The notes beneath the pieces were generated by a model, which was not told the DNA's origin, did no database searches, and saw nothing but the letters and a program-made list of their open reading frames with translations. Shown here one piece after another: positions 1-64,000 of a stretch of 64,000 nucleotides of DNA (within the stretch, counting starts at the first letter, position 1; each line of letters opens with the position of its first letter). Location: positions 124,001 through 188,000 of the IMG/VR virus record IMGVR_UViG_3300034072_001021. One strand, given 5' to 3'. The translations under genes and the position numbers were made by a program.

Positions 1-770
1 TGCACCTACTTGAGCAGCCGTCACTTGGTGAGGGTTGTCAAGATCGGACACGTGAGCGTTCGACATATCGCCAACAAGGGCGTTGATGGTACGGCGAGTA
101 GCCAGCGGAGTCATGTAACGGTTATCCAGTGTTGCATCTTCGGCTTCTGCCTGACTTGCAACCGGATAGTTCATTACGAACTCGAGACCTACCTGAGCTT
201 TGGTGGTGCCGTGTGGGTTCTGATCGTTGGCAATGTGGTCTGCCACACCATCGCCCAGCGTTTCGGTCATAACCAAAGCCAACAGTCGTGGCGTGATAAT
301 GCCGTTGTCGCCGACACCAGCGATCGCATCTTCGTCAGAAGCAATACCGATGTTTGGTACGTTACCCAAACCTACCTGTGCACGAGTCACGTTGTGCGGG
401 TTCGATGTATTCGCGGCGTGAGCCTGGAATGCGGTTTGCACAATGGCGACGATCGCTTCACGGGTACGAGCAGGTGTCATGAACCGAGCGTTGGATGCAC
501 CAGCTTCCGCTTCCGCTTGGCTAGCAACAGCATAGTTCTGGACGTTGCTCAACCCTACCTGAGCCTTGGTGGTCTGGTGAGGATTGTTGGTGTCGTCTTT
601 GTGCGCGTTCAGTGCATTGATCGCAATTGCTTCGATCGCCTGACGGGTGCGCAGCGGGGTCATGAACCGAGTGTTCAGAGTGCCTGACTCGGCTTCCGCA
701 GGAGCAGCTGTGGCGTAGTTATCAACCAAACCAAGACCCACTTGAAACTTGTTGACTTCGTGTGGGTTGT
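1..770 (-). repeat. Five intragenic ~183-nt (61-aa) repeats
   Basis: NPHEVNKFQVGL (~766), NPHQTTKAQVGL (~583), NPHNVTRAQVGL (~400), NPHGTTKAQVGL (~216), NPHQVTAAQVG (~34), with R(F/Y)MTP-type motifs between them. Confidence 0.85.
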
Positions 771-1359
771 TCTTGTTGTTGACGTGATCGGTCATGCCAC
801 CTTCATTCTTCTGAATGATGGCACGTTCGATATCGCCCAGGCGATCCTCGACTTCCGACATACCGACGAAATCGTCGATATTGAAGTCATGGTTCACCAC
901 CGGGAACTGGTGAGGCAACTCAACCATTTGTTCCCAGGTAGCAATGCGTGGGTTCTGCGTGACGTTAGCCAGCAGCTCGGTCATTGCTTGGTGATCGAGG
1001 ACCCACTCGCCACCCAGAGTCTGGTACTCCATGCGGAGCTGACCAGCCAGAGCACGATCGTAGAACGAAATCGCACCGTAGACCGGCTTTCCAATGGTAT
1101 GCGAGGCGTGAGCGAAGTGATAACCGAAGTTAAAATGCTCGCCCTCTACCAAGAGGGTACCGCCCAGAGGATTGTTTACGTTCGCACCGGCCGGATAGAG
1201 GCGCAGACGAACGCTCTCTGCATAAAACGGACCGCTACGCGGAACGATGTAGTAGTGGTCAAACATCCCACGCGATTGGATCGCTTGGGTCTCCGTAACC
1301 TTGTTGGTCACCGCGACACCCGTCGGGTCAAAAGGGTACTGCGGAATAGTTGTACTCAT
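1..1359 (-). CDS. Tail fibre-like virion protein, N-terminal part (runs off the window start; absent from the ORF track)
   Basis: ATG at 1359 with GGAGA RBS upstream. Manual translation MSTTIPQYPFDPTGVAVTNKV...; five ~61-aa repeats NPHxxT(K/R/A)AQVG(L), typical of PhiKZ-like fibre proteins. Confidence 0.8.
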   Translation of the reverse strand, partial: MSTTIPQYPFDPTGVAVTNKVTETQAIQSRGMFDHYYIVPRSGPFYAESVRLRLYPAGANVNNPLGGTLLVEGEHFNFGYHFAHASHTIGKPVYGAISFYDRALAGQLRMEYQTLGGEWVLDHQAMTELLANVTQNPRIATWEQMVELPHQFPVVNHDFNIDDFVGMSEVEDRLGDIERAIIQKNEGGMTDHVNNKNNPHEVNKFQVGLGLVDNYATAAPAEAESGTLNTRFMTPLRTRQAIEAIAINALNAHKDDTNNPHQTTKAQVGLSNVQNYAVASQAEAEAGASNARFMTPARTREAIVAIVQTAFQAHAANTSNPHNVTRAQVGLGNVPNIGIASDEDAIAGVGDNGIITPRLLALVMTETLGDGVADHIANDQNPHGTTKAQVGLEFVMNYPVASQAEAEDATLDNRYMTPLATRRTINALVGDMSNAHVSDLDNPHQVTAAQVGA

Positions 1360-1472
1360 TTCTCTTTCTCCGTTGGGATCTCCATCGATCTGAAGACCGA
1401 TTAACGGGGATCTTGGTGTACGGCACTTTTCTAAAAACAGACTGTGTCTAATATGGAATATCAAACAACTGG

Positions 1473-1481
1473 CATACCATT
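1473..1481 (-). promoter_or_regulatory. Putative late promoter AATGGTATG (TATG core)
   Basis: TATG is the PhiKZ late-promoter core. The identical 9-mer recurs at 8196(-) and 47527(+) upstream of virion genes. Confidence 0.55.
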
Positions 1482-1500
1482 ATCGTGGGAGACGCGTTAA

Positions 1501-2757
1501 ATGTACCAATATGAAAGTGCTCTCGTGAAGCACCGCCTTCCAAACGTCCGTTTCGAGGAAAAAGATATCCGTGGCGTTTCCGTAAAGTCACTGATCAGCC
1601 TCTATGCCGAAGTGTATCTGGTACTGAGTCATCCATCGATCACTGGCAAAGTAACTCTGGTTCTTTCTGAAGCAGAAAACGAAACCACTGCTCTGGAAGA
1701 ATCGGTCACGGTTGCGCAATGGCTCACCGCAAACGGCAACAACACACTCCTGACCCATCCAGGCATCCCCAAGGTCAAGGAATCTGTTGCGCTCAGTCGA
1801 GATGCTTGGCAGGCCGGCTATACCGTAGATATCTGCGTGCCGTCAGGGTCACCGCACAACGATGCATCCGACTACGACAAGACCGATATCTGGTTGACGC
1901 GCAAAGATACCAACTACGCCGATGTCATGCATCACTGTCTTGGCACAGTCAACGGCATCGTGCATCGTCTGGACGCTGACGGTGACGGCATCTACATCAA
2001 GGACGGTACTGCATCGTTCCGTAAGACCGGCAACGCTCAAGTCGGTCTGATCAGTTTCAAGAATGTCGGTCGTATCCGTACTGCCAGCATTACTCCGGAA
2101 ATGATCTACAACCCAGACCCCACCAAACTGTATTCTGACAGCTTCTATCTGAAGGTACCGTTTGACACCAGCAACAAGGTCATGGGTATCGTGATCGGTG
2201 GTTACCTGCATTTGGCAACCAAAGACATCAAGGTCATTGGCCCGAATGCAATGCGTGTAAACATGAAACGTATTCCGTTCCTGGAGCGTTACATGGAATC
2301 CCGTTACCTCATTGATCTCTCCGCAATGGAGCGTTTCCACGATGTCTCTGAAGCCAACGAGGTCGACTACGATCTTCAAGGCTTCTACAGTAACGAGTGC
2401 ATGCTTGAACTTCTGACTCGCAGTCAGTCGTTCATTGTCTCTGTTGAAGTCGATCACATCAACACCGACATCCTGCAGACAGAACGTAGTCAGTTGCCTG
2501 GCCGTTACTACACCTACGACAAACCACTGCTTCCACTGAGGACTCAGCTCGGCCTATTGCCAGCGTATATCTCCAGCGAAGAAGTCGGTAAGTGGGTGTT
2601 GTGCACGAACAACAACCTGCGTCAGCATCGTTTCATGGAGACCACCAACTTCCGTTGGCAGGATAAAGTGAATGAACGTCGGATCTCTGCTGAGCCCGAA
2701 ACGTATCAGCGCGGTGCTTTGATCAAGTGGTTTACCAATCAGGTCGTTATTGAGTGA
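1501..2757 (+). CDS. Putative virion structural protein (418 aa)
   Basis: Long ORF with GGGAG RBS, among tail and baseplate genes; no recognisable catalytic motif. Confidence 0.6.
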   Translation: MYQYESALVKHRLPNVRFEEKDIRGVSVKSLISLYAEVYLVLSHPSITGKVTLVLSEAENETTALEESVTVAQWLTANGNNTLLTHPGIPKVKESVALSRDAWQAGYTVDICVPSGSPHNDASDYDKTDIWLTRKDTNYADVMHHCLGTVNGIVHRLDADGDGIYIKDGTASFRKTGNAQVGLISFKNVGRIRTASITPEMIYNPDPTKLYSDSFYLKVPFDTSNKVMGIVIGGYLHLATKDIKVIGPNAMRVNMKRIPFLERYMESRYLIDLSAMERFHDVSEANEVDYDLQGFYSNECMLELLTRSQSFIVSVEVDHINTDILQTERSQLPGRYYTYDKPLLPLRTQLGLLPAYISSEEVGKWVLCTNNNLRQHRFMETTNFRWQDKVNERRISAEPETYQRGALIKWFTNQVVIE

Positions 2758-2760
2758 CGT

Positions 2761-2792
2761 CATAGAGGGAGGGCCGATGCCCTCCCTCTATG
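2761..2792. terminator. Bidirectional hairpin between convergent genes
   Basis: CATAGAGGGAGGGC-CGAT-GCCCTCCCTCTATG, 14-bp stem. Confidence 0.8.
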
Positions 2793-2794
2793 CG

Positions 2795-3058
2795 CTATGG
2801 AATATCTACTGGCGGTGATCCAGTAGCACCATGACCACAAGTGGCCACACTACCAACCCGTGTAACTGGGATACCGTCGATCGACCACCACGGACTTCCA
2901 GTCGCAATAACTGGAGCGTTATGAGGTGCCTGACCGTGCGGAGCAATCTTGTCACCAAGCAGCGATATCTTCTTACCATCCCATGTCCACGTGGGTGCAC
3001 CTGGTCCTGTAATAGGCCCGCCTGCACTGTCTACACCCACTAGCGATAAAGTACCCAT
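2795..3058 (-). CDS. PAAR-like spike tip protein (PhiKZ gp163.1-like)
   Basis: 87 aa; LLGD..PHG..PH, IATGS, DGIPVTRVGS and CGH metal-binding pattern; TAATG coupling to the spike gene. Confidence 0.85.
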   Translation of the reverse strand: MGTLSLVGVDSAGGPITGPGAPTWTWDGKKISLLGDKIAPHGQAPHNAPVIATGSPWWSIDGIPVTRVGSVATCGHGATGSPPVDIP

Positions 3059-3858
3059 TACGACGAGATCCCTTTAAAGCTCGGAGTCCTGAGCGTGGTG
3101 CCAGATGCTTGCAGTGTCAACACAGAGCCACCTCCATCAAGCGTTGCTTTCTTACACTTGAGATTGAAGTTGTTACCAGCTTCCAGATCAATGTCTTTCG
3201 GGGCATACCCTTTCATGAACTGCTTGTTCATCTCGATGTAAGTCCCCAACATGTTCTCCATGCGGAAGTGGGTATTCTTACTATCTATGAACGAATAGTT
3301 GCCGAGGTCATCCTGAAGCACCACTTTGCCGTTGGCCATGTCAAACTGGAAGTCGTAGGTGCAGAATTCACCATTCATCTTACTGGTCGAGAAGGTGACC
3401 ATCTTGGTGTGACTACTGAACTCAACAAAATACATGTTGTCTGGATCGAACCCATCTTGCGATTCCGACGGATTGGCGTTAATCGCCCAGATAACGGTCT
3501 CCAGACGACGCAGGTCATCGTTGAGGCCCATGCTACGCCAATAGTACTTATCGTTGCTACCGAACTGCCAGAGGGAGATATACTCGCCTCGACGAATATC
3601 GGGGGCTGTCTTACGGTTAGTCTCCGGCAACCATGTTGCAGTAACGTCATTGGAGACGAACGATGTACCGCTGACTGTCTTGCCGTCCTTATCCTGAGCT
3701 TCATAGTCGAGCGTATCGACTTTATTGACCAATTCCCCATCTACAAACGGTAGTTTTTCATGGGGTGTGACGACCAGTTCTTTCGAACCAAGTTGTTTGT
3801 TCTCAGCGGCGATCCCGATAGCCACACATCGGAAGACACTGGCGGTATTATCGAACAT
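3058..3858 (-). CDS. Central baseplate spike (PhiKZ gp164-like)
   Basis: N-terminal OB-like region (WLP..NRKTAPDIRRGE) followed by beta-helix-like periodicity; directly upstream of the PAAR gene. ATG 3858 fits the GAGG RBS. Confidence 0.75.
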   Translation of the reverse strand: MFDNTASVFRCVAIGIAAENKQLGSKELVVTPHEKLPFVDGELVNKVDTLDYEAQDKDGKTVSGTSFVSNDVTATWLPETNRKTAPDIRRGEYISLWQFGSNDKYYWRSMGLNDDLRRLETVIWAINANPSESQDGFDPDNMYFVEFSSHTKMVTFSTSKMNGEFCTYDFQFDMANGKVVLQDDLGNYSFIDSKNTHFRMENMLGTYIEMNKQFMKGYAPKDIDLEAGNNFNLKCKKATLDGGGSVLTLQASGTTLRTPSFKGISS

Positions 3859-3922
3859 GATCACCTCTTGTTAAATGAAACATTCAAAGCCTATCCTACA
3901 GAATTAGGGAAGGATAACCCAG

Positions 3923-6391
3923 ATGTTTATCACAAAGCTTATTCTTCATCGCTGTAAGCGATTCTACTTGAAAGGCATTGAGACCTTTGAAGTAAACCCA
4001 ACCATGAAAACCCAGATCATCTTGGGTACCAATGGTTCGGGCAAATCCAGTCTGCTGAAAATAGGGTTCACTGTCCTTCCAGCAGATGCTCGTGACTTCA
4101 TGAAAGGGGGTTATAAACTTGTCCATGTACTGAACAATGGCAAGTCTTACGAACTCACCACAGATTTCACCGGTAAAGCACCTACGCACTCCTTCATTTG
4201 TAATGGGGAGGAGCTTAACGAGGGCGGTACCGCAGCTGTCCAGCGTGAACTGGTACGCGAACACTTCAACATGACCAACGAACTGCATCAAGTTCTGACC
4301 GGTCAGTTGCGTTTCACCGACATGAATGCCCAACAACGGCGTGAATGGATCACGATGTTGTCGTCAGCTGACTTTGATTACGTCATTGGTCTGCACAATC
4401 GCATCAAACGAGCAGTGCGGGACACGTCGGCAGTCATCAAGCACCAATCTGGACGTCTGGTACAGGAGACATCCAAGCGTATTGACGATCAAACGTACAA
4501 CGCGCTGCGAAAACAGTCTCAGGAAGTCTGCGATAGGCTCATTGAGCTGCACCAGAACTCCAAACGTGAAATGGATTCTCGTTCATTCCACGATTACGAG
4601 CGTCAGTATCACGACGTACTGTCTTCAATTGATGAATTGTTGGCCAGAGCTAAGTATCTCAAGGTAGAAATACCACCTTCTGTCGGCACAACCGATGAAG
4701 ATGAGATCATTCAGCTCAAAGAAAGTCTGCGCAGTCGGGTTCAGATGCTCGACGCCGCTCTACATGAGGTGTCTGAGCAACATCAAGAGATCGACAAGCA
4801 GCTTCATCGTCTTGGTGAGCTTGAAGATATAGATCCAGAAGCATTGGAACGTGAAATTGAAGCCACTCAAAAACAAATCGATGAGTTGCATCTCAATTTT
4901 AGCACACCGTGTGACTACGATCGCATCCCTGGCCACGATTACTGCTATGTTGCAATCGACGAAGTGATCTCGTTGCTCCATTCGGTCAAGGCAGACTCTC
5001 CAGAGTACCTAGATCAGAGTACTCTGAACGCAAAACAGACCGAACTCAACGACCTTCAAGACAAGATGATGGCAGGTACTGCCAGAATCAGTGAGTTGGA
5101 GTATCGGTTTGAGCACATCTCTAACTGCACATCGATTGTTTGTCCGAATTGTTCCCATTCTTTTAAGGAAGGGGTTAATGCAGACGAAGAAGGCACCATC
5201 AAGAACCAGCTCAATAAAGGCTATGTGTTCAGAAACACGATGGAAGCAAAGATCACTGCAGTCAAAGAGTGGATTCAGGCTGCGCGTGAGAGTCTCAGTG
5301 TCATTTATGACATCGAACGCATCAAGAACACCAACCCAGACCTCATTGAGCTTTGGAACTACCTGAATGCTCAGGGTGGTTGGGTGCGTGGTCGCGAACT
5401 GGTGCAGTTCTGCGCTAAGTTCAAGCGTGATGTCGGACTCAAGATGCAGATTCAACAAATGTCTGCAGAGATTTCCCCTCTTGTCGAGAAACTCAAGAGC
5501 ATTCGTGCGCTTGATGGCAACCAACAATTACGTGAAGTGGCCAACTCGATGGGTGAACGGGTACTCAACCTGAAAGAGCTTCTTATGGAAGCCAAAGAGA
5601 CGCTTAAGGAAGTCGAGCGTTTCCATGATCGGGTCACTGAGTCCAAGAACATCACTCGGGCTGTCGAAATGGCTCGTGAAGAACTAGATCGTCTCATGGA
5701 CAGGATGATCAAGTTCGTGGTTGTCGAAGAAGTAGAAGCTCAGGTCAAGCGCCATCAGGTTACATTGGCGTCACTTGAGCAAGCTTTGGCTGAAGCTGAG
5801 ATTCAAATGGGAGTCATCCGTGACCTCACTCGTTCTCTGGAAGAAGCCAAGGATGAAGAGAAGGCTCTGATCTTCCTCGAGAAGCTACTGTCCCCAAAAG
5901 ACGGCGTTATCGCTGAACAGATCTTGGTTTTCATCAATACCTTCATCGGCAACATCAACGAAGTCATTGCTAAGGTTTGGGGTTATAACCTGGCACTAGA
6001 TGTCTGTAATCTGGCTGATGGTGAGTTGGATTATAAGTTCCCGATGTATGTCCACAACACTGACAACATGATTGACGACATTCGCTTTGGCTCCGATAGT
6101 CAGATCGACATTGTCAACCAGGCATTCCGCCTAGTCACGTATCGGTTCTTGGAATTACATGGGTACCCACTGTATCTGGACGAACTCGGCAGGACGTTCG
6201 ATGAAGTCCATCGACTCAACCTGACATTGGCGCTCAAAGAACTAATGGAAGATGAAACGTATTCCCAGATATTCTTCATCAGTCACTCGTTCGAGAGTCA
6301 GAACAGTTATCCCAATAGCCAAATCGTTGTGATTGATGACTCGCATGTTTCTCTGAAACGTGAATACAACGAGCACGTGACCATTACGTGA
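3923..6391 (+). CDS. sbcC: SbcC/Rad50-like SMC ATPase (gp165-like)
   Basis: Walker A GTNGSGKSS, long coiled coil with central CPNC zinc hook, Walker B LYLDE, H-loop ISH. Confidence 0.9.
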   Translation: MFITKLILHRCKRFYLKGIETFEVNPTMKTQIILGTNGSGKSSLLKIGFTVLPADARDFMKGGYKLVHVLNNGKSYELTTDFTGKAPTHSFICNGEELNEGGTAAVQRELVREHFNMTNELHQVLTGQLRFTDMNAQQRREWITMLSSADFDYVIGLHNRIKRAVRDTSAVIKHQSGRLVQETSKRIDDQTYNALRKQSQEVCDRLIELHQNSKREMDSRSFHDYERQYHDVLSSIDELLARAKYLKVEIPPSVGTTDEDEIIQLKESLRSRVQMLDAALHEVSEQHQEIDKQLHRLGELEDIDPEALEREIEATQKQIDELHLNFSTPCDYDRIPGHDYCYVAIDEVISLLHSVKADSPEYLDQSTLNAKQTELNDLQDKMMAGTARISELEYRFEHISNCTSIVCPNCSHSFKEGVNADEEGTIKNQLNKGYVFRNTMEAKITAVKEWIQAARESLSVIYDIERIKNTNPDLIELWNYLNAQGGWVRGRELVQFCAKFKRDVGLKMQIQQMSAEISPLVEKLKSIRALDGNQQLREVANSMGERVLNLKELLMEAKETLKEVERFHDRVTESKNITRAVEMAREELDRLMDRMIKFVVVEEVEAQVKRHQVTLASLEQALAEAEIQMGVIRDLTRSLEEAKDEEKALIFLEKLLSPKDGVIAEQILVFINTFIGNINEVIAKVWGYNLALDVCNLADGELDYKFPMYVHNTDNMIDDIRFGSDSQIDIVNQAFRLVTYRFLELHGYPLYLDELGRTFDEVHRLNLTLALKELMEDETYSQIFFISHSFESQNSYPNSQIVVIDDSHVSLKREYNEHVTIT

Positions 6392-6399
6392 GGTGTCAG

Positions 6400-6738
6400 A
6401 TGCAATTAGTGGAATCCAGTGTAGAGTTCTATCTGGGTGCTGCGACTACAGGTCAGCACAAAGACAAGTGGTCGTGGCCAGGTCGAGACCTACCGTACCT
6501 TTATCAGTGCAAGTGGGCTGCGTGCGAAAGCTCTCTTGACCCTGATATGGAAACATGGAAGAAGTACGGTCTGGTCAAAGCCTACGGTAAAGATTCCGGA
6601 TGGAGATTGATCAGCTTCAGTGACTTTGTCAACTACTTTGGTGAAGATCGCGTCAAGCGCATTCTGATCCACTGTCGATCGACATACCTCAAGGAGAGTA
6701 AGGACGCTATCCTTGATGAACTTGGTGCGCCAAAATAA
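6400..6738 (+). CDS. Hypothetical protein
   Basis: ORF with GAGGT RBS immediately after sbcC, followed by a hairpin. Confidence 0.6.
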   Translation: MQLVESSVEFYLGAATTGQHKDKWSWPGRDLPYLYQCKWAACESSLDPDMETWKKYGLVKAYGKDSGWRLISFSDFVNYFGEDRVKRILIHCRSTYLKESKDAILDELGAPK

Positions 6739-6739
6739 A

Positions 6740-6771
6740 AGGGAGAGGGCGTGAGCCCTCTCCCTATGCCG
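6740..6771. terminator. Hairpin with TATGCCG flank
   Basis: AGGGAGAGGGC-GTGA-GCCCTCTCCCT then ATGCCG; between convergent genes. Confidence 0.75.
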
Positions 6772-8133
6772 TCACGGTGCCAATACAGGCTCGTCACCAC
6801 CAGTCCCTTCGGAAAGGGTCGGGTCGTTGTACGAGTACTTACTCAGGACGATCAGCTGGAAGCGATCCAACGTGTACGCCACGTAGAGAACACCATCACG
6901 TACCAGACGAGTGAACTTGACCGGCACTGCCGAGTCAGGAGTCATCTCTTCTGCGACACCCAGCATCTCGATCAACGCCAGCACGAAACGACGAGTCTCC
7001 GGAGACATGCGACTGTTGTCCAGAGACAGCGAATCTACGTTGATGTAGTCGGGGTAGCGTTCAGTGAATGTGTCGATACCGTCACGATTTTTAGGACCAC
7101 CAGTTACTGTAACAGTGATGGCCTTGAACGGTGCGCCAAACACCTCTGCAACCGATTCAACGAACTCGTCGGTGTAGTACTCACCACGGACGAAGTTTTT
7201 GAGTGTTTCCATCGCTTCGGTAATCGGTACAGTCGAACTGTACAGACCGGCTTCCAACTCACGGTTCTCGATCGAGTACTTGCCCCAGATCGGAACGAAG
7301 ATGTACTCGGTGGAAGTGAAGATCTCCGGGAAGATCTCAGCCCACTCATCTTTGGTGTGAGTGCTGTTCTCGAGGATGTAGTCACGCAGAGCTTCCTTGA
7401 TGGAGTCTACGTTGAGACCAGCGATACCGTAGATGATCGGTGTCCAGTACGTCGGGATGCGCAGTGACTTGTTGGTCGGATCGAGTGGGTTGAACCATTC
7501 GAACATCTCACCGCGAATGAATGTCTCTGGGTACTCTTCCTTGATAGCTTGGACGCGTTCCATGGTCAGGTCATGTGTCTGAGCAGCCAAGGCTACTTTG
7601 ACAGCAGCACTGCCTTCAAAGAAGACATCCAGATCGGCTACCGGCGGAACCACTTCGATTTGGTATTCGTCGAACTGTTGTTCGAAGACTTCGGTCGAAT
7701 ACCAGATACGATATTGCAGTTCGTCGTTGACGATATCGCGGACTTCGATGACACTAGGCATCCAGATGTTCGGTTGAGCTTCCACCATGGCGCCGATGGC
7801 CCAGATGGAGAACTGATCACCGAATTGTTGGATGAACGTGGTACGGAAGGACTCGGTGGCCGGAGTGAAGTCACCGGCAAGAGCACGTTCGTAAGCCCAC
7901 TTGTTGATCAGGAGGAGTTTGTTGGCGAGGACAGGATCTGTCTGCTCAACTTCACCGTCACGCTTGCTACTGAACACTACCAGAGTGTGGCCTGGTGTTG
8001 CAGCGCTGTTCAGGTACTCTTTCTCTCGAGCATAGGTAAGAGCACGAGGCGAAAGCTCACCGATCGGAGCAACGACTGCGCGAGTGTTGTCGATCAGCGT
8101 AGCAATAACGCCAAAGGCTTTTAGTTTGTACAT
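6772..8133 (-). CDS. Putative virion structural protein
   Basis: Acidic ~450-aa ORF; ATG 8133 has a GGAGA RBS; upstream AATGGTATG late-type motif. Confidence 0.65.
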   Translation of the reverse strand: MYKLKAFGVIATLIDNTRAVVAPIGELSPRALTYAREKEYLNSAATPGHTLVVFSSKRDGEVEQTDPVLANKLLLINKWAYERALAGDFTPATESFRTTFIQQFGDQFSIWAIGAMVEAQPNIWMPSVIEVRDIVNDELQYRIWYSTEVFEQQFDEYQIEVVPPVADLDVFFEGSAAVKVALAAQTHDLTMERVQAIKEEYPETFIRGEMFEWFNPLDPTNKSLRIPTYWTPIIYGIAGLNVDSIKEALRDYILENSTHTKDEWAEIFPEIFTSTEYIFVPIWGKYSIENRELEAGLYSSTVPITEAMETLKNFVRGEYYTDEFVESVAEVFGAPFKAITVTVTGGPKNRDGIDTFTERYPDYINVDSLSLDNSRMSPETRRFVLALIEMLGVAEEMTPDSAVPVKFTRLVRDGVLYVAYTLDRFQLIVLSKYSYNDPTLSEGTGGDEPVLAP

Positions 8134-8195
8134 GTCGTTCTCCGGGAAGATTGCCACTTAACTTATGACAATCGTTAAAAAATACTTGAAACGTC

Positions 8196-8204
8196 CATAC
8201 CATT
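8196..8204 (-). promoter_or_regulatory. Putative late promoter AATGGTATG
   Basis: Same 9-mer as at 1473 and 47527. Confidence 0.55.
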
Positions 8205-8216
8205 TTAGGGATAACG

Positions 8217-8669
8217 ATGAATTTTCTTGCACTGGCTAAACTAGGCAAGGCCCTATTCCTGTTCATCAGGGAAATGTGGCTACGCGATCGTACGTTTAGA
8301 CAGTTTGTGCACGAGAACCTGGCTTTGGTTGTGTCTACAAGCGGTTTCCTCATCATGACCGTCTTGTTTACTCATGTCTATTTTATCGTGCTCGATCAAG
8401 AAAAAGAAATACACGAACACGAAGAAAAATACGCCAGGTTGCGAGAAGAGTATGATAACGAGATCCCGTTCCTAATTGAGAGGATGGGATGGTACCGTGA
8501 TCGCTATCTCGAACTTAAAGCACCTCCTGTCGAATCTGCTAGGAGTCATGGTCCTTCGAGACGAAGTGCCCAGGGCCTCGCAAAAGAAACTGAACCGACG
8601 CCAAAATCAACCGAACCAGTCCTTTCTGACGACGATGTCGTTGAACGATGGAATCGACTGGGCGAATAG
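8217..8669 (+). CDS. Single-TM membrane protein, candidate i-spanin
   Basis: TM segment LALVVSTSGFLIMTVLFTHVYFIVL, then a coiled coil and a Pro/Ser-rich tail. Confidence 0.5.
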   Translation: MNFLALAKLGKALFLFIREMWLRDRTFRQFVHENLALVVSTSGFLIMTVLFTHVYFIVLDQEKEIHEHEEKYARLREEYDNEIPFLIERMGWYRDRYLELKAPPVESARSHGPSRRSAQGLAKETEPTPKSTEPVLSDDDVVERWNRLGE

Positions 8670-8677
8670 GTAACGCC

Positions 8678-9046
8678 ATGAACCTTTACAACTTCTTCAG
8701 TGGGTCTCGAGTATTCCTGATGTTTTGGATAGCGATCTCCCTTGGATCGTGTTCGTTGACTCACATCGTGGATAATAGCGCCATCTACTACACCAACACA
8801 CTCAGTACAGACAGTGAAACCGTCACCTGTAAAGAGTTCACACGTATGGTGAGGATAGGGCATCATCGACCCACGCTACCTAAGGTGGACATTCGTAAGC
8901 TCTCTCAGGACGAGCGAGCCGACCTGCTGTTATCCTACATGGAAAAGTTGAAAACGTACCTTGACAACGAAGAACGATACCTTGCTGAAGACATCGTCAA
9001 GCATCGTGAAACCTGCACTAAACCTGATCTGGTTTTTCAGAAATAA
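8678..9046 (+). CDS. Lipoprotein, candidate o-spanin
   Basis: Signal-like N-terminus with lipobox-like LGSC (Cys25); two further Cys; follows the TM gene. Confidence 0.5.
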   Translation: MNLYNFFSGSRVFLMFWIAISLGSCSLTHIVDNSAIYYTNTLSTDSETVTCKEFTRMVRIGHHRPTLPKVDIRKLSQDERADLLLSYMEKLKTYLDNEERYLAEDIVKHRETCTKPDLVFQK

Positions 9047-9102
9047 TCCGGAGTATGACATGAGCTTAGCCATTTCTCAATTCATCGAGCCAAGGTGTGG
9101 TA

Positions 9103-10596
9103 ATGTCAGATAACAAGGAGAATAGCCCGTCAGTTGAGTACAGTGCGGTCTTGTATTCCGACGGTGGCTATCACAGCAATGAACGAGCTGGTGGATGGGG
9201 TATCCACGGCTATGTATTCAGTGCCAATGATCTACCGACTAAAGGGAGTGGCAACCCCAAGGCCACTCCGACTGCCCAAGGATACATCGACACCAAGGAT
9301 GAATCCAAGGCAGTCAAGGTTGTCCATTATGTCGATCAGTTTGGTGGCGTGCCTCGTGCCCGCAGCAACAACCAGACCGAACTGCTGGCAACCAAAGAGG
9401 CGCTCAGCTATGTCCTGGATAAGGGCATCAAGAGCACCATCATTTATTCTGATTCCCAGTATGTAGTCGAAGGTATCAACAAGTACCTGGATCGCTGGAA
9501 GCAGACTGGCTACACCAAACAGACTGGCGAAGAGATCGCTAACAAAGACGACTGGCAAGCCGTTGATGCATTACTCAACGAGCTGAAGGGTCGCAATAGC
9601 GAAGTCCGTCTGGCTTGGATCAAAGGACACAATGGCCACGCTGGTAACGAAATGGCTGACCAGTGGGCCGGTAAAGGGAATTGCATTGCCATCAATGGCT
9701 ATGACTTCTCGTTCAAGCTCGAAGAAAAGCCTGAGGGCTATTGGAAAAGCAACCCGTCGCAGAACCGGATGCTCGACCAGCCGAAATGGTACTTCACATC
9801 TCTGGTAGATGATCGTCTGATGAGTGCATGTGGTCGTCACGTGTATTGGACAGGTGATCACGGCGATGACGAAGATACCGGCAAGCCTCAATCGGATTAC
9901 AGCAACGCTGTGATCTACATGAAAGAACGTGTTGAAGTAATGGAGAAGGTCCGTGACCACTTCATTGCCGAAGATAAACAACAACTCGGTCATCTGTTCG
10001 TAGGTATCCTGCGTAACATCCTGAGTGGTGCTATCTCCGAAGACATCAACCGGTTTGGCATGACGGTCTTCCGTAAAAGTAAGGCCAACATGAGCCTGGT
10101 CTCTGACAATAAGTTGCCGGTCATTCATCATCAAACGCCGACAGGCCTGTCGTATTACAACATCGACAACCTGCAGGTCATGATGGAACGTTTGAACGAC
10201 TACATGAATGGTGATAAGGCCATCATTGTCACGGATTTGACCGACCTACTATATGAAGCCTCGGAAAAGAAAGGCGTTGTGACACGTAAGCTCCGCAAGG
10301 AGATCACCAACACGGTGAAACACCTGGACGTGTCAGTGAATTACAACACCGGTCTTGCTCGTGAGCTGAGGGCGATGGATGTGGTTCCAGTGAAGACGAC
10401 GAAAGTCCGACTGATACTGGGCGCAGACATCATAAGTAGGAATGCGCTGTCGGCACTCGCGGAATCCGTTAAGCGAGTGGTTACGTTGACCTGGCGTGAA
10501 TCTGACACGGTCTTCCGTTATGCAACGGTGATCGAGACAGAACACGACATCGGAATCTGGGCCAACCCGTTCGGCAATTTCAAACTGGTGAAATGA
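9103..10596 (+). CDS. RNase HI with long C-terminal extension (gp155-like)
   Basis: LYSDGG, SNNQTELLA, IYSDSQYVVEG, ANKDDWQ, WIKGHNGHAGNEMADQWA. Confidence 0.92.
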   Translation: MSDNKENSPSVEYSAVLYSDGGYHSNERAGGWGIHGYVFSANDLPTKGSGNPKATPTAQGYIDTKDESKAVKVVHYVDQFGGVPRARSNNQTELLATKEALSYVLDKGIKSTIIYSDSQYVVEGINKYLDRWKQTGYTKQTGEEIANKDDWQAVDALLNELKGRNSEVRLAWIKGHNGHAGNEMADQWAGKGNCIAINGYDFSFKLEEKPEGYWKSNPSQNRMLDQPKWYFTSLVDDRLMSACGRHVYWTGDHGDDEDTGKPQSDYSNAVIYMKERVEVMEKVRDHFIAEDKQQLGHLFVGILRNILSGAISEDINRFGMTVFRKSKANMSLVSDNKLPVIHHQTPTGLSYYNIDNLQVMMERLNDYMNGDKAIIVTDLTDLLYEASEKKGVVTRKLRKEITNTVKHLDVSVNYNTGLARELRAMDVVPVKTTKVRLILGADIISRNALSALAESVKRVVTLTWRESDTVFRYATVIETEHDIGIWANPFGNFKLVK

Positions 10597-10607
10597 CGGA
10601 CTAGCAT

Positions 10608-10988
10608 ATGTACCGATCTGTTGCGTTGAACCAATCGAACGGATTCTGGGACTGCTTCAAGCGGACATTGTTCGTGGCCAGTCTCTACTTCCGGTTGATT
10701 CGTAACTACAATCCTGACGATTCGATTCTCGCTGAATTTAATCGTCTGTTCTATCTGGTCAACGATGTACATAGTCTGTCCTTCCCGGCTATGGTCTGTC
10801 CGCTGCTGTGGAAAGATCAGATGGTCGATCAGATAGTACGTCATTGTGAACAGGGCGAGTTCAAGCAAGCGGTTGAACTGGTTTACGGTAAGGTGCCTAA
10901 ATGGCTCCGCTACCTCGACCGCGAAACCATGGTACGTGATGTAGAAAAGGTCTTGCGAAAATCCTACGACAAATGGGAGTTCGCTTGA
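10608..10988 (+). CDS. Hypothetical protein
   Basis: 126-aa ORF co-oriented with RNase H, followed by a hairpin. Confidence 0.65.
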   Translation: MYRSVALNQSNGFWDCFKRTLFVASLYFRLIRNYNPDDSILAEFNRLFYLVNDVHSLSFPAMVCPLLWKDQMVDQIVRHCEQGEFKQAVELVYGKVPKWLRYLDRETMVRDVEKVLRKSYDKWEFA

Positions 10989-10993
10989 GCCAG

Positions 10994-11036
10994 CGGCATA
11001 GATGGGAGGGACTCGTGCCCTCCCATCCACTTATGC
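10994..11036. terminator. Hairpin with CGGCATA flank
   Basis: CGGCATA-GATGGGAGGG-7 nt-CCCTCCCATC...TTATGC. Confidence 0.7.
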
Positions 11037-11043
11037 GGCACAA

Positions 11044-11868
11044 CTATTTTTTCAGCTCTGCAACGCTGTCTTTGACGGCTTCAGAGAACTGACGAATACG
11101 GAACAGAAGCACCCCATAAGACTCGACTTCTCGAGCAATCGTGAGGGTCAGTTCAACCAGTTCTTGGGTGGCTGTCTTGGATACGTTGGGGTTTTCCTCG
11201 ACCAGCGGGATCAGACTGCCAGACAGTTCCATGGTGCGAGCAATTGCCGCCTGGATCTTGGTGCTGGGATTGGCCTTATCCACTGCCATGATGTCGTTCA
11301 GGTTGCTCTTGGTAACCTTGACATCCTGCGCACGCTCGATAACCGAACCCAGTTGACGACGGATCTGTACCGAAGCAGGATCGAAGTAGGTCTTGCCGAT
11401 GGTGACCATGGCGTCAGTGAGACCAACGGTACGCGGGCCAGTGTGACCAACACCAGAAGCTGCACGCAGCACATCCGGGTTATGGATCACACGACCAATG
11501 GTCTCGTTGAACTGACGGATCATGTACTCGATCTTGACGGCCTTGGACATGGCGTCTTTCAGCGATTCGCTGTAAGGTACCCACTGACCAATAAAACCTT
11601 CAGGAACGATGATGTCCTTCGTGCTGGCATCAACGAAACCAACACGAGCAATGATCCCATCGAGATCATTTGACATCGGACGAAGAGCCGACAGGTTGCC
11701 GATGTTGATCTTGCTGAAGTAGGAGCTTACGCCGTTAAAGAACTGACTGAAGCGCTTCTTAGCGTCGAGCAGGAATGTGGGAGCTGCCATAGCTTCCATG
11801 GAGATATTGCGAGCAATGAACTCCAGCTGTTCGAGGCTCACTTCATCAAAAGAATCCGCGTGATGCAT
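11044..11868 (-). CDS. Virion head protein with propeptide (gp153-like)
   Basis: ATG 11868 with AGGAG RBS; N-terminal VSLE and ISME protease-type motifs. The ORF-track ATG at 11904 sits in a TATG late motif. Confidence 0.65.
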   Translation of the reverse strand: MHHADSFDEVSLEQLEFIARNISMEAMAAPTFLLDAKKRFSQFFNGVSSYFSKINIGNLSALRPMSNDLDGIIARVGFVDASTKDIIVPEGFIGQWVPYSESLKDAMSKAVKIEYMIRQFNETIGRVIHNPDVLRAASGVGHTGPRTVGLTDAMVTIGKTYFDPASVQIRRQLGSVIERAQDVKVTKSNLNDIMAVDKANPSTKIQAAIARTMELSGSLIPLVEENPNVSKTATQELVELTLTIAREVESYGVLLFRIRQFSEAVKDSVAELKK

Positions 11869-11950
11869 TGAGAGACTCCTTGTTAAAAGAAAGTGGTTTT
11901 TCATATCGTTTGCGCTAACCGATTACCATCTCCTTCTGGAAATGTAACCT

Positions 11951-13537
11951 ATGTCGAACAACCCGTTTGCCAAATTCAAGAAAGCACCGTCCATCCGTCC
12001 CATGTGGAACATTGGTGCGCTCTTCGATATCCAGACCGGAAAGTACTACAAGGGTAAGCACGGTGAATCCATCCTGTGCGGTGGCCTCAACCATTTTACC
12101 GGCGTAGCTGGCCTTCCGAACATGTTCAAGACCGTGATCTCTCTGTACCAGCTTGGTGCAGTGATGAACCGGGTCTCCCTTGCCATTATGATGGCACATG
12201 ACTCAGAGAATACGTTGTCTCCGGGCCGTATCATGACGGTATTCCGTCAGTTCCCTGAGTTGTTCGGTCAAGACTTGATCGAGAACAACCGCCTGCTGTT
12301 CACTGATGCCAACACCTATACCGGTAATGGTTGGTGGAACGCCATGCGTGAATACGCTGACGATCGTCGTGCTGACAAGTCGATCCTGATCACCACTCCG
12401 TTTGTCGATGAGACCAGTGGCGAACTGATCAAGATCCCGACCCCAACCCTGTGTTTCCTTGACTCCCTGTCCGGTCTGCAGACCGAAGGCGTCATGGACA
12501 TGTACGAGAAGGGCGATGTCGGTGGTAAAGAACTGAACATGGTCGCCATGAAAGGCGCTGGTGCGAAGAGCCAGCTGATCGATCAGGTGACTGCCGTGAC
12601 CGGCGGTTCTGGTGTACACTTCCTGATGACTGCTCACGTCGGTCAGGAATACCAGCTTGACATGTACAAACCGAACGTCAAGAAGCTCAAGTTCCTCAAG
12701 GGTGACCTCAAGCTCAAGAAGGTACCGGAGAACTTCTCCTTCCTGACCGCCAACTGCTGGTACTGCGTAGCACTGGTTCCGATGATCGACGCGGACAAGC
12801 TGCCTGAGTTCCCGCGTGACGAAGAAGACGATCTGAAGGGCGATACCGACCTGATCTGCATCACGTTGGTCAACCTGCGTGGTAAATCTGGCCCGTCCGG
12901 TATTCCGTTCGAAGTAGTGGTGTCTCAGTCAGAAGGTGTCAAACCGTCTCTGACAGAGTTCGTTTACTGCAAGGGTTACGAGTACTATGGTATCAGTGAC
13001 AAGGACGGTAACAAGGCCAAAGGTAAGCCGAACTTCCGCCTGGATCTGTACCCGTCGGTCAACATGACCCGTAAGTCGATTCGCGGTCTGATGGAAACCG
13101 ATGCTCGTCTTCAACGTGCCATGAACATCACTGCCGAGATGTGCATGATGAACAACCTCTGGCACGATCTGCCAGAAGGCCTCCTGTGCACGCCTAAGGA
13201 GCTTTACGACGACATCAAGGCCATGGGCTATGATTGGGACCTGTTGCTCGATACGCGCGGTTTCTGGCTGCCTCTGGAAGAGGAAGGTGTCTACAAGGAC
13301 ACTCCGTTCCTTTCTACCATGGACCTGCTGAACATGCGTGCTGGCACTTATCGTCCTTACTGGTACGATGCCGCCGCCAAGGCCAAAGGCGTGGCAGTAG
13401 CAACAATTGCTACTGTGTCTGAAGCTACCGCTGGAACTGAATCCGAAAAGATAGTCAGCCCGGCAGCAGCCAAAGCATCATCGGCAGCAGAACTGATGAA
13501 AAAGATCACGGCTCGTCAAGCTGAGAAGACGGCCTAA
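11951..13537 (+). CDS. uvsX: UvsX/RecA-like recombinase (gp152-like)
   Basis: Variant Walker A GLPNMFKT, DSE motif, Walker B-like CFLDSLS, MTAH; position between gp153-like and gp149-like genes. Confidence 0.8.
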   Translation: MSNNPFAKFKKAPSIRPMWNIGALFDIQTGKYYKGKHGESILCGGLNHFTGVAGLPNMFKTVISLYQLGAVMNRVSLAIMMAHDSENTLSPGRIMTVFRQFPELFGQDLIENNRLLFTDANTYTGNGWWNAMREYADDRRADKSILITTPFVDETSGELIKIPTPTLCFLDSLSGLQTEGVMDMYEKGDVGGKELNMVAMKGAGAKSQLIDQVTAVTGGSGVHFLMTAHVGQEYQLDMYKPNVKKLKFLKGDLKLKKVPENFSFLTANCWYCVALVPMIDADKLPEFPRDEEDDLKGDTDLICITLVNLRGKSGPSGIPFEVVVSQSEGVKPSLTEFVYCKGYEYYGISDKDGNKAKGKPNFRLDLYPSVNMTRKSIRGLMETDARLQRAMNITAEMCMMNNLWHDLPEGLLCTPKELYDDIKAMGYDWDLLLDTRGFWLPLEEEGVYKDTPFLSTMDLLNMRAGTYRPYWYDAAAKAKGVAVATIATVSEATAGTESEKIVSPAAAKASSAAELMKKITARQAEKTA

Positions 13538-13603
13538 TACTCTGAGGCTGGTGTGTCCCAGTGCACACCAGCCACTTCAACGACCATTCTGGAGGACATA
13601 GTC

Positions 13604-13885
13604 ATGTCCGAAAACGTAGTTACTGCTGTCGTCGACATGATCGCACAGCGCAATCCCGGCGCGGCAAACCGTTTTGCTCGCAAGTTCCACTGCAACTCCA
13701 ATGACTCGAAGGTACAGGTGAGTGAACTGAATCGCTTCTGGCGTGATCAGCTCTCCCTCCTGCACGTCTCCACTATCTCGGCACGCACTTGCCTGGTGGA
13801 CGACATTGCTCCGAGTGATTGGCTCCGTCACTTCGAACAACTGGTACTGCCGATCGTCGTTCAGCACGACCTGCCAGCAGCCTGA
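13604..13885 (+). CDS. Hypothetical protein
   Basis: ATG 13604 with GGAGG RBS. Confidence 0.65.
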   Translation: MSENVVTAVVDMIAQRNPGAANRFARKFHCNSNDSKVQVSELNRFWRDQLSLLHVSTISARTCLVDDIAPSDWLRHFEQLVLPIVVQHDLPAA

Positions 13886-13894
13886 GGTAAGTAT

Positions 13895-14599
13895 ATGGCC
13901 AGCCGTAAAGAACTCACGGAATTTATTGTCAACGCTATTGCGGGCATTATTCCGGGTGACACGTACAACTCTGAGCTGACCAAGAAGCGTCTTGATGAGA
14001 TGTCGGATACTGAATTCGATCAGTACATCCGTTCCCTCGCTAAGCCTGAAACCGAAGAAAGGCGTACACAGCAGGAGATCCTGCCGTTCTATTCGCCTAA
14101 CCTGAAAGATCCCCGGATCACCATGGACAACCTGTTGAAAGTTGCTGAGGACATCGGCCATCCTTTCTTCGAGCAAATCTGGCTCACAGATCCTCAGACA
14201 GGTACTACGTTCCTGACTCCGCAGAAGTATCTCGTGATCGACATGACGGTTCGTCGTCAAGCGCAGACACTGACCAAGAAATCGTCGATCCCTGAGAACG
14301 CTCGTCATGTTGACGAGATGTCTGGTCAGGTAACGGGTAAATCCAAAGGCTCCAAGATTTCTTTCCCCGAACTTCAGTCTCAACTCGCACAGGGTCTTGA
14401 AAACACTCTGATCGAAGAGATCAAGGTTCGCGGTGGAGACCGTGTATCTCAGCTGGAATTCGATCGCCAGTTGATTGAAAACGGTGAAGCCAGTATCGAA
14501 GATGTCACCTCTCACGGTGGCGTGACCAGTTCCACGTCGACTGTCTCGATCCTGTATCGTGGCATGATGCTCGACAACAACCTGGATGAAGTTCCATGA
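13895..14599 (+). CDS. Virion RNA polymerase beta subunit, C-terminal part (gp149-like)
   Basis: DPQTG, RRQAQ, SGQVTGKSKGSKISFPE and EEIKVRGGD correspond to RpoB C-terminal region motifs. Confidence 0.8.
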   Translation: MASRKELTEFIVNAIAGIIPGDTYNSELTKKRLDEMSDTEFDQYIRSLAKPETEERRTQQEILPFYSPNLKDPRITMDNLLKVAEDIGHPFFEQIWLTDPQTGTTFLTPQKYLVIDMTVRRQAQTLTKKSSIPENARHVDEMSGQVTGKSKGSKISFPELQSQLAQGLENTLIEEIKVRGGDRVSQLEFDRQLIENGEASIEDVTSHGGVTSSTSTVSILYRGMMLDNNLDEVP

Positions 14600-15084
14600 C
14601 CTACGCGGATAGTGATAAAGCTATTCTGCAGAACCACATCGCTGCGGTAGACGGTTGGATCAGCCTCTATCGTAGCGATGCTGTCAACGATGCTGTTGGC
14701 GCTGTAGAAATGGTGTTCAATGAACAGATTCCTGAAATCAGGCGTATTCGCTGGTTCAGTATCGCAAGTCCTGTAGAACTGCTCAACCTGTGGACTCGTT
14801 TCATTGAAACCGATGATGCGAACAAAGAGCGTAAAGAGAGTGTCTTCGACTTCTATGTCAATGGCACTGCCTATATGCAGCTGATGGCACCAATCGCATC
14901 CGCACAGGCGGATTCGTTTTATGCGCATGTTGCACATTCGCTCACATGGACTCAGCGTGCGGGTGTAGTACCGGACATTGTCCGTGAGAACAGCACCACC
15001 AAAGAAAATACAGTGAAAATGTTGAAGGACAACCCCTGGGCTCTCTTTCTTATTTTGCTATCCTTGATTCCACCGCGAGTCTGA
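14596..15084 (+). CDS. Hypothetical protein (gp148 position)
   Basis: ATGA overlap with the upstream gene; hydrophobic C-terminus. Confidence 0.65.
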   Translation: MTYADSDKAILQNHIAAVDGWISLYRSDAVNDAVGAVEMVFNEQIPEIRRIRWFSIASPVELLNLWTRFIETDDANKERKESVFDFYVNGTAYMQLMAPIASAQADSFYAHVAHSLTWTQRAGVVPDIVRENSTTKENTVKMLKDNPWALFLILLSLIPPRV

Positions 15085-15111
15085 TTGCTCTTTGGTTCAA
15101 CGATACATTAT
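15083..15111 (+). promoter_or_regulatory. Putative early promoter GATT-N16-ATACATTAT
   Basis: Bipartite motif shared with six other sites. Confidence 0.55.
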
Positions 15112-15125
15112 CAAGAGGATAAATC

Positions 15126-15857
15126 GTGAGAACAGATCTTACGATGATGCTGCAAATCGATGCCCTCTTTGATACGAGGATGGGCACCCTGCTTAAGCTT
15201 GATCCCGACGTGATGAAACACATCGACATTGTAGAGTATCGCAACCGCAATATCGATGATTTCGAGAAAATCACAAAAGGGCGAGTGACCAATGATGCGT
15301 ACAAGGAAGCTTACGCCAAACGCGATAACGAGACTCTGAGTAAGAGTATCGTCACAGGCATCCTGCCAATCCTGGATACGTATCTCTCAAGCATCAGTGA
15401 ACGTTATACGCGCAAGATCGACATCACCTCGGTGAGGATCGACATCAACACGTATCCGTACATCCTGCCAGGCCCTACCATTCAGGACATCAGGTCAGTT
15501 ATGTCGGCTCTGCTGCCACATTACACGACCATTGGTGTAGTGCGTCTGAGTCCTCACGAACTCACCCCAGAATTCATGAAGCGCTGTTACAATGGCTGGG
15601 CGATCTATGACTTCAACGAATGGTTGGAGATTCATCATGAGCGCCTACTTGCCCACTCAATTAACAGCGTGTCGGCCATAATCCCCAGGGTCCATTTGAA
15701 GGACCCTGGGGAGTTCCAAGTCGATAACGAATTCTTCATGGAAGCAGATCGTCACGGCTTATTCGAAATGGTGATGGAAGACTTCATTCACCTGGAGTGT
15801 ATTCCGGCATCGGACTTTTCGTTCCTTATGCCTGGGACGTACAAGCCAGCGAATTAG
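15126..15857 (+). CDS. Hypothetical protein (gp147 position)
   Basis: 243 aa, GAGGA RBS before a GTG start. Confidence 0.65.
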   Translation: MRTDLTMMLQIDALFDTRMGTLLKLDPDVMKHIDIVEYRNRNIDDFEKITKGRVTNDAYKEAYAKRDNETLSKSIVTGILPILDTYLSSISERYTRKIDITSVRIDINTYPYILPGPTIQDIRSVMSALLPHYTTIGVVRLSPHELTPEFMKRCYNGWAIYDFNEWLEIHHERLLAHSINSVSAIIPRVHLKDPGEFQVDNEFFMEADRHGLFEMVMEDFIHLECIPASDFSFLMPGTYKPAN

Positions 15858-16372
15858 TCGTCGTCACCTTCGCGCAGTTGTCGTTCAGATTCTTCAACCG
15901 AGGTCACGAAGTCGTCGTAGTTGACCGACTGCGTGCCTTGGGCAGTGATGTCCGGAACCAGAGTAGGTTCAGGCAGTGCTGCAGGATCTGGACGAGTCAC
16001 GCGTGGAGCTTGAGCACCTGCTGTGATATCCACAGCAAATGGGTTCTTGCCGCCCAGCATACGAAGCAGTTCGTTCTGGGCATTAGCCAGACGCTGCGAT
16101 TCATCGACTTGGCGTTCTTCCACATCGATCTTACGTGTGGTGAGTGCTGCGGTATCCAGATCACGAAGGAGCGACACAAAGTCCCGACTATCTTTATCGA
16201 TCTTCGGTACACCGTGTTGAAGCTCTTTCTTAACCATCGCAATACGAATGCTTTGCGTGGTTTTGATTACTTCAAGAGGGTCTGTTGAATCGCTGATTTG
16301 AAACGGGCCTTCCGAAAGATATTCGGCTTCGGCCGGCATCAGCTCACCCTCAATTGGGTTGAGTTCTGACAT
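15854..16372 (-). CDS. Hypothetical protein
   Basis: ATG 16372 with AGGAG RBS; TATG motif at 16399-16402(-). Confidence 0.65.
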   Translation of the reverse strand: MSELNPIEGELMPAEAEYLSEGPFQISDSTDPLEVIKTTQSIRIAMVKKELQHGVPKIDKDSRDFVSLLRDLDTAALTTRKIDVEERQVDESQRLANAQNELLRMLGGKNPFAVDITAGAQAPRVTRPDPAALPEPTLVPDITAQGTQSVNYDDFVTSVEESERQLREGDDD

Positions 16373-16429
16373 CGGAAAATCTCCTAAAAATAGTCGCACA
16401 TAGGATCAGCGTGTGATTTCGGAGTATTT

Positions 16430-16909
16430 ATGATCAAGTGGTTAACAGGATGGCTGTTCGGAGGCAGCGAAGAACCGCCAGAAACAGAAGACATCTATCA
16501 GAAAATCATCGAGGAAATAGGAGCAGACAATGAACTAAGCGACCTAAATTTCATCCCGGTAAAATCCCGTTCAGTCCTTATGACGTCTACCAGTAAAAGC
16601 TTGGTAGAGTTGCAAGAACTGTTAATCGAAAGTGCAGTGATTGTTTCAAAGCAGGATTACATCCCAACCAAATGGAAAGGGAAGTACGCCACTGTGATGA
16701 CACAACCACTAGACACGTATATCAGCGATGAAGATGACATCCTCCATCCGTTTGACTGGATCGAGAATCATCGTCATTATATCATTAAACTCGTCGACGC
16801 CGTCCTTAAAATGGATCGTGCGGAACGCGAGTACTATCAGCGTTTCATCAACTTCATTATCGTCGATATTCTTAACCTGCTTAATGCAAGTAAGGAATGT
16901 GTGCGGTAA
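16430..16909 (+). CDS. Hypothetical protein
   Basis: GGAG RBS, 159 aa. Confidence 0.65.
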   Translation: MIKWLTGWLFGGSEEPPETEDIYQKIIEEIGADNELSDLNFIPVKSRSVLMTSTSKSLVELQELLIESAVIVSKQDYIPTKWKGKYATVMTQPLDTYISDEDDILHPFDWIENHRHYIIKLVDAVLKMDRAEREYYQRFINFIIVDILNLLNASKECVR

Positions 16910-16926
16910 TTCATCGAGAATGAATC

Positions 16927-17487
16927 ATGAGCAAAGAACAACGCGAAATGATGGATTCCGAAGACAAGCTCATCAAGACTTCGGGAAACCCATTGACTTG
17001 GTTGTTTCGTATGGTCCTGGCTCTTCCAGAGCTTAAGGTGAACTCGGTAAGCTGGAACAGTCGTCTGACTCGCTTCCTGCAAAGCGAATGGTCGCGAGTA
17101 CCGAAGAACTCCAAGGACATCGGACAAGAGCGGAATAACTTCAACCGAGCCATCTCCAAGAACCACATCACGTTCAGAACTTTCCAGAAAGCCATCCAGA
17201 TTCTGGGACCTCTGCGGTATTCTATGAGTATCCGTATGGAAATGCGTGGTGGTAAGGTGTTGGAGGTGACCACACCCATGTTCGTAAACGACTTTGCGAA
17301 GATGGATGATCTCCAATCGAAGTACAAGACCTACGGGTCTGAAGCCGCTAACGCCGACATCATTGACTACAATGACGAAGACAACGAAGTAATCGCCACT
17401 AGCGATCAGTTCGATGAGACGATGGGCGAGATCCCCGGCGAGTTCTGGGCCGGTGAAGACGACCCGTGGGGCAAGTTCCCCAAATAA
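16927..17487 (+). CDS. Hypothetical protein with acidic tail
   Basis: 186-aa ORF in the same run of genes. Confidence 0.65.
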   Translation: MSKEQREMMDSEDKLIKTSGNPLTWLFRMVLALPELKVNSVSWNSRLTRFLQSEWSRVPKNSKDIGQERNNFNRAISKNHITFRTFQKAIQILGPLRYSMSIRMEMRGGKVLEVTTPMFVNDFAKMDDLQSKYKTYGSEAANADIIDYNDEDNEVIATSDQFDETMGEIPGEFWAGEDDPWGKFPK

Positions 17488-17531
17488 CTCTGGTTATCCG
17501 TCTCAGATAAGCTCATAACAGGAATGACATC

Positions 17532-18095
17532 ATGTCCGAAGAAGTAAACGCACCGGGTAACCAGCCCAACGAGATCGATCCCAGTCAGGACGGCGTGACT
17601 CATGTCAACGTCTATTCTCGTGGTGCGACTAGCCTTGGTCGCGCTCTGAGCAACATTGCCGAGTGCAATATCGATCACCCTTTCTACGGTCATTTCCGCT
17701 CTCTGGAGGGACTCTGGTTCTTCATGCGTACGGGTCACAAGAACGATGACTTCCGTATCATGAAGGGCATGAACGCCCGCACAGTCGGAAAGGACATGGA
17801 GGTAGTGCACTTCCCGATGTTCAACAAGATGTTCAAGTTGGGCATGCTGGAGAAGCTGGATCGCAATCCTCACCTCCAAAAGCAGTTGGTTGAAAACGAA
17901 CTGCCTCTGCAGCACTATTACGTCTACGGTAAGAAGGTGCTGCCTCAGACCCATCACCAGTGGCAACTCGATTACTGGATGCTGCTGCGTTCCTCTCTGA
18001 AGAATACAGGGTCTTTGGAAATGATTCGCAAGGAACTGATGGACAGCATCCGTTATCACATGGATGAAACCGCCAAGTCCGACGAGTCGAAATAA
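17532..18095 (+). CDS. NADAR/YbiA-like fold protein (tentative)
   Basis: LSN...GHFRSLEGLW...AR..GK...EKLDRNPHLQKQL resembles the NADAR motif pattern. Confidence 0.45.
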   Translation: MSEEVNAPGNQPNEIDPSQDGVTHVNVYSRGATSLGRALSNIAECNIDHPFYGHFRSLEGLWFFMRTGHKNDDFRIMKGMNARTVGKDMEVVHFPMFNKMFKLGMLEKLDRNPHLQKQLVENELPLQHYYVYGKKVLPQTHHQWQLDYWMLLRSSLKNTGSLEMIRKELMDSIRYHMDETAKSDESK

Positions 18096-18101
18096 GTGAT
18101 C

Positions 18102-18150
18102 AGTCAGTCGGGGATACGTCCCCGACTGATCTTACTTTTATTTTTTCTTT
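18102..18150 (+). terminator. Intrinsic terminator
   Basis: TCAGTCGGGGA-TACG-TCCCCGACTGA followed by T-rich sequence. Confidence 0.75.
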
Positions 18151-18162
18151 TCAGGTGAGCGC

Positions 18163-19161
18163 ATGTCACTCATTTCCAAACCGTTGTTCAGAACGAATAA
18201 CACAGAGAACCTTGAGGCTGCAGACGCCTACGACATCACGAACAATCGACCGATCAACAAGATCTACGAGTCGGCTAAGAGCGGTATTCGTGATCTAGTC
18301 GAAAGTGCGGGCGGTGCTCGAAACATCGGTAATAGCATCAGTGCTCTGGTGCAGATGAAACAAGCTGGCTATGGCGGTAAAGAGCTGCTTCAGGCCAGTC
18401 TTGGCATGTTTGGTACCAGTGTAGCGGGTCTACTCAAGACAACTGGAGGAGCTGTATTCGATAAGGCTGCAGCATTCATCGATCTTGATCCGAGTATCGT
18501 CGAAAAAGTCAAGATTGGCGGTAACTACGTTGCAGACGCACTTGAGTATGGCGATCCATCGCGCCTCGGTGACCTTCAGGGCTTAGTTGGCATCATGGGT
18601 GATATGGGACTCGATCCTGACACCCTAGAGATGATCAATATTGGTGTCGAGTCTGCCGTATGGGGTGCTGCTCTTGCTGGTGCATCGTCACTGAACTTGT
18701 TCGATTACTTCGATGCAGTGCGGGACAACACTGACCCAGATGTCTACTATCAGGCGGTTGTATTCGCATTGCCAACAGTAGCCGGCATGGGTTCATTGCA
18801 AGGTCTCGATGCCATGTTGTCTGCAGTTGGTGCTGAGAACATTCTAGTTAACCAACCAGACTTCATTCAGATCTTCATCAGCAATTTCACCATCCCTACT
18901 CCACAACCAGCTGACCTTAAAGCGTACGGTGTTGAGTTGGTAAACAAGTTGAAATTGATTGATCGGAACTGGTACACATATCAACGTGGCGAAGAGACCA
19001 TCATCGACTTCAAGTACATGTCGACTCCGTCTCGAGATGCAGTCCGTGTACTGGAGCTTCACGATGAGATCGGTCCTGCTATCCAGATTGCCCAAGGCTA
19101 TCCTGAGATCGCAGTGAGCGATTCCTTGCGGGAACAATTCCCACTGATGGTTGCACAATGA
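18163..19161 (+). CDS. Hypothetical, probably virion-associated protein
   Basis: 332-aa ORF convergent with the gp182-like gene. Confidence 0.6.
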   Translation: MSLISKPLFRTNNTENLEAADAYDITNNRPINKIYESAKSGIRDLVESAGGARNIGNSISALVQMKQAGYGGKELLQASLGMFGTSVAGLLKTTGGAVFDKAAAFIDLDPSIVEKVKIGGNYVADALEYGDPSRLGDLQGLVGIMGDMGLDPDTLEMINIGVESAVWGAALAGASSLNLFDYFDAVRDNTDPDVYYQAVVFALPTVAGMGSLQGLDAMLSAVGAENILVNQPDFIQIFISNFTIPTPQPADLKAYGVELVNKLKLIDRNWYTYQRGEETIIDFKYMSTPSRDAVRVLELHDEIGPAIQIAQGYPEIAVSDSLREQFPLMVAQ

Positions 19162-19199
19162 CATAAAGGCCAGGGGTAGTTCCCCTGGCCGATATGTCG
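19160..19199. terminator. Hairpin with GACATA/TATGTCG flanks
   Basis: GACATA-AA-GGCCAGGGG-TAGTT-CCCCTGGCC-GA-TATGTCG. Confidence 0.75.
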
Positions 19200-21278
19200 T
19201 TATTGACGTTCTGAAGCCATGCCGATTGCTCTGGCAAGTTCTCCAGGAATAGAGTCCATGGTCCACATAGCCATCCGGCTCGGCGATACCATGTCATCCA
19301 TTGCTGCTTGTTGGCGCGCCAGACGAACAGCCCACTTACGCAGACCATTGATTTCAGCTTCAAGCGGAAGACCAGCCAAAATGGACAGGTAATCCGTATA
19401 GTTGTTATCGTCGTCATACACACTGCCGGAGAACGCCGATGCAATTGCTTGACCGGTATCGCCACCACCTTCGTTACCTGTAGCAGCACCAACTACCGCA
19501 CCAAACGCGTAACCACCTGCTTGAGCAACCGCACTACCCAGATCGAACGTTGGGTTAATCGGCATGTTGATTGCATTGGATAGATCGATGAGACCGACCG
19601 TTACATCAACTCCCAAGAAACCACCTACGTTGTTCCAACCCACATCACCAACACCGCGAGTGAATGACAACGAGTCAATCATTGCCAGTCGACTATGCGC
19701 ACGACCTTGTGCAAAGTACTCCACCAAGAAAGGTGACGTGTGAGACTGCTTACCAGTAGCCAGAGGAACTGCCATGGCGAACAGACAGCACATCGGAAGA
19801 ATGATGTTCTGTAGACGTGACATCGGATCGCCGTAGGGAGAACGCAACGGAATGTTCAGCGTCAACTTGTTGAAGTCGCAACTAGAACTGTCCCAGACCT
19901 TTGGAATGTCGACGAATGCAGAACCGGCCAACTGAGCCAGACCTTGGATACCCAAGCCCGTCGACACACCTTGAGCGAAATCACGCATGGCGTTGAATGC
20001 ACCGCCAACGATACCAGTACCTTCCAAGTTACCATCGAACATGGTGAAGCGGGTTTCGCGAGCCGTGGCAGACATGCCATTGAGCGTGCCCTGGATACTC
20101 GGTTCTTTGGTGCTGTTGTTAAATGACTCGGATTGCGTACCAGTGTAGTCTACACGGAAACTGACAAACTCAGAACCCATTCGTGCCTCAGCAAGAACAG
20201 CTTCAGCATACTGTTCAATATACGACTCGTCACCACGAACAGCATACTCGACGGAGTCTTTGTTAGCCTCTGCGTCTGCGTCACTCTGGTTACCAAACCG
20301 CTCATACTTCATCCAGACATCGGAGTATGCTTTAAGGGTCGCTGACGTGCTGTTACTCAGCTCCTTATACGCTCCGTTGAGGTCCTGTCCGTACAGATAG
20401 CCCTGGAAGATCTTTTTGATCTCATTCTTATCCGTCTTTCCTTTGAGTTTACCGCGAAGGATGTCATGACGAGCGTTGATCAGGCGTTGACCACGCTGGG
20501 CAATCGCAAATACATCGAGACCACCGTCTTCACGATATACCGTAGGAATCATCTTGTGATAAGCTTTGACATCTGTTTCGTCAAGGAGGTCTTCCTTGTT
20601 GAACAGAGCTTTACCGCCTTCATACATGACTCGCGGGATGATACCCATGTTGGCAGCAATGCCATTGACCATGCCAGAAACAGCAGACCAATAAGGATAC
20701 ATGGTGGGCTTCATGAAGTAGTACTTGCTGGCAGGACGTCTCAAGAAGAAGCGGATTACCTTGCCAGCAAACACAAACGGGATCAACGGAATCGACGCAA
20801 TCGAACCCATGGCCCAACCGAGGTTGTAGAAAAATCCAGGGGCACGACCAGTACGTGCCATAGACGCGGCAGGTACAGAGTAATAGTTCGCGTAGAACGA
20901 TGTCATCGAGTTGAACTCAGGGACACCGCAACGGAAATGGACTATCTGAGTGTTCTCGTAGAACTTCTCATGATAGACGCGGCCCATGCCATTGCCTTTG
21001 ACGCCATCCGTCTTGTTAATCCTCGACACACGAGGGATCAGGATGTTGTTACCTTTTGGATCAGATGCGTTACTGAACACGTTGTGCTTCAGATCTGCAT
21101 ACCGAGTGAATTGAGCCAGAGGATTGATAATGAAACATCCGCCCGGCGTGGTATCGCCAGCTTGCTGCATAGAGGTCGAATAGATGCGGTTAACCACCGC
21201 TTCATCGCCTCCGATTGCAGCATCTGCTGGCAGCAGAAAAGCTGATTTTACCCAGCCACTGTCAAGAATGTTATTCAT
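19200..21278 (-). CDS. Tail/baseplate structural protein (gp182-like)
   Basis: 692 aa, directly downstream of the gp181-like gene; GAGGT RBS. Confidence 0.65.
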   Translation of the reverse strand: MNNILDSGWVKSAFLLPADAAIGGDEAVVNRIYSTSMQQAGDTTPGGCFIINPLAQFTRYADLKHNVFSNASDPKGNNILIPRVSRINKTDGVKGNGMGRVYHEKFYENTQIVHFRCGVPEFNSMTSFYANYYSVPAASMARTGRAPGFFYNLGWAMGSIASIPLIPFVFAGKVIRFFLRRPASKYYFMKPTMYPYWSAVSGMVNGIAANMGIIPRVMYEGGKALFNKEDLLDETDVKAYHKMIPTVYREDGGLDVFAIAQRGQRLINARHDILRGKLKGKTDKNEIKKIFQGYLYGQDLNGAYKELSNSTSATLKAYSDVWMKYERFGNQSDADAEANKDSVEYAVRGDESYIEQYAEAVLAEARMGSEFVSFRVDYTGTQSESFNNSTKEPSIQGTLNGMSATARETRFTMFDGNLEGTGIVGGAFNAMRDFAQGVSTGLGIQGLAQLAGSAFVDIPKVWDSSSCDFNKLTLNIPLRSPYGDPMSRLQNIILPMCCLFAMAVPLATGKQSHTSPFLVEYFAQGRAHSRLAMIDSLSFTRGVGDVGWNNVGGFLGVDVTVGLIDLSNAINMPINPTFDLGSAVAQAGGYAFGAVVGAATGNEGGGDTGQAIASAFSGSVYDDDNNYTDYLSILAGLPLEAEINGLRKWAVRLARQQAAMDDMVSPSRMAMWTMDSIPGELARAIGMASERQ

Positions 21279-21297
21279 GAACTACCTCAGGAAAAAA

Positions 21298-21326
21298 GTA
21301 GGTGTGGGGTTTCCCCCACACCTATT
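21298..21326 (-). terminator. Intrinsic terminator
   Basis: TAGGTGTGGGG-TTTC-CCCCACACCTA with an A-tract on its left (U-tract on the minus strand). Confidence 0.7.
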
Positions 21327-21331
21327 TCGGT

Positions 21332-24300
21332 TTACCCTCGTCCTACAGACACCGTGCTTTTAGCCGCGGACTTCGGAATAGTTACCTGGTCGTTGACGGC
21401 ACCTTTACCACTGTTGGAAGCGGCTTGCGCTGCGCCAGCGGCTTCGCTAGCAGCTTTACCGCTCTGCATCAACGATACGAGAGCGACCAACTGCTCCAGC
21501 TGAGCTTCGTTGACACCAATCAGTCGATTCAACGACTTATCAGCACCACCGAAGTTATCGGCTTGGCGTACAGCTTGAGCTGCAGTCTGAGAGTCAGCTG
21601 TGGCTGCTGCCATGGACATCGTAGCAGTGGTGTTCTGCGTCTGTCGGGCATCAGCCGTCTCAGTAGCGGTTTCAACAGGTGTCGACGTCACCGGTGCATC
21701 ATTCACAGTATTTGTCGATGGCGGTGGTGTTGCCGTACCTTGTCCTTTAACCAGCGACACAGTATCCACCTTACCGACCAACTCTGGATTGGCTGCGTTT
21801 GCGGCTGCTACTTCGGTAGAAGCAGTTTGATCCGTTGCAGGTTGGGATTGTGTCCCGCCCTTCATCGCCGATGCTACTTGTGCTGCATCGGGCATCCGCC
21901 ACTTGGTGAGCTTCTTGTCGAAGTCTCTGTACACATCAGCTACCGTCCGAGGTCTTCCCCGACTATCCCAGAAGATGGACGGGTTGGAACTAGCTTGATC
22001 GGCACCTACGTGATTAACGGCCGGATCGGCAGGGTTTGCCGACAGGAAACGCTTAGCACCGCCTGGGCCCAGGAAGTGAGCCAGGTAAACGTCAGTATCA
22101 GTCACGCCACGACTGCCGACCGAGTCCTTGATTTTATCCATGTTCTCTCGGATATATTCCAATCCAAGGAGAGCGTTGGCTCGCGGATCTGTCTGTCGTG
22201 TACCTGGCGCAATACCGTACTTCGCTGCGTACTTGCCCATCAGCTCATCCCAGGTATCATCGATCACCTGGTAGTAACTTGCAGCCGAAGAAAGGTAACG
22301 CTGTTCTTTCTTCGACCATGGGCGAGCATTTGGATTGAACGACGATTCGACACCTGCCACAGATGCAGCCAACGCAGGATCTACACCAACCATGTTGGCA
22401 GCTGCCATCAACGTATCGCGGGAGTTCTCCCATCCGTCACCTTTCGGCTGAGGGATGTCGTTGATGTTACCGCCGGTACCACCACCAGGGTGGTTGATTG
22501 GTGTTCCAACAGGGAACGTGGTTTGCCCAACTGCTGTTTGAGGAGTAACGGACTGGCCGTTTGACGAGATTGCACCTTGTTGAGGCGTTTTCTTATCATC
22601 GGAACCAAACCATCCTTTTACAGTATCCCATGCACCGCTAGCAGCGTCGGCGATTGACGAACCAATGTTACTCAAGATACCTGGTTTAGAACCATCGGTA
22701 GCAGGACGATTTACCTGGTTTGGATCGACATCCTCCAGTTCACCATTCTTACCACGGATCTTACCAGCGTTTGCAACTTTTGGATCTTGCAGGACTTTGT
22801 CCTTGATCTTCTGCTGCAGCTGATATAACGGTTCTTTCACCGAGTTCATGTCGTCGTTCAACACATACCCGCGGAACGGAGACTCCGTAATATCCCAAAC
22901 AGAGATACCAGCATTGTCTCGGGCGTTCGATGTCTCTTTCAAGACATCTAGCAGTTGTGCTGGGTCAAGTTTGGTACCGGCATCCTTAGCGTCAATGTTT
23001 GCACGCATCCGTACTGCACTGCAGTACGTAAGGAACGTCGGAAGGAAACGACGATGGAACCAGACGTAGGTTTTCTCCACCTCTGCGTCGCCCACTGGAG
23101 ACAGGATAGCTTCAGCAATCAGGTAAGCTGCCGGGATATCATCTATCTTTGCCTGTTTGTCCTTGTCGTAAGAGACTTTAGGGTACAGGGCTTGTTCCAG
23201 TGTTTCCAACTTGTAGACGTAGTTAGCCAGCAGTTCAGTAAGACCATAGGTACGGTATCTGACAGCCATGCCGTCATCAACAACACCGGAACCCATCGTC
23301 CAGAACGGACTCAGTTCAGCTCTGGTAACTGATGCAGTTACAGCACCGGCACCAGCAGCTGCCGTAGTGGCAGCAACCACTTTACCCAGTGTAGATTTAT
23401 CCCCGCTTGCGGTTGGCATTGTGCCGGCACCACCACCACCGCCAGATCCACCCTGTGTCTTACCGCTTGCACCCGCAGCTGCGCCACGTTGCTGAGAAGT
23501 CACAGTGTTGGATGCGGCTGTAGATGCAATGCCTGCGGCAGCGCCTGCTTTCAATGCATCGGCGTGTTGTTGAGAAGCTGACTTCGGCGCGTCTTTCCCT
23601 TCTTTCTCAGCGGCCTCTTTAACATCATCCTTAATGTCGTCATACTCGTCTTCAACGTCACCAGCATCGTATTCGAGTTCGTCTTCGTCGGCGAAGGGGG
23701 CATCCATCTCGTCAAAGATGTTCTCCTTACCTTTCATCGAAACACCGTTAACAAACTTGACAGCTGCCTGACCAACCACTTTAGCATCGACCTGACCAAT
23801 ATCGGTAGATTTGGTCAGTACGTACATGTTGGACACGTGAGTCAGATACACCTCGCGGAAACGACCGTAGAGGAACTTGGTCATCCGCATGAAGTGTTCG
23901 TTCTCTTTCGGATCGGAGCCTTCTTCCAACTCGACACCAAAGATCTTGGTGAGTTGTTCGACAGGAATGCCGGCCAGATCCAACTCGGCTTTGCCATCCT
24001 CAGACACTTTAACGTGTTTGCCAGCAAGCTTCTCCATCTCTGCAAGAGCAAGAACCTGCTTACTTTCCGGATCAGGTTCTACACCGTACTGGATCATACG
24101 CAGTCTTGCGAGCAGAGGGAGCTTGTCCTTCATAGCACCGTAGATCAGCGAACCGATCGCCACGATACCTGTGACAACACCGACAGCTGCCAGAACAGGA
24201 GCACTGACCAGACCTGCAGCGCCAGCAACCGCACCTAACGCCATGCGACCTAGCCACATTGCACCTGTACGAACTGCTTGACTGCCGAGCATCCGTCCAG

Positions 24301-27300
24301 CGAACTTGGTAGCACCCCATGCTCCTTTACCGAGCATCTTGGTCGCCCACCAGGCACCCTTAGCAAGACCACTGGTTGCACGAGCCCCCAATCGAACAGC
24401 CTTACCAAAATTACCCATTTTGTCAAGGCCTTTATTGGCCAGTCGTTTTGTCCAGTCCCATGCGCGCCCTATCTTACCACGGGGTTTGGCATTAGGTGTC
24501 CGACCCCGACGACCGTTACGTCGTCTACGATCACGATCATCACCGTCACCATCGCCCATGTCGATATAGGTATCGCCGTCGCCACCGCCCTCTTCTTCGT
24601 CACCCATGCCGAACTTGTCAAGAAGGGACTGTAACATCCCGCCTTTAGCCATCATTCCTTTGGTGTCGGCGTATTTGCCTTTTACAGCATCTTTCGCTTT
24701 GTCGGCAAGTTCTTTACGACGTGACCAGATGTCCTGCATTGATCCTTTACGGACCTTCTCAGTGGTGACTTGCTTGAGCGTTTCATACTGCAGTTGCACG
24801 GAACGGATGGCGAGCGTGAGCATGTCTTGCTCTTGATCGCCTGTCAGTTCACTGGTGATATCTGCGCCAGCTTTGTTGCCGGTGAAGAAACTCATCAGTC
24901 GCTTAATACGAGGTTTGAACTTGCGTCCTTCTGCAGTTACCTTGTCCTTAGCGAGATTACCCGCTTTGTACATTTCGCTGCCGAGATTATCTGCAAACTC
25001 ACCCAACGTACCCGTACCGCGCATTTCATTGACTTTGTTACCAAGAGTTGTGATGTGACCCTTTCCGCCAGCAATCATGCCTGCCGTCCAAGCCCCTGCC
25101 TGCGATCCCTTGAACTTGTCAAGGAACTTGCCGACCTTTCCTTTTACACGACCCTTAGCATCGGCAAATACACCAGTCGACACCAGATCATTGTAACGAA
25201 CCACAGCCTTGGTCTTTATTTCTTCGACATCACCGCGGATATCTTCCCAGCGAGTCAGGATTTCGCCAGTGGCTTTGTCCCGGTATTCGCCAGCCTTCAA
25301 TTTCCATTCTTGAAGGACAGGGTGATCTTCACCCTGAATCCAGATGTCTTTACCTGTTTTCTTCAGCTCTTCGAACTTAGGAAGAAGGGTGTTCTTCGTG
25401 TACGATTTACCAGACTCCACAGCAGATGAAGCTTTACCTTTCATCTTCTGGAAGTACTCTGACATCCGTGCACTAGCCGTATTGAGCGTACCATCGCCAC
25501 GACCACCACCACAGCCACAGTTAGTCAACTGCTGGAGCAGATCAACTGTCTGTGCATGAAACTCACGCGATTCCTTGAGAATGGTAACGAGAGTACTCTT
25601 GTTACCTAGGTATCGCTCGAGTCCTCCGAGGCGGGAGGCAGGGGCTTGGGCAGCAGCGGACAAATCATCAGCTCGAGCAGCATCGCCGGCAAGAACAGAA
25701 TCGATTTTACCAGCGCCCATGAGGCGATCAGCAAGGCCGCGCACCCGATCAGCAGGAGTCGGCTTCCCTTTTTCAGTTCCCGAAGAGCCTGCGCTCTCAT
25801 CTTCATTGTCGAGTATGGCTTCCCAGAATTTGTTGAAGTTAACTCTGTCCTCTCGACCATCCTTATCGCGCTCGATGTAACCGAGCTTGCGCATGCTATC
25901 CTTACCGAGTACATCACTCAGGATACGAACACGATCACCGACAGCTGGGATCATGCTACTCATGCGACGGAATTGATCCGTGATGTTGTTTGTCCGATTC
26001 AGGGCGTCAGTACTATTGTCCAGACGTTTACCAGTTTCCGGATCGAGATTGAACGTGTCAGCAATCAACGATACAACTTCGTCGACAACCGCATAGTCCT
26101 CACCCGGATACTGTTCACGTTGAACCAAGCGAGACGGCACAAGATCACGGCCGTTGGCCAGCTCGTCAAGAAGCTTGCGCTTCAGAACACGCTGTGCTTT
26201 AGGCGACATTACATCGCCACCGATCTCTTTCAGGAACTCGTCTGTAGCCAGACGCAGAGACTCACGTTCTTGACGCGGCATGATCTGCCGGCCGACATCA
26301 CGCAGTTGTTCTTTCTCTGTAGTGAAACCACCACGAACAAGGTTGTAGACCTTCTTCTCGGAATCTTTCTCGCCTGTAACAGCGATACGGGACCAGTGAG
26401 CAATCTCGGAGAGATAACCCGGAATGATTTCAATCAGGGAACGACGTGCGATCTTGTCGAACGAAGCAACTTCATCGAGACGGTCTACAGAATCACCACC
26501 AGCCTTACTGTCGAGAATGAACTTCGGCAGGAAGTCCTTCAGCAACTGCATACCGGCAGCTTTATAACCAGTACCTTCTTCACGAGTGTTGGCCCACTCG
26601 TTTACCTTCTGCGGAAGACCGGAGAAGATACCGCGCAGTTTCTCACTGCCACGAGCGATGTGTTTGTTCTTGGCCAACAGGGGAGAGATCGCCATTGCGG
26701 CACGATCACGGATTTCACCGCCGATCATCGAACCGACGACTTCACCACCCATACCGACTTTGTCGATATCCTCACCACCCATACCACCCATCATCGCCAT
26801 TGGCGATACAATGCCTTGGACCAGTCCAGAGACGTTGTCCATGACTTGCTTGGTGTAGTTCTGGGCCCAGTTGGAAATGGTGTTGAGGCCATTGCCCATC
26901 AGTTTCTGTCTGGCCAGCTGACCAAACATTTCACTGCCACGGATCTTCACTGCCTCAGGGAGCGCGGTGTTTTTCCGAATGTTCTCAAGGATAGCTTCGT
27001 GCTTCTGAGAACTAACAGTGAAAGCGTCAAGCAATTGTTTCGTTGTTGCAGCCTGACGATAATTCAGTTCCAGCATCTTCTGCTGGTACTTGACAGTAAT
27101 CTTGTCTTGATAACCTACAAGACGAGACATACTCCGGTTGATAGCAGTCAGAGCCTGGATGCTGGATTTGAACCGAGCTTGTTCCAGAGCCTTGTTTTCT
27201 ACTTTTTCAACCGCTTCTTGCTTTTGTTTTTCGCCATCAGCTTCGACACGGGCTTTGAAGATTTCAGCCAGCGCAGCCAGATCACCATCTTCTTGCTCTT

Positions 27301-27733
27301 TGCGATAATCGGCATCCGACTTTACAGACGAACGCTCAATCTCTTCGAGAGAATTGTTGATCCTGTTGGCGAGTTTCTTGGGGAGAACTTTATCCCCAAT
27401 GAGACCCATGGCCCTACGGCCAAACTTTTTGCTTCCGGAAACCAGCTCCGGCGACTCTCCGGTTATCCTATCGTATAGTGATCGGGTGTCGGTAGCAATG
27501 TTTTCGAGAGTGTCTGCAGCAAGGCCGTAGCCTTCAGGAAGAGCAAGAGTCAGAGCCTTCCGAACTGCACTGGGACTCGTGAATTCTTGCTTGACGCCTC
27601 GTACAGCACCTTTGACAGCCCGAGTGACAGGTTTCCTCGAATCACCACTGTCTTCTTCGGCCTGAAATTCAGGCACGTCGAAGTCGAAATCATCGAGGTT
27701 AATACCGTCCAAGTCGATGTCGTCTTTAGCCAT
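21332..27733 (-). CDS. Large tail protein with lytic transglycosylase domain (gp181-like, tape-measure/tail tip)
   Basis: ATG 27733 with GGAGA RBS. Helical N-terminal half, central hydrophobic Gly/Ala segment, SLT-like domain at ~21900-22430 (GVESSFNPNA, DPRANA, YLAHFLGPGGA). Confidence 0.88.
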   Translation of the reverse strand: MAKDDIDLDGINLDDFDFDVPEFQAEEDSGDSRKPVTRAVKGAVRGVKQEFTSPSAVRKALTLALPEGYGLAADTLENIATDTRSLYDRITGESPELVSGSKKFGRRAMGLIGDKVLPKKLANRINNSLEEIERSSVKSDADYRKEQEDGDLAALAEIFKARVEADGEKQKQEAVEKVENKALEQARFKSSIQALTAINRSMSRLVGYQDKITVKYQQKMLELNYRQAATTKQLLDAFTVSSQKHEAILENIRKNTALPEAVKIRGSEMFGQLARQKLMGNGLNTISNWAQNYTKQVMDNVSGLVQGIVSPMAMMGGMGGEDIDKVGMGGEVVGSMIGGEIRDRAAMAISPLLAKNKHIARGSEKLRGIFSGLPQKVNEWANTREEGTGYKAAGMQLLKDFLPKFILDSKAGGDSVDRLDEVASFDKIARRSLIEIIPGYLSEIAHWSRIAVTGEKDSEKKVYNLVRGGFTTEKEQLRDVGRQIMPRQERESLRLATDEFLKEIGGDVMSPKAQRVLKRKLLDELANGRDLVPSRLVQREQYPGEDYAVVDEVVSLIADTFNLDPETGKRLDNSTDALNRTNNITDQFRRMSSMIPAVGDRVRILSDVLGKDSMRKLGYIERDKDGREDRVNFNKFWEAILDNEDESAGSSGTEKGKPTPADRVRGLADRLMGAGKIDSVLAGDAARADDLSAAAQAPASRLGGLERYLGNKSTLVTILKESREFHAQTVDLLQQLTNCGCGGGRGDGTLNTASARMSEYFQKMKGKASSAVESGKSYTKNTLLPKFEELKKTGKDIWIQGEDHPVLQEWKLKAGEYRDKATGEILTRWEDIRGDVEEIKTKAVVRYNDLVSTGVFADAKGRVKGKVGKFLDKFKGSQAGAWTAGMIAGGKGHITTLGNKVNEMRGTGTLGEFADNLGSEMYKAGNLAKDKVTAEGRKFKPRIKRLMSFFTGNKAGADITSELTGDQEQDMLTLAIRSVQLQYETLKQVTTEKVRKGSMQDIWSRRKELADKAKDAVKGKYADTKGMMAKGGMLQSLLDKFGMGDEEEGGGDGDTYIDMGDGDGDDRDRRRRNGRRGRTPNAKPRGKIGRAWDWTKRLANKGLDKMGNFGKAVRLGARATSGLAKGAWWATKMLGKGAWGATKFAGRMLGSQAVRTGAMWLGRMALGAVAGAAGLVSAPVLAAVGVVTGIVAIGSLIYGAMKDKLPLLARLRMIQYGVEPDPESKQVLALAEMEKLAGKHVKVSEDGKAELDLAGIPVEQLTKIFGVELEEGSDPKENEHFMRMTKFLYGRFREVYLTHVSNMYVLTKSTDIGQVDAKVVGQAAVKFVNGVSMKGKENIFDEMDAPFADEDELEYDAGDVEDEYDDIKDDVKEAAEKEGKDAPKSASQQHADALKAGAAAGIASTAASNTVTSQQRGAAAGASGKTQGGSGGGGGAGTMPTASGDKSTLGKVVAATTAAAGAGAVTASVTRAELSPFWTMGSGVVDDGMAVRYRTYGLTELLANYVYKLETLEQALYPKVSYDKDKQAKIDDIPAAYLIAEAILSPVGDAEVEKTYVWFHRRFLPTFLTYCSAVRMRANIDAKDAGTKLDPAQLLDVLKETSNARDNAGISVWDITESPFRGYVLNDDMNSVKEPLYQLQQKIKDKVLQDPKVANAGKIRGKNGELEDVDPNQVNRPATDGSKPGILSNIGSSIADAASGAWDTVKGWFGSDDKKTPQQGAISSNGQSVTPQTAVGQTTFPVGTPINHPGGGTGGNINDIPQPKGDGWENSRDTLMAAANMVGVDPALAASVAGVESSFNPNARPWSKKEQRYLSSAASYYQVIDDTWDELMGKYAAKYGIAPGTRQTDPRANALLGLEYIRENMDKIKDSVGSRGVTDTDVYLAHFLGPGGAKRFLSANPADPAVNHVGADQASSNPSIFWDSRGRPRTVADVYRDFDKKLTKWRMPDAAQVASAMKGGTQSQPATDQTASTEVAAANAANPELVGKVDTVSLVKGQGTATPPPSTNTVNDAPVTSTPVETATETADARQTQNTTATMSMAAATADSQTAAQAVRQADNFGGADKSLNRLIGVNEAQLEQLVALVSLMQSGKAASEAAGAAQAASNSGKGAVNDQVTIPKSAAKSTVSVGRG

Positions 27734-27812
27734 CGATAGCTCTCCATTTCGGCTTAATATAGCAAGCCTTCTCATACCAACTGTCGATTTGTGACTATAA
27801 GTAGGTACTTAA

Positions 27813-29462
27813 ATGAACTACGCCGAAGTCCCTGCCAAGATCTGGCCAATGGTACTGACCAAAGAAAGGGTCGGTAGGATGACCCCGGTAACCAGTCTGG
27901 ACATCACAGACGGTGCCAGCAGTGAGTTCCACGATGAAGGTCTTTATTCGACCAAGATCTTTGGTCGAGTGGGATCTGAAGAACGTGATTACATCTTCTC
28001 ATACATCGATCTGAAAGTTCAGATTCTGCATCCCAAATTCTTCCGCGACCTCATGAGCCTCAAGTCGATTTACCGAGGCATTATTAGTGGTCGTGAGACT
28101 GCTATTTTTGACCCTGTGACAAAAGACTTTGTTGCAGATGTGTCCGAGAAGGCAGAGACTGGGTATAGTTTCTTTATCCGTCATCTGAAAGATCTGGAAG
28201 TGCGCAAGAGCAAGTCCCCAACTCGTGCCATTCGGGTTGAGTTCATCGAGAAGTACAAAAAAGATGCACTGACGCGTTACATCCCTGTGCTTCCGGCAGG
28301 CGTACGTGACATCGAGATCAGTGAATCTGGCATGGTGACCAAGAACGAGATCCATGACCTTTATTACCGAGCCCTGTCAATCTCCAACACCATCCCGGTT
28401 ACCAGTGACATGGAATCTCCTGCATTGGACATTGCCCGCATGGCACTGACCAATACGCTCATGGAGATCTACGAACTGATTGAAGGTATGTTGGCCGGTA
28501 AGAACGGTTTTATCATGGATAAGTGGGCTGCTCGTCGAGTGACCTACGGTACTCGAAATGTACTGACCGTGATGGACACCTCCATCGCTCATCTCGATGA
28601 TGCCAACGCACCTGGTTTCGATGCAACGACGTTGGGATTGTTCCAAGTTATTAAAGGCATGACCCCACTGACCATTCACTACCTGCGTAACATGATCGCT
28701 CCTCTTGTTCAGGCAGGTGAGGGTCAAGCACGTCTGATCGATCCCAAGACACTGAAACCAAAATGGGTAGCGCTGTCTCCAGAGGCCCGCGATACCTGGA
28801 GTACTCGTGATGGCTTAACGTCCGTTATCGATCGCTACCAGATGCTGGATGCGCGTAATCGTCCAGTCGAGATCGAAGGTCATTATCTGGCCCTCATCTA
28901 TAAAGGTCCTGACAAGACGTTCAAGATCTTTTACGACATCGACGAAATGCCTGCTCATCTGGATCGCAGTCACGTCAGTCCGATCAATCTGGTCGAGCTG
29001 CTGTATCTCTGCGGCTACCAGAAGTGGAACAAGTACTTCTCCCAGATCACCCGTTATCCGATCTCCGGTAAGCGTTCTATTTACGCCAGCCGCATTTACG
29101 TGAAAACGACCGTGGTGGGCGAGAAACGCACCGAGCTGAATGACATGTGGGAACCTCATGAAGATCCCGAATATGTTGCGCTCGAGTTTCCGATGACGGG
29201 TTCGACATCCTTTATGGATACGCAGTCTCCACACAGTACTAAGCTCGCAGGTCTTGCGGCTGACTTCGACGGTGACACCGGTTCTGCCACAATGGTCATG
29301 TCTAACGAGGCATGTGCTGAGAACGATCGTGTTCTGCGCTCTCGCAACTATTGGGTCGATACCGACGGTAGCCTCATGTCGTCGTATGACTACGATACCA
29401 TCAAGTACGTAACTACGAACCTTACAGGACGATTTAAACATGGCCGTAATGCTTCAATATGA
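27813..29462 (+). CDS. Virion RNA polymerase beta' subunit, N-terminal/catalytic part (gp180-like)
   Basis: GLYSTKIFG, PVLPAGVR, GKNG, TRYP and the catalytic ADFDGD. Confidence 0.92.
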   Translation: MNYAEVPAKIWPMVLTKERVGRMTPVTSLDITDGASSEFHDEGLYSTKIFGRVGSEERDYIFSYIDLKVQILHPKFFRDLMSLKSIYRGIISGRETAIFDPVTKDFVADVSEKAETGYSFFIRHLKDLEVRKSKSPTRAIRVEFIEKYKKDALTRYIPVLPAGVRDIEISESGMVTKNEIHDLYYRALSISNTIPVTSDMESPALDIARMALTNTLMEIYELIEGMLAGKNGFIMDKWAARRVTYGTRNVLTVMDTSIAHLDDANAPGFDATTLGLFQVIKGMTPLTIHYLRNMIAPLVQAGEGQARLIDPKTLKPKWVALSPEARDTWSTRDGLTSVIDRYQMLDARNRPVEIEGHYLALIYKGPDKTFKIFYDIDEMPAHLDRSHVSPINLVELLYLCGYQKWNKYFSQITRYPISGKRSIYASRIYVKTTVVGEKRTELNDMWEPHEDPEYVALEFPMTGSTSFMDTQSPHSTKLAGLAADFDGDTGSATMVMSNEACAENDRVLRSRNYWVDTDGSLMSSYDYDTIKYVTTNLTGRFKHGRNASI

Positions 29463-32400
29463 CCGCTATGTGAAGTTGTTCGGTGTGCGTCGATTGGGAG
29501 AACTCGAGAATCCTCGGGTTCGTCCCATTGCTCGCTTCGGTCTTCCGAGGGGCGCCACAGTTCACTACATGCCTGTTTCTGAGACCGAACTCGGTCCTAG
29601 CAACGACCATCCGATCATTGCTGCTGCGCAGCGACTGGTCTACATCGACCATGTATCCGATCTGCTGTCTAAGGAAGGTAACCCACGCCCAACCTTTAAG
29701 CTGATCGGTCCGATGATGCAACAATATCGTCGCGACAACATGATGATTCGTCCTGTCCGGGATTATGAGGCCACTACTCGTGACATCCTGAATATGGTCG
29801 TGGTCAACTATTCCATGGTTGCCCAGATGTACAAATACCAGCGCTCGGCACTGAGTCGTTGGTGGTTCTGGAAGAACATTCGTTCGACCATGTGGGAAAA
29901 GTGTAACCAGCTTCAGTCTCCGCACGAACGCCATCAGGTAATCGTGTTCGATGTCCCTCAATCGTTGCCTGCCCTGGCAGATCTGCGTAAAGCAGAACGC
30001 AACATGACCCCGATGCTCATGAAAGTGTTCAACTCTCGTGAACGTCTGGATCTGCTGGACATCTTCACTTGGTTGGGCGAACATCGCGAACGTTCTCCGA
30101 TGTCTCGTTTGGATGAAAGTCGTCTGAACGAGATCGATCTGATGATCCGTCGTGATACCGGTTTCATCACCATCAACCTCGGCCTGCTGAACAGCTGGCG
30201 TAAAGAAGGCAAGGTTCCGTCAATGGAATCTCTGGCCATTCTTCCGGAAGACAATTTCGATTTCGAATCTAAGTACATGGAGTATATCTCCATGGAAATG
30301 AACGACGATCGCACTCCGGTGGACGACGGCTACGATGTGTCGATGGAAGCCGCGCAAGGTTTCGATCCGAAGATCCTGCAAATGCGCTTCCTGAAAATGC
30401 TGGTCAAGATCATTCATCAGACCAGTCCGGTCGTTGAAATGACCGACGAGCAATCTGAAGAAGGCCAGACCGAAACCACGGCTGAGAAAGAAGAAGAACT
30501 GATCGAAGAAAACCAACAGATTCTTGAGGCTACTGGTGCTCTGGATGAATTGGTAGCTGACGAGGAAGAAGAGCTGGCGGAATCGCTCGATGCTCCTGCT
30601 GAAGCTGATGAATCGATCATGACTGACGAAGATGGCGAACTCATCATCGAGACGTCACAGCCGGTCGAAGTCAATGTTCAAGCCGTGGGTAACTACGGTG
30701 TCGAGAACACACTGACCAGCGCGATTGTCAGTAAGGCCGACGAGCTGGTGGATAAGCAGATTTACACCGCTGCCCAATACCGCCGTATGCTTCGCTTGGC
30801 TGAATCGTTCAAATCCATCCAGAACCCCTGGGGTGGTAACGAAACGATCGAACAATACATGGAGATCAAGCAAGAAGATCTCGTGATGACTGAGGTGGAC
30901 AACTATCCGAAGCTCGATGCCGTTCGAGACGAATCTATGCTGCAATCCAGTGTAGAGAAAATGGATAGTCAGTATGTTGAGAAAGTCATGAAGAAAGACA
31001 TTCTCAACGCTGTGATGTCGGTACAGAAAGCCGGCGTGGCAGTTACTGGTTACGAAGTGGAGGTTGTCCGCAACGCGGTCAGCAACTACGAAGTCCATTC
31101 AGTTCAACTCACCCCGGTAACGGGCAAACCGTCGACTATTCGTTTCCGTGTACCGGTTGTTGACAAGCGTGGCGTTTACACCTCCAACGGTCAGCGTTAT
31201 CGGATGCGTACCCAGAAGGGCGATATCCCAATCCGTAAAGTCAGTCCGAGTCGTGTGGCACTGACCTCTTACTACAGCAAGGTCTTCGTTGACCGTTCTC
31301 AGCGTAGCGTGTTTAACTACGATAACTGGATCGGCAAACAGATCAAGGCTAAAGGATTGAATCCCGACGACACCACCATCACTAACTTGAAGATTGCTAA
31401 CGTTGCAGACTTCGAGCTGGACGTACCGACCATCTATACGGTGATTGGTAGTCAGGTGATGAGTTTCGAATCCAGCGGTAGCTACTGGTTCGATTACAAG
31501 AACCGTGAACGTAGCCGTCTGTTCGACATGGCTGTGGTGGAAGAGCTGGAAGCCAAGCACAAGGGCATGGTGGTCGTTGGTCGTCGTGATCAGCGTTACA
31601 TCATGGTTGGGCGCGACGATGCGTTTTACCTGATGGATGCTAAGACAGACCGTGTCACCGAACTGGGTCATATCGAGGACATCCTCGGTCTTGAGAAAGA
31701 CAAGGCTCCGATCAGCATGGCTGAGATGAGCATATTCGGCAAAATCATGCCTGTCGGTATCGCTCTGGCGTATCTGATCGGTTTCGATAACTTGCTGGAA
31801 ATGACCAAGGTCAAGTACCGTGCAGTTCCGGTGGGCACTCGGGCTCAGATTGCAGACGATGAGTTTGCAGTTAAGTTCCTCGATGAAACTCTGATCTTTG
31901 ATAAGAGCGACGTCAAGAACAGCCTGATCTTCGGCGGCTTCGTCCACTATCAGAAACAAATCCGCAACTACAGTCGTCACAGCTTCAAGACCAAAGACGT
32001 GTACTTCACGGTTCTGGAAGCAAACGGCATCGGCCTGCGCTACTTGCGTGAGCTGGATCTGATGAACGCCATGTGGGTCGACCCGATCACCAAAGGCGTG
32101 TTGGAATGGATGAAGGAACCGACTGAATACGTGCCATTGCTGATGCGTGCGTGTGAACTGCTGGTGACTCGTTACGTTCCCAACAAGATCGAAACGACTG
32201 ACGGCCTGGTGGAAGGCATGGAACGTGCTAAGGGCTACGAACGTATTCCTGGTGCTGTCTACGCTGAATTGGTTCGTTCCATCCGAGTGTACAACTCTCG
32301 GTCGGCCTCGAGTTCTTCTCAGGTCACGATGAAGCCGCACGATGTCTGGACTGCTATTGTTCAAGACCCTGCTGCTGCGCTGGTGGACGATATCAACCCA

Positions 32401-33816
32401 ATCCAGAACCTCAAGCAAAAAGAAATCATCACGTACGGTGGCCGTGGCGGCCGCAGTGGGCGTTCGATGACTGCTGAAGCCCGTCTCTATAAGGAAGGAG
32501 ACATTGGCTTCATTTCGGAGAGTACTGTTGACTCGGGTGACGTGGCAGTAATCACGTACATGACACCCAACGCGAACATCACCAGTGTGCGCGGTACGGT
32601 CAGGTCGTTCGATAAAGAGAAAGACGGTTCTGCGTCGCTGGTTTCGACCTCGGCTCTGATTTCGCCTTTCGCTGACCGAGACGACCCTAAGCGGGTAAAC
32701 TTCATCGGTATCCAACAATCGCACGTAATCAGTGCGAAGGGCTACCGTGAGTCTCCGATCTGTACGGGTTATGATCATGTACTGGCACACCGCGTGGATG
32801 ACATCTTCGCCCTGCCAGCTGAAAAGGACGGTGAGGTGGTTGGACTCTCCGATACTCACATGGTCGTGGCTTATGATGACGGTACGTTTGAGCACGTTGA
32901 CCTTGAAACGCAGTACGGTATCTCTGCAGGTTCCGTATATCCGCAACATCAGGCAACGACGTTCACTCTGGGCGAGAAGGTTAAGAAGGGCGATATCCTG
33001 AAGTACAACGCAGGGTTCTTCAAACCGAGCCGATTCCATCGTCATCAAGTACAGTGGATGGCAGGCGTCATTGCACGCACAGCTCTGATGGAAGCCAGCT
33101 ACACGCTGGAAGACTCCTCAGCTATCGACGACTGGTTGTCTGACCAGCTGGGATCGGAAATCACCAAAGTGAAAACCATCACAGTACGGTTCGACCAGAC
33201 CATTCGGAATCTCGTAAAAGTGGGAGACCACACGGACATCTCGAGTATTCTATGCACGATAGAAGATGCTGTAACAGCTGATTCAGGTCTGTTCAACGAT
33301 GATGATCTCGACACACTGCGTCTGATGTCATCCGCCACTCCGTTGGCTGGTGCTGTGGGTGTAGTGAGTAACATCGAGGTCTTCTATCATGGTGATCCCG
33401 ACGACATGTCCGACTCGTTGCTCGAACTGGTAACAGCCAGCGACAAACGTCGTCGTAAGAAAGCCAAGGCCTTGGGTCAACCTGCTGTCACTGGTCAGGT
33501 CGATCAGTCACTCCGCATCGAAGGTGATGGTCTCGAACTCGATCACGTTGCCATTAAGATCTACATCACTCACCATGAAGGGATGGGTGTCGGCGACAAG
33601 GCCGTGTTCTGTAATCAGATGAAAACGGTTGTTGGTCATCGCTTGAGCGGTGTCAACGAAACGATCTCTGGTCGTCAGATCAATGCCATCTTCGGCGCTA
33701 AGTCCGTCATGGACCGCATCGTTCTATCACCAATGCTGATCGGCATGTCCATCTCGCTGATGACAGCTATTGGTGAGAAAGCCGCAGAGATGTGGATGAG
33801 TAATGACACCAAGTAA
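29440..33816 (+). CDS. Virion RNA polymerase beta subunit, large part (gp178-like)
   Basis: 1458 aa; PFADRDDPKR, EDS, GDK..FCNQMK RpoB-type motifs; acidic N-terminal linker with SME sites. Confidence 0.9.
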   Translation: MAVMLQYDRYVKLFGVRRLGELENPRVRPIARFGLPRGATVHYMPVSETELGPSNDHPIIAAAQRLVYIDHVSDLLSKEGNPRPTFKLIGPMMQQYRRDNMMIRPVRDYEATTRDILNMVVVNYSMVAQMYKYQRSALSRWWFWKNIRSTMWEKCNQLQSPHERHQVIVFDVPQSLPALADLRKAERNMTPMLMKVFNSRERLDLLDIFTWLGEHRERSPMSRLDESRLNEIDLMIRRDTGFITINLGLLNSWRKEGKVPSMESLAILPEDNFDFESKYMEYISMEMNDDRTPVDDGYDVSMEAAQGFDPKILQMRFLKMLVKIIHQTSPVVEMTDEQSEEGQTETTAEKEEELIEENQQILEATGALDELVADEEEELAESLDAPAEADESIMTDEDGELIIETSQPVEVNVQAVGNYGVENTLTSAIVSKADELVDKQIYTAAQYRRMLRLAESFKSIQNPWGGNETIEQYMEIKQEDLVMTEVDNYPKLDAVRDESMLQSSVEKMDSQYVEKVMKKDILNAVMSVQKAGVAVTGYEVEVVRNAVSNYEVHSVQLTPVTGKPSTIRFRVPVVDKRGVYTSNGQRYRMRTQKGDIPIRKVSPSRVALTSYYSKVFVDRSQRSVFNYDNWIGKQIKAKGLNPDDTTITNLKIANVADFELDVPTIYTVIGSQVMSFESSGSYWFDYKNRERSRLFDMAVVEELEAKHKGMVVVGRRDQRYIMVGRDDAFYLMDAKTDRVTELGHIEDILGLEKDKAPISMAEMSIFGKIMPVGIALAYLIGFDNLLEMTKVKYRAVPVGTRAQIADDEFAVKFLDETLIFDKSDVKNSLIFGGFVHYQKQIRNYSRHSFKTKDVYFTVLEANGIGLRYLRELDLMNAMWVDPITKGVLEWMKEPTEYVPLLMRACELLVTRYVPNKIETTDGLVEGMERAKGYERIPGAVYAELVRSIRVYNSRSASSSSQVTMKPHDVWTAIVQDPAAALVDDINPIQNLKQKEIITYGGRGGRSGRSMTAEARLYKEGDIGFISESTVDSGDVAVITYMTPNANITSVRGTVRSFDKEKDGSASLVSTSALISPFADRDDPKRVNFIGIQQSHVISAKGYRESPICTGYDHVLAHRVDDIFALPAEKDGEVVGLSDTHMVVAYDDGTFEHVDLETQYGISAGSVYPQHQATTFTLGEKVKKGDILKYNAGFFKPSRFHRHQVQWMAGVIARTALMEASYTLEDSSAIDDWLSDQLGSEITKVKTITVRFDQTIRNLVKVGDHTDISSILCTIEDAVTADSGLFNDDDLDTLRLMSSATPLAGAVGVVSNIEVFYHGDPDDMSDSLLELVTASDKRRRKKAKALGQPAVTGQVDQSLRIEGDGLELDHVAIKIYITHHEGMGVGDKAVFCNQMKTVVGHRLSGVNETISGRQINAIFGAKSVMDRIVLSPMLIGMSISLMTAIGEKAAEMWMSNDTK

Positions 33817-33818
33817 AG

Positions 33819-33848
33819 TCTGGGGGCTTCGGCCCCCAGATCTCCTTT
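33819..33848 (+). terminator. Intrinsic terminator
   Basis: TCTGGGGGC-TTCG-GCCCCCAGA, UUCG tetraloop. Confidence 0.75.
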
Positions 33849-33880
33849 ACAGCGCCTCGTAGTTTCACAGGAACTTGCTC

Positions 33881-34075
33881 ATGAACAACGCTACCACTTT
33901 TGGCAACCTCGCAGTTCTTGCGAACGCTGTCAACATCGCTACCGAGATCGTCTCCAACGTGTCGGGTAATGAAGTATCCAACCATCTGGAAGGTACTCCG
34001 GTAAACGACCGTACCATCGGCGCTATCTGCGCTGCTGATATCAACAACCTGATTGAGGGCCGCGATAATGCTTAA
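33881..34075 (+). CDS. Small hypothetical protein (64 aa)
   Basis: AGGA RBS; its stop overlaps the start of the next gene. Confidence 0.6.
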   Translation: MNNATTFGNLAVLANAVNIATEIVSNVSGNEVSNHLEGTPVNDRTIGAICAADINNLIEGRDNA

Positions 34076-35426
34076 TCGCCTGGCAATCGAGGCCGCACTG
34101 CCCATCGTTCAGCGACTGGATGAGCGCAAGCTGCGCATCCTGCCGAACGAGAACACACCGCTGATGTCTCTGACTCTGGCGGTGGACAACACCTTCATCG
34201 AGAATAGCCTCGGTGAAAACGTAGACATCGTCGCTGTGCTTCAGGAGCGTTCCAGCTCCGATATGCACCGCGTTGCCACTGCCGACGTTATCAAACTGGC
34301 ATCGGCTTCGATCTCCCGTCTGCATCAGATGGTGCGTGGCACCATCCTCCCCCACATCAAGCGTGTGGCGGGTGAAGTTCAGGACTTCGTCAATGCTCGT
34401 CGTGTAGAGGCAATCCTGCCCTACTCGGTAGAGATGAAAGAAATCCCGGCTGTCTATTCCAACCCAGCCATTCGTCAACTGGTCGATCGTTATCCGGCAA
34501 ATCCGGGTGGCGAGTTCGCTCTGCGTGCTTGTGCACCTCAAGCCGACATCGACGCGGTCAAGGAACTGTGCAAGACTGGCATGGCCGGTGTTGACAGTGA
34601 ACTGGAAGCCATCCTGTCGATGAAGAACGACGAAGGCTACGCTGCCATCCAGGCCGTCCTGCACGGTCAGATCGGCCCGCGTCAAGTCCATGACGATTAC
34701 CTGCCTGGTCTGCTGGTCGCTGCTCAAGCGATCTACGAAGAGCCGGGTGCAGGTGTCAGCATGAGCCTGAGCGAGTACAAGGACTACATCAACCATCTGC
34801 TGGGCTTTACTGCTTTCCTGGCCAACGCTGCCTGGATTCGTTATGACAGCCAAGAGAAGATGGGTCTGCTGTACAGTCCGGAACCGCGCAGCTCGATGAC
34901 CTCGATCAAGGTCATGGGCAAGGTCTACCGCAAGATGCTGGAAGAAGGTCTGACTCCCGAAGCCCTGATCGCCAATGAGATGGCAGGTCGTCGTTTCAGC
35001 CAGGGTCAACTGATCGAGAACAAAGCTGCACTCGAGCAGATCTACCTGCGCGAAATGAACCTGCGTTCCCTCAAGGCACAGGCCGAGATCGCCGGTAACG
35101 TCCGTGCTGCGGTACGTCAGATCGTTGGTGGGGAGCTGGCCCAGGCTGACATGGAAGGCGATGCTCGTGAAGCAGCTAGCAAAGTGCTGGCTGAACTGAT
35201 CGATCGCATCCATGAGCGTAACTGTGAAGACATCAATTCGGTTGTCACCGAAGTGGTCTGCAATGTGTTCTATCCGAAGACCGACGCACTGAGCTTCATC
35301 GTTCTGATGAACCGTGTTGGTAAGTCGATGGGTGACGATGCAGATCCGCGTGAAATCGCGCTGATGGCTACCATCCGTTACGTCAACCGCTGGCTGTGTC
35401 GCCAGATGGGTCTGATCGAAGCGTGA
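34068..35426 (+). CDS. Virion head protein (gp177-like by position)
   Basis: ~452 aa, between the RNAP beta and protease genes; strong codon bias. Confidence 0.65.
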   Translation: MLNRLAIEAALPIVQRLDERKLRILPNENTPLMSLTLAVDNTFIENSLGENVDIVAVLQERSSSDMHRVATADVIKLASASISRLHQMVRGTILPHIKRVAGEVQDFVNARRVEAILPYSVEMKEIPAVYSNPAIRQLVDRYPANPGGEFALRACAPQADIDAVKELCKTGMAGVDSELEAILSMKNDEGYAAIQAVLHGQIGPRQVHDDYLPGLLVAAQAIYEEPGAGVSMSLSEYKDYINHLLGFTAFLANAAWIRYDSQEKMGLLYSPEPRSSMTSIKVMGKVYRKMLEEGLTPEALIANEMAGRRFSQGQLIENKAALEQIYLREMNLRSLKAQAEIAGNVRAAVRQIVGGELAQADMEGDAREAASKVLAELIDRIHERNCEDINSVVTEVVCNVFYPKTDALSFIVLMNRVGKSMGDDADPREIALMATIRYVNRWLCRQMGLIEA

Positions 35427-35434
35427 CGTCAAAT

Positions 35435-35460
35435 AGCCGGAGGGTAATCCCTCCGGCTTT
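35435..35460 (+). terminator. Hairpin/terminator
   Basis: AGCCGGAGGG-TAAT-CCCTCCGGCT followed by TT. Confidence 0.7.
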
Positions 35461-35475
35461 AATCGAGATTCCAGT

Positions 35476-36207
35476 ATGAGCATCAAGTCGAATAAGTTCA
35501 TCCGTGACGCAGCTCGTGTTCTGAAGGCAATCGAGAAAACAGAAGAAGGTTCCTTTGTGGCACTGAAGCCTCTTAAGGTGTACATTCCGGCTCGATTCCC
35601 TCAACGCGATCTGGCAGTCTTTGAAAACGAAATCACGTTTGTCGGCATCTGTGCCATCGTCCTCGATGACAAGTATTACGCCGCATCTCGAATCTGCGCT
35701 CCGCTGCGCAGTGAACCTTCTCTGGTTACCTCAGCGGTAATCGATGAAGTTGAATACATCGAGATGAGCTACGAACCCGGTGATCGGGTGATCTGTAGCA
35801 AAGACCTCGTGGTGATCGACAACCTGCTGTACCGTATCTACGATGAAATCATCGCTAAGGGACGAGTGCCGTGGTATCTGTCCTATCACGAGATCGGTAG
35901 CATCTTTGAGACCTCTCGGAAACATGCCGGCGTACGGATCGGGAAAACACCGACCGTTATGGAGATCATTGCCAGTGCGATTGCGCGGGACGAAAATGAT
36001 CTACGCCGCTACTACCGTCAGGTCGTAGAAACTTACGAAGACATTTCTCTGTCTCCGCCCACCATTATTCCGCTTCGTAACATCAGTTACGGTGCGACCA
36101 ATACCATTGCCAAAATCACGGGTTCGCGGTTCGACGAAGGTATGACCAGTGCTATCGTTAACCCTGGTGACCGTGTCGAACGGACTGAGAGAATACTTCG
36201 AACGTAA
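35476..36207 (+). CDS. gp176-like virion protein (proposed vRNAP-associated)
   Basis: 243 aa, immediately upstream of the prohead protease; assignment by synteny. Confidence 0.6.
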   Translation: MSIKSNKFIRDAARVLKAIEKTEEGSFVALKPLKVYIPARFPQRDLAVFENEITFVGICAIVLDDKYYAASRICAPLRSEPSLVTSAVIDEVEYIEMSYEPGDRVICSKDLVVIDNLLYRIYDEIIAKGRVPWYLSYHEIGSIFETSRKHAGVRIGKTPTVMEIIASAIARDENDLRRYYRQVVETYEDISLSPPTIIPLRNISYGATNTIAKITGSRFDEGMTSAIVNPGDRVERTERILRT

Positions 36208-36217
36208 GGGTTCCATT

Positions 36218-37000
36218 ATGGATCAGCGAATTGTTTACCAGTGCAGCGTGCTGCAGGGTATGAACAAAGTAGGCGATCTCAAGAAGCTGGATAACGGCTA
36301 CTACGAGGTACGTCTGGGTGCTCTGGGTGCTTTCAACTCTCAGGGCTGGTTGTACAGCGAAGCCGAAGGTCGTCGACTGATCGAAGGATCGGGTGGCCTG
36401 ATGCGTCAACTCGAGACTGCTCGCCTGCGTGGCGAATGCGGCCATCCGCGTTTCCAGCCTGGCATGAGTCAGCTGGCCTGGTTCAGTCGTGTCAATGACA
36501 TCTACGAACCGAACGTCTGCTTCCACATCCGTCGTATCTACCTGGCTCCGGGTGTCGACGAGAAAGGCCGTCCCGTGACCATGGTGATCGGTGAAGTCAA
36601 GTCTTCCGGTAAGGAAAGTGCTTGGTTCGATCGTCAGCTGGAAAACCGCGACGAAGATGTCTGCTTCTCCATTCGTTCCTTCACCGAGGATCGGGTGGTC
36701 GGCGGCATCAAGACCAAGTATCTCAAGAAGATCGTGACCTGGGATACCGTCAACGAGCCTGGCATCGCCAAATCCTCCAAGTACGGCACTGCTTCGCTGG
36801 AGTCCCTTGTGGGCGATATCAGTGAAGGCGCTGAACTGGAAACGGCGTTCTACACCGACGTGCTGCGGAACGAAATGAAGTCTCTGCCGATTGGTGTCGG
36901 CGAAGGCATCGGCTTCGAACACAACAGTAACCTCATGTCGGTTATTGCCGAAATCGAACGTCCGATCCGTTCCGTGGTTCCCTCTTCCTGGAGGTGGTAA
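36218..37000 (+). CDS. Prohead protease (gp175-like)
   Basis: GECGHP (His), CFSIRS (Ser), WDTVNEPGI (Asp); C-terminal ASLES possible autocleavage site. Confidence 0.88.
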   Translation: MDQRIVYQCSVLQGMNKVGDLKKLDNGYYEVRLGALGAFNSQGWLYSEAEGRRLIEGSGGLMRQLETARLRGECGHPRFQPGMSQLAWFSRVNDIYEPNVCFHIRRIYLAPGVDEKGRPVTMVIGEVKSSGKESAWFDRQLENRDEDVCFSIRSFTEDRVVGGIKTKYLKKIVTWDTVNEPGIAKSSKYGTASLESLVGDISEGAELETAFYTDVLRNEMKSLPIGVGEGIGFEHNSNLMSVIAEIERPIRSVVPSSWRW

Positions 37001-38286
37001 TGAGCAGCACCATCAGTCAAGCACTGGTGGGTGCGACCGAAGAACTGGAGTCAGAGGTATCTCTGGCTCCGGCTATTGACGTCATCCCTGAGATGGCCGA
37101 TATTGAACTCAGTCGCATTACGTTGGATTCATGCATCGAGAAAGTACTGATCTCCGACGGATCAGTGGTCGATGTGCTGGAAGCTGAGCAGACTTACAAG
37201 GAATGGCGAGCTGAACACTCGACTATTGCTACGGGTCGTGCACAGACAGGTGAGCCGCTCTTGAAAGAGATGCAGGCTACCTTGGAGATGATGAATTCTC
37301 CTTCCATGGAATCCGATGCCATCCAGATGTTTAAGCGCACGTTCAACAAAGTGTCGCTGGCACTCAAGACGTTTGGTCGTAACCTGAGCGATATCCGCAA
37401 CAAGGTGAACAACTCCAAAGGTCAGCTGGAATCGTCTCCCGCACTGATCACCTCTCCAGTGGTCTACAACTTCTTCACTCGCAGTAACAAGCCTGTGAAG
37501 CTGGCGCCGGGTTCGATTGATGACGACATCAAGTTCATCAACGAATGCGAGAACCGCTATAACGAAATCTTCAGCCTGACCACCGAGTTGGGTAAACGGT
37601 TTCGTGAGGCATGTAACAGCGATTCCAACGAAGCGATCCGTGACGCCATCGAATACTTTGAAGGTGTTATTCCGGAGCGTCAAGAGTTTGCTGGCCTGAC
37701 CAAGTTTCATCTGTTGGGTAATCGCGGCATCGACATCGACGACAAGGGCTTCCCTCACTTCACTAAGAATCCAGCACCTTGGAATCTGAAAGAGCCGGGT
37801 GGTATCCTTGGTCTGCTCGCCCGTAAGAAGATCCATGGATTTTCTGTGGGTGGCGAGCCTACGTCTGTACCGGCTATCGACGGTATCAACGGTGTAGTCG
37901 CCAAGCGTCAAGTGAAGGCCTCCCTTCAGGCGTCTGGTGGTGTGGTATCGGCTGACTCTTTTGTGAAGCTGCTGGATAAAGCCAACGTGCTCAACAGCAA
38001 AGCAATGAAGTTCGCCTCCATGGCCAACACGATGGGTGAACGCATCCAGCGTCTGTCGGCCGACATGGACGATGCATGGAACCATGTCAATACGGAAAAG
38101 AGTCTTGAGGAAAACTCTGCTCGTGTCCGTGAGCTGCGTGCTCTTCGGGTAGCTGCTCGTAAGAGTGTTGCAACCTACATGTTCATGGCCAAGTCTCTGG
38201 CGACGATGATGGAAGACCATACTTCCTTTGTCTACCGGAACGTAACCATCCTCGCCAACGAAGTCCTCAAGAAAACAGGAAAGTGA
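37000..38286 (+). CDS. Internal head protein with propeptide
   Basis: TAATG coupling to the protease gene; acidic N-terminus ending in SPSMES. Confidence 0.65.
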   Translation: MSSTISQALVGATEELESEVSLAPAIDVIPEMADIELSRITLDSCIEKVLISDGSVVDVLEAEQTYKEWRAEHSTIATGRAQTGEPLLKEMQATLEMMNSPSMESDAIQMFKRTFNKVSLALKTFGRNLSDIRNKVNNSKGQLESSPALITSPVVYNFFTRSNKPVKLAPGSIDDDIKFINECENRYNEIFSLTTELGKRFREACNSDSNEAIRDAIEYFEGVIPERQEFAGLTKFHLLGNRGIDIDDKGFPHFTKNPAPWNLKEPGGILGLLARKKIHGFSVGGEPTSVPAIDGINGVVAKRQVKASLQASGGVVSADSFVKLLDKANVLNSKAMKFASMANTMGERIQRLSADMDDAWNHVNTEKSLEENSARVRELRALRVAARKSVATYMFMAKSLATMMEDHTSFVYRNVTILANEVLKKTGK

Positions 38287-38287
38287 A

Positions 38288-39709
38288 ATGAAGAACCATC
38301 TTCTGACCCAGGCACTGAAAGTATCTCAGGAAGAACTGGAAGACGTGATTCCCGCCGATCAGGCTGAAGAAGTATTCAGCGAATTGAGCGAAGCAAGCTC
38401 GCCCAACACCATCGAGCAGGTAATGGCCGACGAAAACGAAGTCGGTCAGGCTGTCGAGCAGATTGAGGCCGTGCGTGACATGGTCACTGGTGCTCAAGAA
38501 GACGACGCATCCATGGAATCTCTGAATCGTCTCGTCGATGTCATCGGCATGCGCTATGGTCAGGTCGAGACGACCTCGCTGGAAAGCCTCACCCCCGGCG
38601 AAGCCAAGCAGAATATCCTGGCCCGTCTGGATAACATCCAGACCAGTCTGGAATCTGCACTGGTTGTTTCTCAGGAATCCTGGTCTGTAAAAGATCTGTG
38701 GAATTCTGCTGGTGCGGTCGAGCGCAACACCGAACAACTGAACGCTCATCTGCAAGAGCTGCGCGGTCGTAAAGAGTGGTTCAGTGAGCATGGTCTGGTG
38801 ATCAACTCCGTGCGCGTGCTGAACTACATCACCGTGAACAACAAGCCCTCGGCCAATCTGGTTAGCGACACCAACAAGCTCACCACGGCTGTCAAGGACA
38901 TGATCGCTATCGCCGATACGGCACGTGAACTGACCGAGAAGATTGCCAAACAGGTAAGTACCGGCAGTTTCGAATCCGGTGAAGGTGTCGAGAAGGTGTT
39001 GTCATCCATCACCTCCGGCAAGAACCCAGCTGCCGCCGTTCGCCAAAAGCTCGACGGCCTGCAGCTGCTGGGCAACACACACTACACCGTGTCGATGAAA
39101 GAAACCAAATCCAGTGCTCCCGGCGAGTGGAATAAGGTGGTTTCTACCAACATGGAGCTGAATGACAAATGGCATGGCGGTGCTCGCACTAGCAAAGCCA
39201 GTCTCGGTCTGCGGATTCCGGCATGGTTGGTAGGTTATACCGCCGGCACCAAGGTGGGTGGTGTCGTGGCCAGTAGTGTTGGCATGGGTGTCGGCGGTAT
39301 TCCGCTGGTCATTGGTTATGGTCTGCTCTACGGGTATGTCGCTGCTGACGCACTCAATGCCCACAAGACTGCCAAGGACGCCAAGCACTCTCTCAAATTC
39401 GAAGAAGTTGAGAAGAGCTTCCGTGAAGTGGTCGATCTTGCCAACAAGACCTCTCAGATCCGTCGTGGTCTGCCGGGTGCGTTCAAGCGTGCTGTATCTG
39501 GTCGCGACGAAGTGGCCAAGAGCATTGGCAAGGCTGCTGGCGCTCTGGCTGGTACCGATCGTCAAAATGCCCAAGCCATCCGTGACATCTACATGAACAT
39601 GGATCGTCTGGCCTGGAAACTCTACGACGACGCGTTCCGTCTGATGCTCATGGCAATCACGAATTCTGAGGTTGTTGCTCGGAAGATGGTCAAAGCTTCC
39701 AAGAAGTAA
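38288..39709 (+). CDS. Internal head protein with propeptide and Gly-rich hydrophobic segment
   Basis: VSQE, ASME, TSLE x2 and VSQE motifs in an acidic N-terminus; hydrophobic GGVVASSVGMGVGGIPLVIGYGLLYGY. Confidence 0.65.
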   Translation: MKNHLLTQALKVSQEELEDVIPADQAEEVFSELSEASSPNTIEQVMADENEVGQAVEQIEAVRDMVTGAQEDDASMESLNRLVDVIGMRYGQVETTSLESLTPGEAKQNILARLDNIQTSLESALVVSQESWSVKDLWNSAGAVERNTEQLNAHLQELRGRKEWFSEHGLVINSVRVLNYITVNNKPSANLVSDTNKLTTAVKDMIAIADTARELTEKIAKQVSTGSFESGEGVEKVLSSITSGKNPAAAVRQKLDGLQLLGNTHYTVSMKETKSSAPGEWNKVVSTNMELNDKWHGGARTSKASLGLRIPAWLVGYTAGTKVGGVVASSVGMGVGGIPLVIGYGLLYGYVAADALNAHKTAKDAKHSLKFEEVEKSFREVVDLANKTSQIRRGLPGAFKRAVSGRDEVAKSIGKAAGALAGTDRQNAQAIRDIYMNMDRLAWKLYDDAFRLMLMAITNSEVVARKMVKASKK

Positions 39710-39711
39710 TG

Positions 39712-39750
39712 CGACATATACAGGGGAGCCTAAGGCTCCCCTGTATGCCG
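39712..39750 (+). terminator. Hairpin with CGACATA/TATGCCG flanks
   Basis: ATACAGGGGAGCC-TAA-GGCTCCCCTGTAT. Confidence 0.75.
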
Positions 39751-39759
39751 TTTTGATTC

Positions 39760-39788
39760 GATTCGAAATATTTTCAACAATACATAGT
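39760..39788 (+). promoter_or_regulatory. Putative early promoter GATT-N16-ATACATAGT
   Basis: Bipartite motif in AT-rich intergenic DNA heading an accessory operon. Confidence 0.7.
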
Positions 39789-39844
39789 AACGTTGAATAG
39801 GAAGAATGATCTTCCAATAACCAAGTGTTCTCAGGAGAACAACC

Positions 39845-40219
39845 ATGAACAATGTACAAACTCTGAAAGCCAAGTTCCAAGCTGTAATTGCCAAGAACAT
39901 GGTGGGTCTGAAACTGGCTGACGTAACTGTCGACCGCACCAAACGCATGATGGCTCTGGCCGCGCCGTTCGCTAACGATGATCTGATCGTGCCTGAGTGC
40001 ATCGAAATGCTCATTAACCAAGTGACTGATCCGAGCTACCTGTTCAAGGATTCGGTAATCAAAGACGGCGTCGTCTATCCGGAGATCATGGATGAGTCGC
40101 TGTGCGATGAGGTGTTGCAAGGCTTCGTACAACAACTGGAATGGCTGCCGGCTGATGGCAGTGCTACCGTAGTCGCCATCACCCTGTGGTGTGGCGAAGA
40201 GATGCTGAAAAGCGCATAA
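39845..40219 (+). CDS. Hypothetical early protein
   Basis: AGGAG RBS, 124 aa. Confidence 0.7.
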   Translation: MNNVQTLKAKFQAVIAKNMVGLKLADVTVDRTKRMMALAAPFANDDLIVPECIEMLINQVTDPSYLFKDSVIKDGVVYPEIMDESLCDEVLQGFVQQLEWLPADGSATVVAITLWCGEEMLKSA

Positions 40220-40244
40220 CCCAACGTCCTGAGGAGGACACATC

Positions 40245-40370
40245 ATGAAAGAGTTTTCGTTCTTCGTACTCGGTGCCGTCATCGGCGGTCTCTGGGTGAA
40301 ACGCAGCATGGACAATGCCGCGCTCAAGAAAGAAAACGAGGCCCTCAAGGCTCGTTCTGCAACTGCTTAA
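40245..40370 (+). CDS. Small membrane protein, 41 aa (not in the ORF track)
   Basis: GAGGAGG RBS; MKEFSFFVLGAVIGGLWVKRSMDNAALKKENEALKARSATA. Confidence 0.7.
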   Translation: MKEFSFFVLGAVIGGLWVKRSMDNAALKKENEALKARSATA

Positions 40371-40380
40371 GGAGATCAGC

Positions 40381-40515
40381 ATGACTGGCTTCAATCCCTG
40401 GATCGACGTGGCTATCATCGCAGCTATCTGGGTGCCGATAGCCGGTGCCCTGCTGTTCTGCGAATGGCGTAAATCCAAAACCCAAAAGGCGCTCCGCGGC
40501 GCCACCCGCGTGTAA
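40381..40515 (+). CDS. Small membrane protein, 44 aa
   Basis: AAGGAG RBS; MTGFNPWIDVAIIAAIWVPIAGALLFCEWRKSK... Confidence 0.7.
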   Translation: MTGFNPWIDVAIIAAIWVPIAGALLFCEWRKSKTQKALRGATRV

Positions 40516-40547
40516 TACACAACTCAACTGCAATAGGAGCAACAAAC

Positions 40548-40796
40548 ATGTCCTTCATCGAAACCATGAAAGAAATCGGCGGTTCCATCGTGGAAGCCAT
40601 CCAGGAAAACCCCGTAGCCGCCGGCGTCGGCGCTGCTGTGGTCGCTGCTGGTGTCGGTGGTACCATCTGGTACCGTCGCCGTAAGGCTGCCAAGAACGTC
40701 GACGTCAAGGGCACCATCGCCCACCTGGAGCAAGTCGCCGCAGCCGGTAACGAAACCGTTGCCAAGGCTGTCGATGCCGCCCAAGCTTCTGCGTAA
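40548..40796 (+). CDS. Small membrane protein, 82 aa
   Basis: AGGAG RBS; TM VAAGVGAAVVAAGVGGTIWY followed by RRRK. Confidence 0.75.
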   Translation: MSFIETMKEIGGSIVEAIQENPVAAGVGAAVVAAGVGGTIWYRRRKAAKNVDVKGTIAHLEQVAAAGNETVAKAVDAAQASA

Positions 40797-40811
40797 GCAG
40801 GAGCCGGCTAG

Positions 40812-40845
40812 AGAAAGGGGCCTTCGGGCTCCTTTCTTTTTCTTT
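40812..40845 (+). terminator. Intrinsic terminator
   Basis: AGAAAGGGGCC-TTCG-GGCTCCTTTCT followed by a T-tract. Confidence 0.8.
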
Positions 40846-40855
40846 GTTTCCGTTC

Positions 40856-40884
40856 AATTCAACTAAAATTCAGATACACATTAT
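40856..40884 (+). promoter_or_regulatory. Putative early promoter variant AATT-N16-ACACATTAT
   Basis: Same spacing, with TTCAG upstream of the core. Confidence 0.6.
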
Positions 40885-40987
40885 CAACCTGCTTAACACT
40901 AGCATTGGTAAAATAAAACCATGCGAGCTATTGTTGTGCGTTAAACACGTGTTCATAAAACCGCAATACATCCTAGGAGTTACACCA

Positions 40988-41467
40988 ATGTCCGAAGCAC
41001 TGGCCAAAGTCAACCAGGCTGCACAAGCCGTTGCTGCCAACATCCAAGCCGCCATCACCTTCGACGACGACGGCGCCGGCGTCCTGCCCGAGACCTTCGT
41101 GGCCGACAACCTGGCCCTGGCCTCCGGCAACGAAGAGCTGACCATCGAGCAAGTCAAGCTGGTTCAGACCACCTCCTCCAACTTCGCCGTCGGCCTGGCC
41201 CTGGGCCTGGGCAACAGCTCCCTCGAGCTGATGTCCAAGAACAAGAACCTGGACCGCACCAACGCCGCCCTCGAGTTCGGCAACGACCTGATCCGTGCCA
41301 GCGTCGATCGCGAAATGACCGTGCGTGTGCCCGGCACCAACGAAGAGAAGAAGAAGTACGGCAACACCAGCGTCAAGCTGGAAAGCGGCGCTGTCGCCAA
41401 GCGCGGCGAACTGAAGCGTGTTCTGACCCACGTGTCGGACAACTTCGCTGCTGCGTTCGCCAAGTAA
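40988..41467 (+). CDS. Probably highly expressed protein, possibly HU/IHF-like fold (159 aa)
   Basis: AGGAG RBS; very strong C-ending codon bias; own promoter and terminator; VRVPGTNEE resembles the HU arm RNPQTGEE. Confidence 0.6.
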   Translation: MSEALAKVNQAAQAVAANIQAAITFDDDGAGVLPETFVADNLALASGNEELTIEQVKLVQTTSSNFAVGLALGLGNSSLELMSKNKNLDRTNAALEFGNDLIRASVDREMTVRVPGTNEEKKKYGNTSVKLESGAVAKRGELKRVLTHVSDNFAAAFAK

Positions 41468-41486
41468 CTACTTCTCGGCCTGGCCA

Positions 41487-41530
41487 GATAGCCTGGGGGT
41501 GTCCCCAGGCTATCGTCCTTTATTTTTGTT
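41487..41530 (+). terminator. Intrinsic terminator
   Basis: GATAGCCTGGGG-GTGT-CCCCAGGCTATC followed by T-rich sequence. Confidence 0.75.
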
Positions 41531-41562
41531 GACGATGTCTTATCGTCATTAGGAGTTTACCG

Positions 41563-42063
41563 ATGGAAGACGTCATCGTGCTGGATACTCGCGAACAAGC
41601 GTTCCGTGACAAGATCGCTGTACTCGCTTCCGAATTCCTGAAGGGTGGTTACTACACGCGCTTGGTGATGACCGATGACATCATCAGCGTAAAAGATGTC
41701 CATGCTCGCGCCAAGGAGAACAAAGACGAGTTCTTCTACGGTATCGCGCTGCCTGCTGAGATGCAGGAGACGGTGGACAACTTCGTCCGTGTGGACAAGA
41801 AGGTTGTACTGGGACTGATCGAGAAAGGCGAAGAACACCTCAAGTTGGTGGGCCTGGAAGCCGAGTTCGACAAGACTCAGAAAGCTTACCTGGTGAAGAT
41901 CTCCAGCTGCGGCATGGGTTTCTACATCAGCAAGCAGGTACACACTCCTCGTCACCAGCGTCAGAAGCGTATCACTTTGAGTAAGCTCAGCGAAAAACTG
42001 AATTCGACCGAGCATACCAGTGGGCGCCGTAAGATCGTCCTCGGTCAAGACGCCGTGGTCTAA
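41563..42063 (+). CDS. Hypothetical protein
   Basis: AGGAG RBS, 166 aa, basic C-terminus. Confidence 0.7.
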   Translation: MEDVIVLDTREQAFRDKIAVLASEFLKGGYYTRLVMTDDIISVKDVHARAKENKDEFFYGIALPAEMQETVDNFVRVDKKVVLGLIEKGEEHLKLVGLEAEFDKTQKAYLVKISSCGMGFYISKQVHTPRHQRQKRITLSKLSEKLNSTEHTSGRRKIVLGQDAVV

Positions 42064-42070
42064 GCGAAAT

Positions 42071-42100
42071 ATAGATCCCAGGGATATCCCTGGGATCTAT
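42071..42100. repeat. Perfect 30-bp palindrome
   Basis: ATAGATCCCAGGGATATCCCTGGGATCTAT. Confidence 0.9.
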
Positions 42101-42111
42101 GGGGAGTGGAA

Positions 42112-42603
42112 ATGAAGCCAACAGTAATGCAAGCTGCTTTGATTGCCGGCATCGAAGTGATGCGTGAGCGTATTGAGAAAGCGGTAGCTCGCAACGAGAC
42201 ATGGATTTATACCCTTGAGAGCAATCTGATTGATGGGGTGGCTGTCGAAGACACTATTCGACTGACATTCGATAAATCTAGCTTCACGGGTTATTGGCTT
42301 TGCATAAACGCCCATTACTGTGAAGGCGGTGTCGGTCCTCTGGATTCCTTCACGCTACACATTTCGACCAAGTCATTGTTAGTGGTTCTTAACCACAGCA
42401 ATAACGTCAATGGCGTAGAGTCATTCTTCGATCCGATTGATGACGTGGCCATTGTCTTGGATGCGGTAGCTCACTTCCATGCCATGCCGGATAAACTCGA
42501 AGAAATTGTCCAGAAGGCAGAAGCGGAGAAGGCTAAGGCGATCGAGTATCAGCAGCGCCGTTCTCGTTTCACCGTCATCGACAACCCGTCTGTGGTGAAG
42601 TGA
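42112..42603 (+). CDS. Hypothetical protein
   Basis: GGGGAG RBS before ATG 42112. Confidence 0.65.
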   Translation: MKPTVMQAALIAGIEVMRERIEKAVARNETWIYTLESNLIDGVAVEDTIRLTFDKSSFTGYWLCINAHYCEGGVGPLDSFTLHISTKSLLVVLNHSNNVNGVESFFDPIDDVAIVLDAVAHFHAMPDKLEEIVQKAEAEKAKAIEYQQRRSRFTVIDNPSVVK

Positions 42604-42604
42604 A

Positions 42605-43000
42605 ATGACACAGTTAATCAGTTTGCTGGAGTATATCAACGAACATGACGTTGTACTTGACTCCTGCTATAACTACATGGCTCTAGAAGCCGCTATAAGG
42701 GCCATAGAGGACGATCCGGAGTTTCCCCCGTATCATCCAACCAAGTTGACTGACATACGTCAATATGGCCATCTGGAGAGCGTTAATCGACTCCGGGAAT
42801 TGATCAGGAAAGCTGAGTTCAGTTTAGACCTGATTAACGTACCTGCTTTGGTTCAAGGCGGGTACGTGTTTAAGACCCTTTACGGTCGAGAAGCCAAACG
42901 AGGTTTCATGGATAATCGCCAGGTCATCCAGACAAGTAAGGGACGGCTCGTGTTAGACGAGTATGTGACGATTACGTATCATCCTGATCCGGGGCCTTAG
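42605..43000 (+). CDS. Hypothetical protein
   Basis: 131 aa, coupled to the upstream stop; followed by a hairpin and T-tract. Confidence 0.6.
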   Translation: MTQLISLLEYINEHDVVLDSCYNYMALEAAIRAIEDDPEFPPYHPTKLTDIRQYGHLESVNRLRELIRKAEFSLDLINVPALVQGGYVFKTLYGREAKRGFMDNRQVIQTSKGRLVLDEYVTITYHPDPGP

Positions 43001-43030
43001 GGCTCCGGATTTTATTTCTTTTTTTGTTTC

Positions 43031-43059
43031 GATTGGACTTAAAGACAACAATACATAAT
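43031..43059 (+). promoter_or_regulatory. Putative early promoter GATT-N16-ATACATAAT
   Basis: Bipartite motif immediately after a terminator. Confidence 0.7.
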
Positions 43060-43094
43060 AGCGTTGACTTAACCAAATAGCTGAGGCGCTAATT

Positions 43095-44492
43095 ATGTCG
43101 TTTATGCTGGATATGGAATTTAGCAGAATCAATCGCAACAACTCTGCCTGGGTCGTCATCATGATGCTAAATGATCAGCAGGGTGTCATTAAAGACTTCG
43201 ACGGAGAGAAGACTGAAATAGTCCTTAACGTGGGCGACGAAGTTCTGGTTAATTCGACTCCTGTTAAGGGTAGTCGAGGTGTATATGTGAAAATCAATAC
43301 GGAAGGTTATCTTCCAAAAGGGATCTATCACATCTACATCAGGGGCGGGACGTTGATAACTGACGGTATTCCGGTGAGGATGATGTCACCACTCCGCGCA
43401 AAATTCGTCTGTACACAATCAATCAATACCAAGGAAACCACTACCATGATCGATTCCTGCTTCAAACTCATCGAAGGCGAACTCAAAACCACCAACCAGG
43501 CGTATGCTGTCATCAAGCGCCTGGGTGAAACTCGCCGTGTCCAAAGTCACGTCAGTGGGACGATGGACATCCTCCGCATCATCCCCGGCACCAAGTTCCA
43601 CGTCGTGGTGCGTGGTGACAGTAAGGCCATGCTGGTGTTCATGGAAGGTCGCTTCGGCGGCAACTCCACGTTTCGTCAACTGACCCTCGATGGCGAGAAG
43701 AATGTCATGACCACCGGTGACATCCTCCAGTCGCTCGATCTGGTCAAGAAACACGTGGCTGTACTGGAATGGGTCTGCAAAGATCCGGCTGAAGAGGAGA
43801 ACAAGGAACAGGTTAACAAACAACCCGTTCTCAAGGCACCGCAGACGATGACAGATCATGGATACCAATCCATGAGCCAGATGATCTATACCGACAAACT
43901 CACCCTCGGCAACGTGATGTACCGCATCGGCTTTGCCAACAATGGCATGGAGGTGCGTATCGGTAACGTCGACGATGGTCGTTGGTTGATGGCAGTGGTC
44001 AACTACCTGGGTCGTCTCTCCAACCTGAAGGATGCATCTGTCATCGTCGTCGCACGTATCCTCTACGAGGACAATACGGTCGGTGCAATGATGATGGGTA
44101 TTCCCGGCCACAGCGCTCTCGTCAATCACTTCTACGTGATGTCCAACGTAGATGGTGAGTTGCGTTCCTGCGGCACTCCTGACAAGTACTATCCTACTGG
44201 CATGGAGATGCACGTCATCATCGAGGGGACTGTGGAACAGAAGCCTATGGAAGCCAAGAAGAAAGAGCCTCAGGAATGGATTCCCCACAACGGTCAATTC
44301 GTCGTCGTCAAAGACGATCCGAAGAAAACCATGTACATCCTGGGCGACTACGATCAGGCCGAACGCAAGTTCATCCTGACTCTGGCTGACTCGGCTCGTC
44401 GTGAACGTCTGGAATCGCTCCAGATCCGTGGTGAGCCGCCGGTCATCCTGGTCGAGCCGTCCAAGGTACGTCCGTTCGTCCTGACCTACTGA
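43095..44492 (+). CDS. Hypothetical multi-domain protein (possible second start at 43446)
   Basis: 465-aa ORF with GAGG RBS; in-frame ATG at 43446 preceded by AAGGA. Confidence 0.65.
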   Translation: MSFMLDMEFSRINRNNSAWVVIMMLNDQQGVIKDFDGEKTEIVLNVGDEVLVNSTPVKGSRGVYVKINTEGYLPKGIYHIYIRGGTLITDGIPVRMMSPLRAKFVCTQSINTKETTTMIDSCFKLIEGELKTTNQAYAVIKRLGETRRVQSHVSGTMDILRIIPGTKFHVVVRGDSKAMLVFMEGRFGGNSTFRQLTLDGEKNVMTTGDILQSLDLVKKHVAVLEWVCKDPAEEENKEQVNKQPVLKAPQTMTDHGYQSMSQMIYTDKLTLGNVMYRIGFANNGMEVRIGNVDDGRWLMAVVNYLGRLSNLKDASVIVVARILYEDNTVGAMMMGIPGHSALVNHFYVMSNVDGELRSCGTPDKYYPTGMEMHVIIEGTVEQKPMEAKKKEPQEWIPHNGQFVVVKDDPKKTMYILGDYDQAERKFILTLADSARRERLESLQIRGEPPVILVEPSKVRPFVLTY

Positions 44493-44502
44493 TCCATCGA
44501 GA

Positions 44503-44546
44503 CGGCATATACGGGGGCAACTGCCCCCGTATACCGTTCTTTTTTT
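44503..44546. terminator. Terminator with CGGCATA flank
   Basis: TATACGGGGGCA-AC-TGCCCCCGTATA then a T-tract; between convergent genes. Confidence 0.75.
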
Positions 44547-44558
44547 CTTCGTCCAGCT

Positions 44559-45425
44559 TTACAGCTTGATGAAGGTACGGTTGAACTCCGTAACTTGCTC
44601 GGTGAAACCAACGTTGTGCTTGGACACGTTCGCCTCGACGCCGGTCATGAAGGCAGGCTTCAGGTTCGGCGAGGTACCGGTCTTCGGCATGGCATCCAGC
44701 AGCTGCTGAGCGAAGCGATCGACCGCGATACCAACCTGTTGCAGCCCGGTGAACGGGATGGTCAGTACCAGCTCTTCGCCATCGGCGGTCTTGTCGCGAC
44801 GACCGGTGAAATCACCGGCAGTAGTCGGATACATGTTGGTGATCAGCCAAGCGGCATTGACCTTACTGAAGCTCGGGTCGGGCTCGAAGGCGATGATGCT
44901 CATCGAGTACACGTCCGGCAGCAGGTCGGTCGGGCGGTTCATCCGAGTGGCGATGCCCGGAACTTTCGAATCCGGGTCCATGATCAGTTCGGTGATCCAG
45001 GATTCGAAGAACCGCTGGACCGGACGACCGTACTTCTCACGGATGGTCATCGAGGGGTCGGAACGCTGACGCGTCACGTTACTCGGGGTGTGCTGGATCT
45101 CACCGGCACCGGACACCGGAGCTTCCACGCTGTTGACAGTCAGGGTACGGTTGAAGCCGTCCCAGGTCTGAGCGTGCATTTCCACAATGCCCTTCAGGGC
45201 CTTGTAGTAAGCGTCCGGGTTGTCCAGGAATTGGAAGCCGGTGGGGGCCTGCAGAACCTTGATGATCAGATTACGACGAACGTAATCCGTGTTGGCATGG
45301 AAGTAACGCAGGTCGGATTGGTAGGCGTTCTGCCCACCTACCGCCAGGTTGACCATGGGCGAGTTGACGAATTCGCCATATCCCAGGCCGTTGCCCAGGA
45401 GGGTGTCACGATGACGAATAGTCAT
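44559..45425 (-). CDS. Tail tube protein (gp30-like)
   Basis: 288 aa, coupled (TAATG) downstream of the sheath gene; WITELIMDPDSK and AWLITNMYP tube-like pattern; strong codon bias. Confidence 0.75.
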   Translation of the reverse strand: MTIRHRDTLLGNGLGYGEFVNSPMVNLAVGGQNAYQSDLRYFHANTDYVRRNLIIKVLQAPTGFQFLDNPDAYYKALKGIVEMHAQTWDGFNRTLTVNSVEAPVSGAGEIQHTPSNVTRQRSDPSMTIREKYGRPVQRFFESWITELIMDPDSKVPGIATRMNRPTDLLPDVYSMSIIAFEPDPSFSKVNAAWLITNMYPTTAGDFTGRRDKTADGEELVLTIPFTGLQQVGIAVDRFAQQLLDAMPKTGTSPNLKPAFMTGVEANVSKHNVGFTEQVTEFNRTFIKL

Positions 45426-47479
45426 TATTCAGCCTCCGTACCGGTCCGGCGGCCTGCAACAACGGTCAGAACCTCTACCGTCTTCATGCCGTCGAACAGA
45501 CCTTCGATGTCCGTGTGCCAGCTATAACCACGCTGAGTGTCAGCCGGGGTGTAGTAGGAACGCGGGGTGATGTCGGCACGACCGTCGTACTTGTCCTTGA
45601 TCTGACCTTCGATGAAGCGATCGACGTTCACGGCGTACTCATTCGCAGTCATGCGGCTGTCGCCAGTGAACATACGCCATGCCAACTCACCGATACGGTT
45701 GAGGTGACAGCAGATAGCCATCGGGAAGAACGAGTTGAGGACCGACGTGTTGTCGTGGTAGACAGTCTGGATGCCAGGGAAGAACACTTGACCGCGATGG
45801 TCGAAGGGCTCGGCCGAGGAGATGCCAGCTTGCCAGTCGGTGTTACGCGGCTTGACATGACGGAACTTCGCGTTGTGATCGACGAAGCGAGTCACGACAC
45901 GATAGAACGAGTTGTCAGGCGCGAAGCCAGTGCGCATGCGCTCGCCACCCATGTAGGTAGCGACCTTGACGGCGAAGTCGATGGTGAACGGCAGGATACC
46001 GTTGTATTCGCTGTCAAGGTAAGTACCGGCGTGTTTCATCACGACAGCACGGCAGGCACCGGTGTTGTAGAACTCGGATTCCGGGATCAGGGACAGAGCG
46101 TTACGCAGAGTAGCGCCGATGCTGGAATCTTCTTCCGGCTTGTTCAGCGGCTCGAGTACGTCCTGAGTAGAAGCCAGAATCCAGACGTCCGGACGGACGG
46201 CCATGATGTTACCCATCAGGCGCTTGGTTTCCAGAGTGAAGCCGGTGTCGATGAACGCCGACATCGGATAGCTGGCGCGATCAGCGTAAGGGATTTCGCC
46301 CTCACCGAACACGTTCAGCTCTTCTGCAACCATCTGGTCGTAGGCAACCGGAGTCACGGTACCATCGGCACCGCCCAGCAGCCAGTGAGTGGAGTTCTCA
46401 CCGAACAGTACGCCGCCAGCAGCCGGGCCTTCCAGCTTGACGCTGTAGTACGGCACGCCGTTGATGTTGGTGGCACCGAAGATGTTGATGGTGTGTTCCG
46501 GAGTCACTTCACCATCGATCAGACCGTAGTCTTGCTCGGTGGAGTACAGCAACTCAGCCACTGCCTTGACTTCCGCGTCGTAGACATGGAAGGACTTGAG
46601 CGGACCGTAGCCCGAGAACACTTCAGGATCGTTGTTCTCGAAAGCCTTCAGGATGCGCTTGTCGTAGGAGTAGTTGATGTTGGTCTTCGGATCGACCACA
46701 CCGGTCTTCAGGGTGAACTCAACGAAGGGTTCACCATTCAGGTTCATCAGAACCTGGCCAGTGGAATTCTTGTTGGCACGCTCAACGAGGGCCAGGCGGT
46801 ACGGGTACGCGCCTTGTTCTTCGCTCAGCTCAGCGTCGGCCGGGGTCGACGACAGAGTAGTCGGAGATACCAGACGCAGACCGATGTTGGAACCCTTGGC
46901 GCCGAAGAAGCGAGCTTCCACGTCGATCAGCGGGTACATGGTCGAGGTCTGGCCGTCGGCGTTGACCAGGGTGCCAGTAGTGCGGGAAGCTTGACGCAGG
47001 TTGTCTTCGCCCGGCTCGTCCACATGGAAACGAACACGGAAGCCATCCAGCTTCTCGCCAGTCGGAACCAGCTCACCATTGGTGCGCTTGAAGGTACCGT
47101 CGACGTTACGCTCGTACTGGTCGATCTTGTCGGCAACGATGTCAGCCCAGATACGCAGGGTAGCTGTTTTGGCATCGGCCGGTTTCATACGGCGCACCAG
47201 CGCCATAGCGCCGGTCTGCAGGACTTTCTGCAGCATGGCGGCTTGGTGGCTCAGGAACGGAGAACCCGGATAGAAGTTGTCGGCACCATAAATGGTGGAG
47301 AAGCCTTCACCGCTAACCAGGTTAGCAGCATCCGACGGGCCCCAGGAAGTGAGCAGTGGGCAGAACGGCAGGAAGATCGGAAGGTTAACGATCTCCAGCG
47401 GCTGACCTCGGCCACTCACATCCTTGAAACCGAGGACTTCTGTCCGCGGCAAAGAGGAAGCCATTGATACAGACGACAT
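45425..47479 (-). CDS. Tail sheath protein (gp29-like)
   Basis: ~684 aa; WGP near the N-terminus, LLGGADG, FIDTGF; GGAG RBS at ATG 47479. Confidence 0.85.
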   Translation of the reverse strand: MSSVSMASSLPRTEVLGFKDVSGRGQPLEIVNLPIFLPFCPLLTSWGPSDAANLVSGEGFSTIYGADNFYPGSPFLSHQAAMLQKVLQTGAMALVRRMKPADAKTATLRIWADIVADKIDQYERNVDGTFKRTNGELVPTGEKLDGFRVRFHVDEPGEDNLRQASRTTGTLVNADGQTSTMYPLIDVEARFFGAKGSNIGLRLVSPTTLSSTPADAELSEEQGAYPYRLALVERANKNSTGQVLMNLNGEPFVEFTLKTGVVDPKTNINYSYDKRILKAFENNDPEVFSGYGPLKSFHVYDAEVKAVAELLYSTEQDYGLIDGEVTPEHTINIFGATNINGVPYYSVKLEGPAAGGVLFGENSTHWLLGGADGTVTPVAYDQMVAEELNVFGEGEIPYADRASYPMSAFIDTGFTLETKRLMGNIMAVRPDVWILASTQDVLEPLNKPEEDSSIGATLRNALSLIPESEFYNTGACRAVVMKHAGTYLDSEYNGILPFTIDFAVKVATYMGGERMRTGFAPDNSFYRVVTRFVDHNAKFRHVKPRNTDWQAGISSAEPFDHRGQVFFPGIQTVYHDNTSVLNSFFPMAICCHLNRIGELAWRMFTGDSRMTANEYAVNVDRFIEGQIKDKYDGRADITPRSYYTPADTQRGYSWHTDIEGLFDGMKTVEVLTVVAGRRTGTEAE

Positions 47480-47526
47480 TGTGTTGTCTCCCATGGGAAA
47501 AAATCAACTTCGCGCGTGAAGTTACG

Positions 47527-47535
47527 AATGGTATG
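47527..47535 (+). promoter_or_regulatory. Putative late promoter AATGGTATG
   Basis: Upstream of the gp28-25-like block. Confidence 0.55.
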
Positions 47536-47591
47536 GCCCTTGCCCTACTAACAGTAGGATTCGGTAATCGATGAATTCGATACCACCACCA

Positions 47592-47600
47592 CATACTATT
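47592..47600 (-). promoter_or_regulatory. Putative late promoter AATAGTATG
   Basis: Upstream of the sheath gene. Confidence 0.55.
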
Positions 47601-47639
47601 TTGTAATTTTTTACAAGGTACGCTCGGAGAAGAAGGAAA

Positions 47640-48575
47640 ATGATCAATAGCCCTTGGAACGCCACTGTGCTTCGACAGCACCGAGTAGGTGGCATCATTA
47701 GCGAGTTGGCAGTTGCTAAGGCTGTAGGTGGTCTGGTTAAAGACAGTAATTCTGTCATCCTGGTCACACCGCTCAATGAGAAGATCCCGGCATTCGTCAT
47801 GCCGATCACCTCTCACGAATATGCTGATCGCAAACTCGACGAGAACGGTGCTGTATTCGTAGACGGTCGTTCGTACATGCGTGCTGAACGCCGTAATAAT
47901 GCTGGATACGTTGTGGCTAACCAGATGCAAGCCGATTTCGTCAATCGTCTTGGTGAGCTGACTGCTCTCTGGGTAAAGGCACCCACTCAGCGTATGGACT
48001 TCCTCAGAACCGGTGACATTGCTGCCCAGGTTTACATCAACTGGCTCAGCACTGCGATCGCGTCGAAACTGGGTCTCGAACTCGATGTTGCACGCGAGCT
48101 TCAAATCATTACCGGGCTATTCTACATCCATCAGTTCATGCCGGTGGATGAAGCGCTCAGCCAAAGCGGTAAAGAACGTGCTGTCAAGCTGATCCAGCGC
48201 TGGACCAAAGCACCCGTTGAGATGATCAATTCGATCGTCAGCGACGCTCAGTACATGAACCTCATGGAAGACTACGTTGCTGTCGTTCAAGGTCATTTCT
48301 CTGCCAGCACTCGCATCGCCCAGATCAACGTCGGCTTCATGGTCATGGCTCTGAACCGTTCTTGGTTCGGTTATGGTGCTCAGGAAATGTCTGCCGTAGC
48401 CATCGAGTATCCGCCGGCTTTCCTGGCTCTGGTCGAAGCGGCCTGCAATGCCAAGGTATGGCGTAAGACCTACCTGGGCCGCCTGGTTGAACGGTTCAGT
48501 ACTGGTCGTGCTAGCGACGAGTTCACCAAGTCCATGGAAATCCTGGCCGGTCGTGCCCGCGGCACTCTCAACTGA
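47640..48575 (+). CDS. Virion structural protein (gp28-like)
   Basis: 311 aa, divergent from the sheath gene; assignment by synteny. Confidence 0.65.
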   Translation: MINSPWNATVLRQHRVGGIISELAVAKAVGGLVKDSNSVILVTPLNEKIPAFVMPITSHEYADRKLDENGAVFVDGRSYMRAERRNNAGYVVANQMQADFVNRLGELTALWVKAPTQRMDFLRTGDIAAQVYINWLSTAIASKLGLELDVARELQIITGLFYIHQFMPVDEALSQSGKERAVKLIQRWTKAPVEMINSIVSDAQYMNLMEDYVAVVQGHFSASTRIAQINVGFMVMALNRSWFGYGAQEMSAVAIEYPPAFLALVEAACNAKVWRKTYLGRLVERFSTGRASDEFTKSMEILAGRARGTLN

Positions 48576-48599
48576 ACATAAATCCAACAGGTGGATGTC

Positions 48600-51167
48600 A
48601 TGACCTCTGATGATTTCCTGATCAACCACGCATACCGCAATGTCTGGTGTGCGCCGGAGCAAGATCGGCAACACATCCTGAGGCCGGCACGTATCACTCC
48701 TAAAGTAGGGGCACGTGGAAGTGTGACCATTCTCTGGTCGACTTTCAATCTCCCTACTGAAGGGGATCGCTATCACGTTTTCCAATTCGGTAATCTGGCT
48801 CAGGTTAATCTGGGCCTGAATCTGAAGCGTGAAGTGTGGACAAGTGCAAGTAGCCAGATGGTCGATGAGAAGATGCTCGTCGACGTCTATGGTGAACGAG
48901 GCTTGATGGTACCCCGGCAGCACGTTTTCTTTCTTCGTACCAACGACGATAACCTGACCGTGGCGGTAAAACACGTTCCGGTTATTGGTGACTTTGGTTA
49001 CGACGATGTTTATTTCCGTTTCTACACCAACGTCTTCTTCAACCGCCTTGGCATCGACGATCCCGAAGAAGGGATCGAATATGTTCTCTCGGCACCGACT
49101 AACACATCGCAGATCAACGCACTGATGTACAACCTACGTCAGATGCAGGCACGGTCTGGTTACGTGTTCTGTTTTGTCAATGGCTGGCGTGTTAATGATG
49201 TCAACACCGCCACTGTCGTTCGTGGTGACATTGTTGAGCTGGTACGTGACAGCTCTGTCGATCGGGTCGAGGAATTCGAGGTTGCGGATCTTCCAGTATT
49301 CTTGTCCGAGCTGGACGAGGTACAAAAGTACCTGATCCATCCTGCACGTGAAGCCGATGAGTTCATTGCTTATCGTGACGACCAGGACATCTTCCTGATG
49401 CGGAAGCTGACCCCCTTCATCCATAAGGGTGTCTACTACCACAAGAACCTGGAAGACTCGTTGCGGATGGTGACTCATCGCGATTACTCGATCCCGACGC
49501 CATACGTGGATCGGATGTGCACGCTCAATGAAGGATGGGCTACCAACAACCAGCTGACCCTTCAACTGGTATTGCGTAAGTCTGGGATGGATAAGTCCCT
49601 GATGAACGAGGCACACCACATCAAGGAACTGTACAAGCTGGATGAGACTGATTGGCATGCCGCTGTCATTGGCTCTGAGGCTGTCGTGGACGTGTGGCGG
49701 ATTGAGGAGCTGGAGAAGTCCGCTTACCCTGCAATCATGCGGGCTAAGAGCGGGCAGATCACTCGTGAGATGGTTGAAGCGGCGTATGGTTACAACACCA
49801 TCACTCGCATCATTGCCGATACTCCTCAGAAGGTGGAGACCACCAAGGCCTGGGTCGAACTACCGTTTGGTCTGCGGGGTGAAAGCACTGTCTACGAGTA
49901 CAACGATCAAGGCCATCTGATCGACTGGCATCGAAACACCAACGTACAGTGGTATGTCCCTCGTTCGCCCGAATGTGCGTATGTGGAAGCTATCTCTGGT
50001 CGTGGATCGGATGTTCTGTCTACCGTGTATGGTGAAGACGCTGTTGTTGAGAAGGGTCTCACTTATCGTTGCTATGTCTGTAACATCATGAACGGTTACC
50101 CTGTAGGTGACTGGCGAGATGTGACTGATGACGAAGATTACTACGACGTGGTCGGTAACACGATCATGTGGAAAGTCAATCGGGCATCGACATACACAGC
50201 AGTCAAGTTCGATGACACGTTCCTGACCTACAACCTGGTTCTGGATTATGAAGACGCTTTGCTGCGCTTCAGTCTTAACGTGAAGGAGATTCGTGTAAAC
50301 GGTATCCTTTACAATGGCCTGGTTGAAATCCCCACTGGTCTTCTGGAATTGTGGTTGAATGGGCGCTCGATCATCGAGGGTCTGGACTGGTTCATGGTTG
50401 ATAAAGAGATCGTCATCGTCAACCGCAGCTTCCGTAACCAGGAAGGTACTCATAACGTCATCACTGTGAGGTCGACTGGTTTCTGTAACCCTGACATGTC
50501 GCGTGTTAAGGAAGCAGAGTACGGTTGGGTTGAGAACGGCCTGCTGAGTCGTAACAACCGCTGGAATCTGCGTGATGACAAGGTATTCCGTGTCATTGCT
50601 GACGGCCGGATCTTTTCTCGTGATGAATTAAACTGGGCTGAAGATAAGCCAGCAGTTCTTCTTGAGAACGTCCGTAACGGCGCGCCGTATCAGGTTACTG
50701 AACCGTTGATTCCTCTGCGAGGCATTACCTACCAGTCCGCTTACGAGATGCGTCGGTTGGCAGAAGCCACCGATAAGCAGATTGAAGACTACATGACTAC
50801 TCGGGTGCCGGAGATTCCTCCGGAAGAGGTCAACCTCATTCCGAAACGTCATTCGCTCTACAGTCCGTTCGTAGGTAAGATCATGCACGACCTGATCTCG
50901 GGGTTCTTCAATCAGCATCCGCTGACGGAATACTACAGTGACCAGGACGTCAGGACGTGGTGCGAACCCTACATGTGGTTGCTCAAATACGAGCCTACTC
51001 GTAAAGGGTTTGATGACAGGTACGTCACCATTGATGCACACGAGCGGATGGAGCCGTTCAAACTGAGCATCTACCACTACAACTTCCTGGCTCGTGCCAT
51101 TCGGGTCATCCTCGAAGACAAGATCGATATCACCCACTCTGTGCTGATCGATCATCTGCCCATTTAA
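48600..51167 (+). CDS. Virion/baseplate structural protein (gp27-like)
   Basis: ~855 aa; begins FLINHAYRNVWCAPEQD; synteny. Confidence 0.7.
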   Translation: MTSDDFLINHAYRNVWCAPEQDRQHILRPARITPKVGARGSVTILWSTFNLPTEGDRYHVFQFGNLAQVNLGLNLKREVWTSASSQMVDEKMLVDVYGERGLMVPRQHVFFLRTNDDNLTVAVKHVPVIGDFGYDDVYFRFYTNVFFNRLGIDDPEEGIEYVLSAPTNTSQINALMYNLRQMQARSGYVFCFVNGWRVNDVNTATVVRGDIVELVRDSSVDRVEEFEVADLPVFLSELDEVQKYLIHPAREADEFIAYRDDQDIFLMRKLTPFIHKGVYYHKNLEDSLRMVTHRDYSIPTPYVDRMCTLNEGWATNNQLTLQLVLRKSGMDKSLMNEAHHIKELYKLDETDWHAAVIGSEAVVDVWRIEELEKSAYPAIMRAKSGQITREMVEAAYGYNTITRIIADTPQKVETTKAWVELPFGLRGESTVYEYNDQGHLIDWHRNTNVQWYVPRSPECAYVEAISGRGSDVLSTVYGEDAVVEKGLTYRCYVCNIMNGYPVGDWRDVTDDEDYYDVVGNTIMWKVNRASTYTAVKFDDTFLTYNLVLDYEDALLRFSLNVKEIRVNGILYNGLVEIPTGLLELWLNGRSIIEGLDWFMVDKEIVIVNRSFRNQEGTHNVITVRSTGFCNPDMSRVKEAEYGWVENGLLSRNNRWNLRDDKVFRVIADGRIFSRDELNWAEDKPAVLLENVRNGAPYQVTEPLIPLRGITYQSAYEMRRLAEATDKQIEDYMTTRVPEIPPEEVNLIPKRHSLYSPFVGKIMHDLISGFFNQHPLTEYYSDQDVRTWCEPYMWLLKYEPTRKGFDDRYVTIDAHERMEPFKLSIYHYNFLARAIRVILEDKIDITHSVLIDHLPI

Positions 51168-51206
51168 ACCCACGGAGCACGGGGGTAAAAGCCCCCGTGA
51201 TAATAC

Positions 51207-52883
51207 ATGAGTGATGTAAACGACATCCCCCAGGTGGGACTCGTAGACCTCAACCGAGGCTGGAAGATCTGGGAGATGAGTCAGATCTTTACTGGTCAGG
51301 TTGGCACTGGTCTCTACTGTCCCAACGTGAATGACCTGATCATCGATCTGGAATCTGGCTGGTATCTGGTCACCACGATCGACATCACCACCGGTAAGTG
51401 CACCTACATCCCGTGGAAACTGCCGGCGGTATCGCAGAACAACATCATCATCGACCAGCTCCTCGGTGTAGGGACTGGTATGCAGAGCGAAACCTGGCGT
51501 GTCTACATCGACACTCGCCAGATGCCGTTCTCCATGCAGATCGATGGTCGCCTGCACATGTACCGTTCCGATGCCGATCACTACAAAGTGTTCTTGGGCA
51601 CCGACATCACCGACAACGGTACTGTCATCAGCGCCTCCTACAATGCCTCTGGTGAGTTCGTAGGTGAGAACATTGGTCTGGAGCACGTCGGTACCGACAA
51701 CATCAACAACTGGGCTATCTGGGCGCCTAAAGCAGGCAACACCAATCGTCGTCTGAATGACGGTGAAGTGGTGACCGTTGTGATGTACAACGCCGTTGGC
51801 AATAAGCTTAGTCACTCGACGATGCTGATCCAGAACACTGCGCTGGTGCGTCGTACTGCAGCCGGTCGTAAGCAGATCAAGGCTATCGGTATCGAAAGCC
51901 CGTACCTGTCTGATGCCGACCCGAACCAGCTGATCGTTCCGATCAACGTGGATCTGCGCACCGTTGGTGTGCAGGGCGTCGTCACCTACAACACCGGTGA
52001 GAAGCTGGAGATCCCGATCCAGTTGGACGGTACCGGCAAGATGAGTCTGCACGGTCTGCAATGGTATTCACCGACCATCCAAGCTTACCCGCACAAGCTC
52101 ACGCTGAGTTATCGGCTGAGTGAAGACGAGTACAGCCTGGAACACGGTATCAACGAGAACGGTTACATCACCGAGGCGTTCACCATCAAGGCTGTCGCTG
52201 CAGACAACGCTTATAGTGTGCGTCTGTACGCCTTCCCGACCTGGAACACTCCAGCGTCGCGGTATGACCTCGATTTCTGGCTCTTCAACATCGATCGCGA
52301 TACGTGGTATCGCGTGCCGCGCAGTGTTGTGGAAATCCCGGACAATGAGGTGGCGTTCGATGGTTCCGACTACGTATCTCGTCAGCGTCTGAAGTTCGGC
52401 GTCCTGCTGTCCAATGTCGATCCGGCATTTGCTCAGCATCGCTTCGTCCAGTCGACCGAAATCGCACTGAACAAAGCAGGTACCGAGCCGGGCGACAAGT
52501 GGCAGGTCAAGTGTGATCCGATGCAAGCGTCCTTCTTCGGAAGCGGCGTCATTGCGAAGAACCGCTTGGTCAACGTCAACCTGTCGTACCTCGACCTGAG
52601 CAACGATCTGTTGGACATGGATGCTTGGCTTGCCAAGCTCTACTGGCCGCTCAACCATCTGTTCGATGACACCACTGAAGTGAAAGCTCCAGAACCGACC
52701 CATTTCGTGATTCACACCAAGACTCGCGAATACCGGTTCCCGATCACTCAGTGGAACCAAGAGTTCCCGATCCTGAACGATGTTCGGATTGGCGAAACCA
52801 TCTATCTGCGGTGGATTCGCGAGACCGCGACCGCCCAGCTTCAGCTGGGTGTGACTGGTCTGGCTGTCGAACAGAGCAACTGA
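51207..52883 (+). CDS. Virion/baseplate structural protein (gp26-like)
   Basis: 558 aa, beta-rich, upstream of the terminase gene. Confidence 0.7.
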   Translation: MSDVNDIPQVGLVDLNRGWKIWEMSQIFTGQVGTGLYCPNVNDLIIDLESGWYLVTTIDITTGKCTYIPWKLPAVSQNNIIIDQLLGVGTGMQSETWRVYIDTRQMPFSMQIDGRLHMYRSDADHYKVFLGTDITDNGTVISASYNASGEFVGENIGLEHVGTDNINNWAIWAPKAGNTNRRLNDGEVVTVVMYNAVGNKLSHSTMLIQNTALVRRTAAGRKQIKAIGIESPYLSDADPNQLIVPINVDLRTVGVQGVVTYNTGEKLEIPIQLDGTGKMSLHGLQWYSPTIQAYPHKLTLSYRLSEDEYSLEHGINENGYITEAFTIKAVAADNAYSVRLYAFPTWNTPASRYDLDFWLFNIDRDTWYRVPRSVVEIPDNEVAFDGSDYVSRQRLKFGVLLSNVDPAFAQHRFVQSTEIALNKAGTEPGDKWQVKCDPMQASFFGSGVIAKNRLVNVNLSYLDLSNDLLDMDAWLAKLYWPLNHLFDDTTEVKAPEPTHFVIHTKTREYRFPITQWNQEFPILNDVRIGETIYLRWIRETATAQLQLGVTGLAVEQSN

Positions 52884-52887
52884 TATA

Positions 52888-52919
52888 TCAGCACCGGAGG
52901 GACATCCCTCCGGTGCTGA
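52888..52919 (+). terminator. Hairpin
   Basis: TCAGCACCGGAGGGA-CA-TCCCTCCGGTGCTGA. Confidence 0.65.
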
Positions 52920-52934
52920 GTATTTGGAGTTCTT

Positions 52935-55151
52935 ATGCAGACTATTCTTTTTGAGCGCGATTGGGATTATTACCCGACTGCGATCTGGGATACCAAGACT
53001 ACCAACAAGTCTTTCCTTGAATTCTCAGCGCTTCTTAAGCACATGGGGGTCAAGAACCATTTGTTCCCTCTGGCTCTTATGCAGCCGGAGCTTCAGGGGG
53101 TTGATCCGTACGATCCCTCCTTGTCAGACGACATAAAACTGAAGATCAAAATCGAGTGTACGTTTAACCCATGGTACTTCATCCGTGAGGTTATGCGTGT
53201 ACCTCCAGCGGCAGGTGATACACCTGTTAAGCTGGAAGCTAACCGGGGCAACATTTCTCTATGGTGGTCGTTCCTTAACCACATCGACTATTTCCTCGTC
53301 CAGATTCGTCAGACTGGTAAGTCGCTGAACTCTGACGGTATCTCGGTTTGGTATCAAATCTTCGGCGCACGTAACTCCCGTGCTAACCTGTTCACCAAAG
53401 GTGACTTGTTTAAAGAACACATTGCACGTCTGAAGAAACTACGTGCTCTGTTGCCGAAGTACTTAGTCAACATCGTCAAGAAAGATACCGACAACCAGAA
53501 AGAATTCACCAACATGTCTCAGGGCAACCGCATGGTGGTGTACATCCCGCAAAAGGATGAAGAAGCAGCAAACAACCTGGGTCGTGGTCTGACCACCCCC
53601 TACAACCACGTGGACGAAATTGCGTTCCTTAAGAACGTACACATCTCCCTCGGTGTTATGCTGGCGGGCGGTGGTGCTGCTCGTGAAGAAGCGGCACGTA
53701 ACGGCCTGCCGTACGGCAACATCTTCACTACTACTGCTGGCGAACTGGATACTCCGGAAGGCGCTTACGCGTACGACCTGATGACCGGTGGTGCAGAGTG
53801 GAACGATGCGTTCTATGACTGTGCCAATACCGACGAGCTGTATGAGGTGGTGCGGAAGCAATGCCGTAACAAAGATGCAATCCTCATCAACGGTACGTTC
53901 AACCATCGTCAATTAGGTAAGACTGATGCATGGTTGAGGAAGAAGATCGCGGAATCTCGTCAGACCGGTGACGGTGTACGTCGAGACTACATGAACGAGT
54001 GGACGACGGGTAATGCCCGAAACCCGCTCAGCAAAGATACGCTGCGTAAGATCCATGCCAGTGTAACTAAGCCTTCTTACCTTGAGATCGACAAACAAGA
54101 CCACTACTCCATCCGCTGGTACATCACGCGAGAAGAAGTAGAGACAGGAATCTCTCGTCGTCAAATGGTCATGGGCATCGATACCTCCAACGCCGTAGGG
54201 CGAGACAACATCACAGGTGTCATTGTCGACATCAGTACACTTGAGGTGGTGGGTGCATGGACTGTCAACGACTCTAACCTGACCGCATTTGCAATGTGGT
54301 TGGCAAAGATCATTGTCAGATTCCAGAACATCACCATTGTACCTGAATCGAAATCGACGTGGATTGGCATCCTCGATACCTTGCTGCTCACGTTGCCGAA
54401 CTATAAGGTCGATCCGGCTAAACGTATCTATTCGACACTGGTGGATGCTAAGGACGAATCACCTGAGGCTAAACGGCGCTATAACGAGTATGTGGGCGAT
54501 CGCGACAACTACCGCTCCTACCGTAAGTTCTTCGGCTTCCCAACGAACAGCCAGCTCCGTGAGATCATTTACGGGCCTGTTCTGCAAGAGGCTGCGAAGA
54601 AGTCTGGTGCTGTGGTGCGTGACGCTAAGCTGCAAAGCGAACTGGGTCGTCTGGTTGAGCGTAACGGACGTATTGACCACGATGCATCCGGGCACGATGA
54701 CCACGTCATCAGCTGGCTGCTTTGCCATTGGTTCCTTACCTACGGTAAGAACCTCGATCACTACGGAATCACTGTCAGTGAAATCAAACGTCGTGTCTAT
54801 GAAGCAGAGCACAAGCTCTCGTGGAGTGAACAACGTCGTTATGATGACCAACAGAGTATCCGTGATGAGATTGGTCGCCTGAGTGAAACGCTTGGTAACG
54901 AGCGTAACACTTACGAACGAATCAAGCTACAACAACGACTGGATCTGCTCATCAGCAAGGTTGATGATGAGTTTGATATGGAGGGTATCACTTCCATTGA
55001 CCAGATCAAAGAGAATAGCCGCGAGAAGAAGATGATTGAAACTCGCTCGTTCGGTCCAGGTAAACCGTTGGAAATCGAGAAGCCCCTGAACACCAGTTTC
55101 AACAGACGTCGTGAGATGTTCAAGAATCAAAATGTGATGGTGGTGGTATGA
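52935..55151 (+). CDS. terL: Terminase large subunit (gp25-like)
   Basis: NPWYFIRE, Walker A RQTGKS, Walker B HVDEIAF, TTTAG, nuclease motifs MGIDTS and GHDDHV. Confidence 0.92.
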   Translation: MQTILFERDWDYYPTAIWDTKTTNKSFLEFSALLKHMGVKNHLFPLALMQPELQGVDPYDPSLSDDIKLKIKIECTFNPWYFIREVMRVPPAAGDTPVKLEANRGNISLWWSFLNHIDYFLVQIRQTGKSLNSDGISVWYQIFGARNSRANLFTKGDLFKEHIARLKKLRALLPKYLVNIVKKDTDNQKEFTNMSQGNRMVVYIPQKDEEAANNLGRGLTTPYNHVDEIAFLKNVHISLGVMLAGGGAAREEAARNGLPYGNIFTTTAGELDTPEGAYAYDLMTGGAEWNDAFYDCANTDELYEVVRKQCRNKDAILINGTFNHRQLGKTDAWLRKKIAESRQTGDGVRRDYMNEWTTGNARNPLSKDTLRKIHASVTKPSYLEIDKQDHYSIRWYITREEVETGISRRQMVMGIDTSNAVGRDNITGVIVDISTLEVVGAWTVNDSNLTAFAMWLAKIIVRFQNITIVPESKSTWIGILDTLLLTLPNYKVDPAKRIYSTLVDAKDESPEAKRRYNEYVGDRDNYRSYRKFFGFPTNSQLREIIYGPVLQEAAKKSGAVVRDAKLQSELGRLVERNGRIDHDASGHDDHVISWLLCHWFLTYGKNLDHYGITVSEIKRRVYEAEHKLSWSEQRRYDDQQSIRDEIGRLSETLGNERNTYERIKLQQRLDLLISKVDDEFDMEGITSIDQIKENSREKKMIETRSFGPGKPLEIEKPLNTSFNRRREMFKNQNVMVVV

Positions 55152-55187
55152 CGGCATAGAGGGAGGCTCAGGCCTCCCTCTATGCCG
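55152..55187. terminator. Bidirectional hairpin, archetype of the CGGCATA family
   Basis: CGGCATAGAGGGAGGC-TCAG-GCCTCCCTCTATGCCG, perfect 16-bp stem with no U-tract. Confidence 0.8.
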
Positions 55188-55189
55188 GA

Positions 55190-56059
55190 TCACTTAAAGT
55201 TCGAGTAGACGACCATCCGAAGATAGTCGGCCAGATCCCTCGAACGGTAGAACAGTGCCGCATGCAGAGCAGTGTTGTATGGATGCATCATTTCACGATC
55301 CAAGTACTTGATCAGCGGGTGCGGGTCATCCACACCACCTGCCAGTTCACGGAATGAAAGCAATTTACCCATTCGTTCTTCGAGATCATCGAAGATCTTT
55401 TCCAACTGATCTGCAAACTCATCGAACTTGTCTGCCCAGCGACAGAAGATGATTGCCTTTTCGGCAGTCATTGATCCAATAGGGATCGGCATGTTCGTAT
55501 CAGGGCGCACTGGTACCTTGAGGACTACCAACATCTCATCACGGAAGGGCTTAGCTTCCACGATGACACGGGAGGACTTCATACCAAGTAAACGGACGGT
55601 TGACTTAGCGAGATGTTCTGCCACTGTTTGAGGACGGCTGGACAATGCATCATTCATGCTTATTTTGGCAAGCATGGAAGTGACACGACCAGCCCATTCG
55701 AGATATCGCATACTACGATCGTAGGCGATACTCGATAAGACAGTGTACATATTGAATTCACGGTTGAGGAACTCATCAGTCATCGAATCGATCGATGATC
55801 CACAAACAACCAGCCATGCAGGATGGACAGTTGGTGAACCATTCGATGGGCCTTTGAAAACCTGTTCGTTAAGACTGACATCGGTGAACTTATCCATGTT
55901 CGCCGGATCATTCCAAGGTGCACGAGGCAGTTTCCTAACGGTGTATTCGTCGGGGAGTTTGAATTCCCCGAATATCTCACTTAACCTACCTTCCATAGAC
56001 ACGGTCTGGACTCCTTCTGCGGAGTGCTGTGCTCTCAAATACTCGAGCAACTTTTCCAT
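55190..56059 (-). CDS. Putative head protein with short propeptide
   Basis: N-terminal HSAE and VSME motifs; overlaps the upstream stop. Confidence 0.6.
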   Translation of the reverse strand: MEKLLEYLRAQHSAEGVQTVSMEGRLSEIFGEFKLPDEYTVRKLPRAPWNDPANMDKFTDVSLNEQVFKGPSNGSPTVHPAWLVVCGSSIDSMTDEFLNREFNMYTVLSSIAYDRSMRYLEWAGRVTSMLAKISMNDALSSRPQTVAEHLAKSTVRLLGMKSSRVIVEAKPFRDEMLVVLKVPVRPDTNMPIPIGSMTAEKAIIFCRWADKFDEFADQLEKIFDDLEERMGKLLSFRELAGGVDDPHPLIKYLDREMMHPYNTALHAALFYRSRDLADYLRMVVYSNFK

Positions 56060-57318
56060 CACGACTTCCTGTAATGCTTCATGGTGACCGTCCGAATGAC
56101 AAGATACAGGATAGCCCCCGTCCTGATCGAAGCCACCAAAGCGTCGTTCTTCGTCTTCACTGACTTGCGCACTACTTTCTCGCCCACGTCACGCATCTGC
56201 AGAAGCAGATCGTTATTGGCACGAGAGGCAGTATAGAGGTTGCGCAGTTTGGTCAGCACCGTAGCAATATCATTCACATTGATCGACGAACGGTTAGACG
56301 CAATGAAATCGAACAGATGCTCGAGAGTGAGGTCTGCCAGTTTCACGACGTTCGGATCGCCTTTCAGCTTAGACGAATGACGAGCCATGTATTCGAGACA
56401 TTCCATCATGTTGTGGTATGGAAGCTTGGGCATGCAACCAGCTACGATCTCCGCGAGTTCACGGACGATGAAGCTGTTGCGGTCGGCCATTACTTCCTCA
56501 AGGTAACGGCGATAAGTCGAATACATGTTCTTACGGTTTTTCACCACGATCTCACCGTCAATGTTGACCGATGTGTTCGAGGTGGTACGGATGACAGCAG
56601 TCGGATCTCTCCGGACGATTTCGAATTCGTCACGAATGTTACGCAGGTATCCCTTGATTCGACTTTGGATGTCGTTCACCATGTAGATGATGTCGTAATC
56701 GTCGTCGAATTGTTGGAACGTCTTGTTGAGGAAGTGGGGAGAACGTTTGTCGATGGTCTGCTCAGCGCGATACTGAAGCAGAGCACCCCACGAGCCCAAT
56801 TCCTTGAGCTTGTACTTCTTGGGCAAACGAGCATAGGTAGCTACAGCCACTGCTTCGTCTGCACGGTTCGGGAACCAGTACGTCAGGATCGAGGTGATGA
56901 ACTTGTATTGTAGTACCAGCAGTGCGTCGATCATGCCCGAGTGTTTCTCGGTCTCGGTCAGCTTGGAGCGAGAAATAGCGTGCACGACCCACAGACACGA
57001 CAGGTTCATGACGTCAGTGGAGACGTAACGTGGTTTCTTGGGATCGGGTACCAGTGTCTTGAGCTTCAGCAGGTCGTCTTGCAGAGCTGCATCGTCGATG
57101 TCAAGGATGCTGGTGAACCATTCGATTCGGTCGGCTTTGGTGAAGCGGACATCCTGCACACCCATCAGGTGACCGCCGAAGAAAGCAACGTGATCGTCGT
57201 TCTTGTTGGCGAAGTTCTGGCGATAGGTTTGCAGGCGACGGAGGAAATTCTTGTCGATAGCGATGTCTTTGCACGCTTCGTCAAACAAGGACTTCACAGT
57301 AGGTGTAGTGCCTGACAT
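56059..57318 (-). CDS. Conserved-looking jumbo-phage protein of unknown function
   Basis: 419-aa helical ORF; AGGA RBS; TATG motif ~35 nt upstream. Confidence 0.65.
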   Translation of the reverse strand: MSGTTPTVKSLFDEACKDIAIDKNFLRRLQTYRQNFANKNDDHVAFFGGHLMGVQDVRFTKADRIEWFTSILDIDDAALQDDLLKLKTLVPDPKKPRYVSTDVMNLSCLWVVHAISRSKLTETEKHSGMIDALLVLQYKFITSILTYWFPNRADEAVAVATYARLPKKYKLKELGSWGALLQYRAEQTIDKRSPHFLNKTFQQFDDDYDIIYMVNDIQSRIKGYLRNIRDEFEIVRRDPTAVIRTTSNTSVNIDGEIVVKNRKNMYSTYRRYLEEVMADRNSFIVRELAEIVAGCMPKLPYHNMMECLEYMARHSSKLKGDPNVVKLADLTLEHLFDFIASNRSSINVNDIATVLTKLRNLYTASRANNDLLLQMRDVGEKVVRKSVKTKNDALVASIRTGAILYLVIRTVTMKHYRKS

Positions 57319-57367
57319 GGGTCTTATCCTGTTGAGAAACAGTTACCGGGATTCATAGCGATAGGTC

Positions 57368-57396
57368 GATTCAAAAATAATTCAACCATACATTGT
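57368..57396 (+). promoter_or_regulatory. Putative early promoter GATT-N16-ATACATTGT
   Basis: Bipartite motif. Confidence 0.7.
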
Positions 57397-57462
57397 AAAG
57401 GGGAAGAAAGCGAATACAAACGCGATCATCAAGACATAACCAGCACCAATGGAGTGACAGCA

Positions 57463-58044
57463 ATGCAACAGCAATCCGTACTTCCAGCTATTGTTACCCG
57501 TCATCTCGCTGACAGCGAAGCTGACTTCATCGACCTGTCCAATCTGGAACTGGTCATGGATCAAGAAGAACAAAGCAACAAGGGGATCACCGTGAAGCAA
57601 GAAAGGACGCTGTCTGGCGCAAACATCACCGATCATGGCAAGGGTACTCTGAGTAGTCGTATCTGCCAGATCGCCCACGACTGTCTGCATGTTGATCTTC
57701 AGACCGAGTTCCGTGAAATGGCTATGAGTCATCCGGCGTTCGTGAAGATCTGCGACGAGATCCGTCAGGAGATCGAAGAAGGTCGGATGATCCAGATCAT
57801 GGATCGTCTCGAAGCTATCGGCTGCGAGGTCTTCTATGACCGCAAAGAAAAGAAACTGACCCTGGGGCTGAACAAGAAGAACCTGTTCAAGCATTTCAAC
57901 GAACACTCGCGGGTCATCGACCTGCGTAACCGTCAAGGCATCAGCATCGTTAATGGGATTAACCCCATGTACGACAAAGAGCCGAAACATCAAGTACCTG
58001 AATTGGTGACCAAGTCTTACTACTTGATCATCGATCTGAAATAA
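57463..58044 (+). CDS. Hypothetical early protein
   Basis: GGAG RBS at ATG 57463. Confidence 0.7.
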   Translation: MQQQSVLPAIVTRHLADSEADFIDLSNLELVMDQEEQSNKGITVKQERTLSGANITDHGKGTLSSRICQIAHDCLHVDLQTEFREMAMSHPAFVKICDEIRQEIEEGRMIQIMDRLEAIGCEVFYDRKEKKLTLGLNKKNLFKHFNEHSRVIDLRNRQGISIVNGINPMYDKEPKHQVPELVTKSYYLIIDLK

Positions 58045-58053
58045 CCCCCTTTC

Positions 58054-58127
58054 AAGATCTCTGCTGAGCCTGAGCCGGTTAGCAGCACCCCCTTGCTTTC
58101 GCAACCGGTGCCCAGAGATCTTTTTTT
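58054..58127 (+). terminator. Long composite hairpin with U-tract
   Basis: AAGATCTCTG/CAGAGATCTT outer stem; CCGGTT/AACCGG and AGCA/TGCT inner stems. Confidence 0.6.
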
Positions 58128-58145
58128 GTTTAAGGAGCTAGGAGC

Positions 58146-58550
58146 ATGCTAGAGGAGATTGTGAAGGACTTCAAAAGCATCGTTACCGACTATCAGTCCT
58201 ATCCTTCAGAAGACGTCATTCCTAAAGATGTCCATGAACGACATTCCAAACTAGCAGCCAAGTGTGTCCTTGAGACTATGCGGTTGTTAGTGGGGTATGA
58301 CGAGACTGTGATGAATCTTCCAATGTCTGCGTTCCTGAAGTACCTTGAACACATTCGCATGGATGTCTTCGAGGAATTGGCTAAGGAAGGTATCGCATTC
58401 CACTACTACTACCACAATGGCCTGCTCTACGGCAGACTGGTGGATCAGACTCAAGTCATGGTCATGTACCCTGTGACCACTACACAGCAGACTCCTCTGG
58501 TCCGTCAGTTCATTGATGGGTTTGAGATTAAGGAATCAACGATCCATTAA
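58146..58550 (+). CDS. Hypothetical protein
   Basis: AGGAG RBS, 134 aa. Confidence 0.7.
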   Translation: MLEEIVKDFKSIVTDYQSYPSEDVIPKDVHERHSKLAAKCVLETMRLLVGYDETVMNLPMSAFLKYLEHIRMDVFEELAKEGIAFHYYYHNGLLYGRLVDQTQVMVMYPVTTTQQTPLVRQFIDGFEIKESTIH

Positions 58551-58558
58551 ACCGATAC

Positions 58559-58597
58559 GATCACTGCTCTTAACGGGGCAGTGATCTATTCTTTTTT
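58559..58597 (+). terminator. Intrinsic terminator
   Basis: GATCACTGCTC...GGGCAGTGATC followed by a T-tract. Confidence 0.7.
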
Positions 58598-58616
58598 GTT
58601 TAATGGGGAGTTCTGT

Positions 58617-58813
58617 ATAGTATGATCAGTCTTGCTACTTTTCTTGGGAAGGAAGGGAAAGGGGGTAAGATTGATGACGAACGGAGTGAGGAATCAATCT
58701 GGGGGATAGGGTAGGTAGGGTATATCTGCGTGGTTGGTGGATAGCCGTAGCGTAGCGTAGGGTAGACAACAGACACCATGCCTTATTCTCTTCTGAGGGG
58801 GCATAGCCCCCTC
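58617..58813 (+). other. Non-coding G-rich structured element (candidate origin, packaging site or ncRNA)
   Basis: Six G3-G5 tracts flanking a GNA-triloop/sheared-GA hairpin; CC(GTAGC)2GTAGG; closed by GAGGGGGC-ATA-GCCCCCTC. Confidence 0.5.
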
Positions 58814-58887
58814 TATATATAGACCGGCCTGACGTACCAAACTATATCAGGTTTTCCGTAAAAGAAAAAAAGTTTAAGAGTGCCGCC

Positions 58888-59304
58888 ATGAATCCTTTTG
58901 CATCGTTGGAAAGTATCCTCTCCCCTCAAGGTGAACCGGAAGCTCCGTCTATCGGTCTGCTGGTAGAGGACTGGGATGAGAACCTGAGACATGATGTCCA
59001 ACAGATCGTGGACACTGGGTATCAGGTGGTGGTGATTCCTACTGGCTCAACTTCGATGGAAGTCAAGAGTGCAGATGAAGAACAAATGGGTACGGGTGAT
59101 CCTGTCTCCATGATAGAACTGGATCATCACGAGCCTCGTGTCCTGTTCTACTACAAAGGTAAGCCCGAGAATGCTGCTGAAGGCATCCCTGTGCTGATCG
59201 TGGAAGAAGGCAAGGTGAAAGTGGACATGGAGGGTCGGGTCAAGGAGTTGGCTGAGCATTTAGGACTGCTTGATGAGGAATTCGACTATGTGGATCGTTG
59301 TTGA
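58888..59304 (+). CDS. Acidic hypothetical protein, possibly head-associated
   Basis: N-terminal ASLES motif. Confidence 0.6.
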   Translation: MNPFASLESILSPQGEPEAPSIGLLVEDWDENLRHDVQQIVDTGYQVVVIPTGSTSMEVKSADEEQMGTGDPVSMIELDHHEPRVLFYYKGKPENAAEGIPVLIVEEGKVKVDMEGRVKELAEHLGLLDEEFDYVDRC

Positions 59305-59605
59305 AGCAATACTGATCACAATTGTCGTAGCGCTGTCTCTCTGGCCCTACATCACCCACTTCATCCGTGAGAAGAAATTCCACGGAGCTTGTTACGAGAT
59401 GGGTGTGGCGTACATTGAAGTGTTCTACCAGACGATCAGACATCGTTTCGTAGATGCGATAGGTACGCTGGCATTGTTGTTCTTGCTGTGTGCCGTATTC
59501 AGTAACTTTGCCATCGCTATGGCCATCTATTTCATCCACATCATGATCGTGGGTAAGATAGCTATCCATTACGGACATGAGCCTGGTAGTGTCGAGTGGA
59601 AATAG
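59288..59605 (+). CDS. Multi-pass membrane protein
   Basis: GAGGA RBS at ATG 59288; about 3 hydrophobic segments. Confidence 0.6.
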   Translation: MWIVVEAILITIVVALSLWPYITHFIREKKFHGACYEMGVAYIEVFYQTIRHRFVDAIGTLALLFLLCAVFSNFAIAMAIYFIHIMIVGKIAIHYGHEPGSVEWK

Positions 59606-59634
59606 TAGGGAGGGCATTTGCCCTCCCTATGCCG
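59606..59634 (+). terminator. Hairpin with TATGCCG flank
   Basis: TAGGGAGGGCA-TT-TGCCCTCCCTA then TGCCG. Confidence 0.7.
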
Positions 59635-59638
59635 AGTG

Positions 59639-59667
59639 GATTGAACCAATACTGAAAGATACATTAC
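59639..59667 (+). promoter_or_regulatory. Putative early promoter GATT-N16-ATACATTAC
   Basis: Bipartite motif. Confidence 0.7.
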
Positions 59668-59719
59668 AGAGGGGATATGGAGAATGACTCTCCATCACCT
59701 ATGGTCTCAGGAGACTTAC

Positions 59720-60052
59720 ATGTCCATCATTCAGATGTTCGATTATTCCATCAGTGCTCTGACGGTAGTGTGCTACCTGCTCAGTGTGATCATGACCGTC
59801 AAATACGGTAATGAGTCCTGGAAGGGCTATTGCATCATGACTCACAAGGTCATGGCTCAGTCTTTCTTCAGCAAGACCTGGATCGCTGCGGTGAATATCA
59901 TCGCCCTGGCGTCCTTGTTCTCTGCCTTGTTTTATTTCAAGGTCTACGCCTTTGTTGTGGTGAATGTCATTCTGCTACTGGTCACGATTGTGGTGTCTGT
60001 GATCGGTGAAGAGGTGATCGACCGCGAATCCAACCATGCCGAAGATCAATAG
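59720..60052 (+). CDS. Multi-pass membrane protein
   Basis: AGGAG RBS at ATG 59720; 3 hydrophobic segments. Confidence 0.65.
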   Translation: MSIIQMFDYSISALTVVCYLLSVIMTVKYGNESWKGYCIMTHKVMAQSFFSKTWIAAVNIIALASLFSALFYFKVYAFVVVNVILLLVTIVVSVIGEEVIDRESNHAEDQ

Positions 60053-60060
60053 GAGATCTC

Positions 60061-60549
60061 ATGCACCTCAATCAAGCCATCGACAGTTTCAATGATGCTG
60101 TCCATTACGTAGGTAAGTACTACGGCTGGATCGCTGATGCCACTCTCTACCTACCGTTTACCTTCTTGCTTCTACGGCAAGGCCATCAGGCAGCAACAGC
60201 TTATCCGGAAACGATATCGCATGCGAAGTACTTATTCGGTCCCGCGTGCATCAATCGTCTCTTGGTAGTATCAGACGACAACATGCCTCAGATGGATCGT
60301 CAACTGCGCATGGACATCGAAGAGGTGTTCAAGGTGGTCGCGTTTGAACTGAACTACCTGATGGATAAGGTCAGGAGAGTCGAAAACAAGATGCCGTGCG
60401 TCAATGAGATGGGCCGTTTGATCATGGCATTCAAGGACACGTTCAGTGGCATGCATATGCGACAAGTGGAATCTGAACTGGCGATCAATTACCTGCGCGA
60501 GTGCCAGAACAGTTACTTGGAAGCACGACTCACCTGGTTCACTAAGTGA
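60061..60549 (+). CDS. Hypothetical protein
   Basis: AGGAG RBS, 162 aa. Confidence 0.65.
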   Translation: MHLNQAIDSFNDAVHYVGKYYGWIADATLYLPFTFLLLRQGHQAATAYPETISHAKYLFGPACINRLLVVSDDNMPQMDRQLRMDIEEVFKVVAFELNYLMDKVRRVENKMPCVNEMGRLIMAFKDTFSGMHMRQVESELAINYLRECQNSYLEARLTWFTK

Positions 60550-60551
60550 CG

Positions 60552-60590
60552 CGACATAGGTAGGGGCACTGGCCCCTACCTATGCTTTTT
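60552..60590. terminator. Hairpin with CGACATA flank and T-tract
   Basis: CATAGGTAGGGGC-ACTG-GCCCCTACCTATG then CTTTTT. Confidence 0.8.
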
Positions 60591-60602
60591 CTTTGGTTAA
60601 AA

Positions 60603-61427
60603 TTAACGCTTAGGGCCAACGATATAGCGAAGCAGTCTGCGATGCTGCTCTTTGTTTGCCATGACCGATGCCTTTCTCCATTTGTCACGGAGATGCTCTT
60701 TGTACATGGTGTTGGCATCGGCGTACGAATCAACGATCTCACGAATACGGCCTAGCGAGGCACCACCACGGATAGCACCTTCATCGAGTTCGATGATAGC
60801 GCGGTTGTAGATGAATGCTTTCGTAGCCAGAATAACCAATTCGGTGAACGGATCTGCAAAACTGGACGGGATGTTCTGCAGGTTCGGATCGTGACTGACC
60901 AGACAACGCAGATAGGCAATGCCGGGGATGCGTGCCATGTTGGTAACCATGACAGTGTTGTCGGCTACCAGTGTGCAGTAGGCAGTCTGGAGTTGAGTCC
61001 ACGGGATGTTGGACTGAATGACCCCCTGAACAGCTTCCAGAACAGCTGAACGATCTTCAGAGATCACACCGGTATGACCTAGTGCATGACCTTGACCATA
61101 ACCCACGCCGTAGACTTCAGTGATACTGCGACCTTGAGTCAGATCTTTAGGGATACGGTAGATCATCGTCCAGTTGTCGACACGCTCAACCTCAGCGTTG
61201 TTCAATGGGACGAAGATCTCGACACCGGAACTGAGATCCAGGTCAACCAGCACACGGGCTTCAATGACCTGACGACGAATCACTGTGTCAGTGCTGATGC
61301 CGGTGCTGTAATCACGTACGAGGCCGTCTTTGGTCGGATCGTAACGCGTCGGTGAAAAGGTGTAACGAAGCACTTCACGAGGGATTTCGAACTTAACCCT
61401 GTCCAGTGCAACCGTGATAAGATCCAT
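60603..61427 (-). CDS. Conserved-looking jumbo-phage protein, probably virion assembly
   Basis: 274 aa, GAGGT RBS, divergent from phuZ. Confidence 0.6.
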   Translation of the reverse strand: MDLITVALDRVKFEIPREVLRYTFSPTRYDPTKDGLVRDYSTGISTDTVIRRQVIEARVLVDLDLSSGVEIFVPLNNAEVERVDNWTMIYRIPKDLTQGRSITEVYGVGYGQGHALGHTGVISEDRSAVLEAVQGVIQSNIPWTQLQTAYCTLVADNTVMVTNMARIPGIAYLRCLVSHDPNLQNIPSSFADPFTELVILATKAFIYNRAIIELDEGAIRGGASLGRIREIVDSYADANTMYKEHLRDKWRKASVMANKEQHRRLLRYIVGPKR

Positions 61428-61537
61428 GGATGCAAACCTCTATAAACAAAAGTACACATGATTGGTTTCCAATCTATGTGCTAAATGGCTATCTTTGTTT
61501 GACCTTCATAGGTCATGACCCATTTCGATCTGAAGGA

Positions 61538-61566
61538 TAATCGAATATTCTACGGGAATACATTAT
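61538..61566 (+). promoter_or_regulatory. Putative early promoter TAAT-N16-ATACATTAT for phuZ
   Basis: Perfect core with a degenerate upstream element. Confidence 0.6.
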
Positions 61567-61631
61567 CCATGTACAGAGACATACGAATTTCTGTTTTACA
61601 ACCCGCAACATCATCCATTGAGGAGATACAC

Positions 61632-62621
61632 ATGCAACAAGGTCTTTCTACCCGTCCTGTTGGTAAAGTGAGGATCTATGGGTGCGGCGGAGGTGGCGTA
61701 AACATCGGTAAAGAGTACATCGAAAACGGTCACTCTGCCGATCTCGCCAACATCGAAGTCGCCTTCATCGACACCTCCGACTCGAACCTCGAAGACCGCC
61801 TGGTCGATCGCACCTGGCTCTTCGATCAACTCGACGGCTCCGGCGCTATCCGCAACAGCAACGACAAGACCATCGCCAAGCACATCCCCGACATCCTGCG
61901 CAAGTTCGAGCCGGGCGACGTCAACATCGTGATCTTCACCCTGGCCGGTGGTACTGGTTCGGTAGCTGGTCCGCTGATCCTGAAGCAACTGCTGGAAGAC
62001 GGCCACATGGCCATGGCCGTGGTCATCGGTGCCAAGCAATCCCTGCGCAACGCCGAGAACACCATCGCTTCGGTCAAGACCCTCGACGCCATCGCTCGTG
62101 CCTCCGGTAAGCCGGTCATCATGCACCTGGGCTTCAACGCCAGCAAGTCCGTCTCCGACGCCGATGTCGACCGTGAAGCTCACGGCATGATCTCTGCTCT
62201 GTCGGTACTGTGCTCGCGTCGTAACCACGGCCTGGACACCGCAGACCTGCGTTCGTTCTTCGACTTCACCAAGTCGACCGGCGCTCCTGCTCAACTGGCT
62301 CGCATCCATGTGACCGACAACGTCGACTTCTTCGATCGCACCATGAACAACGGCGGCCTGTCGGCTGCTTACCTGTTGCGTGAGCAGAACGACGAGACCC
62401 CCGGCACCTTCGTACCCTACTGCACCTACGGCACCATGCCGTCGATCGCGCAGTTCAACAGCAGCCTGTTCTTCGGTATCGAGAACGGTACGCTGGCGGA
62501 CTTCCGTGAGCACGTGCAGCAACTGCAGAAGGAAATCGACATGCAGAAGCGCACCACCAGCGAGGCCGTTGGCTTCCTCGGCGCTGATGACAAGCTGTCC
62601 GACACCGGTCTGGTGTTGTAA
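61632..62621 (+). CDS. phuZ: PhuZ phage tubulin (spindle protein)
   Basis: GCGGGGVNIG, FIDTS, DGSG, tubulin signature AGGTGS, T7 loop LDTAD, C-terminal DTGLVL; GAGGAG RBS at ATG 61632. Confidence 0.95.
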   Translation: MQQGLSTRPVGKVRIYGCGGGGVNIGKEYIENGHSADLANIEVAFIDTSDSNLEDRLVDRTWLFDQLDGSGAIRNSNDKTIAKHIPDILRKFEPGDVNIVIFTLAGGTGSVAGPLILKQLLEDGHMAMAVVIGAKQSLRNAENTIASVKTLDAIARASGKPVIMHLGFNASKSVSDADVDREAHGMISALSVLCSRRNHGLDTADLRSFFDFTKSTGAPAQLARIHVTDNVDFFDRTMNNGGLSAAYLLREQNDETPGTFVPYCTYGTMPSIAQFNSSLFFGIENGTLADFREHVQQLQKEIDMQKRTTSEAVGFLGADDKLSDTGLVL

Positions 62622-62632
62622 GTAGCATTGAG

Positions 62633-62667
62633 GACTGTGGGAGGAAACTCCCACAGTCTTTATGCCG
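62633..62667 (+). terminator. Hairpin with TATGCCG flank
   Basis: GACTGTGGGAG-GAAA-CTCCCACAGTC-TT-TATGCCG. Confidence 0.75.
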
Positions 62668-62695
62668 TCTCTGATTAAACCGATAAGGACACGCA

Positions 62696-63157
62696 ATGAG
62701 TAACAGTAAAGCTCCAAATGCAGTAGTCGTCTCTGCACAACGCTTGCAAGATCTGCGTGATCTTTGCCAACCTTCGAATTTCAATACCACTGAGCAAGCA
62801 CACAATGCCTTGCACGACGGTATCAGCAAACTGCTGAATGAGCGCAACGGTGTTGAGATCGTTCCTCATCGACTGATGATCGCCGATCGTTTCAAAGTAA
62901 ACAAAGATTCTGAAGAAGTCTGGATCGTCACTGATCGCATTCGTGAATCTACGATCAACTTTAGTTCGTCCATCGTCCATGGCCTTGAGATCAATTCGTT
63001 CATAACGTCGAAGCCAGATAGGCTAATCGTGGTAACTGACACCGGTAGTAAAGACGGATACCTGAATCTTGATACGGGTATTCTGTACGAAACTATCGAC
63101 GGCATTGACATGACAATCGATCATGTCAATAAAGTCTATCTCATCAGCCAGCTTTAA
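62696..63157 (+). CDS. Hypothetical protein
   Basis: AAGGA RBS, 153 aa. Confidence 0.65.
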   Translation: MSNSKAPNAVVVSAQRLQDLRDLCQPSNFNTTEQAHNALHDGISKLLNERNGVEIVPHRLMIADRFKVNKDSEEVWIVTDRIRESTINFSSSIVHGLEINSFITSKPDRLIVVTDTGSKDGYLNLDTGILYETIDGIDMTIDHVNKVYLISQL

Positions 63158-63171
63158 CCAGGAGCATCATC

Positions 63172-63891
63172 ATGCAAGTTACCGTAACCGATAAAGGCAC
63201 CATCCTCGACGCCGATGGCAAGCCGATGTATCAGCTGATCACTGAACCACATCGCACCGATGCGTTCATGTACGAAGATACCTTCGGCGGTGCCATCCTG
63301 ATGCGCGTAGGCTTCATCTCTCCGATCCCGCCGCGCCATCTCGATAACGGCGATTACGTCCATGACTCGCGCCCGATCGCATGGCCGCTCATCCATCCGT
63401 ACTGGGTAGTGCGCATGTCCGAAGACGCGAACATGATGATGGCCTACGTCGAGTCCGTCGATGATCTCAAAGTCTACTGGCCCGAAGCTACCGAGATCAC
63501 TGTGTTCGAAGAGAACGTCACCAAGTACCGTTTCAACAGTAACTTCCAGAAGCCGTCCTGGCTGGCCGAAGTACATCATCCGGACTTCAAGGTACTGCCG
63601 CACCGTCTGGGCGCATTCCGCATCTTCAATCCGAACGATGCAGATCTGAACATCATCGGCTTCGGTCCGGACGTCGACTACGCCGTCCAGCTGAACAACC
63701 ACAAGCTGGAATACGGCGTCCATGACAACGCCGAGTTCCAGGAAATGTACGATGGTCTCGAGAACGGCTGGCGCGATCTGCAGATCGAATACTACCCGGC
63801 CGAAACCATCGAGCTGGCCGAGAAGAAAGCCAAAGAACTGATCGCGTTCCACACCCCGATGGCCGAGATCCCGACCGAACTCCACATCTAA
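63172..63891 (+). CDS. Two-domain protein with degenerate GIY-YIG-like C-terminus
   Basis: AGGAG RBS; GAFRIFN...IIG...HKLEYGVHDNAEFQEMY pattern. Confidence 0.55.
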   Translation: MQVTVTDKGTILDADGKPMYQLITEPHRTDAFMYEDTFGGAILMRVGFISPIPPRHLDNGDYVHDSRPIAWPLIHPYWVVRMSEDANMMMAYVESVDDLKVYWPEATEITVFEENVTKYRFNSNFQKPSWLAEVHHPDFKVLPHRLGAFRIFNPNDADLNIIGFGPDVDYAVQLNNHKLEYGVHDNAEFQEMYDGLENGWRDLQIEYYPAETIELAEKKAKELIAFHTPMAEIPTELHI

Positions 63892-63901
63892 GGAAAACCA
63901 C

Positions 63902-64000
63902 ATGGCGCAGGTAATCATTGCAACCGTACGTGTCGACAACCTTGACGATCACTATGATCTCTATGCTTACCTGCGTGACTCATGTATCCCGGATGTCAGA
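63902..64000 (+). CDS. Partial hypothetical protein (runs off the window end)
   Basis: AAGGA RBS; MAQVIIATVRVDNLDDHYDLY... open to the end of the window. Confidence 0.6.
   Translation, partial: MAQVIIATVRVDNLDDHYDLYAYLRDSCIPDVR

What the first reader, a model, noticed from the sequence alone, without database searches (positions are those of the whole stretch)
2761..62667. Family of about 10 hairpins with conserved CG(G/A)CATA...TATG(C/T)CG flanks, mostly without U-tracts
Seen at 2761, 6740, 10994, 19160, 39712, 44503, 55152, 59606, 60552 and 62633. Each has a purine-rich 5' arm (often AGGGAGGGC), a variable loop, and full or partial CGGCATA/CGACATA before and/or TATGCCG/TATGTCG after. The flank is kept even where it cannot pair (6765, 59628, 62661, 44503), so the sequence itself appears selected, not only the structure. 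The flank contains TATG, the late-promoter core. Inference: a phage-specific termination or processing signal, or a protein-binding tag on mRNA 3' ends (for example for export from the phage nucleus), rather than ordinary intrinsic terminators.
Basis: partly seen in the sequence, partly recalled or inferred. Interest (0 to 1): 0.6.

Follow-up and report, generated by a model that had tools for sequence, protein, structure and literature searches.

The report
Jumbo-phage terminator hairpins with TATGCCG tail
These hairpins are the phage's own end-of-gene transcription stop signals, a GC-rich stem-loop followed by (C)TATGCCG(T) instead of a run of U, of the kind already mapped by RNA sequencing in phage phiKZ, so the sighting is real but mostly not new.

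Summary
The window is part of a 259-kb phiKZ-like (Chimalliviridae) jumbo phage. Its nearest isolate is Pseudomonas phage pPa_SNUABM_DT01.

- **Observation.** All ten hairpins are real (-22 to -36 kcal/mol). They belong to a larger set: 102 of 269 genes have a strong hairpin starting a median 5.5 nt after the stop codon. Of these, 57 carry TATG, consensus C-TATG-C-C-G-T, 3' of the stem in the sense of the upstream gene.
- **Why both flanks appear.** The tail is commonest at convergent gene ends (34/41), where it sits on both strands. That produces the CGGCATA...TATGCCG palindrome. At tandem ends only the 3' tail is kept.
- **Conservation.** Stems covary and differ between orthologous DT01 sites, while the tail persists. 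The tail is also enriched beside GC hairpins in phiKZ, LucasX and RAY, but not in 14-1, T4 or AR9.
- **Prior knowledge.** It matches the published phiKZ terminator motif (hairpin + YTTATKYYGT). Mapped phiKZ 3' ends fall within -1 to +2 nt of the G of TATG in 30 of 33 cases.
- **What differs here.** Arm polarity is reversed (purine arm first) and the tail is GC-rich.
- **Tentative additions.** TATG tails close middle/late units and rarely early ones. This hints that nvRNAP reads the tail through its TATG pocket.

The parts
2758..2801 (.). Terminator hairpin (stem 2758-2794) after gene 1501-2757 (+). The + tail is CTATGCGC. The mirror on the 5' side is CGTCATAG.
   Evidence: 51.6 bits on +, 45.9 bits on -; -30.5 kcal/mol
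6732..6774 (.). Bidirectional terminator between convergent genes 6388-6738 (+) and 6772-8157 (-). Stem 6740-6765. The + tail is TATGCCGTCA and cannot pair. The - tail is TTTATTTT.
   Evidence: (-24.9 kcal/mol)
10990..11042 (.). Bidirectional terminator between 10608-10988 (+) and 11044-11904 (-). Stem 10998-11030. The + tail is CACTTATGCGGC and the - tail is CTATGCCGC.
   Evidence: (-29.5 kcal/mol)
19158..19204 (.). Bidirectional terminator between 18163-19161 (+) and 19200-21278 (-). Core stem 19168-19190. Tails are GATATGTCG (+) and TTTATGTCA (-).
   Evidence: (-30.5 kcal/mol)
39710..39755 (+). Terminator after gene 38288-39709. Stem 39717-39747, tail TATGCCGTTTTG. It is followed directly by an early-like promoter.
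   Evidence: (-27.4 kcal/mol). The orthologous DT01 hairpin has a different stem and the same tail.
42067..42107 (+). Terminator after gene 41563-42063. Stem 42070-42101, tail CTATGGGG.
   Evidence: (41.2 bits)
44499..44545 (.). Bidirectional terminator between 43095-44492 (+) and 44559-45425 (-). Core stem 44508-44533. The + tail is a T-tract (CCGTTCTTTTTTT). The - tail is TATGCCGTC.
   Evidence: (-27 kcal/mol). The DT01 orthologue keeps both tail types.
55148..55193 (.). Perfect 16-bp palindromic bidirectional terminator between the terminase gene 52935-55151 (+) and 55190-56062 (-). TATGCCG tail on both strands.
   Evidence: (-35.9 kcal/mol). The DT01 orthologue has a different stem but keeps CGGCATA...TATG.
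59601..59640 (+). Terminator after gene 59270-59605. Stem 59605-59630, tail TATGCCGAG with no 5' mirror.
   Evidence: (-22.3 kcal/mol)
60549..60597 (.). Bidirectional terminator between 60061-60549 (+) and 60603-61427 (-). Stem 60555-60584. The + tail is TATGC followed by a T-tract. The - tail is TATGTCGCG.
   Evidence: (-25.7 kcal/mol)
62624..62672 (+). Terminator after gene 61515-62621. Stem 62625-62665, tail TTTATGCCGTCT.
   Evidence: (-29.7 kcal/mol). The DT01 orthologue has one stem change and the tail TTATGCCGTGT.
18103..18147 (+). Stop-proximal hairpin with a T-tract tail (second tail class), after gene 17532-18095.
21285..21328 (-). Stop-proximal hairpin with a T-tract tail after the 2147-aa gene 21332-27775 (-).
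40810..40855 (+). T-tract terminator closing the short unit that starts at the early-like promoter near 39779.
   Evidence: The DT01 orthologue is also T-tract.
41487..41527 (+). T-tract terminator after gene 40844-41467.
58554..58605 (+). T-tract terminator after gene 58146-58550.
39739..39808 (+). Early-like promoter motif (TCGATTC.AAT.TATTTCAACAATACATAGTG) abutting the 39712 terminator. Context only, not part of the hairpin family.
   Evidence: PWM score 76.1
43010..43079 (+). Second strong copy of the early-like promoter motif. Its unit ends at the T-tract side of the 44503 terminator.
   Evidence: (PWM score 62.2)

Best explanation
The hairpins are the phage's own transcript 3'-end signals, that is, terminators of the phiKZ type.

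- **Layout.** Each unit reads, in the RNA sense: stop codon; about 0-10 nt; a 9-13 bp GC-rich stem with a purine-rich 5' arm and a pyrimidine-rich 3' arm; usually a tetraloop; then the tail (C)UAUGCCGU, where a bacterial terminator would have its U-tract.
- **Two-sided flanks.** Between convergent genes one palindrome serves both strands. Each strand then carries its own tail, and the two tails happen to pair. This is why CG(G/A)CATA appears on the 5' side.
- **One-sided flanks.** Between tandem genes only the 3' tail is kept.
- **Predicted RNA ends.** By analogy with phiKZ, RNA ends are predicted at or 1-2 nt past the G of UAUG.
- **Shown here.** Anatomy, position, directionality, covariation, conservation across the family, and identity of the tail with the published phiKZ terminator motif.
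- **Inferred.** That RNA ends form here in this phage. That the tail acts on the phage non-virion RNA polymerase rather than on a nuclease or a binding protein.
For: - **Position.** 102 of 269 genes have a strong hairpin starting a median 5.5 nt after the stop codon.
- **Tail consensus.** 57 of these have TATG, with +4 C in 41/57, +5 C in 38/57, +6 G in 36/57 and +7 T in 32/57.
- **Directionality.** Convergent gene ends have a hairpin in 41/48 cases, and 34/41 of those have a TATG tail in the sense orientation. Tandem ends have a hairpin in 61/221 cases; 23 have TATG, and 16 of the 23 lack the 5' mirror.
- **Strand-specific loops.** In tandem contexts there are 15 UUCG/GNRA loops against 3 of their reverse complements.
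- **Enrichment.** 71/160 hairpin sides against a 2.7% background, p = 5e-67. 26 of 43 TATGCCG heptamers follow a hairpin.
- **Covariation.** 100% of 288 cells are paired and 10 of 10 pairs show double-sided changes.
- **Orthologous DT01 sites.** They keep position and tail class, with different stems.
- **Covariance model.** Model R1 gives 91 hits in the own genome and 73 in DT01.
- **Same tail in other chimalliviruses.** Present in phiKZ, LucasX and RAY. Absent in 14-1 and T4 and in AR9.
- **Literature.** 61 mapped phiKZ terminators share a hairpin plus YTTATKYYGT (PMC10914365). Motif A of 201phi2-1 resembles it (PMC11512511).
- **Re-analysis of published phiKZ TTS.** 30 of 33 TATG-tailed terminators have the RNA 3' end at -1 to +2 from the G of TATG.
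Against: - There are no RNA 3'-end data for this phage. The public runs that hold it are kept as contigs, which cannot show ends.
- ONT-cappable-seq 3' ends in phiKZ do not separate termination from processing.
- The tail is GC-rich (CUAUGCCG). The weak rU:dA hybrid mechanism of bacterial intrinsic termination therefore cannot be assumed.
- About 45 of the 102 stop-proximal hairpins lack the tail (T-tract or other), so the tail is not obligatory.
Confidence: 0.8

Rival explanations
1. RNA processing or stabilising element. Transcription reads through; a host or phage nuclease cuts at the single-stranded UAUGCCG, or a 3' exonuclease trims back to the stem. The hairpin then protects the mature 3' end.
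For: The published TTS are only accumulations of 3' ends with at least a 20% read drop (methods of PMC10914365). The tail is not U-rich. The hairpins are very stable. Only 28% of tandem gene ends have a hairpin, which is compatible with punctuation of polycistronic RNAs.
Against: A simple exonuclease block needs no conserved tail. The tail is conserved across phages whose hosts range from Pseudomonas to Xanthomonas and Erwinia, which argues against a host nuclease site. In phiKZ the tail class follows the promoter (polymerase) class. No dedicated nuclease was identified.
Confidence: 0.12
2. The tail TATG is a late promoter, or a re-initiation site, placed just behind a terminator hairpin. The conserved flank would then serve initiation of the next gene.
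For: TATG with G at +1 is the necessary core of phiKZ late promoters (PMC4666361). At tandem sites the tail lies 12-60 nt upstream of the next gene. Second TATG copies often follow the tail.
Against: - The tail is commonest at convergent gene ends, where a promoter would only make antisense RNA (34/41).
- CCGT downstream of TATG is conserved here, whereas phiKZ late promoters show no conservation downstream.
- None of the phiKZ TSS rows read (P008-P149) starts at a hairpin-adjacent tail TATG. The nearby TSS lie 5-40 nt further on.
- Mapped phiKZ 3' ends, not 5' ends, sit at the tail G.
Confidence: 0.05
3. A tag on mRNA 3' ends for a phage RNA-binding protein, for export from the phage nucleus, stability or translation. 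It could act in addition to termination or instead of it.
For: A conserved single-stranded tail beside a conserved homopurine/homopyrimidine stem is the kind of feature a protein could read. Chimalliviruses must export mRNA from the phage nucleus (PMC11077065).
Against: ChmC, the only nucleus-associated RNA-binding protein with published eCLIP data found here's literature search, binds about 25-30 nt downstream of start codons and showed no motif. Early units, which also need translation, mostly lack the tail in phiKZ. No candidate binder was found here.
Confidence: 0.05
4. A DNA-level element: a REP/MITE-like mobile palindrome, a cruciform, or a dimeric DNA-binding site (CGGCATA-N-TATGCCG).
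For: The inverted repeats are perfect. Several stems are near-identical (AGAGGGAGGC at four or more sites). One 117-nt terminator-promoter cassette is duplicated.
Against: Position is tied to stop codons and to the direction of the upstream gene. Only one half-site is kept at tandem sites. Loops are strand-specific RNA tetraloops. Orthologous sites in DT01 have diverged, compensated stems rather than presence/absence polymorphism.
Confidence: 0.02

Closest known systems
phiKZ conserved terminator motif (BCCYCCCCHWWDGGGRRGGBYTTATKYYGT; Putzeys et al. 2024, PMC10914365)
   Same: A GC-rich homopurine/homopyrimidine stem-loop with a tetraloop, just after genes. The tail TATKYYGT equals TATGCCGT here. 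A mirror GGCATAA lies on the 5' side at bidirectional sites. The phage is a nucleus-forming jumbo phage with its own RNA polymerases.
   Different: Arm polarity is reversed: the purine arm comes first in 78/80 hairpins here, against mostly pyrimidine-first in phiKZ (56 vs 29). The model built here finds only 4 phiKZ sites. The tail is preceded by C rather than T and is GC-rich. No RNA ends have been mapped here.
201phi2-1 terminator motifs A and A/B (PMC11512511)
   Same: A conserved terminator motif that the authors say resembles the phiKZ one. Combination with a second motif lengthens the stem, much as the CGGCATA/TATGCCG extension does here.
   Different: The motif letters appear only in a figure and could not be compared. 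That paper interprets long stems as resistance to antitermination.
Bacterial intrinsic (Rho-independent) terminators, including bidirectional ones
   Same: A GC-rich hairpin close to the stop codon, and one palindrome serving convergent genes. A second class in this genome does have T-tracts (23 T-tract-only tails and 7 TATG tails followed by a T-tract, of 102).
   Different: The defining U-tract is replaced by CUAUGCCG in 50 of the 57 TATG-tailed ends. The other 7 also carry a T-tract. The tail is sequence-conserved rather than composition-conserved.
phiKZ late promoter core TATG (Yakunina 2015, PMC4666361), read by nvRNAP subunit GP123 (PMC12809450)
   Same: The same tetranucleotide. In phiKZ the G is +1 at promoters, and mapped terminator 3' ends fall at -1 to +2 of the tail G.
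   Different: Here it follows a hairpin, is followed by conserved CCGT, occurs at convergent ends, and is associated with 3' ends rather than 5' ends.
T7 RNA polymerase class II (sequence-specific) termination signals (own knowledge, not tested here)
   Same: A phage polymerase stopping at a conserved short sequence rather than at a generic U-tract. This is the nearest analogue for how the tail might work.
   Different: Class II signals need no hairpin and act on a single-subunit polymerase. There is no sequence similarity.

Membership tests
phiKZ-type conserved terminator (hairpin + TTATKYYGT) | GC-rich stem-loop of about 7-13 bp with homopurine/homopyrimidine arms and a short loop | tested here: met
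   arms; loops are mostly 4 nt
phiKZ-type conserved terminator (hairpin + TTATKYYGT) | 3' tail TATKYYGT directly after the stem, in the RNA sense | tested here: met
   PWM TATG-C-C-G-T in 57 gene ends; enrichment p = 5e-67
phiKZ-type conserved terminator (hairpin + TTATKYYGT) | Published arm order: 5' CCYCCCC, 3' GGGRRGG | tested here: not met
   78 of 80 hairpins here have the purine arm first. Model R1 finds 73 DT01 sites but only 4 phiKZ sites.
phiKZ-type conserved terminator (hairpin + TTATKYYGT) | Lies downstream of genes, and is bidirectional between convergent genes | tested here: met
   Median 5.5 nt after the stop codon. 41 of 48 convergent ends have a hairpin.
phiKZ-type conserved terminator (hairpin + TTATKYYGT) | RNA 3' ends accumulate at the element | not testable with these tools
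   Only contigs of public runs could be laid on the sequence. Shown for phiKZ only.
phiKZ-type conserved terminator (hairpin + TTATKYYGT) | Host phage encodes the phiKZ-type non-virion RNA polymerase | tested here: met
   GP123 homologue at G000:87670-89313, E = 7.6e-67. vRNAP subunits in the window. PhuZ in DT01.
Canonical bacterial intrinsic terminator | U-tract (about 6 or more U within 8-9 nt) directly after the stem | tested here: not met
   Only 7 of the 57 TATG-tailed ends also have at least 6 T in 8 nt. A separate class of 23 ends has a T-tract only.
phiKZ late promoter | TATG upstream of, and oriented toward, a gene, with no conserved sequence downstream | tested here: not met
   Commonest at convergent ends. 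CCGT downstream is conserved. phiKZ TSS do not coincide with tail TATGs.
REP/MITE-like mobile palindrome | Near-identical copies at non-orthologous sites, independent of gene direction | tested here: not met
   Stems vary with compensation. Sites are orthologous in DT01. The tail follows gene direction.
Any curated Rfam family | Match at the gathering score | tested here: not met
   0 matches in the window

The most novel reading that the evidence does not exclude
The UAUG(CCG) tail may be a polymerase-specific stop signal.

- **Proposed mechanism.** The non-virion RNA polymerase reads non-template-strand TATG with the same GP123 pocket under the beta-lobe that fixes the start site at late promoters. 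Behind a nascent hairpin, this pauses and releases the enzyme with the RNA end at the G. One 4-nt word would then mark both starts and stops of middle/late transcripts.
- **Early transcripts.** Those made by the virion polymerase would instead end at T-rich tails.
- **phiKZ 3' ends.** They sit at -1 to +2 of the tail G in 30 of 33 cases.
- **phiKZ unit classes.** TATG tails close 27 of 51 middle/late-only units but 1 of 14 units with an early promoter (p = 0.002).
- **This phage.** Units starting at early-like promoters end preferentially in T-tracts (6/11 vs 17/91, p = 0.015).
- **Pocket conservation.** 8 of 14 pocket residues are identical at 28% overall identity.
- **AR9.** Its late promoters are not TATG-based, and it shows no tail.
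- **Against: the structure.** The pocket is described as incomplete in the transcribing complex.
- **Against: counterexamples.** T-tracts also follow some virion genes here (6772-8157 and 21332-27775).
- **Against: the statistics.** The promoter classes are motif-based and genes of one class cluster together, so the tests are not independent.
Probability: 0.3. Interest if true: 0.75.

Novelty: new variant of a known kind. Interest (0 to 1): 0.45.

Why it matters
Nucleus-forming jumbo phages transcribe with two unusual multisubunit polymerases inside a compartment that excludes host factors.

- **Conservation.** The phiKZ terminator tail survives intact in a 51% GC genome, where it is no longer U-rich. 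It is also found in chimalliviruses of Pseudomonas, Xanthomonas and Erwinia. This shows that the sequence is selected, not its base composition.
- **Practical use.** It gives an annotation rule for operon ends in this family. Such parts are useful for engineering these phages.
- **Testable link.** The coincidence with the promoter core TATG, and the split between TATG-tailed and T-tailed terminators, can be tested with purified nvRNAP, which already exists.

Tried and rejected
- **MAFFT alignment of 41 family members (A1).** It lined up the tails but broke the stems, so RNAalifold returned no structure. It was replaced by 10 seeds in identical register with a hand-given structure.
- **Public reads.** 20 runs hold the sequence or a relative, but all four runs laid, chosen as the best RNA-labelled holders, are kept as contigs. 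They gave no information on RNA ends.
- **Rfam and tRNA scans.** Nothing was found.
- **Strict pattern GGCATAA-N-TTATGCC in AR9, LucasX and RAY.** No hit; the pattern was too strict to be informative.
- **Tail ATG as a start codon.** Rejected, because the median open frame is 19 codons.
- **A shared motif among the 'other' tails (CCTTTACAG).** Not repeated in the genome.
- **The two genes upstream of the duplicated cassette as paralogues.** They are not.
- **Supplementary tables of the two journal papers.** Not held. The bioRxiv supplement was used instead.
- **phiKZ promoters P001-P007.** Not read, so units in the first 20 kb of phiKZ rest on PWM hits only.
- **AR9 co-variation test.** The idea was that the tail would match AR9's own promoter core AACA-N6-TA/G. 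There were only 8 GC hairpins, all with T-rich tails, so the test has little power.
- **Referral.** No step needed referral.
Full report
**What the window is.** The window is G000:C1:124001-188000 of a 259,140-bp virus record with 127-bp terminal repeats. Its only close isolate is Pseudomonas phage pPa_SNUABM_DT01, with terminase at 78.7% nucleotide and 84.6% amino-acid identity. Virion RNA polymerase beta/beta' genes, a tail sheath, terminase and an RNase H-like gene lie in the window. DT01 carries PhuZ tubulin in the syntenic stretch. The genome also encodes a homologue of phiKZ GP123, the beta-like subunit of the non-virion polymerase (E = 7.6e-67).

**Observation.** All ten hairpins are present. 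They fold at -22 to -36 kcal/mol with z-scores of -4.5 to -8.4. I called 269 genes with a codon-usage ORF picker.
- Of 275 perfect hairpins of 7 bp or more, 100 lie in the 10.4% of the genome that is intergenic.
- Folding the 80 nt after every stop codon shows 102 genes with a hairpin of -15 kcal/mol or stronger starting within 30 nt. The median distance from the stop is 5.5 nt.
- 57 of these have TATG 8-17 nt 3' of the loop. The context is C-C-C-C-T-C-TATG-C-C-G-T.
- TATG lies beside 44% of hairpin sides, against 2.7% of random windows (p = 5e-67).
- 26 of the 43 TATGCCG heptamers in the genome directly follow a hairpin.

**Direction and level of action.** This is the key result.
- At convergent gene ends, 41 of 48 have the hairpin, and 34 of the 41 carry the tail in the sense of their own gene. 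Each palindrome therefore bears a tail on each strand.
- At tandem ends, 61 of 221 have a hairpin and 23 of these have the tail. In 16 of the 23 there is no CATA mirror on the 5' side.
- The 'conserved flanks' are thus one directional 3' tail. It looks two-sided only where two genes share a terminator. A promoter would not be most frequent at convergent ends.
- In tandem contexts the loops are UUCG or GNRA 15 times, against 3 for their reverse complements. This marks the transcribed strand.
- The ATG inside the tail is not a start codon, since the median open frame is 19 codons.

**Family and conservation.** A covariance model built from ten seeds in identical register gave these counts:

| Genome | Threshold | Hits |
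|---|---|---|
| this phage | E ≤ 1 | 91 |
| DT01 | E ≤ 0.01 | 73 |
| phiKZ | E ≤ 0.01 | 4 |

. On the model alignment of window and DT01 hits, all 288 cells pair and all 10 pairs show double-sided changes. Two caveats apply: the alignment is fitted to the model, and both strands of each palindrome are counted.

Twelve syntenic junctions compared with DT01 mostly keep a hairpin and, in about ten, the tail class. The stems differ.

The tail and its mirror also flank GC-rich hairpins in other chimalliviruses but not in the controls:

| Phage | Hairpin sides with TATG |
|---|---|
| phiKZ | 16/34 |
| Xanthomonas phage LucasX | 22/36 |
| Erwinia phage RAY | 5/8 |
| Pseudomonas phage 14-1 (control) | 0/20 |
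| T4 (control) | 0/8 |
| AR9 (late promoters not TATG-based) | 1/16 |

.

**What is already known.** ONT-cappable-seq of phiKZ mapped 133 termination sites. Sixty-one share a hairpin followed by YTTATKYYGT (PMC10914365). Phage 201phi2-1 has a resembling motif (PMC11512511). TATKYYGT is TATGCCGT. The finding is therefore an instance of a published element.

I combined the published phiKZ coordinates (bioRxiv supplement) with the genome.
- 85 of the 133 sites have a GC hairpin, and 33 of those have a TATG tail.
- The mapped 3' end lies at -1 (11 sites), +1 (8), +2 (11), -3 (2) or +3 (1) from the G.
- None of the phiKZ start sites read begins at a tail TATG. The nearby starts lie 5-40 nt further on.

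**What differs here.**
- The arm order is reversed. The purine arm comes first in 78 of 80 hairpins, whereas phiKZ is mostly pyrimidine-first. This explains why the model barely sees phiKZ. I have no explanation for such a strict, lineage-specific polarity.
- The tail sits in a 51% GC genome and is not U-rich. Selection therefore acts on the sequence, and a weak rU:dA hybrid cannot be the mechanism.

**Two tail classes.** Of the 102 hairpins, 23 carry a T-tract instead of TATG, 7 carry both and 22 carry neither.

I found a 45-nt early-promoter-like motif, TCGATTC.AAT.TATTTCAACAATACATAGTG. It has 11 strong copies, all on the + strand. It is built like the phiKZ early promoter.
- In this phage, the first terminator after these promoters is a T-tract in 6 of 11 cases, against 17 of 91 for all other terminators (p = 0.015).
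- In phiKZ, units containing an early promoter end in a TATG tail in 1 of 14 cases. Units with only middle or late promoters do so in 27 of 51 (p = 0.002).
- There are counterexamples here: T-tracts follow the virion genes 6772-8157 and 21332-27775.
- The tests are not phylogenetically or positionally independent.

**Mechanism.** I commit to termination or 3'-end formation at the hairpin plus tail (confidence 0.8).

The more specific idea rests on a 2026 structure (PMC12809450). In it the core beta-like subunit GP123 binds single-stranded non-template TATG, with G at +1.
- An elongating enzyme meets the same word 4-6 nt behind the stem.
- phiKZ RNA ends fall at that G.
- Eight of 14 pocket residues are identical in this phage's homologue, at 28% overall identity.
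- Against the idea, the pocket is reported as incomplete in the transcribing complex.
- This remains inference (probability about 0.3).

Processing, promoter, binding-tag and DNA-level readings are weighed under the rival explanations. The ChmC eCLIP data give no support to an export tag.

**Verdict.** The element is a variant of a known phiKZ-family terminator, so the finding is moderately interesting rather than novel. The polymerase-specific reading is the part worth an experiment.

Noticed in passing
window 39739-39808, 43010-79 and, weaker, 40835-904, 57347-416, 59618-87; also G000 54909, 59485, 74825, 86464, 104062, 105232, 218857, 234729, 252580: A long conserved intergenic motif, TCGATTC.AAT.TATTTCAACAATACATAGTG..G.TGAATA. 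It has 11 strong copies, all on the + strand, usually directly behind a terminator. It probably corresponds to the phiKZ early (virion polymerase) promoter.
   Followed up: partly
window 39707-39823 versus G000:252513-252623: A 117-nt cassette of terminator plus early-like promoter is 91% identical at two loci whose upstream genes are unrelated. This suggests that regulatory cassettes are copied or converted between sites.
   Followed up: partly
genome-wide; window examples 55152, 6740, 59606: Strict arm polarity. The purine-rich arm comes first in 78 of 80 GC-rich hairpins here, the opposite of phiKZ and LucasX, and RAY is mixed. No explanation was found.
   Followed up: partly
window 55145-55158, 2751-2764, 60545-60558; G000 55822, 81835: At bidirectional sites, the mirror of the tail extension CCGTCA reads TGACGG. 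The TGA stop codon of the + strand gene is therefore often part of the opposite strand's terminator tail.
   Followed up: no
window 18103-18147, 21285-21328, 40810-40855, 41487-41527, 58554-58605: A second class of stop-proximal hairpins has T-tract tails. These preferentially close short units that start at the early-like promoters. They also follow two virion genes.
   Followed up: partly
window 33841-33857 and L005 1052-1070: After the vRNAP beta/beta' gene the hairpin stems differ between this phage and DT01. The following sequence, CCTTTACAGCGCCTCG, is conserved. It is not repeated elsewhere in the genome.
   Followed up: partly
window 9097-10596 (+): A 499-aa RNase H-like protein (phrog_3265 and phrog_531). 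It corresponds in size and annotation to phiKZ gp155. It is possibly the counterpart of the RNase H-clamp protein Rhc described for Goslar (PMC13648698).
   Followed up: no
G000:87670-89313 (outside the window): A homologue of phiKZ GP123, the nvRNAP subunit that binds TATG. Of the 14 listed pocket residues, 8 are identical and 2 are conservatively replaced.
   Followed up: yes
window 56801-62800: Close relatives (90-99% identity) occur in subsurface, soil, wastewater, sediment and hot-spring runs from 12 studies. Contig ends show variant hairpins at 60552 (CGGCATA instead of CGACATA) and at 62633, which has a changed stem.
   Followed up: no
G000 1-127 and 259014-259140: The genome ends carry a 127-bp exact direct terminal repeat.
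   Followed up: no

What the first reader, a model, noticed from the sequence alone, without database searches (positions are those of the whole stretch)
15083..61566. Bipartite early promoter with invariant 16-nt spacer: GATT-N16-ATACAT(T/A)RT
Seen at 7 intergenic sites on the + strand: 15083, 39760, 40856 (AATT/ACACAT), 43031, 57368, 59639 and 61538 (TAAT). The spacer is exactly 16 nt at each, and TTCA(A/G) often precedes the core. Most sites follow a hairpin or a divergent gap and head accessory operons or phuZ. Known: PhiKZ early promoters read by the virion RNAP have a TATATTAC-type core. Inference: this is the phage's vRNAP promoter, with a diverged core and a second fixed-distance element. 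That implies two-point recognition by an RNAP with no known sigma factor, and a possible orthogonal expression system.
Basis: partly seen in the sequence, partly recalled or inferred. Interest (0 to 1): 0.65.

Follow-up and report, generated by a model that had tools for sequence, protein, structure and literature searches.

The report
Jumbo phage early promoter motif
The repeated signal is real and is very probably this giant phage's set of early promoters, read by the RNA polymerase it carries in its particle; it has the same layout as the known early promoters of phage phiKZ, so it is a new example of a known kind.

Summary
All seven sites exist at the stated coordinates, and they are the only sites of this class in the window. 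The window lies in a 259-kb phiKZ-like (nucleus-forming) phage genome whose nearest record is Pseudomonas phage pPa_SNUABM_DT01. Genome-wide the class has 29 members. All are on the + strand, all are intergenic, and 26 lie 40-112 nt upstream of a + strand gene.

The spacing is fixed, but 'GATT' misdescribes the upstream element. The informative bases are T-22, A-19, T-18, T-17 and A-14, counted from the first core base. The G carries 0.15 bit. A conserved TG follows the core, with the G as the seventh base after it.

The sites precede the nuclear shell gene, phuZ and all three non-virion RNA polymerase operons. They are absent before the virion RNA polymerase genes. Thirteen orthologous sites in DT01 keep exactly these positions while the flanks have diverged.

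The consensus aligns without gaps to the phiKZ early promoter (24 of 39 bases). Erwinia phage RAY and Xanthomonas phage LucasX share the same geometry. So this is the early, virion-polymerase promoter, but the second element is a family trait, not a new one.

No transcript ends could be checked.

The parts
15081..15118 (+). Promoter 1. Upstream element 15081-15090, core 15103-15111, predicted start G 15118. It heads the 237-aa gene at 15144-15857 (phrog_3328, unknown function).
   Evidence: Matrix score 32.5 bits. The orthologous DT01 site is at 76082. The upstream element is weak here (-0.6 bit) despite an exact GATT. It abuts the stop codon of gene 14596-15084.
39758..39795 (+). Promoter 2. 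Upstream element 39758-39767, core 39780-39788, predicted start G 39795. It heads the 124-aa gene at 39845-40219.
   Evidence: Matrix score 47.8 bits. It belongs to the terminator-promoter-leader cassette family. A terminator hairpin at 39720-39744 with tail TATGCCG lies just upstream.
40854..40891 (+). Promoter 3 (AATT / ACACAT variant). Core 40876-40884, predicted start G 40891. It heads the gene at 40988-41467 (phrog_9746, unknown function).
   Evidence: Matrix score 33.6 bits. The orthologous DT01 site at 101500 has CATT / ATACAT. A hairpin plus T-tract at about 40816-40845 precedes it.
43029..43066 (+). Promoter 4. Core 43051-43059, predicted start G 43066. It heads the 465-aa gene at 43095-44492.
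   Evidence: Matrix score 41.0 bits. A terminator-like hairpin at 42986-43011 with a T-tract precedes it. DT01 has a site at 103731, 51 nt before PA10_00107, whose C-terminus matches this gene.
57366..57403 (+). Promoter 5. Core 57388-57396, predicted start G 57403. It lies in a divergent gap and heads the gene at 57463-58044.
   Evidence: Matrix score 44.1 bits. The orthologous DT01 site is at 118378. The neighbouring - strand gene is 56059-57318.
59637..59674 (+). Promoter 6 (core ends in C). Core 59659-59667, predicted start G 59674. It heads the 110-aa hydrophobic protein gene at 59720-60052.
   Evidence: Matrix score 25.6 bits. A terminator hairpin at 59607-59628 with tail TATGCCG precedes it. 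A leader stem-loop lies at 59677-59695.
61536..61573 (+). Promoter 7 (TAAT variant). Core 61558-61566, predicted start at 61571-61573. It lies in a divergent gap and heads phuZ at 61632-62621.
   Evidence: Matrix score 24.9 bits. The orthologous DT01 site at 124377 keeps TAATCGAA and the core while the spacer differs. The downstream gene is PhuZ: phrog_4733 at 3.6e-70 and Pfam Tubulin.
39800..39815 (+). 5' leader stem-loop (6-bp stem, 4-nt loop) at +6 to +21 of the predicted transcript from promoter 2.
   Evidence: Fold of -11.9 kcal/mol for the leader, z = -2.07. It is a member of a leader family with compensatory changes across relatives.
13895..14599 (+). Virion RNA polymerase beta-like subunit gene (the presumed reader enzyme). 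No motif lies in front of its operon.
   Evidence: phrog_3233 at 9.4e-72. The DT01 orthologue gp082 is assigned to the virion RNAP (PMC8541153). The upstream gap at 11869-11960 scores -8.1 bits.
27813..33816 (+). Two virion RNA polymerase subunit genes (27813-29462 and 29440-33816), next to the gp181-like tail lysin gene. No motif lies upstream.
   Evidence: phrog_2986 at 1.4e-186 and phrog_3148 at E = 0. The DT01 orthologues are gp092 and gp093. The upstream gap scores -5.8 bits.

Best explanation
These are the phage's early promoters, 29 in the genome and 7 in the window. They are most likely read by the multisubunit RNA polymerase that is packaged in the virion and injected with the DNA.

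Each promoter spans about 38 bp. In start-site coordinates it reads:
- T at -37, ATT at -34 to -32 and A at -29;
- a T-rich stretch ending in TTCAAC, at about -24 to -17;
- the core ATACATWRT at -15 to -7;
- six bases of which the last is usually T;
- G at +1.

Spacing between the blocks is fixed. The blocks are centred near -33, -22 and -11, so they are about one helical turn apart and would face one side of the DNA.

Shown here: the motif, its strand and position bias, its fixed spacing, its conservation at orthologous sites, the genes behind it, and its ungapped match to the phiKZ early promoter.

Inferred: that it is a promoter, that the G is the start site, that the virion enzyme reads it, and that the upstream blocks are contacted.
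For: 1. A discrete class. 29 sites score at least 20 bits, and no other + strand position scores between 8 and 20 bits. All are on the + strand and intergenic, and 26 of the 29 have the core 40-112 nt before the next + gene. The core words are the most enriched 7-mers in upstream regions.

2. A phylogenetic footprint. At 13 orthologous sites in DT01 (downstream proteins 31-77% identical), flank identity is about 0.3. It rises to 0.92 at T-22, 0.85 at A-19, 1.0 at T-17, 0.92 at A-14, 0.77-1.0 (mean 0.94) across the core, and 0.92 at G+15.

3. Gene class. Sites head the nuclear shell gene plus an RNAP beta gene. They also head the RNAP beta/beta' pair and the operon holding the phiKZ gp123-like subunit. 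Together these cover all four non-virion RNAP subunits assigned in DT01 (PMC8541153). In the window they head phuZ and six genes with no known function. The virion RNAP operons have no site. In phiKZ and AR9 the non-virion subunits are early genes and the virion subunits are not (PMC7598289, PMC5312081).

4. Homology to a mapped promoter class. The phiKZ TATATTAC sites (33 on +, 9 on -) show tATTcAAA, ATTTaAAc, the core and N5-TG. Consensus against consensus gives 24 of 39 identical without gaps. Any other register gives 7-15. In phiKZ the start site is 6 nt after the element (PMC5312081).

5. The same geometry elsewhere. It appears in RAY, whose core word CCTACATTA was found de novo at 14 on + and 0 on -, and in LucasX.

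6. Uncultivated relatives. At least 12 phage contigs of 80-277 kb carry 2-5 exact copies of the two-part pattern, always on one strand. In them the unspecified positions are conserved (TTTCAAC, GTGA). In single-hit contigs, taken as a group, they are not.

7. Count. 29 sites is close to the 28-32 early promoters reported for phiKZ (PMC10914365, PMC13282480).
Against: - There is no transcript evidence.
- The matrix was trained on the sites it scores, which inflates their scores. The DT01, IMG/VR and cross-validated spacing results are the independent checks.
- Some sites are paralogous cassette copies, so within-genome P values overstate independence.
- Several real-looking sites, including 15103, have a weak upstream element. 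It may therefore modulate strength rather than be required.
- phuZ lies behind a site with the weakest fit, and there the base at +15 is A.
- The matrices for RAY and LucasX were seeded with this phage's matrix, which favours the same register.
Confidence: 0.8

Rival explanations
1. They are promoters for the second, non-virion phage RNA polymerase (a middle class), not for the injected enzyme.
For: The sequence alone does not say which phage polymerase reads the site. phuZ and the shell gene are needed beyond the first minutes. In 201phi2-1 some non-virion RNAP subunit genes are reported behind middle or late promoters (PMC11512511).
Against: - All non-virion RNAP subunit operons lie behind the motif, so that enzyme could not make itself from these sites alone.
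- The motif aligns with the phiKZ early class, not with the published middle class (a weak AT-rich patch at -24) or late class (TATG) (PMC7598289).
Confidence: 0.08
2. They are binding sites for a phage or host regulator, or the conserved ends of a mobile terminator-promoter gene cassette. On this view the real promoter lies elsewhere.
For: Six to eight sites sit in a repeated cassette of terminator, motif, leader hairpin and a small gene. The downstream proteins in these cassettes are unrelated. TTCGAA in the upstream element is a palindrome.
Against: - Most sites are not cassette copies, yet they keep the same positions.
- Conservation is asymmetric and always co-oriented with the gene.
- The inverted repeat around the core shows no covariation.
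- The match to mapped phiKZ promoters includes the start-site TG.
Confidence: 0.05
3. They are host sigma-70 type promoters used before the phage enzymes take over.
For: The geometry resembles a -35/-10 pair. Part of the core (TACATT or CATTAT) matches TATAAT at 4 of 6 positions, including the A and the final T. TCGATT lies 17 nt upstream and matches TTGACA at 3 of 6 positions (my own reading of the sequence).
Against: - None of the four sites in 42001-62000 passes a 9-of-12 sigma-70 scan with the core as the second hexamer.
- Such matches are depleted in that region: 6 found against 17.7 +/- 4.2 in shuffles.
- The best conserved bases (ATAC at -15 to -12, T-32, A-29) are not sigma-70 determinants, and the G expected in a -35 hexamer is uninformative here.
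- Related phages develop without host RNAP (PMC13282480).
Confidence: 0.04
4. The conserved block acts at the RNA level, as a leader or processing signal, on transcripts that start further upstream.
For: Many sites are followed by a conserved 5'-proximal hairpin.
Against: - Terminator hairpins lie immediately upstream of many sites. Two window sites sit in divergent gaps with no upstream + strand transcription unit.
- Conservation stops at the G and resumes only in a subset of leaders.
- No Rfam family matches the window.
Confidence: 0.03

Closest known systems
phiKZ early promoters (virion RNAP; core TATATTAC, start site 6 nt downstream)
   Same: - The layout and register are identical: ATT at -34 to -32, A at -29, ATTT-AAC at -24 to -17, TA-AT in the core and TG at -1/+1.
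- 24 of 39 consensus bases are shared without gaps.
- The number per genome is similar and the strand bias is strong.
- Sites often sit just after a hairpin with a TATG-type tail.
   Different: - The 3' half of the core differs (WRT against TAC), and C replaces T at the third core base.
- The upstream element reads TCGATTCGAA rather than tATTcAAA.
- The host genome context is GC-richer (51% against 37%), so the motif stands out more.
- No start sites have been mapped for this phage.
Early promoter motifs predicted here in Erwinia phage RAY and Xanthomonas phage LucasX
   Same: Both show T and A at -17 and -14 from the core start, TTCA-type bases before the core, a core of type CTACATTAC or CTATAnTAC, and N5-TG. 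LucasX even has TCGATT at the same offset.
   Different: - The core letters differ.
- The exact shared word ATTCRAA-N14-TAYAT is absent from both genomes.
- These motifs are my own predictions. I did not check whether the literature already describes them.
AR9 early promoters (AAATATATATTAT-(6N)-G)
   Same: An extended, highly conserved AT-rich element, then six bases, then a G start. They are read without new protein synthesis (PMC5312081).
   Different: AR9 has a uracil-containing genome and is outside the nucleus-forming family. No sequence alignment was attempted here.
Bacterial sigma-70 promoters
   Same: Two blocks near -35 and -10 with a strict spacer.
   Different: The consensus differs, conservation between the blocks is continuous, and the start base is conserved. 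The criteria are not met in the scan. No sigma homologue is known for the virion enzyme (PMC13282480).
N4 virion RNAP hairpin promoters
   Same: They are read by an injected virion polymerase. In a subset of sites here an inverted repeat flanks the core.
   Different: N4 uses a single-subunit enzyme and a DNA hairpin. Here the repeat shows no covariation and is present (at least 5 of 7 pairs) in only 12 of 55 sites.

Membership tests
Early (virion RNAP) promoters of phiKZ-like jumbo phages | An over-represented, highly conserved AT-rich element of about 9-10 nt in intergenic DNA, co-oriented with the downstream genes. | tested here: met
   The core occurs 21 times on + and 0 on -. There are 29 matrix sites, all intergenic. 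The core words are the top enriched 7-mers.
Early (virion RNAP) promoters of phiKZ-like jumbo phages | The element is centred near -10, with a conserved start base 6 nt downstream. | tested here: inconclusive
   The sequence signature is present: T and G at +14 and +15 carry 0.93 and 1.35 bits, and the G is 0.92 identical between orthologous sites. The start site itself could not be mapped.
Early (virion RNAP) promoters of phiKZ-like jumbo phages | The phage encodes two sets of split beta/beta' RNAP subunits, one of them virion-borne. | tested here: met
   PHROG RNAP beta families match seven genes. There is synteny with DT01, where the genes are assigned to the virion and non-virion sets (PMC8541153). 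Virion location rests on homology only.
Early (virion RNAP) promoters of phiKZ-like jumbo phages | The motif precedes the non-virion RNAP subunit genes and many genes of unknown function, and is absent before the virion RNAP and structural genes. | tested here: met
   All three non-virion RNAP operons have the motif in both phages. The virion RNAP gaps score below -5 bits. No - strand gene cluster, including the sheath, tube and tail lysin genes, has a convincing site: the best - strand scores are about 12 bits, against at least 20 bits for all 29 sites.
Early (virion RNAP) promoters of phiKZ-like jumbo phages | Sequence and register are homologous to the phiKZ early consensus, including the -20 and -30 blocks. 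| tested here: met
   24 of 39 bases are identical in register 0, against 7-15 in the shifted registers. The shared columns across five phages are shown.
Early (virion RNAP) promoters of phiKZ-like jumbo phages | Transcripts appear at once after infection, without phage protein synthesis, and are rifampicin-resistant. | not testable with these tools
   No sequencing runs could be obtained.
Sigma-70 type host promoters | TTGACA-N16-18-TATAAT with at least 9 of 12 matches, with A at position 2 and T at position 6 of the second hexamer. | tested here: not met
   No motif site in 42001-62000 qualifies with its core as the second hexamer. The region is depleted in such matches: 6 against 17.7 +/- 4.2.
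phiKZ late promoters (non-virion RNAP) | TATG overlapping the start site, with no conserved upstream sequence. | tested here: not met
   The motif has about 30 bits of upstream information and no TATG at the predicted start.
N4-type hairpin promoters | A DNA hairpin maintained by complementary arms. | tested here: not met
   Six of the seven candidate pairs are no more complementary than shuffled columns. One has P = 0.012, uncorrected.

The most novel reading that the evidence does not exclude
The upstream ATT...A block lies exactly two helical turns before the core. It may be the family-wide anchor for promoter recognition by the injected polymerase, or by a co-injected factor, while the core letters drift from genus to genus.

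If so, a sigma-less multisubunit RNAP would read a phased, one-sided promoter of about 38 bp with strict spacing. Promoter specificity between jumbo phages would then be set mainly by the 3' half of the core. Promoter swaps between this phage and phiKZ would test this directly.
Probability: 0.35. Interest if true: 0.5.

Novelty: new member of a known kind. Interest (0 to 1): 0.3.

Why it matters
- It gives the early promoter consensus, and a list of 29 predicted early transcription units, for a little-studied lineage of nucleus-forming Pseudomonas phages: the DT01-like group and at least a dozen uncultivated relatives. The DT01 genome paper does not mention promoters.
- It marks which genes are probably expressed from the injected DNA before the phage nucleus forms. 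These include seven operons in this window.
- The comparison of five phages shows which promoter positions stay fixed while the rest change. How the virion enzyme recognises promoters is still open in a 2026 review (PMC13282480), so this is a useful guide for mutagenesis.
- As an orthogonal expression system it is a distant prospect. The enzyme has at least five subunits, any specificity factor is unknown, and no purified or reconstituted virion enzyme is cited in the papers read here.

Tried and rejected
- Read evidence.
- Supplementary promoter tables of the phiKZ and 201phi2-1 transcriptome papers are not held. The 2014 phiKZ transcriptome paper is not held either.
- Hairpin idea. The inverted repeat TTCAACA / TGTTGAA around the core looked like an N4-style hairpin or a dimer site. 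Across 55 sites it shows no covariation, so I treat it as two independently conserved blocks.
- TAACC as a second promoter. The word is enriched in leaders (23 of 55 sites). However, it sits 18-28 nt before start codons and also occurs before genes without the motif, so it belongs with translation signals rather than this promoter.
- LucasX word TACTACGA(C) (TACTACGAC: 10 on +, 0 on -). All contexts look coding, so it is not a promoter.
- The shared word ATTCRAA-N14-TAYAT gives no exact hit in RAY or LucasX. The shared geometry shows only at matrix level.
- RNAalifold predicted no consensus structure for the leader family. The helix was then tested by explicit pair counts.
- Rfam gives no match in the window.
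- A literature search for the core words found nothing relevant.
- Two weak - strand matrix hits (genome 234781 and 37449) overlap or abut + strand sites and are artefacts.

Full report
**Setting.** The window is bases 124001-188000 of a single 259,140-bp contig with 51% G+C. Its nearest public record is Pseudomonas phage pPa_SNUABM_DT01, at 76% nucleotide identity around phuZ and 84.6% amino-acid identity in the large terminase. The next relatives are at about 42% (LucasX, FLC9, RTH11), and phiKZ-type phages are at 39.6%. Gene order matches DT01: tail lysin, virion RNA polymerase subunits, sheath and tube, terminase, phuZ. PHROG scans confirm PhuZ and three RNA polymerase beta-type genes in the window. 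This is therefore a nucleus-forming, phiKZ-like jumbo phage of the DT01 lineage.

- The exact pattern occurs four times in the window; 100 shuffles gave none.
- The three degenerate sites are as described, except that the core at 59639 ends in C.
- A weight matrix built from the sites finds exactly these seven in the window. Their scores are 24.9-47.8 bits, and the next + strand score is 6.7 bits, inside a gene.
- Across the genome the nine-base core occurs 21 times on the + strand and never on the - strand.
- The matrix finds 29 sites. All are on the + strand and all are intergenic by my own gene calls. In 26 of them the core lies 40-112 nt before the next + strand gene.
- A word count that knew nothing of the motif ranks ATACATA and ATACATT as the most enriched 7-mers in upstream regions.

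**The spacing is fixed, but the element is misnamed.**
- With sites defined by the core alone, GATT starts at -20 in 9 of 21 and never at -19 or -21.
- I scored each phage's upstream block with the other phage's matrix over offsets of +/-6 nt. Offset 0 wins in 17 of 19 sites here and 19 of 20 in DT01.
- In the combined 55-site logo the informative upstream bases are T-22 (1.0 bit), A-19 (1.35), T-18 (0.84), T-17 (1.56) and A-14 (1.76). The G at -20 carries 0.15 bit.
- A T-rich stretch ending in TTCAAC fills the gap to the core.
- After the core come five weakly conserved bases, then T (0.93 bit) and G (1.35 bit).

**Conservation between phages.** DT01 has 26 matrix hits, all on the + strand. 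Thirteen of them lie before orthologues of the genes that follow sites in this genome; those proteins are 31-77% identical. In ungapped comparison of the pairs, flank identity is about 0.3. The same few positions stand out: 0.92 at T-22, 0.85 at A-19, 1.0 at T-17, 0.92 at A-14, 0.77-1.0 (mean 0.94) in the core and 0.92 at G+15. This footprint does not depend on the paralogous copies within one genome.

A scan of IMG/VR for GATTCGAA-N12-ATACATNNT adds further evidence. It finds at least 12 contigs of 80-277 kb with 2-5 hits each, always on one strand per contig. In those contigs the unspecified positions show TTTCAAC and GTGA. In the single-hit contigs taken as a group they show nothing, although a few of those are real relatives.

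**Genes behind the sites.**
- In the window: phuZ and six genes without any Pfam family. Four of them also have no PHROG family, and two match only PHROGs of unknown function.
- Elsewhere in the genome:
  - the nuclear shell gene followed by an RNA polymerase beta gene;
  - a beta/beta' pair;
  - an operon holding the phiKZ gp123-like subunit.
- DT01 has sites at the same three places. Its authors assign those four genes to the non-virion polymerase (PMC8541153).
- The gaps before the virion polymerase genes score below -5 bits. No - strand cluster, including the sheath, tube and tail lysin genes, has a convincing site: the best - strand scores are about 12 bits, against at least 20 bits for all 29 + strand sites.
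- This is the division of labour described for phiKZ and AR9. There the injected enzyme transcribes early genes, including those of the second polymerase (PMC7598289, PMC5312081, PMC13282480).

**Comparison with phiKZ.** TATATTAC occurs 33 times on the + strand and 9 times on the - strand of phiKZ. Its flanks give tATTcAAA, then ATTTaAAc, then the core, then N5-TG. I aligned the two consensus strings with the TG in register. 24 of 39 bases agree without a gap, while any shift of 1-4 nt gives 7-15.

The published phiKZ start site is 6 nt after the element (PMC5312081). The G here is therefore the likely +1. That places the core at -15 to -7, ATT at -34 to -32 and A at -29.

RAY yields CCTACATTA de novo, 14 times on + and 0 on -, with T and A at the same upstream offsets and TG at the same downstream offset. 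LucasX shows TCGATTnAAA, a CTATAnTAC core and N5-TGA. The second element is therefore a trait of the family. This fits the published remark that phiKZ and 201phi2-1 early promoters are conserved at -10, -20 and -30 (PMC11512511).

**Mechanism.** The best reading is a promoter of about 38 bp read by the injected polymerase. Its conserved blocks are centred near -33, -22 and -11, about one helical turn apart, so they would face one side of the helix. Which protein touches the upstream blocks is unknown. Recent reviews still list no specificity factor for the virion enzyme (PMC13282480).

**Rivals.**
- A sigma-70 reading fails the consensus scan. Such matches are depleted in 42001-62000, with 6 found against 17.7 +/- 4.2 in shuffles.
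- A non-virion polymerase reading faces a bootstrapping problem, because every subunit of that enzyme sits behind the motif.
- A hairpin or dimer-site reading fails the covariation test.

**Limits.**
- No transcript data could be obtained. Promoter activity, timing and the start base are all inferred.
- Gene calls are my own simple model, checked against DT01 annotation.
- The matrices for RAY and LucasX were seeded from this phage.

**Side findings.**
- Terminators here are GC-rich hairpins followed by TATGCC(G) rather than a U-tract.
- About half of the predicted early leaders begin with a stem-loop. One leader family shows compensatory changes.

Noticed in passing
window 6765, 39744, 55181(+)/55153(-), 59628, 62661 (+); 10995, 44504 (-); 46 intergenic cases genome-wide: Terminator-like elements are strong GC hairpins (-19 to -27 kcal/mol) followed by TATGCC(G) instead of a U-tract. 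Several are perfect palindromes that read the same on both strands. RAY has the near-identical tail CTTTATGCCG; LucasX (GGCTTTATG) and phiKZ (ggctttatg) share the CTTTATG part. The tail contains TATG, which is the phiKZ late-promoter word. Whether that is a coincidence was not examined.
   Followed up: partly
window 39795-39826 and 59674-59705; genome 54910, 59486, 105233, 252581; DT01 100754, 227596; many IMG/VR loci (alignment A1): A subfamily of the predicted early transcripts starts with a conserved 5'-terminal stem-loop, of the type GA(A/G)UAGGAAGA-AUGA-UCUUCCUAUC.
- 52 of 112 leaders have a 5'-proximal hairpin, against 22.7 +/- 4 in shuffles.
- In 31 aligned members, 74.8% of cells pair, against 44-50% in slid controls.
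- One pair alternates AU (10), GC (10) and GU (5).
It may be an mRNA-stabilising or regulatory leader. There is no Rfam match in the window.
   Followed up: partly
genome-wide; in the window e.g. 39817-39822, 43070-43075, 57438-57442: The word TAACC(A) lies 18-28 nt upstream of start codons in 11 of 26 motif-bearing leaders, and before 21 of 146 other genes, just ahead of the ribosome-binding site. Its function is unknown.
   Followed up: partly
genome 54910, 59486, 105233, 163780 (window 39780), 183659 (window 59659), 252581: Near-identical cassettes of terminator, promoter and leader precede unrelated small genes. Several encode short hydrophobic or lipoprotein-like products of 46-110 aa. 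This looks like a portable early-expression cassette.
   Followed up: partly
window 42001-62000: Sigma-70-like consensus matches are depleted: 6 found against 17.7 +/- 4.2 in shuffles. This fits a genome not read by the host polymerase.
   Followed up: no
G000:C1:226811 (outside the window); DT01 150910: These are rare exceptions to the fixed spacing. At 226811 the best upstream element lies 5 nt closer to the core. At DT01 150910 it lies 1 nt closer.
   Followed up: no
IMG/VR contigs behind loci L074-L153, e.g. 3300011868_000001 and 3300014063_000001: At least a dozen uncultivated phage contigs of up to 277 kb carry the same two-part motif several times on one strand. The DT01-like lineage is therefore much larger than its single close public isolate genome (DT01).
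   Followed up: partly
whole genome: All 29 sites are on the + strand. The 58 - strand genes, which include the tail, baseplate and lysin genes, have none. My word counts found no comparable motif that would mark middle or late promoters.
   Followed up: no

What the first reader, a model, noticed from the sequence alone, without database searches (positions are those of the whole stretch)
58617..58813. Strand-specific structured DNA element: GNA-triloop/sheared-GA hairpins bracketed by G-tracts
Seen: the longest non-coding gap in the window (58551-58887) contains AGATTGAT-GA-C-GA-AC-GGA-GT-GA-G-GA-ATCAATCT (58668-58700). This folds as an 8-bp stem, two tandem GA/GA mismatches and a C-GGA-G triloop. 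G-tracts flank it at 58646, 58655 and 58661, and at 58701, 58709 and 58718. A second motif, CC-GTA-GC-GTA-GC-GTA-GG (58745-58761), contains GCGTAGC. Known: GCGNAGC mini-hairpins and tandem sheared G.A pairs are exceptionally stable in single-stranded DNA; GNA-type triloop hairpins occur in ssDNA priming signals and N4 virion-RNAP promoters. These non-canonical pairs can form only on the + strand. Inference: a quadruplex-duplex ssDNA signal, such as a replication origin, primase or packaging site, or nuclear-shell anchor. Alternatively it is a ~190-nt ncRNA, since a late-type ATAGTATG (58617-58624) opens it and a hairpin (58795-58813) closes it.
Basis: partly seen in the sequence, partly recalled or inferred. 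Interest (0 to 1): 0.75.

Follow-up and report, generated by a model that had tools for sequence, protein, structure and literature searches.

The report
Mirror-purine hairpin element in jumbo phages
A single-copy non-coding element of a clade of phiKZ-type jumbo phages, far better conserved than its neighbouring genes, has two purine tracts around a GA-rich hairpin that are exact mirror images and change together in evolution, which suggests a purine-purine (reverse-Hoogsteen, triplex-type) fold that I know of in no natural RNA or phage element.

Summary
The sequence features are at the stated coordinates. The element (about 58612-58845) is single-copy. It recurs in about 25 jumbo-phage contigs and in Pseudomonas phage pPa_SNUABM_DT01. 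Nucleotide identity is about 81%, while the adjacent proteins share only 17-33% amino-acid identity.

The 17-nt cap is also found on dispersed intergenic hairpins in many bacteria and archaea.

The "G-tracts" are not a plain quadruplex signal. They are 20-31-nt arms of a perfect mirror repeat. Over 11 alleles and 264 facing positions I found only G/G, A/A, A(5')/T(3') and C(5')/T(3'). At least six changes, including an 11-nt insertion, occur on both arms. This is the reverse-Hoogsteen (purine-motif triplex, PPRH-like) code.

Several features favour a transcribed, strand-specific RNA:
- an invariant TATG (the phiKZ late-promoter core);
- a second covarying helix, P1, rich in G.U pairs;
- a closing hairpin that matches this phage's terminator consensus;
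- recovery of the region in metatranscriptomes that lack the neighbouring 10 kb.

The (GCGTA)3 motif is lineage-specific. Function is inferred, not shown: a purine clamp RNA, possibly acting on its own DNA. Origin, packaging and nuclear-anchor roles are untested.

The parts
58559..58596 (+). Intrinsic terminator of the upstream gene (12-bp stem, tetraloop, T-run). It bounds the element on the left.
   Evidence: Every relative has a different hairpin plus T-run at the same place.
58612..58624 (+). Promoter-like box TCTGTATAGTATG. The invariant TATG lies at 58621-58624. The predicted start is G58624.
   Evidence: The box reads GTAT[A/T]GTATG in 15 of the 16 aligned relatives and TTATAGTATG in L009; TATG is invariant in all of them, and sequence conservation begins here. 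It matches the phiKZ late-promoter core T-3ATG+1 (PMC7598289). TATAGTATG occurs once in the genome. The metatranscriptome contig of run X17 starts at 58629. Promoter activity is inferred, not shown.
58628..58636 (+). P1 5' strand (AGTCTTGCT). It pairs with 58664-58672.
   Evidence: 97.6% of cells are paired. Pair col14-col57 is GC 9, AT 4, GT 3 over distinct alleles. Several pairs switch between G.U and G-C.
58637..58645 (+). Pyrimidine-rich linker (ACTTTTCTT). It is 7-9 nt long, variable in sequence, and C/T-rich in every relative (mostly pyrimidine, with some A or G).
   Evidence: It pairs with the inner half of the 5' arm in every MFE fold. A swap test shows no allele-specific match.
58646..58665 (+). 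5' purine arm GGGAAGGAAGGGAAAGGGGG. It is pure purine in every allele, except one C in the 31-nt form.
58664..58672 (+). P1 3' strand (GGTAAGATT). It overlaps P2 by AGATT, so extended P1 and P2 exclude each other.
   Evidence: The two states are near iso-energetic.
58668..58700 (+). It has an 8-bp stem (58668-58675 with 58693-58700). Its 17-nt cap reads GA-C-GA-AC-GGA-GT-GA-G-GA (58676-58692).
   Evidence: 100% paired. Pair Y-R is TA 11, CG 5. Pair R-Y is AT 13, GC 3. The triloop is G-N-A. The cap is identical to that of dispersed hairpins in bacteria and archaea.
58701..58720 (+). 3' arm GGGGGATAGGGTAGGTAGGG. It is the mirror image of the 5' arm, with T allowed where the 5' arm has A.
   Evidence: Eleven arm pairs give 264 facing positions: G/G 163, A/A 70, A/T 27, C/T 4, and nothing else. 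It is the only beyond-chance mirror repeat in the genome.
58721..58794 (+). 3' domain. It includes (GCGTA)3 at 58745-58761, which is specific to the window's lineage, and a pyrimidine stretch at 58781-58794.
   Evidence: Its identity among relatives is about 80%, though the window lineage is the most divergent. The alifold helices here are weakly supported.
58795..58813 (+). Closing hairpin GAGGGGGC-ATA-GCCCCCTC. It is a variant of the phage's own terminator-type hairpin and has a three-nucleotide loop: ATA here, and GAA or GTA (GNA-type) in the other relatives.
   Evidence: Three covarying pairs. The genome consensus ATAGAGGGAGGC-N4-GCCTCCCTCTAT lies 20-30 nt after stop codons.
58814..58887 (+). 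Conserved tail (TATATAG box, GACG..., A-run) up to the start of the next gene. In the relatives whose sequence runs that far, a canonical hairpin plus T-run terminator and a new TATAG box follow before the next gene. The window lacks that insert.
   Evidence: The RNA contig of run X17 runs to 58845.

Best explanation
The element is an autonomous non-coding gene of a DT01-like clade of phiKZ-type jumbo phages.

Transcription is inferred to start at the invariant TATG (G58624) and to run on the + strand for about 190-225 nt. In most relatives it would run about 300 nt, to an intrinsic terminator. The product is purine-rich and folds only on this strand.

Two covarying Watson-Crick helices compete for the segment AGAYU:
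- P1 closes a loop that holds a pyrimidine linker and the 5' purine arm.

When P2 forms, it brings the two purine arms side by side and antiparallel. Because the arms are exact mirror images, like faces like: G.G, A.A, and U(3' arm).A(5' arm). This is the geometry of reverse-Hoogsteen (trans Watson-Crick/Hoogsteen) pairs. It is the design of synthetic polypurine reverse-Hoogsteen hairpins (PPRH) and of the third strand in a purine-motif triplex.

That fold leaves the Watson-Crick face of the all-purine 5' arm free. It could hold a pyrimidine strand: its own linker, the C-rich template DNA of its own locus, or a target in trans. So the element most likely works as a nucleic-acid clamp or triplex module.

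Shown here: conservation, single copy, strand asymmetry, P1, P2 and terminator covariation, and mirror covariation.

Inferred: transcription start and end, the reverse-Hoogsteen geometry, and the clamp function.
For: Conservation and autonomy
- About 81% nucleotide identity, against about 62% (near saturation) for the two upstream genes. Their proteins share 17-33% identity.
- Downstream lie four unrelated genes in different relatives, so the element is not the leader of any one gene.
- It is single-copy in the genome.

Mirror arms
- Eleven alleles give 264 positions with only G/G, A/A, A5'/T3' and C5'/T3'.
- Positions 10-13 each occur as G/G and as A/A. One further A-to-G change and an 11-nt insertion also occur on both arms.
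- The 5' arm never carries T.
- A direct-repeat reading scores at chance.

RNA-type signals
- P1 has a GC/AU/GU pair and many G.U to G-C switches.
- P2 has two compensatory pairs.
- The closing hairpin has three compensatory pairs and fits the phage's terminator consensus.
- RNA fold z is -5.15 on + and -0.6 on -.
- TATG is invariant and is the phiKZ late core (PMC7598289).

Expression
- Contigs of four metatranscriptomes cover the region: X17 at 58629-58845 with no differences, plus X16, X18 and X15.
- X16, X17, X18/X19 and X20 hold under 5% of the adjacent 10 kb.

Precedent
[quoted passage not shown] An RNA version was reported to bind ssDNA and dsDNA targets (PMC8466063).
Against: - There is no strand-specific or end-mapped RNA data. 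The contigs carry no direction, and DNA carry-over in RNA libraries cannot be excluded. One contig (X18) also spans the upstream terminator.
- Purine-motif triplexes are, from my own knowledge of the in-vitro literature, much less stable with RNA strands than with DNA. This favours a DNA or mixed structure.
- The linker-arm pairing shows no allele specificity.
- No pyrimidine target longer than 11 nt exists elsewhere in the phage genome.
- The nearest-neighbour model prefers P1 over P2 in 9 of 14 sequences, although it gives no credit to G.A or GNA stacking.
- No tool here can fold Hoogsteen pairs, so the geometry rests on the substitution pattern alone.
Confidence: 0.5

Rival explanations
1. 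A DNA-level element. In the duplex genome the mirror repeat forms intramolecular purine-motif H-DNA, with the 3' arm as third strand on the 5' arm duplex and the GA hairpin as the turn. Alternatively, transcription from the TATG displaces the + strand, which folds and locks a persistent R-loop (an 'H-loop'). Either way the element would serve as a cis site such as a replication origin or primer, or a pause site.
For: - The triplet code is met exactly: G.GC, A.AT, T.AT, and T facing a C. Ts occur only in the arm that would be the third strand, and the other arm is pure purine.
- The element is single-copy and clade-wide.
- The promoter is oriented so that the purine strand is the non-template strand.
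- The DNA fold of the + strand gives z -2.8, against -0.5 for the - strand.
Against: - P1 and the long-range helices are full of G.U/G.T wobble states and covary. That is expected for RNA, not for duplex DNA.
- H-DNA in a duplex needs neither P1 nor the pyrimidine linker.
- There is no replication, supercoiling or R-loop evidence.
- The GC-skew curve is uninformative.
Confidence: 0.25
2. One reading: a G-quadruplex-duplex hybrid. The invariant outer GGG and inner GGGGG runs of both arms would form a three-tetrad quadruplex, with the hairpin as a long loop.
For: Four G-runs are invariant in all alleles: GGG, GGGGG, hairpin, GGGGG, GGG. Like-with-like facing would also hold in tetrads of a fold-back tetraplex.
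Against: - A quadruplex does not require the A, T and C positions and the indels between the runs to mirror each other, yet they do so without exception.
- Loops of 12-23 nt lie outside canonical G4 rules.
- The ViennaRNA G4 model predicts none.
- The A/T asymmetry between the arms is unexplained.
Confidence: 0.1
3. A cis-regulatory leader, attenuator or terminator region of a neighbouring gene, with the P1/P2 alternative acting as a switch. The purine tracts would act as Shine-Dalgarno-like or protein-binding (for example GGA-motif) sites.
For: P1 and P2 exclude each other and are near iso-energetic. In the window the next gene follows without a terminator of its own. There are many GGA motifs.
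Against: - The downstream gene belongs to four unrelated families among relatives. Most relatives have a full terminator plus a new promoter-like box between the element and that gene.
- The upstream gene ends in its own terminator.
- Protein or ribosome binding does not predict mirror symmetry. Two sites on one strand bound by the same protein should be direct repeats.
Confidence: 0.1
4. A packaging (pac) site, or another site bound by the product of a nearby gene. TerL lies 3.4 kb upstream, and the syntenic 134-aa protein A lies directly upstream.
For: Synteny of genes A and B with the element in all relatives. TerL lies at window 52935-55151. The site is single-copy.
Against: - Protein A has no detectable fold relative and evolves fast, while the element barely changes.
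- The record's 'terminal repeat' is a 127-nt assembly overlap, so no terminus information exists.
- Nothing links the element to termini.
Confidence: 0.05

Closest known systems
Polypurine reverse-Hoogsteen hairpins (PPRH; synthetic oligonucleotides, Ciudad/Noe laboratory) and antiparallel purine triplex clamps
   Same: Both have two antiparallel polypurine arms that are mirror repeats, joined by a turn, with G.G and A.A facing. The Watson-Crick face of one arm is free for a pyrimidine target. An RNA version is reported to work (PMC8466063).
   Different: - This element is natural, evolutionarily conserved and probably transcribed.
- The turn is a 33-nt GA/GNA-capped hairpin instead of T5.
- One arm carries T/U opposite A.
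- It is embedded in a larger fold (P1, linker, 3' domain).
- No target is known.
H-DNA (*H-DNA, purine-motif intramolecular triplex) at homopurine mirror repeats
   Same: It is a mirror repeat with a homopurine strand, and the third-strand code G.GC, A.AT, T.AT is met.
   Different: - Classic H-DNA tracts have short spacers, and I know of no evidence that they covary.
- Here there is a long structured spacer and a promoter, and wobble-rich covarying helices point to a single strand (RNA).
d(GCGNAGC)-type mini-hairpins with sheared G.A pairs and GNA triloops; hairpin promoters of N4 virion RNA polymerase
   Same: The cap has C-GNA-G triloops, with N free, and tandem GA/GA steps. It is strand-specific.
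   Different: - The cap sits on an 8-bp covarying stem within a transcript-like unit.
- I tested no N4-type polymerase association or promoter consensus.
- This phage has phiKZ-type multisubunit polymerases.
Small RNAs of phiKZ-like phages (for example the conserved sRNA upstream of the phiKZ gp182 / 201phi2-1 gp277 homologues; PMC11512511)
   Same: Short non-coding transcription units in giant Pseudomonas phages, bounded by phage promoters and sequence-conserved terminators.
   Different: - It is a different locus. The gp181/gp182 homologues lie at window ~19.2-27.8 kb.
- phiKZ has no copy of the cap within 2 mismatches.
- No phage record except DT01 matches.
RNA triple helices (MALAT1/PAN ENE, telomerase RNA, SAM-II, preQ1-II)
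   Same: A structured RNA in which a third strand lies in the major groove of a purine-pyrimidine helix.
   Different: The known ones use U.A-U and C+.G-C (pyrimidine motif, parallel). Here the pattern is purine-purine and antiparallel, and runs over 20-31 positions.
Transcript-primed origins and persistent R-loops (ColE1 RNA II, T4 ori(uvsY)/ori(34), mitochondrial CSB II, GAA.TTC 'H-loops')
   Same: A promoter sends a G/purine-rich transcript across a C-rich template. The displaced strand can fold.
   Different: There is no evidence of replication initiation here. This is a resemblance from my own knowledge only.
Dispersed intergenic palindromes (REP/MITE-like hairpin repeats) of bacteria and archaea carrying the same 17-nt cap
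   Same: The cap GACGAACG[A/G]AGTGAGGA is identical, on a free, complementary stem.
   Different: - Those are multi-copy, often in inverted pairs of TGTCATTTC-cap-GAAATCT type.
- They lack purine arms.
- They lie next to unrelated genes.

Membership tests
Any Rfam 15 RNA family | Covariance-model score at or above the family's gathering threshold | tested here: not met
   There was no hit in the whole window at gathering thresholds. Only chance-level hits (E 0.9-6.6) appeared in 58400-59000. The bacterial and archaeal cap hairpins also match no family, apart from adjacent tRNAs.
phiKZ-type late (non-virion RNAP) promoter | T-3 A T G+1 overlapping the start site, with all four bases required (PMC7598289) | tested here: met
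   TATG at 58621-58624 is invariant in all 16 aligned relatives, at the 5' edge of conservation. The motif is too short to be diagnostic.
phiKZ-type late (non-virion RNAP) promoter | Transcription initiates there in infected cells or in vitro | not testable with these tools
   The only evidence is a directionless metatranscriptome contig starting at 58629.
Canonical intramolecular G-quadruplex | Four runs of three or more G separated by short loops (about 1-7 nt) | tested here: not met
   The window's arms have three G3+ runs each. DT01-type arms have two. Using the four invariant runs needs loops of 12-23 nt plus a 35-nt loop (the 33-nt hairpin with the two linking bases). The ViennaRNA G4 model predicts none.
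Purine-motif mirror repeat (H-DNA-forming sequence / PPRH design) | Two antiparallel arms that are mirror images, one of them homopurine | tested here: met
   All 264 facing positions fit (G/G, A/A, A/T, C/T). The 5' arm is pure purine except one C, which faces T. Shuffle p is at most 2e-5 per allele.
Purine-motif mirror repeat (H-DNA-forming sequence / PPRH design) | Reverse-Hoogsteen pairs or a triplex actually form (Mg2+-dependent; sensitive to N7 modification) | not testable with these tools
   No tool here models Hoogsteen pairing. The geometry is inferred from mirror covariation and from the A/T asymmetry.
GNA-triloop / sheared G.A mini-hairpin | A C-G closing pair around G-N-A with N free, and 5'-GA/3'-AG tandem steps | tested here: met
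   The cap reads GA-C-GA-AC-GNA-GT-GA-G-GA with N = A8, G6, T2. Unrelated hairpins carry variants with swapped inner pairs (for example GAGGAGCGNAGCGACGA) and GA-GC-GNA-GC-GA caps with all four N.
Intrinsic (rho-independent) terminator | A G+C-rich hairpin followed by a U-run | tested here: not met
   The closing hairpin 58795-58813 is followed by TATATATAG, not a T-run. It does fit the phage's own terminator-type consensus. The upstream hairpin 58559-58586 does meet the rule.
Conserved giant-phage sRNA upstream of the phiKZ gp182 homologue | Location in the 5' UTR of the gp182/gp277 tail-protein homologue | tested here: not met
   The phiKZ gp181-gp182 gap is 55 nt. Their homologues lie at window 19200-27775 on the - strand. 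The gene downstream of the element is unrelated and variable.
N4-type hairpin promoter | A 5-7-bp stem with a 3-nt purine-centred loop, recognised by a single-subunit virion RNAP | not tested
   I did not search for an N4-like RNAP gene. The phage carries a phiKZ-type multisubunit RNAP beta subunit.

The most novel reading that the evidence does not exclude
The element encodes a natural reverse-Hoogsteen 'purine clamp' RNA. It would be the first natural counterpart of synthetic PPRHs, with 20-31 consecutive covarying purine-purine pairs. Its free Watson-Crick face would seize the C-rich template strand of its own locus and form a persistent RNA-DNA triplex or R-loop. That structure would mark one unique site on the genome of a nucleus-forming jumbo phage, for example as the transcript-primed replication origin, which as far as I know has not been mapped for this group.
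Probability: 0.15. Interest if true: 0.92.

Novelty: categorically new. Interest (0 to 1): 0.8.

Why it matters
If the mirror covariation reflects reverse-Hoogsteen pairing, this would be a natural, evolutionarily maintained purine-motif clamp or triplex. As far as I know, that structure has been met only as a synthetic tool (PPRH) or as an in-vitro property of mirror repeats.

It would add like-with-like purine covariation to the signals used to find structured nucleic acids. Standard RNA tools missed it completely.

It also gives phiKZ-type phages a unique, extremely conserved, single-copy cis or trans element. A cultured phage (pPa_SNUABM_DT01 on P. aeruginosa) carries it, so it can be tested directly. 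That could make questions such as where replication starts, or how the genome is marked inside the phage nucleus, experimentally approachable.

Separately, its 17-nt cap links it to a widespread hairpin-repeat family of bacteria and archaea. I found no Rfam family for that repeat, and no paper quoting the sequence strings I searched.

Tried and rejected
- Rfam (gathering and permissive thresholds) and tRNA/tmRNA scans found nothing.
- A sigma-70 promoter scan found none at the element. The -35-like spacings in relatives are wrong (by eye).
- TATAGTATG as a genome-wide late consensus is rejected, because it occurs only once. The recurrent promoter-like box is ATACATTA(T).
- GC skew and origin: the cumulative maximum falls near 182 kb, but the curve is noisy and genes alternate strand every few kb.
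- Terminal repeat and pac site: the 'DTR' is a 127-nt assembly overlap.
- Coding potential: the mini-ORFs (30 aa from 58622; MTNEVRN* across the cap) are not frame-conserved, and identity at the nucleotide level argues against a peptide.
- G4 prediction: none.
- Direct-repeat reading of the arms: chance level.
- Linker-arm covariation: the swap test is negative.
- A trans target in the phage genome: only 10-11-mers, which is chance level.
- Gene association of the cosmopolitan hairpins: none. There are 98 Pfam families among 67 neighbours, with GIY-YIG twice. By eye there is no orientation bias.
- Upstream protein A: a confident model (pLDDT 86), but no PDB or BFVD fold match beyond the single significant BFVD hit (A0A8A6C6Z2, 137 aa, unnamed, probably the DT01 orthologue). 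The protein B model is too poor to search.
- phiKZ has no copy of the cap.
- Literature searches for the sequence strings found nothing relevant.
- One viral scan with NNN in the loop and the genome-collection scan return about the number of hits expected by chance. Only their flanks were informative.
- DT01 proteins could not be sent to structure prediction, so I left them out.
Full report
**1. What is there**

The window is bases 124001-188000 of a 259,140-bp circularly assembled virus record. Its 'terminal repeat' is a 127-nt assembly overlap. The phage carries a phiKZ-type multisubunit RNA polymerase beta subunit, a tail sheath and a large terminase.

The gap 58551-58887 lies between two + strand ORFs (58146-58550 and 58888-59304). 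It opens with a textbook intrinsic terminator for the upstream gene (58559-58586 plus a T-run). No Rfam family or tRNA matches.

**2. It is a conserved, autonomous module**

- Among 50,697 phage records, only Pseudomonas phage pPa_SNUABM_DT01 matches, in the syntenic gap (79.5% over 155 nt).
- Pattern scans found the element in about 25 further jumbo-phage contigs of 250-277 kb from IMG/VR and metagenomes.
- Across nine diverse relatives the element keeps about 81% nucleotide identity.
- The two syntenic upstream genes are at about 62%, near the floor of the alignment method. Their proteins share 17-33% identity with the window's.
- The gene downstream belongs to four unrelated families in different relatives.
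- In the relatives whose sequence runs that far, a canonical hairpin plus T-run terminator and a fresh TATAG box separate the element from that gene.

So the element is not the leader of a particular gene. It is single-copy in the genome.

**3.

- The 8-bp stem is paired in every sequence. Two pairs changed on both sides (T-A to C-G; A-T to G-C).
- The 17-nt cap is invariant except for the middle base of the triloop, G-N-A (A8, G6, T2). That is what a GNA triloop predicts.
- An 8-bp inverted repeat alone would not be notable. The window has 114 with short loops, against 17 in shuffles.

**4. The cap is cosmopolitan**

The 17-mer GACGAACG[A/G]AGTGAGGA also occurs in bacterial and archaeal genomes of many phyla, and in unrelated viral and metagenome contigs.

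The raw hit counts are near chance for such a short pattern in such large collections. The flanks are not:
- 37 of 133 genomic hits have 5 or more perfectly complementary flanking bases, where about 0.1% is expected.
- The stem sequences differ from genome to genome.
- GAA outnumbers GGA 109 to 19.

The hairpins are intergenic. They are often multi-copy within one genome and often come in inverted pairs (TGTCATTTC-cap-GAAATCT ... its variant in reverse). Some lie next to tRNA 3' ends. They show no common neighbouring gene family.

Variants with swapped inner pairs, and simpler GA-GC-GNA-GC-GA caps with all four N, occur in the same loci.

The cap is therefore a self-contained structural module: tandem G.A, base pair, tandem G.A, two base pairs, GNA triloop. 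I found no Rfam family for it and no paper that quotes the sequence strings I searched.

**5. The 'G-tracts' are a mirror repeat**

Read outward from P2, the two arms are the same sequence.

For the window:
- 5' arm: GGGAAGGAAGGGAAAGGGGG
- 3' arm read 3' to 5': GGGATGGATGGGATAGGGGG

Over 11 distinct arm pairs and 264 facing positions, the combinations are G/G 163, A/A 70, A(5')/T(3') 27 and C(5')/T(3') 4. There are no others.

The variable block at positions 10-13 reads GGGA, AGAG, AGGG, GAGG or GGAG, always on both arms. One lineage has a further A-to-G change on both arms. Another carries an 11-nt insertion in both arms. That makes at least six independent double events and no violation.

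Each allele beats all but 0-2 of 100,000 shuffles. Read as a direct repeat, the arms score at chance. In the whole genome this is the only mirror repeat above shuffle level.

The asymmetry is informative. The 5' arm is pure purine, apart from one C in the long form. T occurs only in the 3' arm, always opposite A or opposite that C.

From established nucleic-acid chemistry (my own knowledge; Beal and Dervan's purine motif; the Leontis-Westhof trans Watson-Crick/Hoogsteen family), antiparallel G.G, A.A and T/U.A are the reverse-Hoogsteen set. The purine of one strand offers its Hoogsteen edge and keeps its Watson-Crick edge free.

[quoted passage not shown] It is also the design of the third strand of purine-motif H-DNA.

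Other readings fit less well:
- A dimeric protein would call for direct or inverted repeats, not mirror repeats.
- A quadruplex does not require the inter-run bases and indels to mirror each other.
- The ViennaRNA G4 model finds no quadruplex.

**6. RNA or DNA?**

Evidence for an RNA:
- The invariant TATG at the 5' edge of conservation equals the phiKZ late-promoter core T-3ATG+1 (PMC7598289).
- A second helix, P1 (58628-58636 with 58664-58672), is 97.6% paired. One pair occurs as GC 9, AU 4, GU 3, and several pairs switch between G.U and G-C. Wobble-rich covariation is typical of RNA.
- The closing hairpin has three compensatory pairs and is a variant of the phage's own terminator-type consensus ATAGAGGGAGGC-N4-GCCTCCCTCTAT.
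- The + strand folds with z -5.15, against -0.6 for the - strand.
- Metatranscriptome contigs cover the region: X17 at 58629-58845 with no differences, X16 at 58731-58955, X18 at 58464-58880, and X15.
- The adjacent 10 kb is held by X12 and X15 but not by X16, X17, X18/X19 or X20. In four or five RNA libraries from four studies, the element is recovered while its neighbourhood is not.

The contig evidence has limits. The contigs have no direction, and DNA carry-over is possible. One contig spans the upstream terminator.

Evidence for a DNA or mixed structure:
- From the in-vitro literature as I know it, purine-motif triplexes are DNA-favoured.
- G.A/GNA caps are classic ssDNA hairpins.
- The promoter orientation makes the purine strand the non-template strand. 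A G-rich transcript on a C-rich template could leave the + strand free to fold.

P1 and P2 share the segment AGAYU. In the nearest-neighbour model the two states are near iso-energetic. P1 wins in 9 of 14 sequences, but that model gives no credit to the cap or to purine-purine pairs.

A pyrimidine-rich linker always precedes the 5' arm and can pair with the arm's inner half. The match is generic rather than allele-specific.

**7. Most likely mechanism**

I commit to a transcribed, strand-specific element whose core is a hairpin-linked reverse-Hoogsteen purine clamp.

P2 and its very stable cap nucleate the fold and align the arms. The 3' arm (G, A, U) reads the Hoogsteen face of the all-purine 5' arm. 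The Watson-Crick face of the 5' arm is then available for a pyrimidine strand: the linker, the template DNA of the same locus, or an unknown target.

No complementary tract longer than 11 nt exists elsewhere in the phage genome. This favours action on its own locus, or on a host target.

Whether the outcome is a stable ncRNA, a persistent R-loop or triplex (origin- or landmark-like), or a switch is open.

Confidence:
- About 0.9 that this is a selected, strand-specific structured element.
- About 0.5 for the transcribed-clamp reading.
- About 0.25 for a mainly DNA-level role.

**8. What is not supported**

- The (GCGTA)3 motif is lineage-specific.
- The GC-skew coincidence is not informative.
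- No terminus information exists.
- The known conserved giant-phage sRNA is a different locus (PMC11512511).
- phiKZ has no copy of the cap.
- The syntenic upstream protein A gives a confident model (pLDDT 86) with no fold relative beyond one significant BFVD hit, probably the DT01 orthologue. It offers no functional lead.

**9. Novelty**

The components are known: GNA/G.A mini-hairpins, mirror-repeat purine tracts, phage sRNAs and phiKZ-type promoters. I know of no natural family that combines a hairpin-linked purine mirror repeat with base-for-base like-with-like covariation, and none turned up in Rfam or in my literature searches.

Noticed in passing
Loci L023-L142 (genomes), L008/L011/L013/L021 (viral), L261-L310 (metagenomes); the cap corresponds to window 58676-58692: The 17-nt cap GACGAACG[A/G]AGTGAGGA tops intergenic hairpins in many bacterial and archaeal phyla. 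The stems are free and complementary. The typical form is TGTCATTTC-cap-GAAATCT, often paired with an inverted variant TGTCATTTC-GAGCGNAGCGA-GAAATCT. The hairpins are multi-copy in some MAGs (one Hydrogenedentota MAG has at least 13 copies). There is no Rfam family, no shared neighbour gene and no match in my literature searches.
   Followed up: partly
L079:1-84, L089:276-382, and also L024, L042, L090, L133, L134, L261, L291: Several of these cosmopolitan hairpins lie within a few bases of the 3' end of a tRNA gene, in archaea as well as bacteria. Rfam confirmed the tRNAs in L079 and L089. The others I saw by eye from T-arm motifs.
   Followed up: partly
Genome-wide, for example window 55163-55195 (genome 179163-179195), 2769-2800 and 58795-58818: The phage uses a sequence-conserved, often bidirectional terminator-type hairpin, (C)ATAGAGGGAGGC-N4-GCCTCCCTCTATG, 20-30 nt after stop codons and without a T-run. 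This is reminiscent of the conserved terminator motifs reported for phiKZ and 201phi2-1.
   Followed up: partly
Genome-wide, for example window 59659 (genome 183659) and 15103: A recurrent promoter-like box ATACATTA(T), preceded by a T-rich stretch, lies 25-80 nt upstream of start codons. It occurs in 9 of the 160 upstream regions where 0.5 is expected, and at 15 sites genome-wide. It is probably the early or middle promoter consensus of this phage.
   Followed up: partly
window 57463-58550 and the downstream gene at 58888-59304: Two fast-evolving genes always precede the element: B (about 200 aa) and A (about 135 aa). Protein A gives a confident model with no fold match. The gene after the element is swapped among four unrelated families in relatives. 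This marks a recombination or cassette boundary right at the element.
   Followed up: partly
window 58621-58636 against 58664-58675: In the window's own lineage P1 can extend to 12 bp (ATCAGTCTTGCT with GGTAAGATTGAT). An ATC insertion after the TATG accompanies the A-to-G change in the P2 stem, so the same G can pair either in P2 (with C58695) or in P1 (with C58627).
   Followed up: partly
whole window: Perfect 8-bp inverted repeats with loops of 3-20 nt are about seven times more frequent than in shuffles (114 against 17). The genome is unusually rich in hairpins.
   Followed up: no
genome ends (G000:C1:1-127 and 259014-259140): The record's 'direct terminal repeat' is only a 127-nt overlap. 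This indicates a circular assembly, not physical termini.
   Followed up: yes
window 58673-58708 and relatives: Across the cap the sequence reads as a mini-ORF: ATG ACG AAC GAA GTG AGG AAT TAG/TAA (MTNEVRN*) in most relatives, and even in unrelated hairpins. In the window it reads MTNGVRNQSGG*. I judged this incidental, because the nucleotides, not just the codons, are identical.
   Followed up: partly
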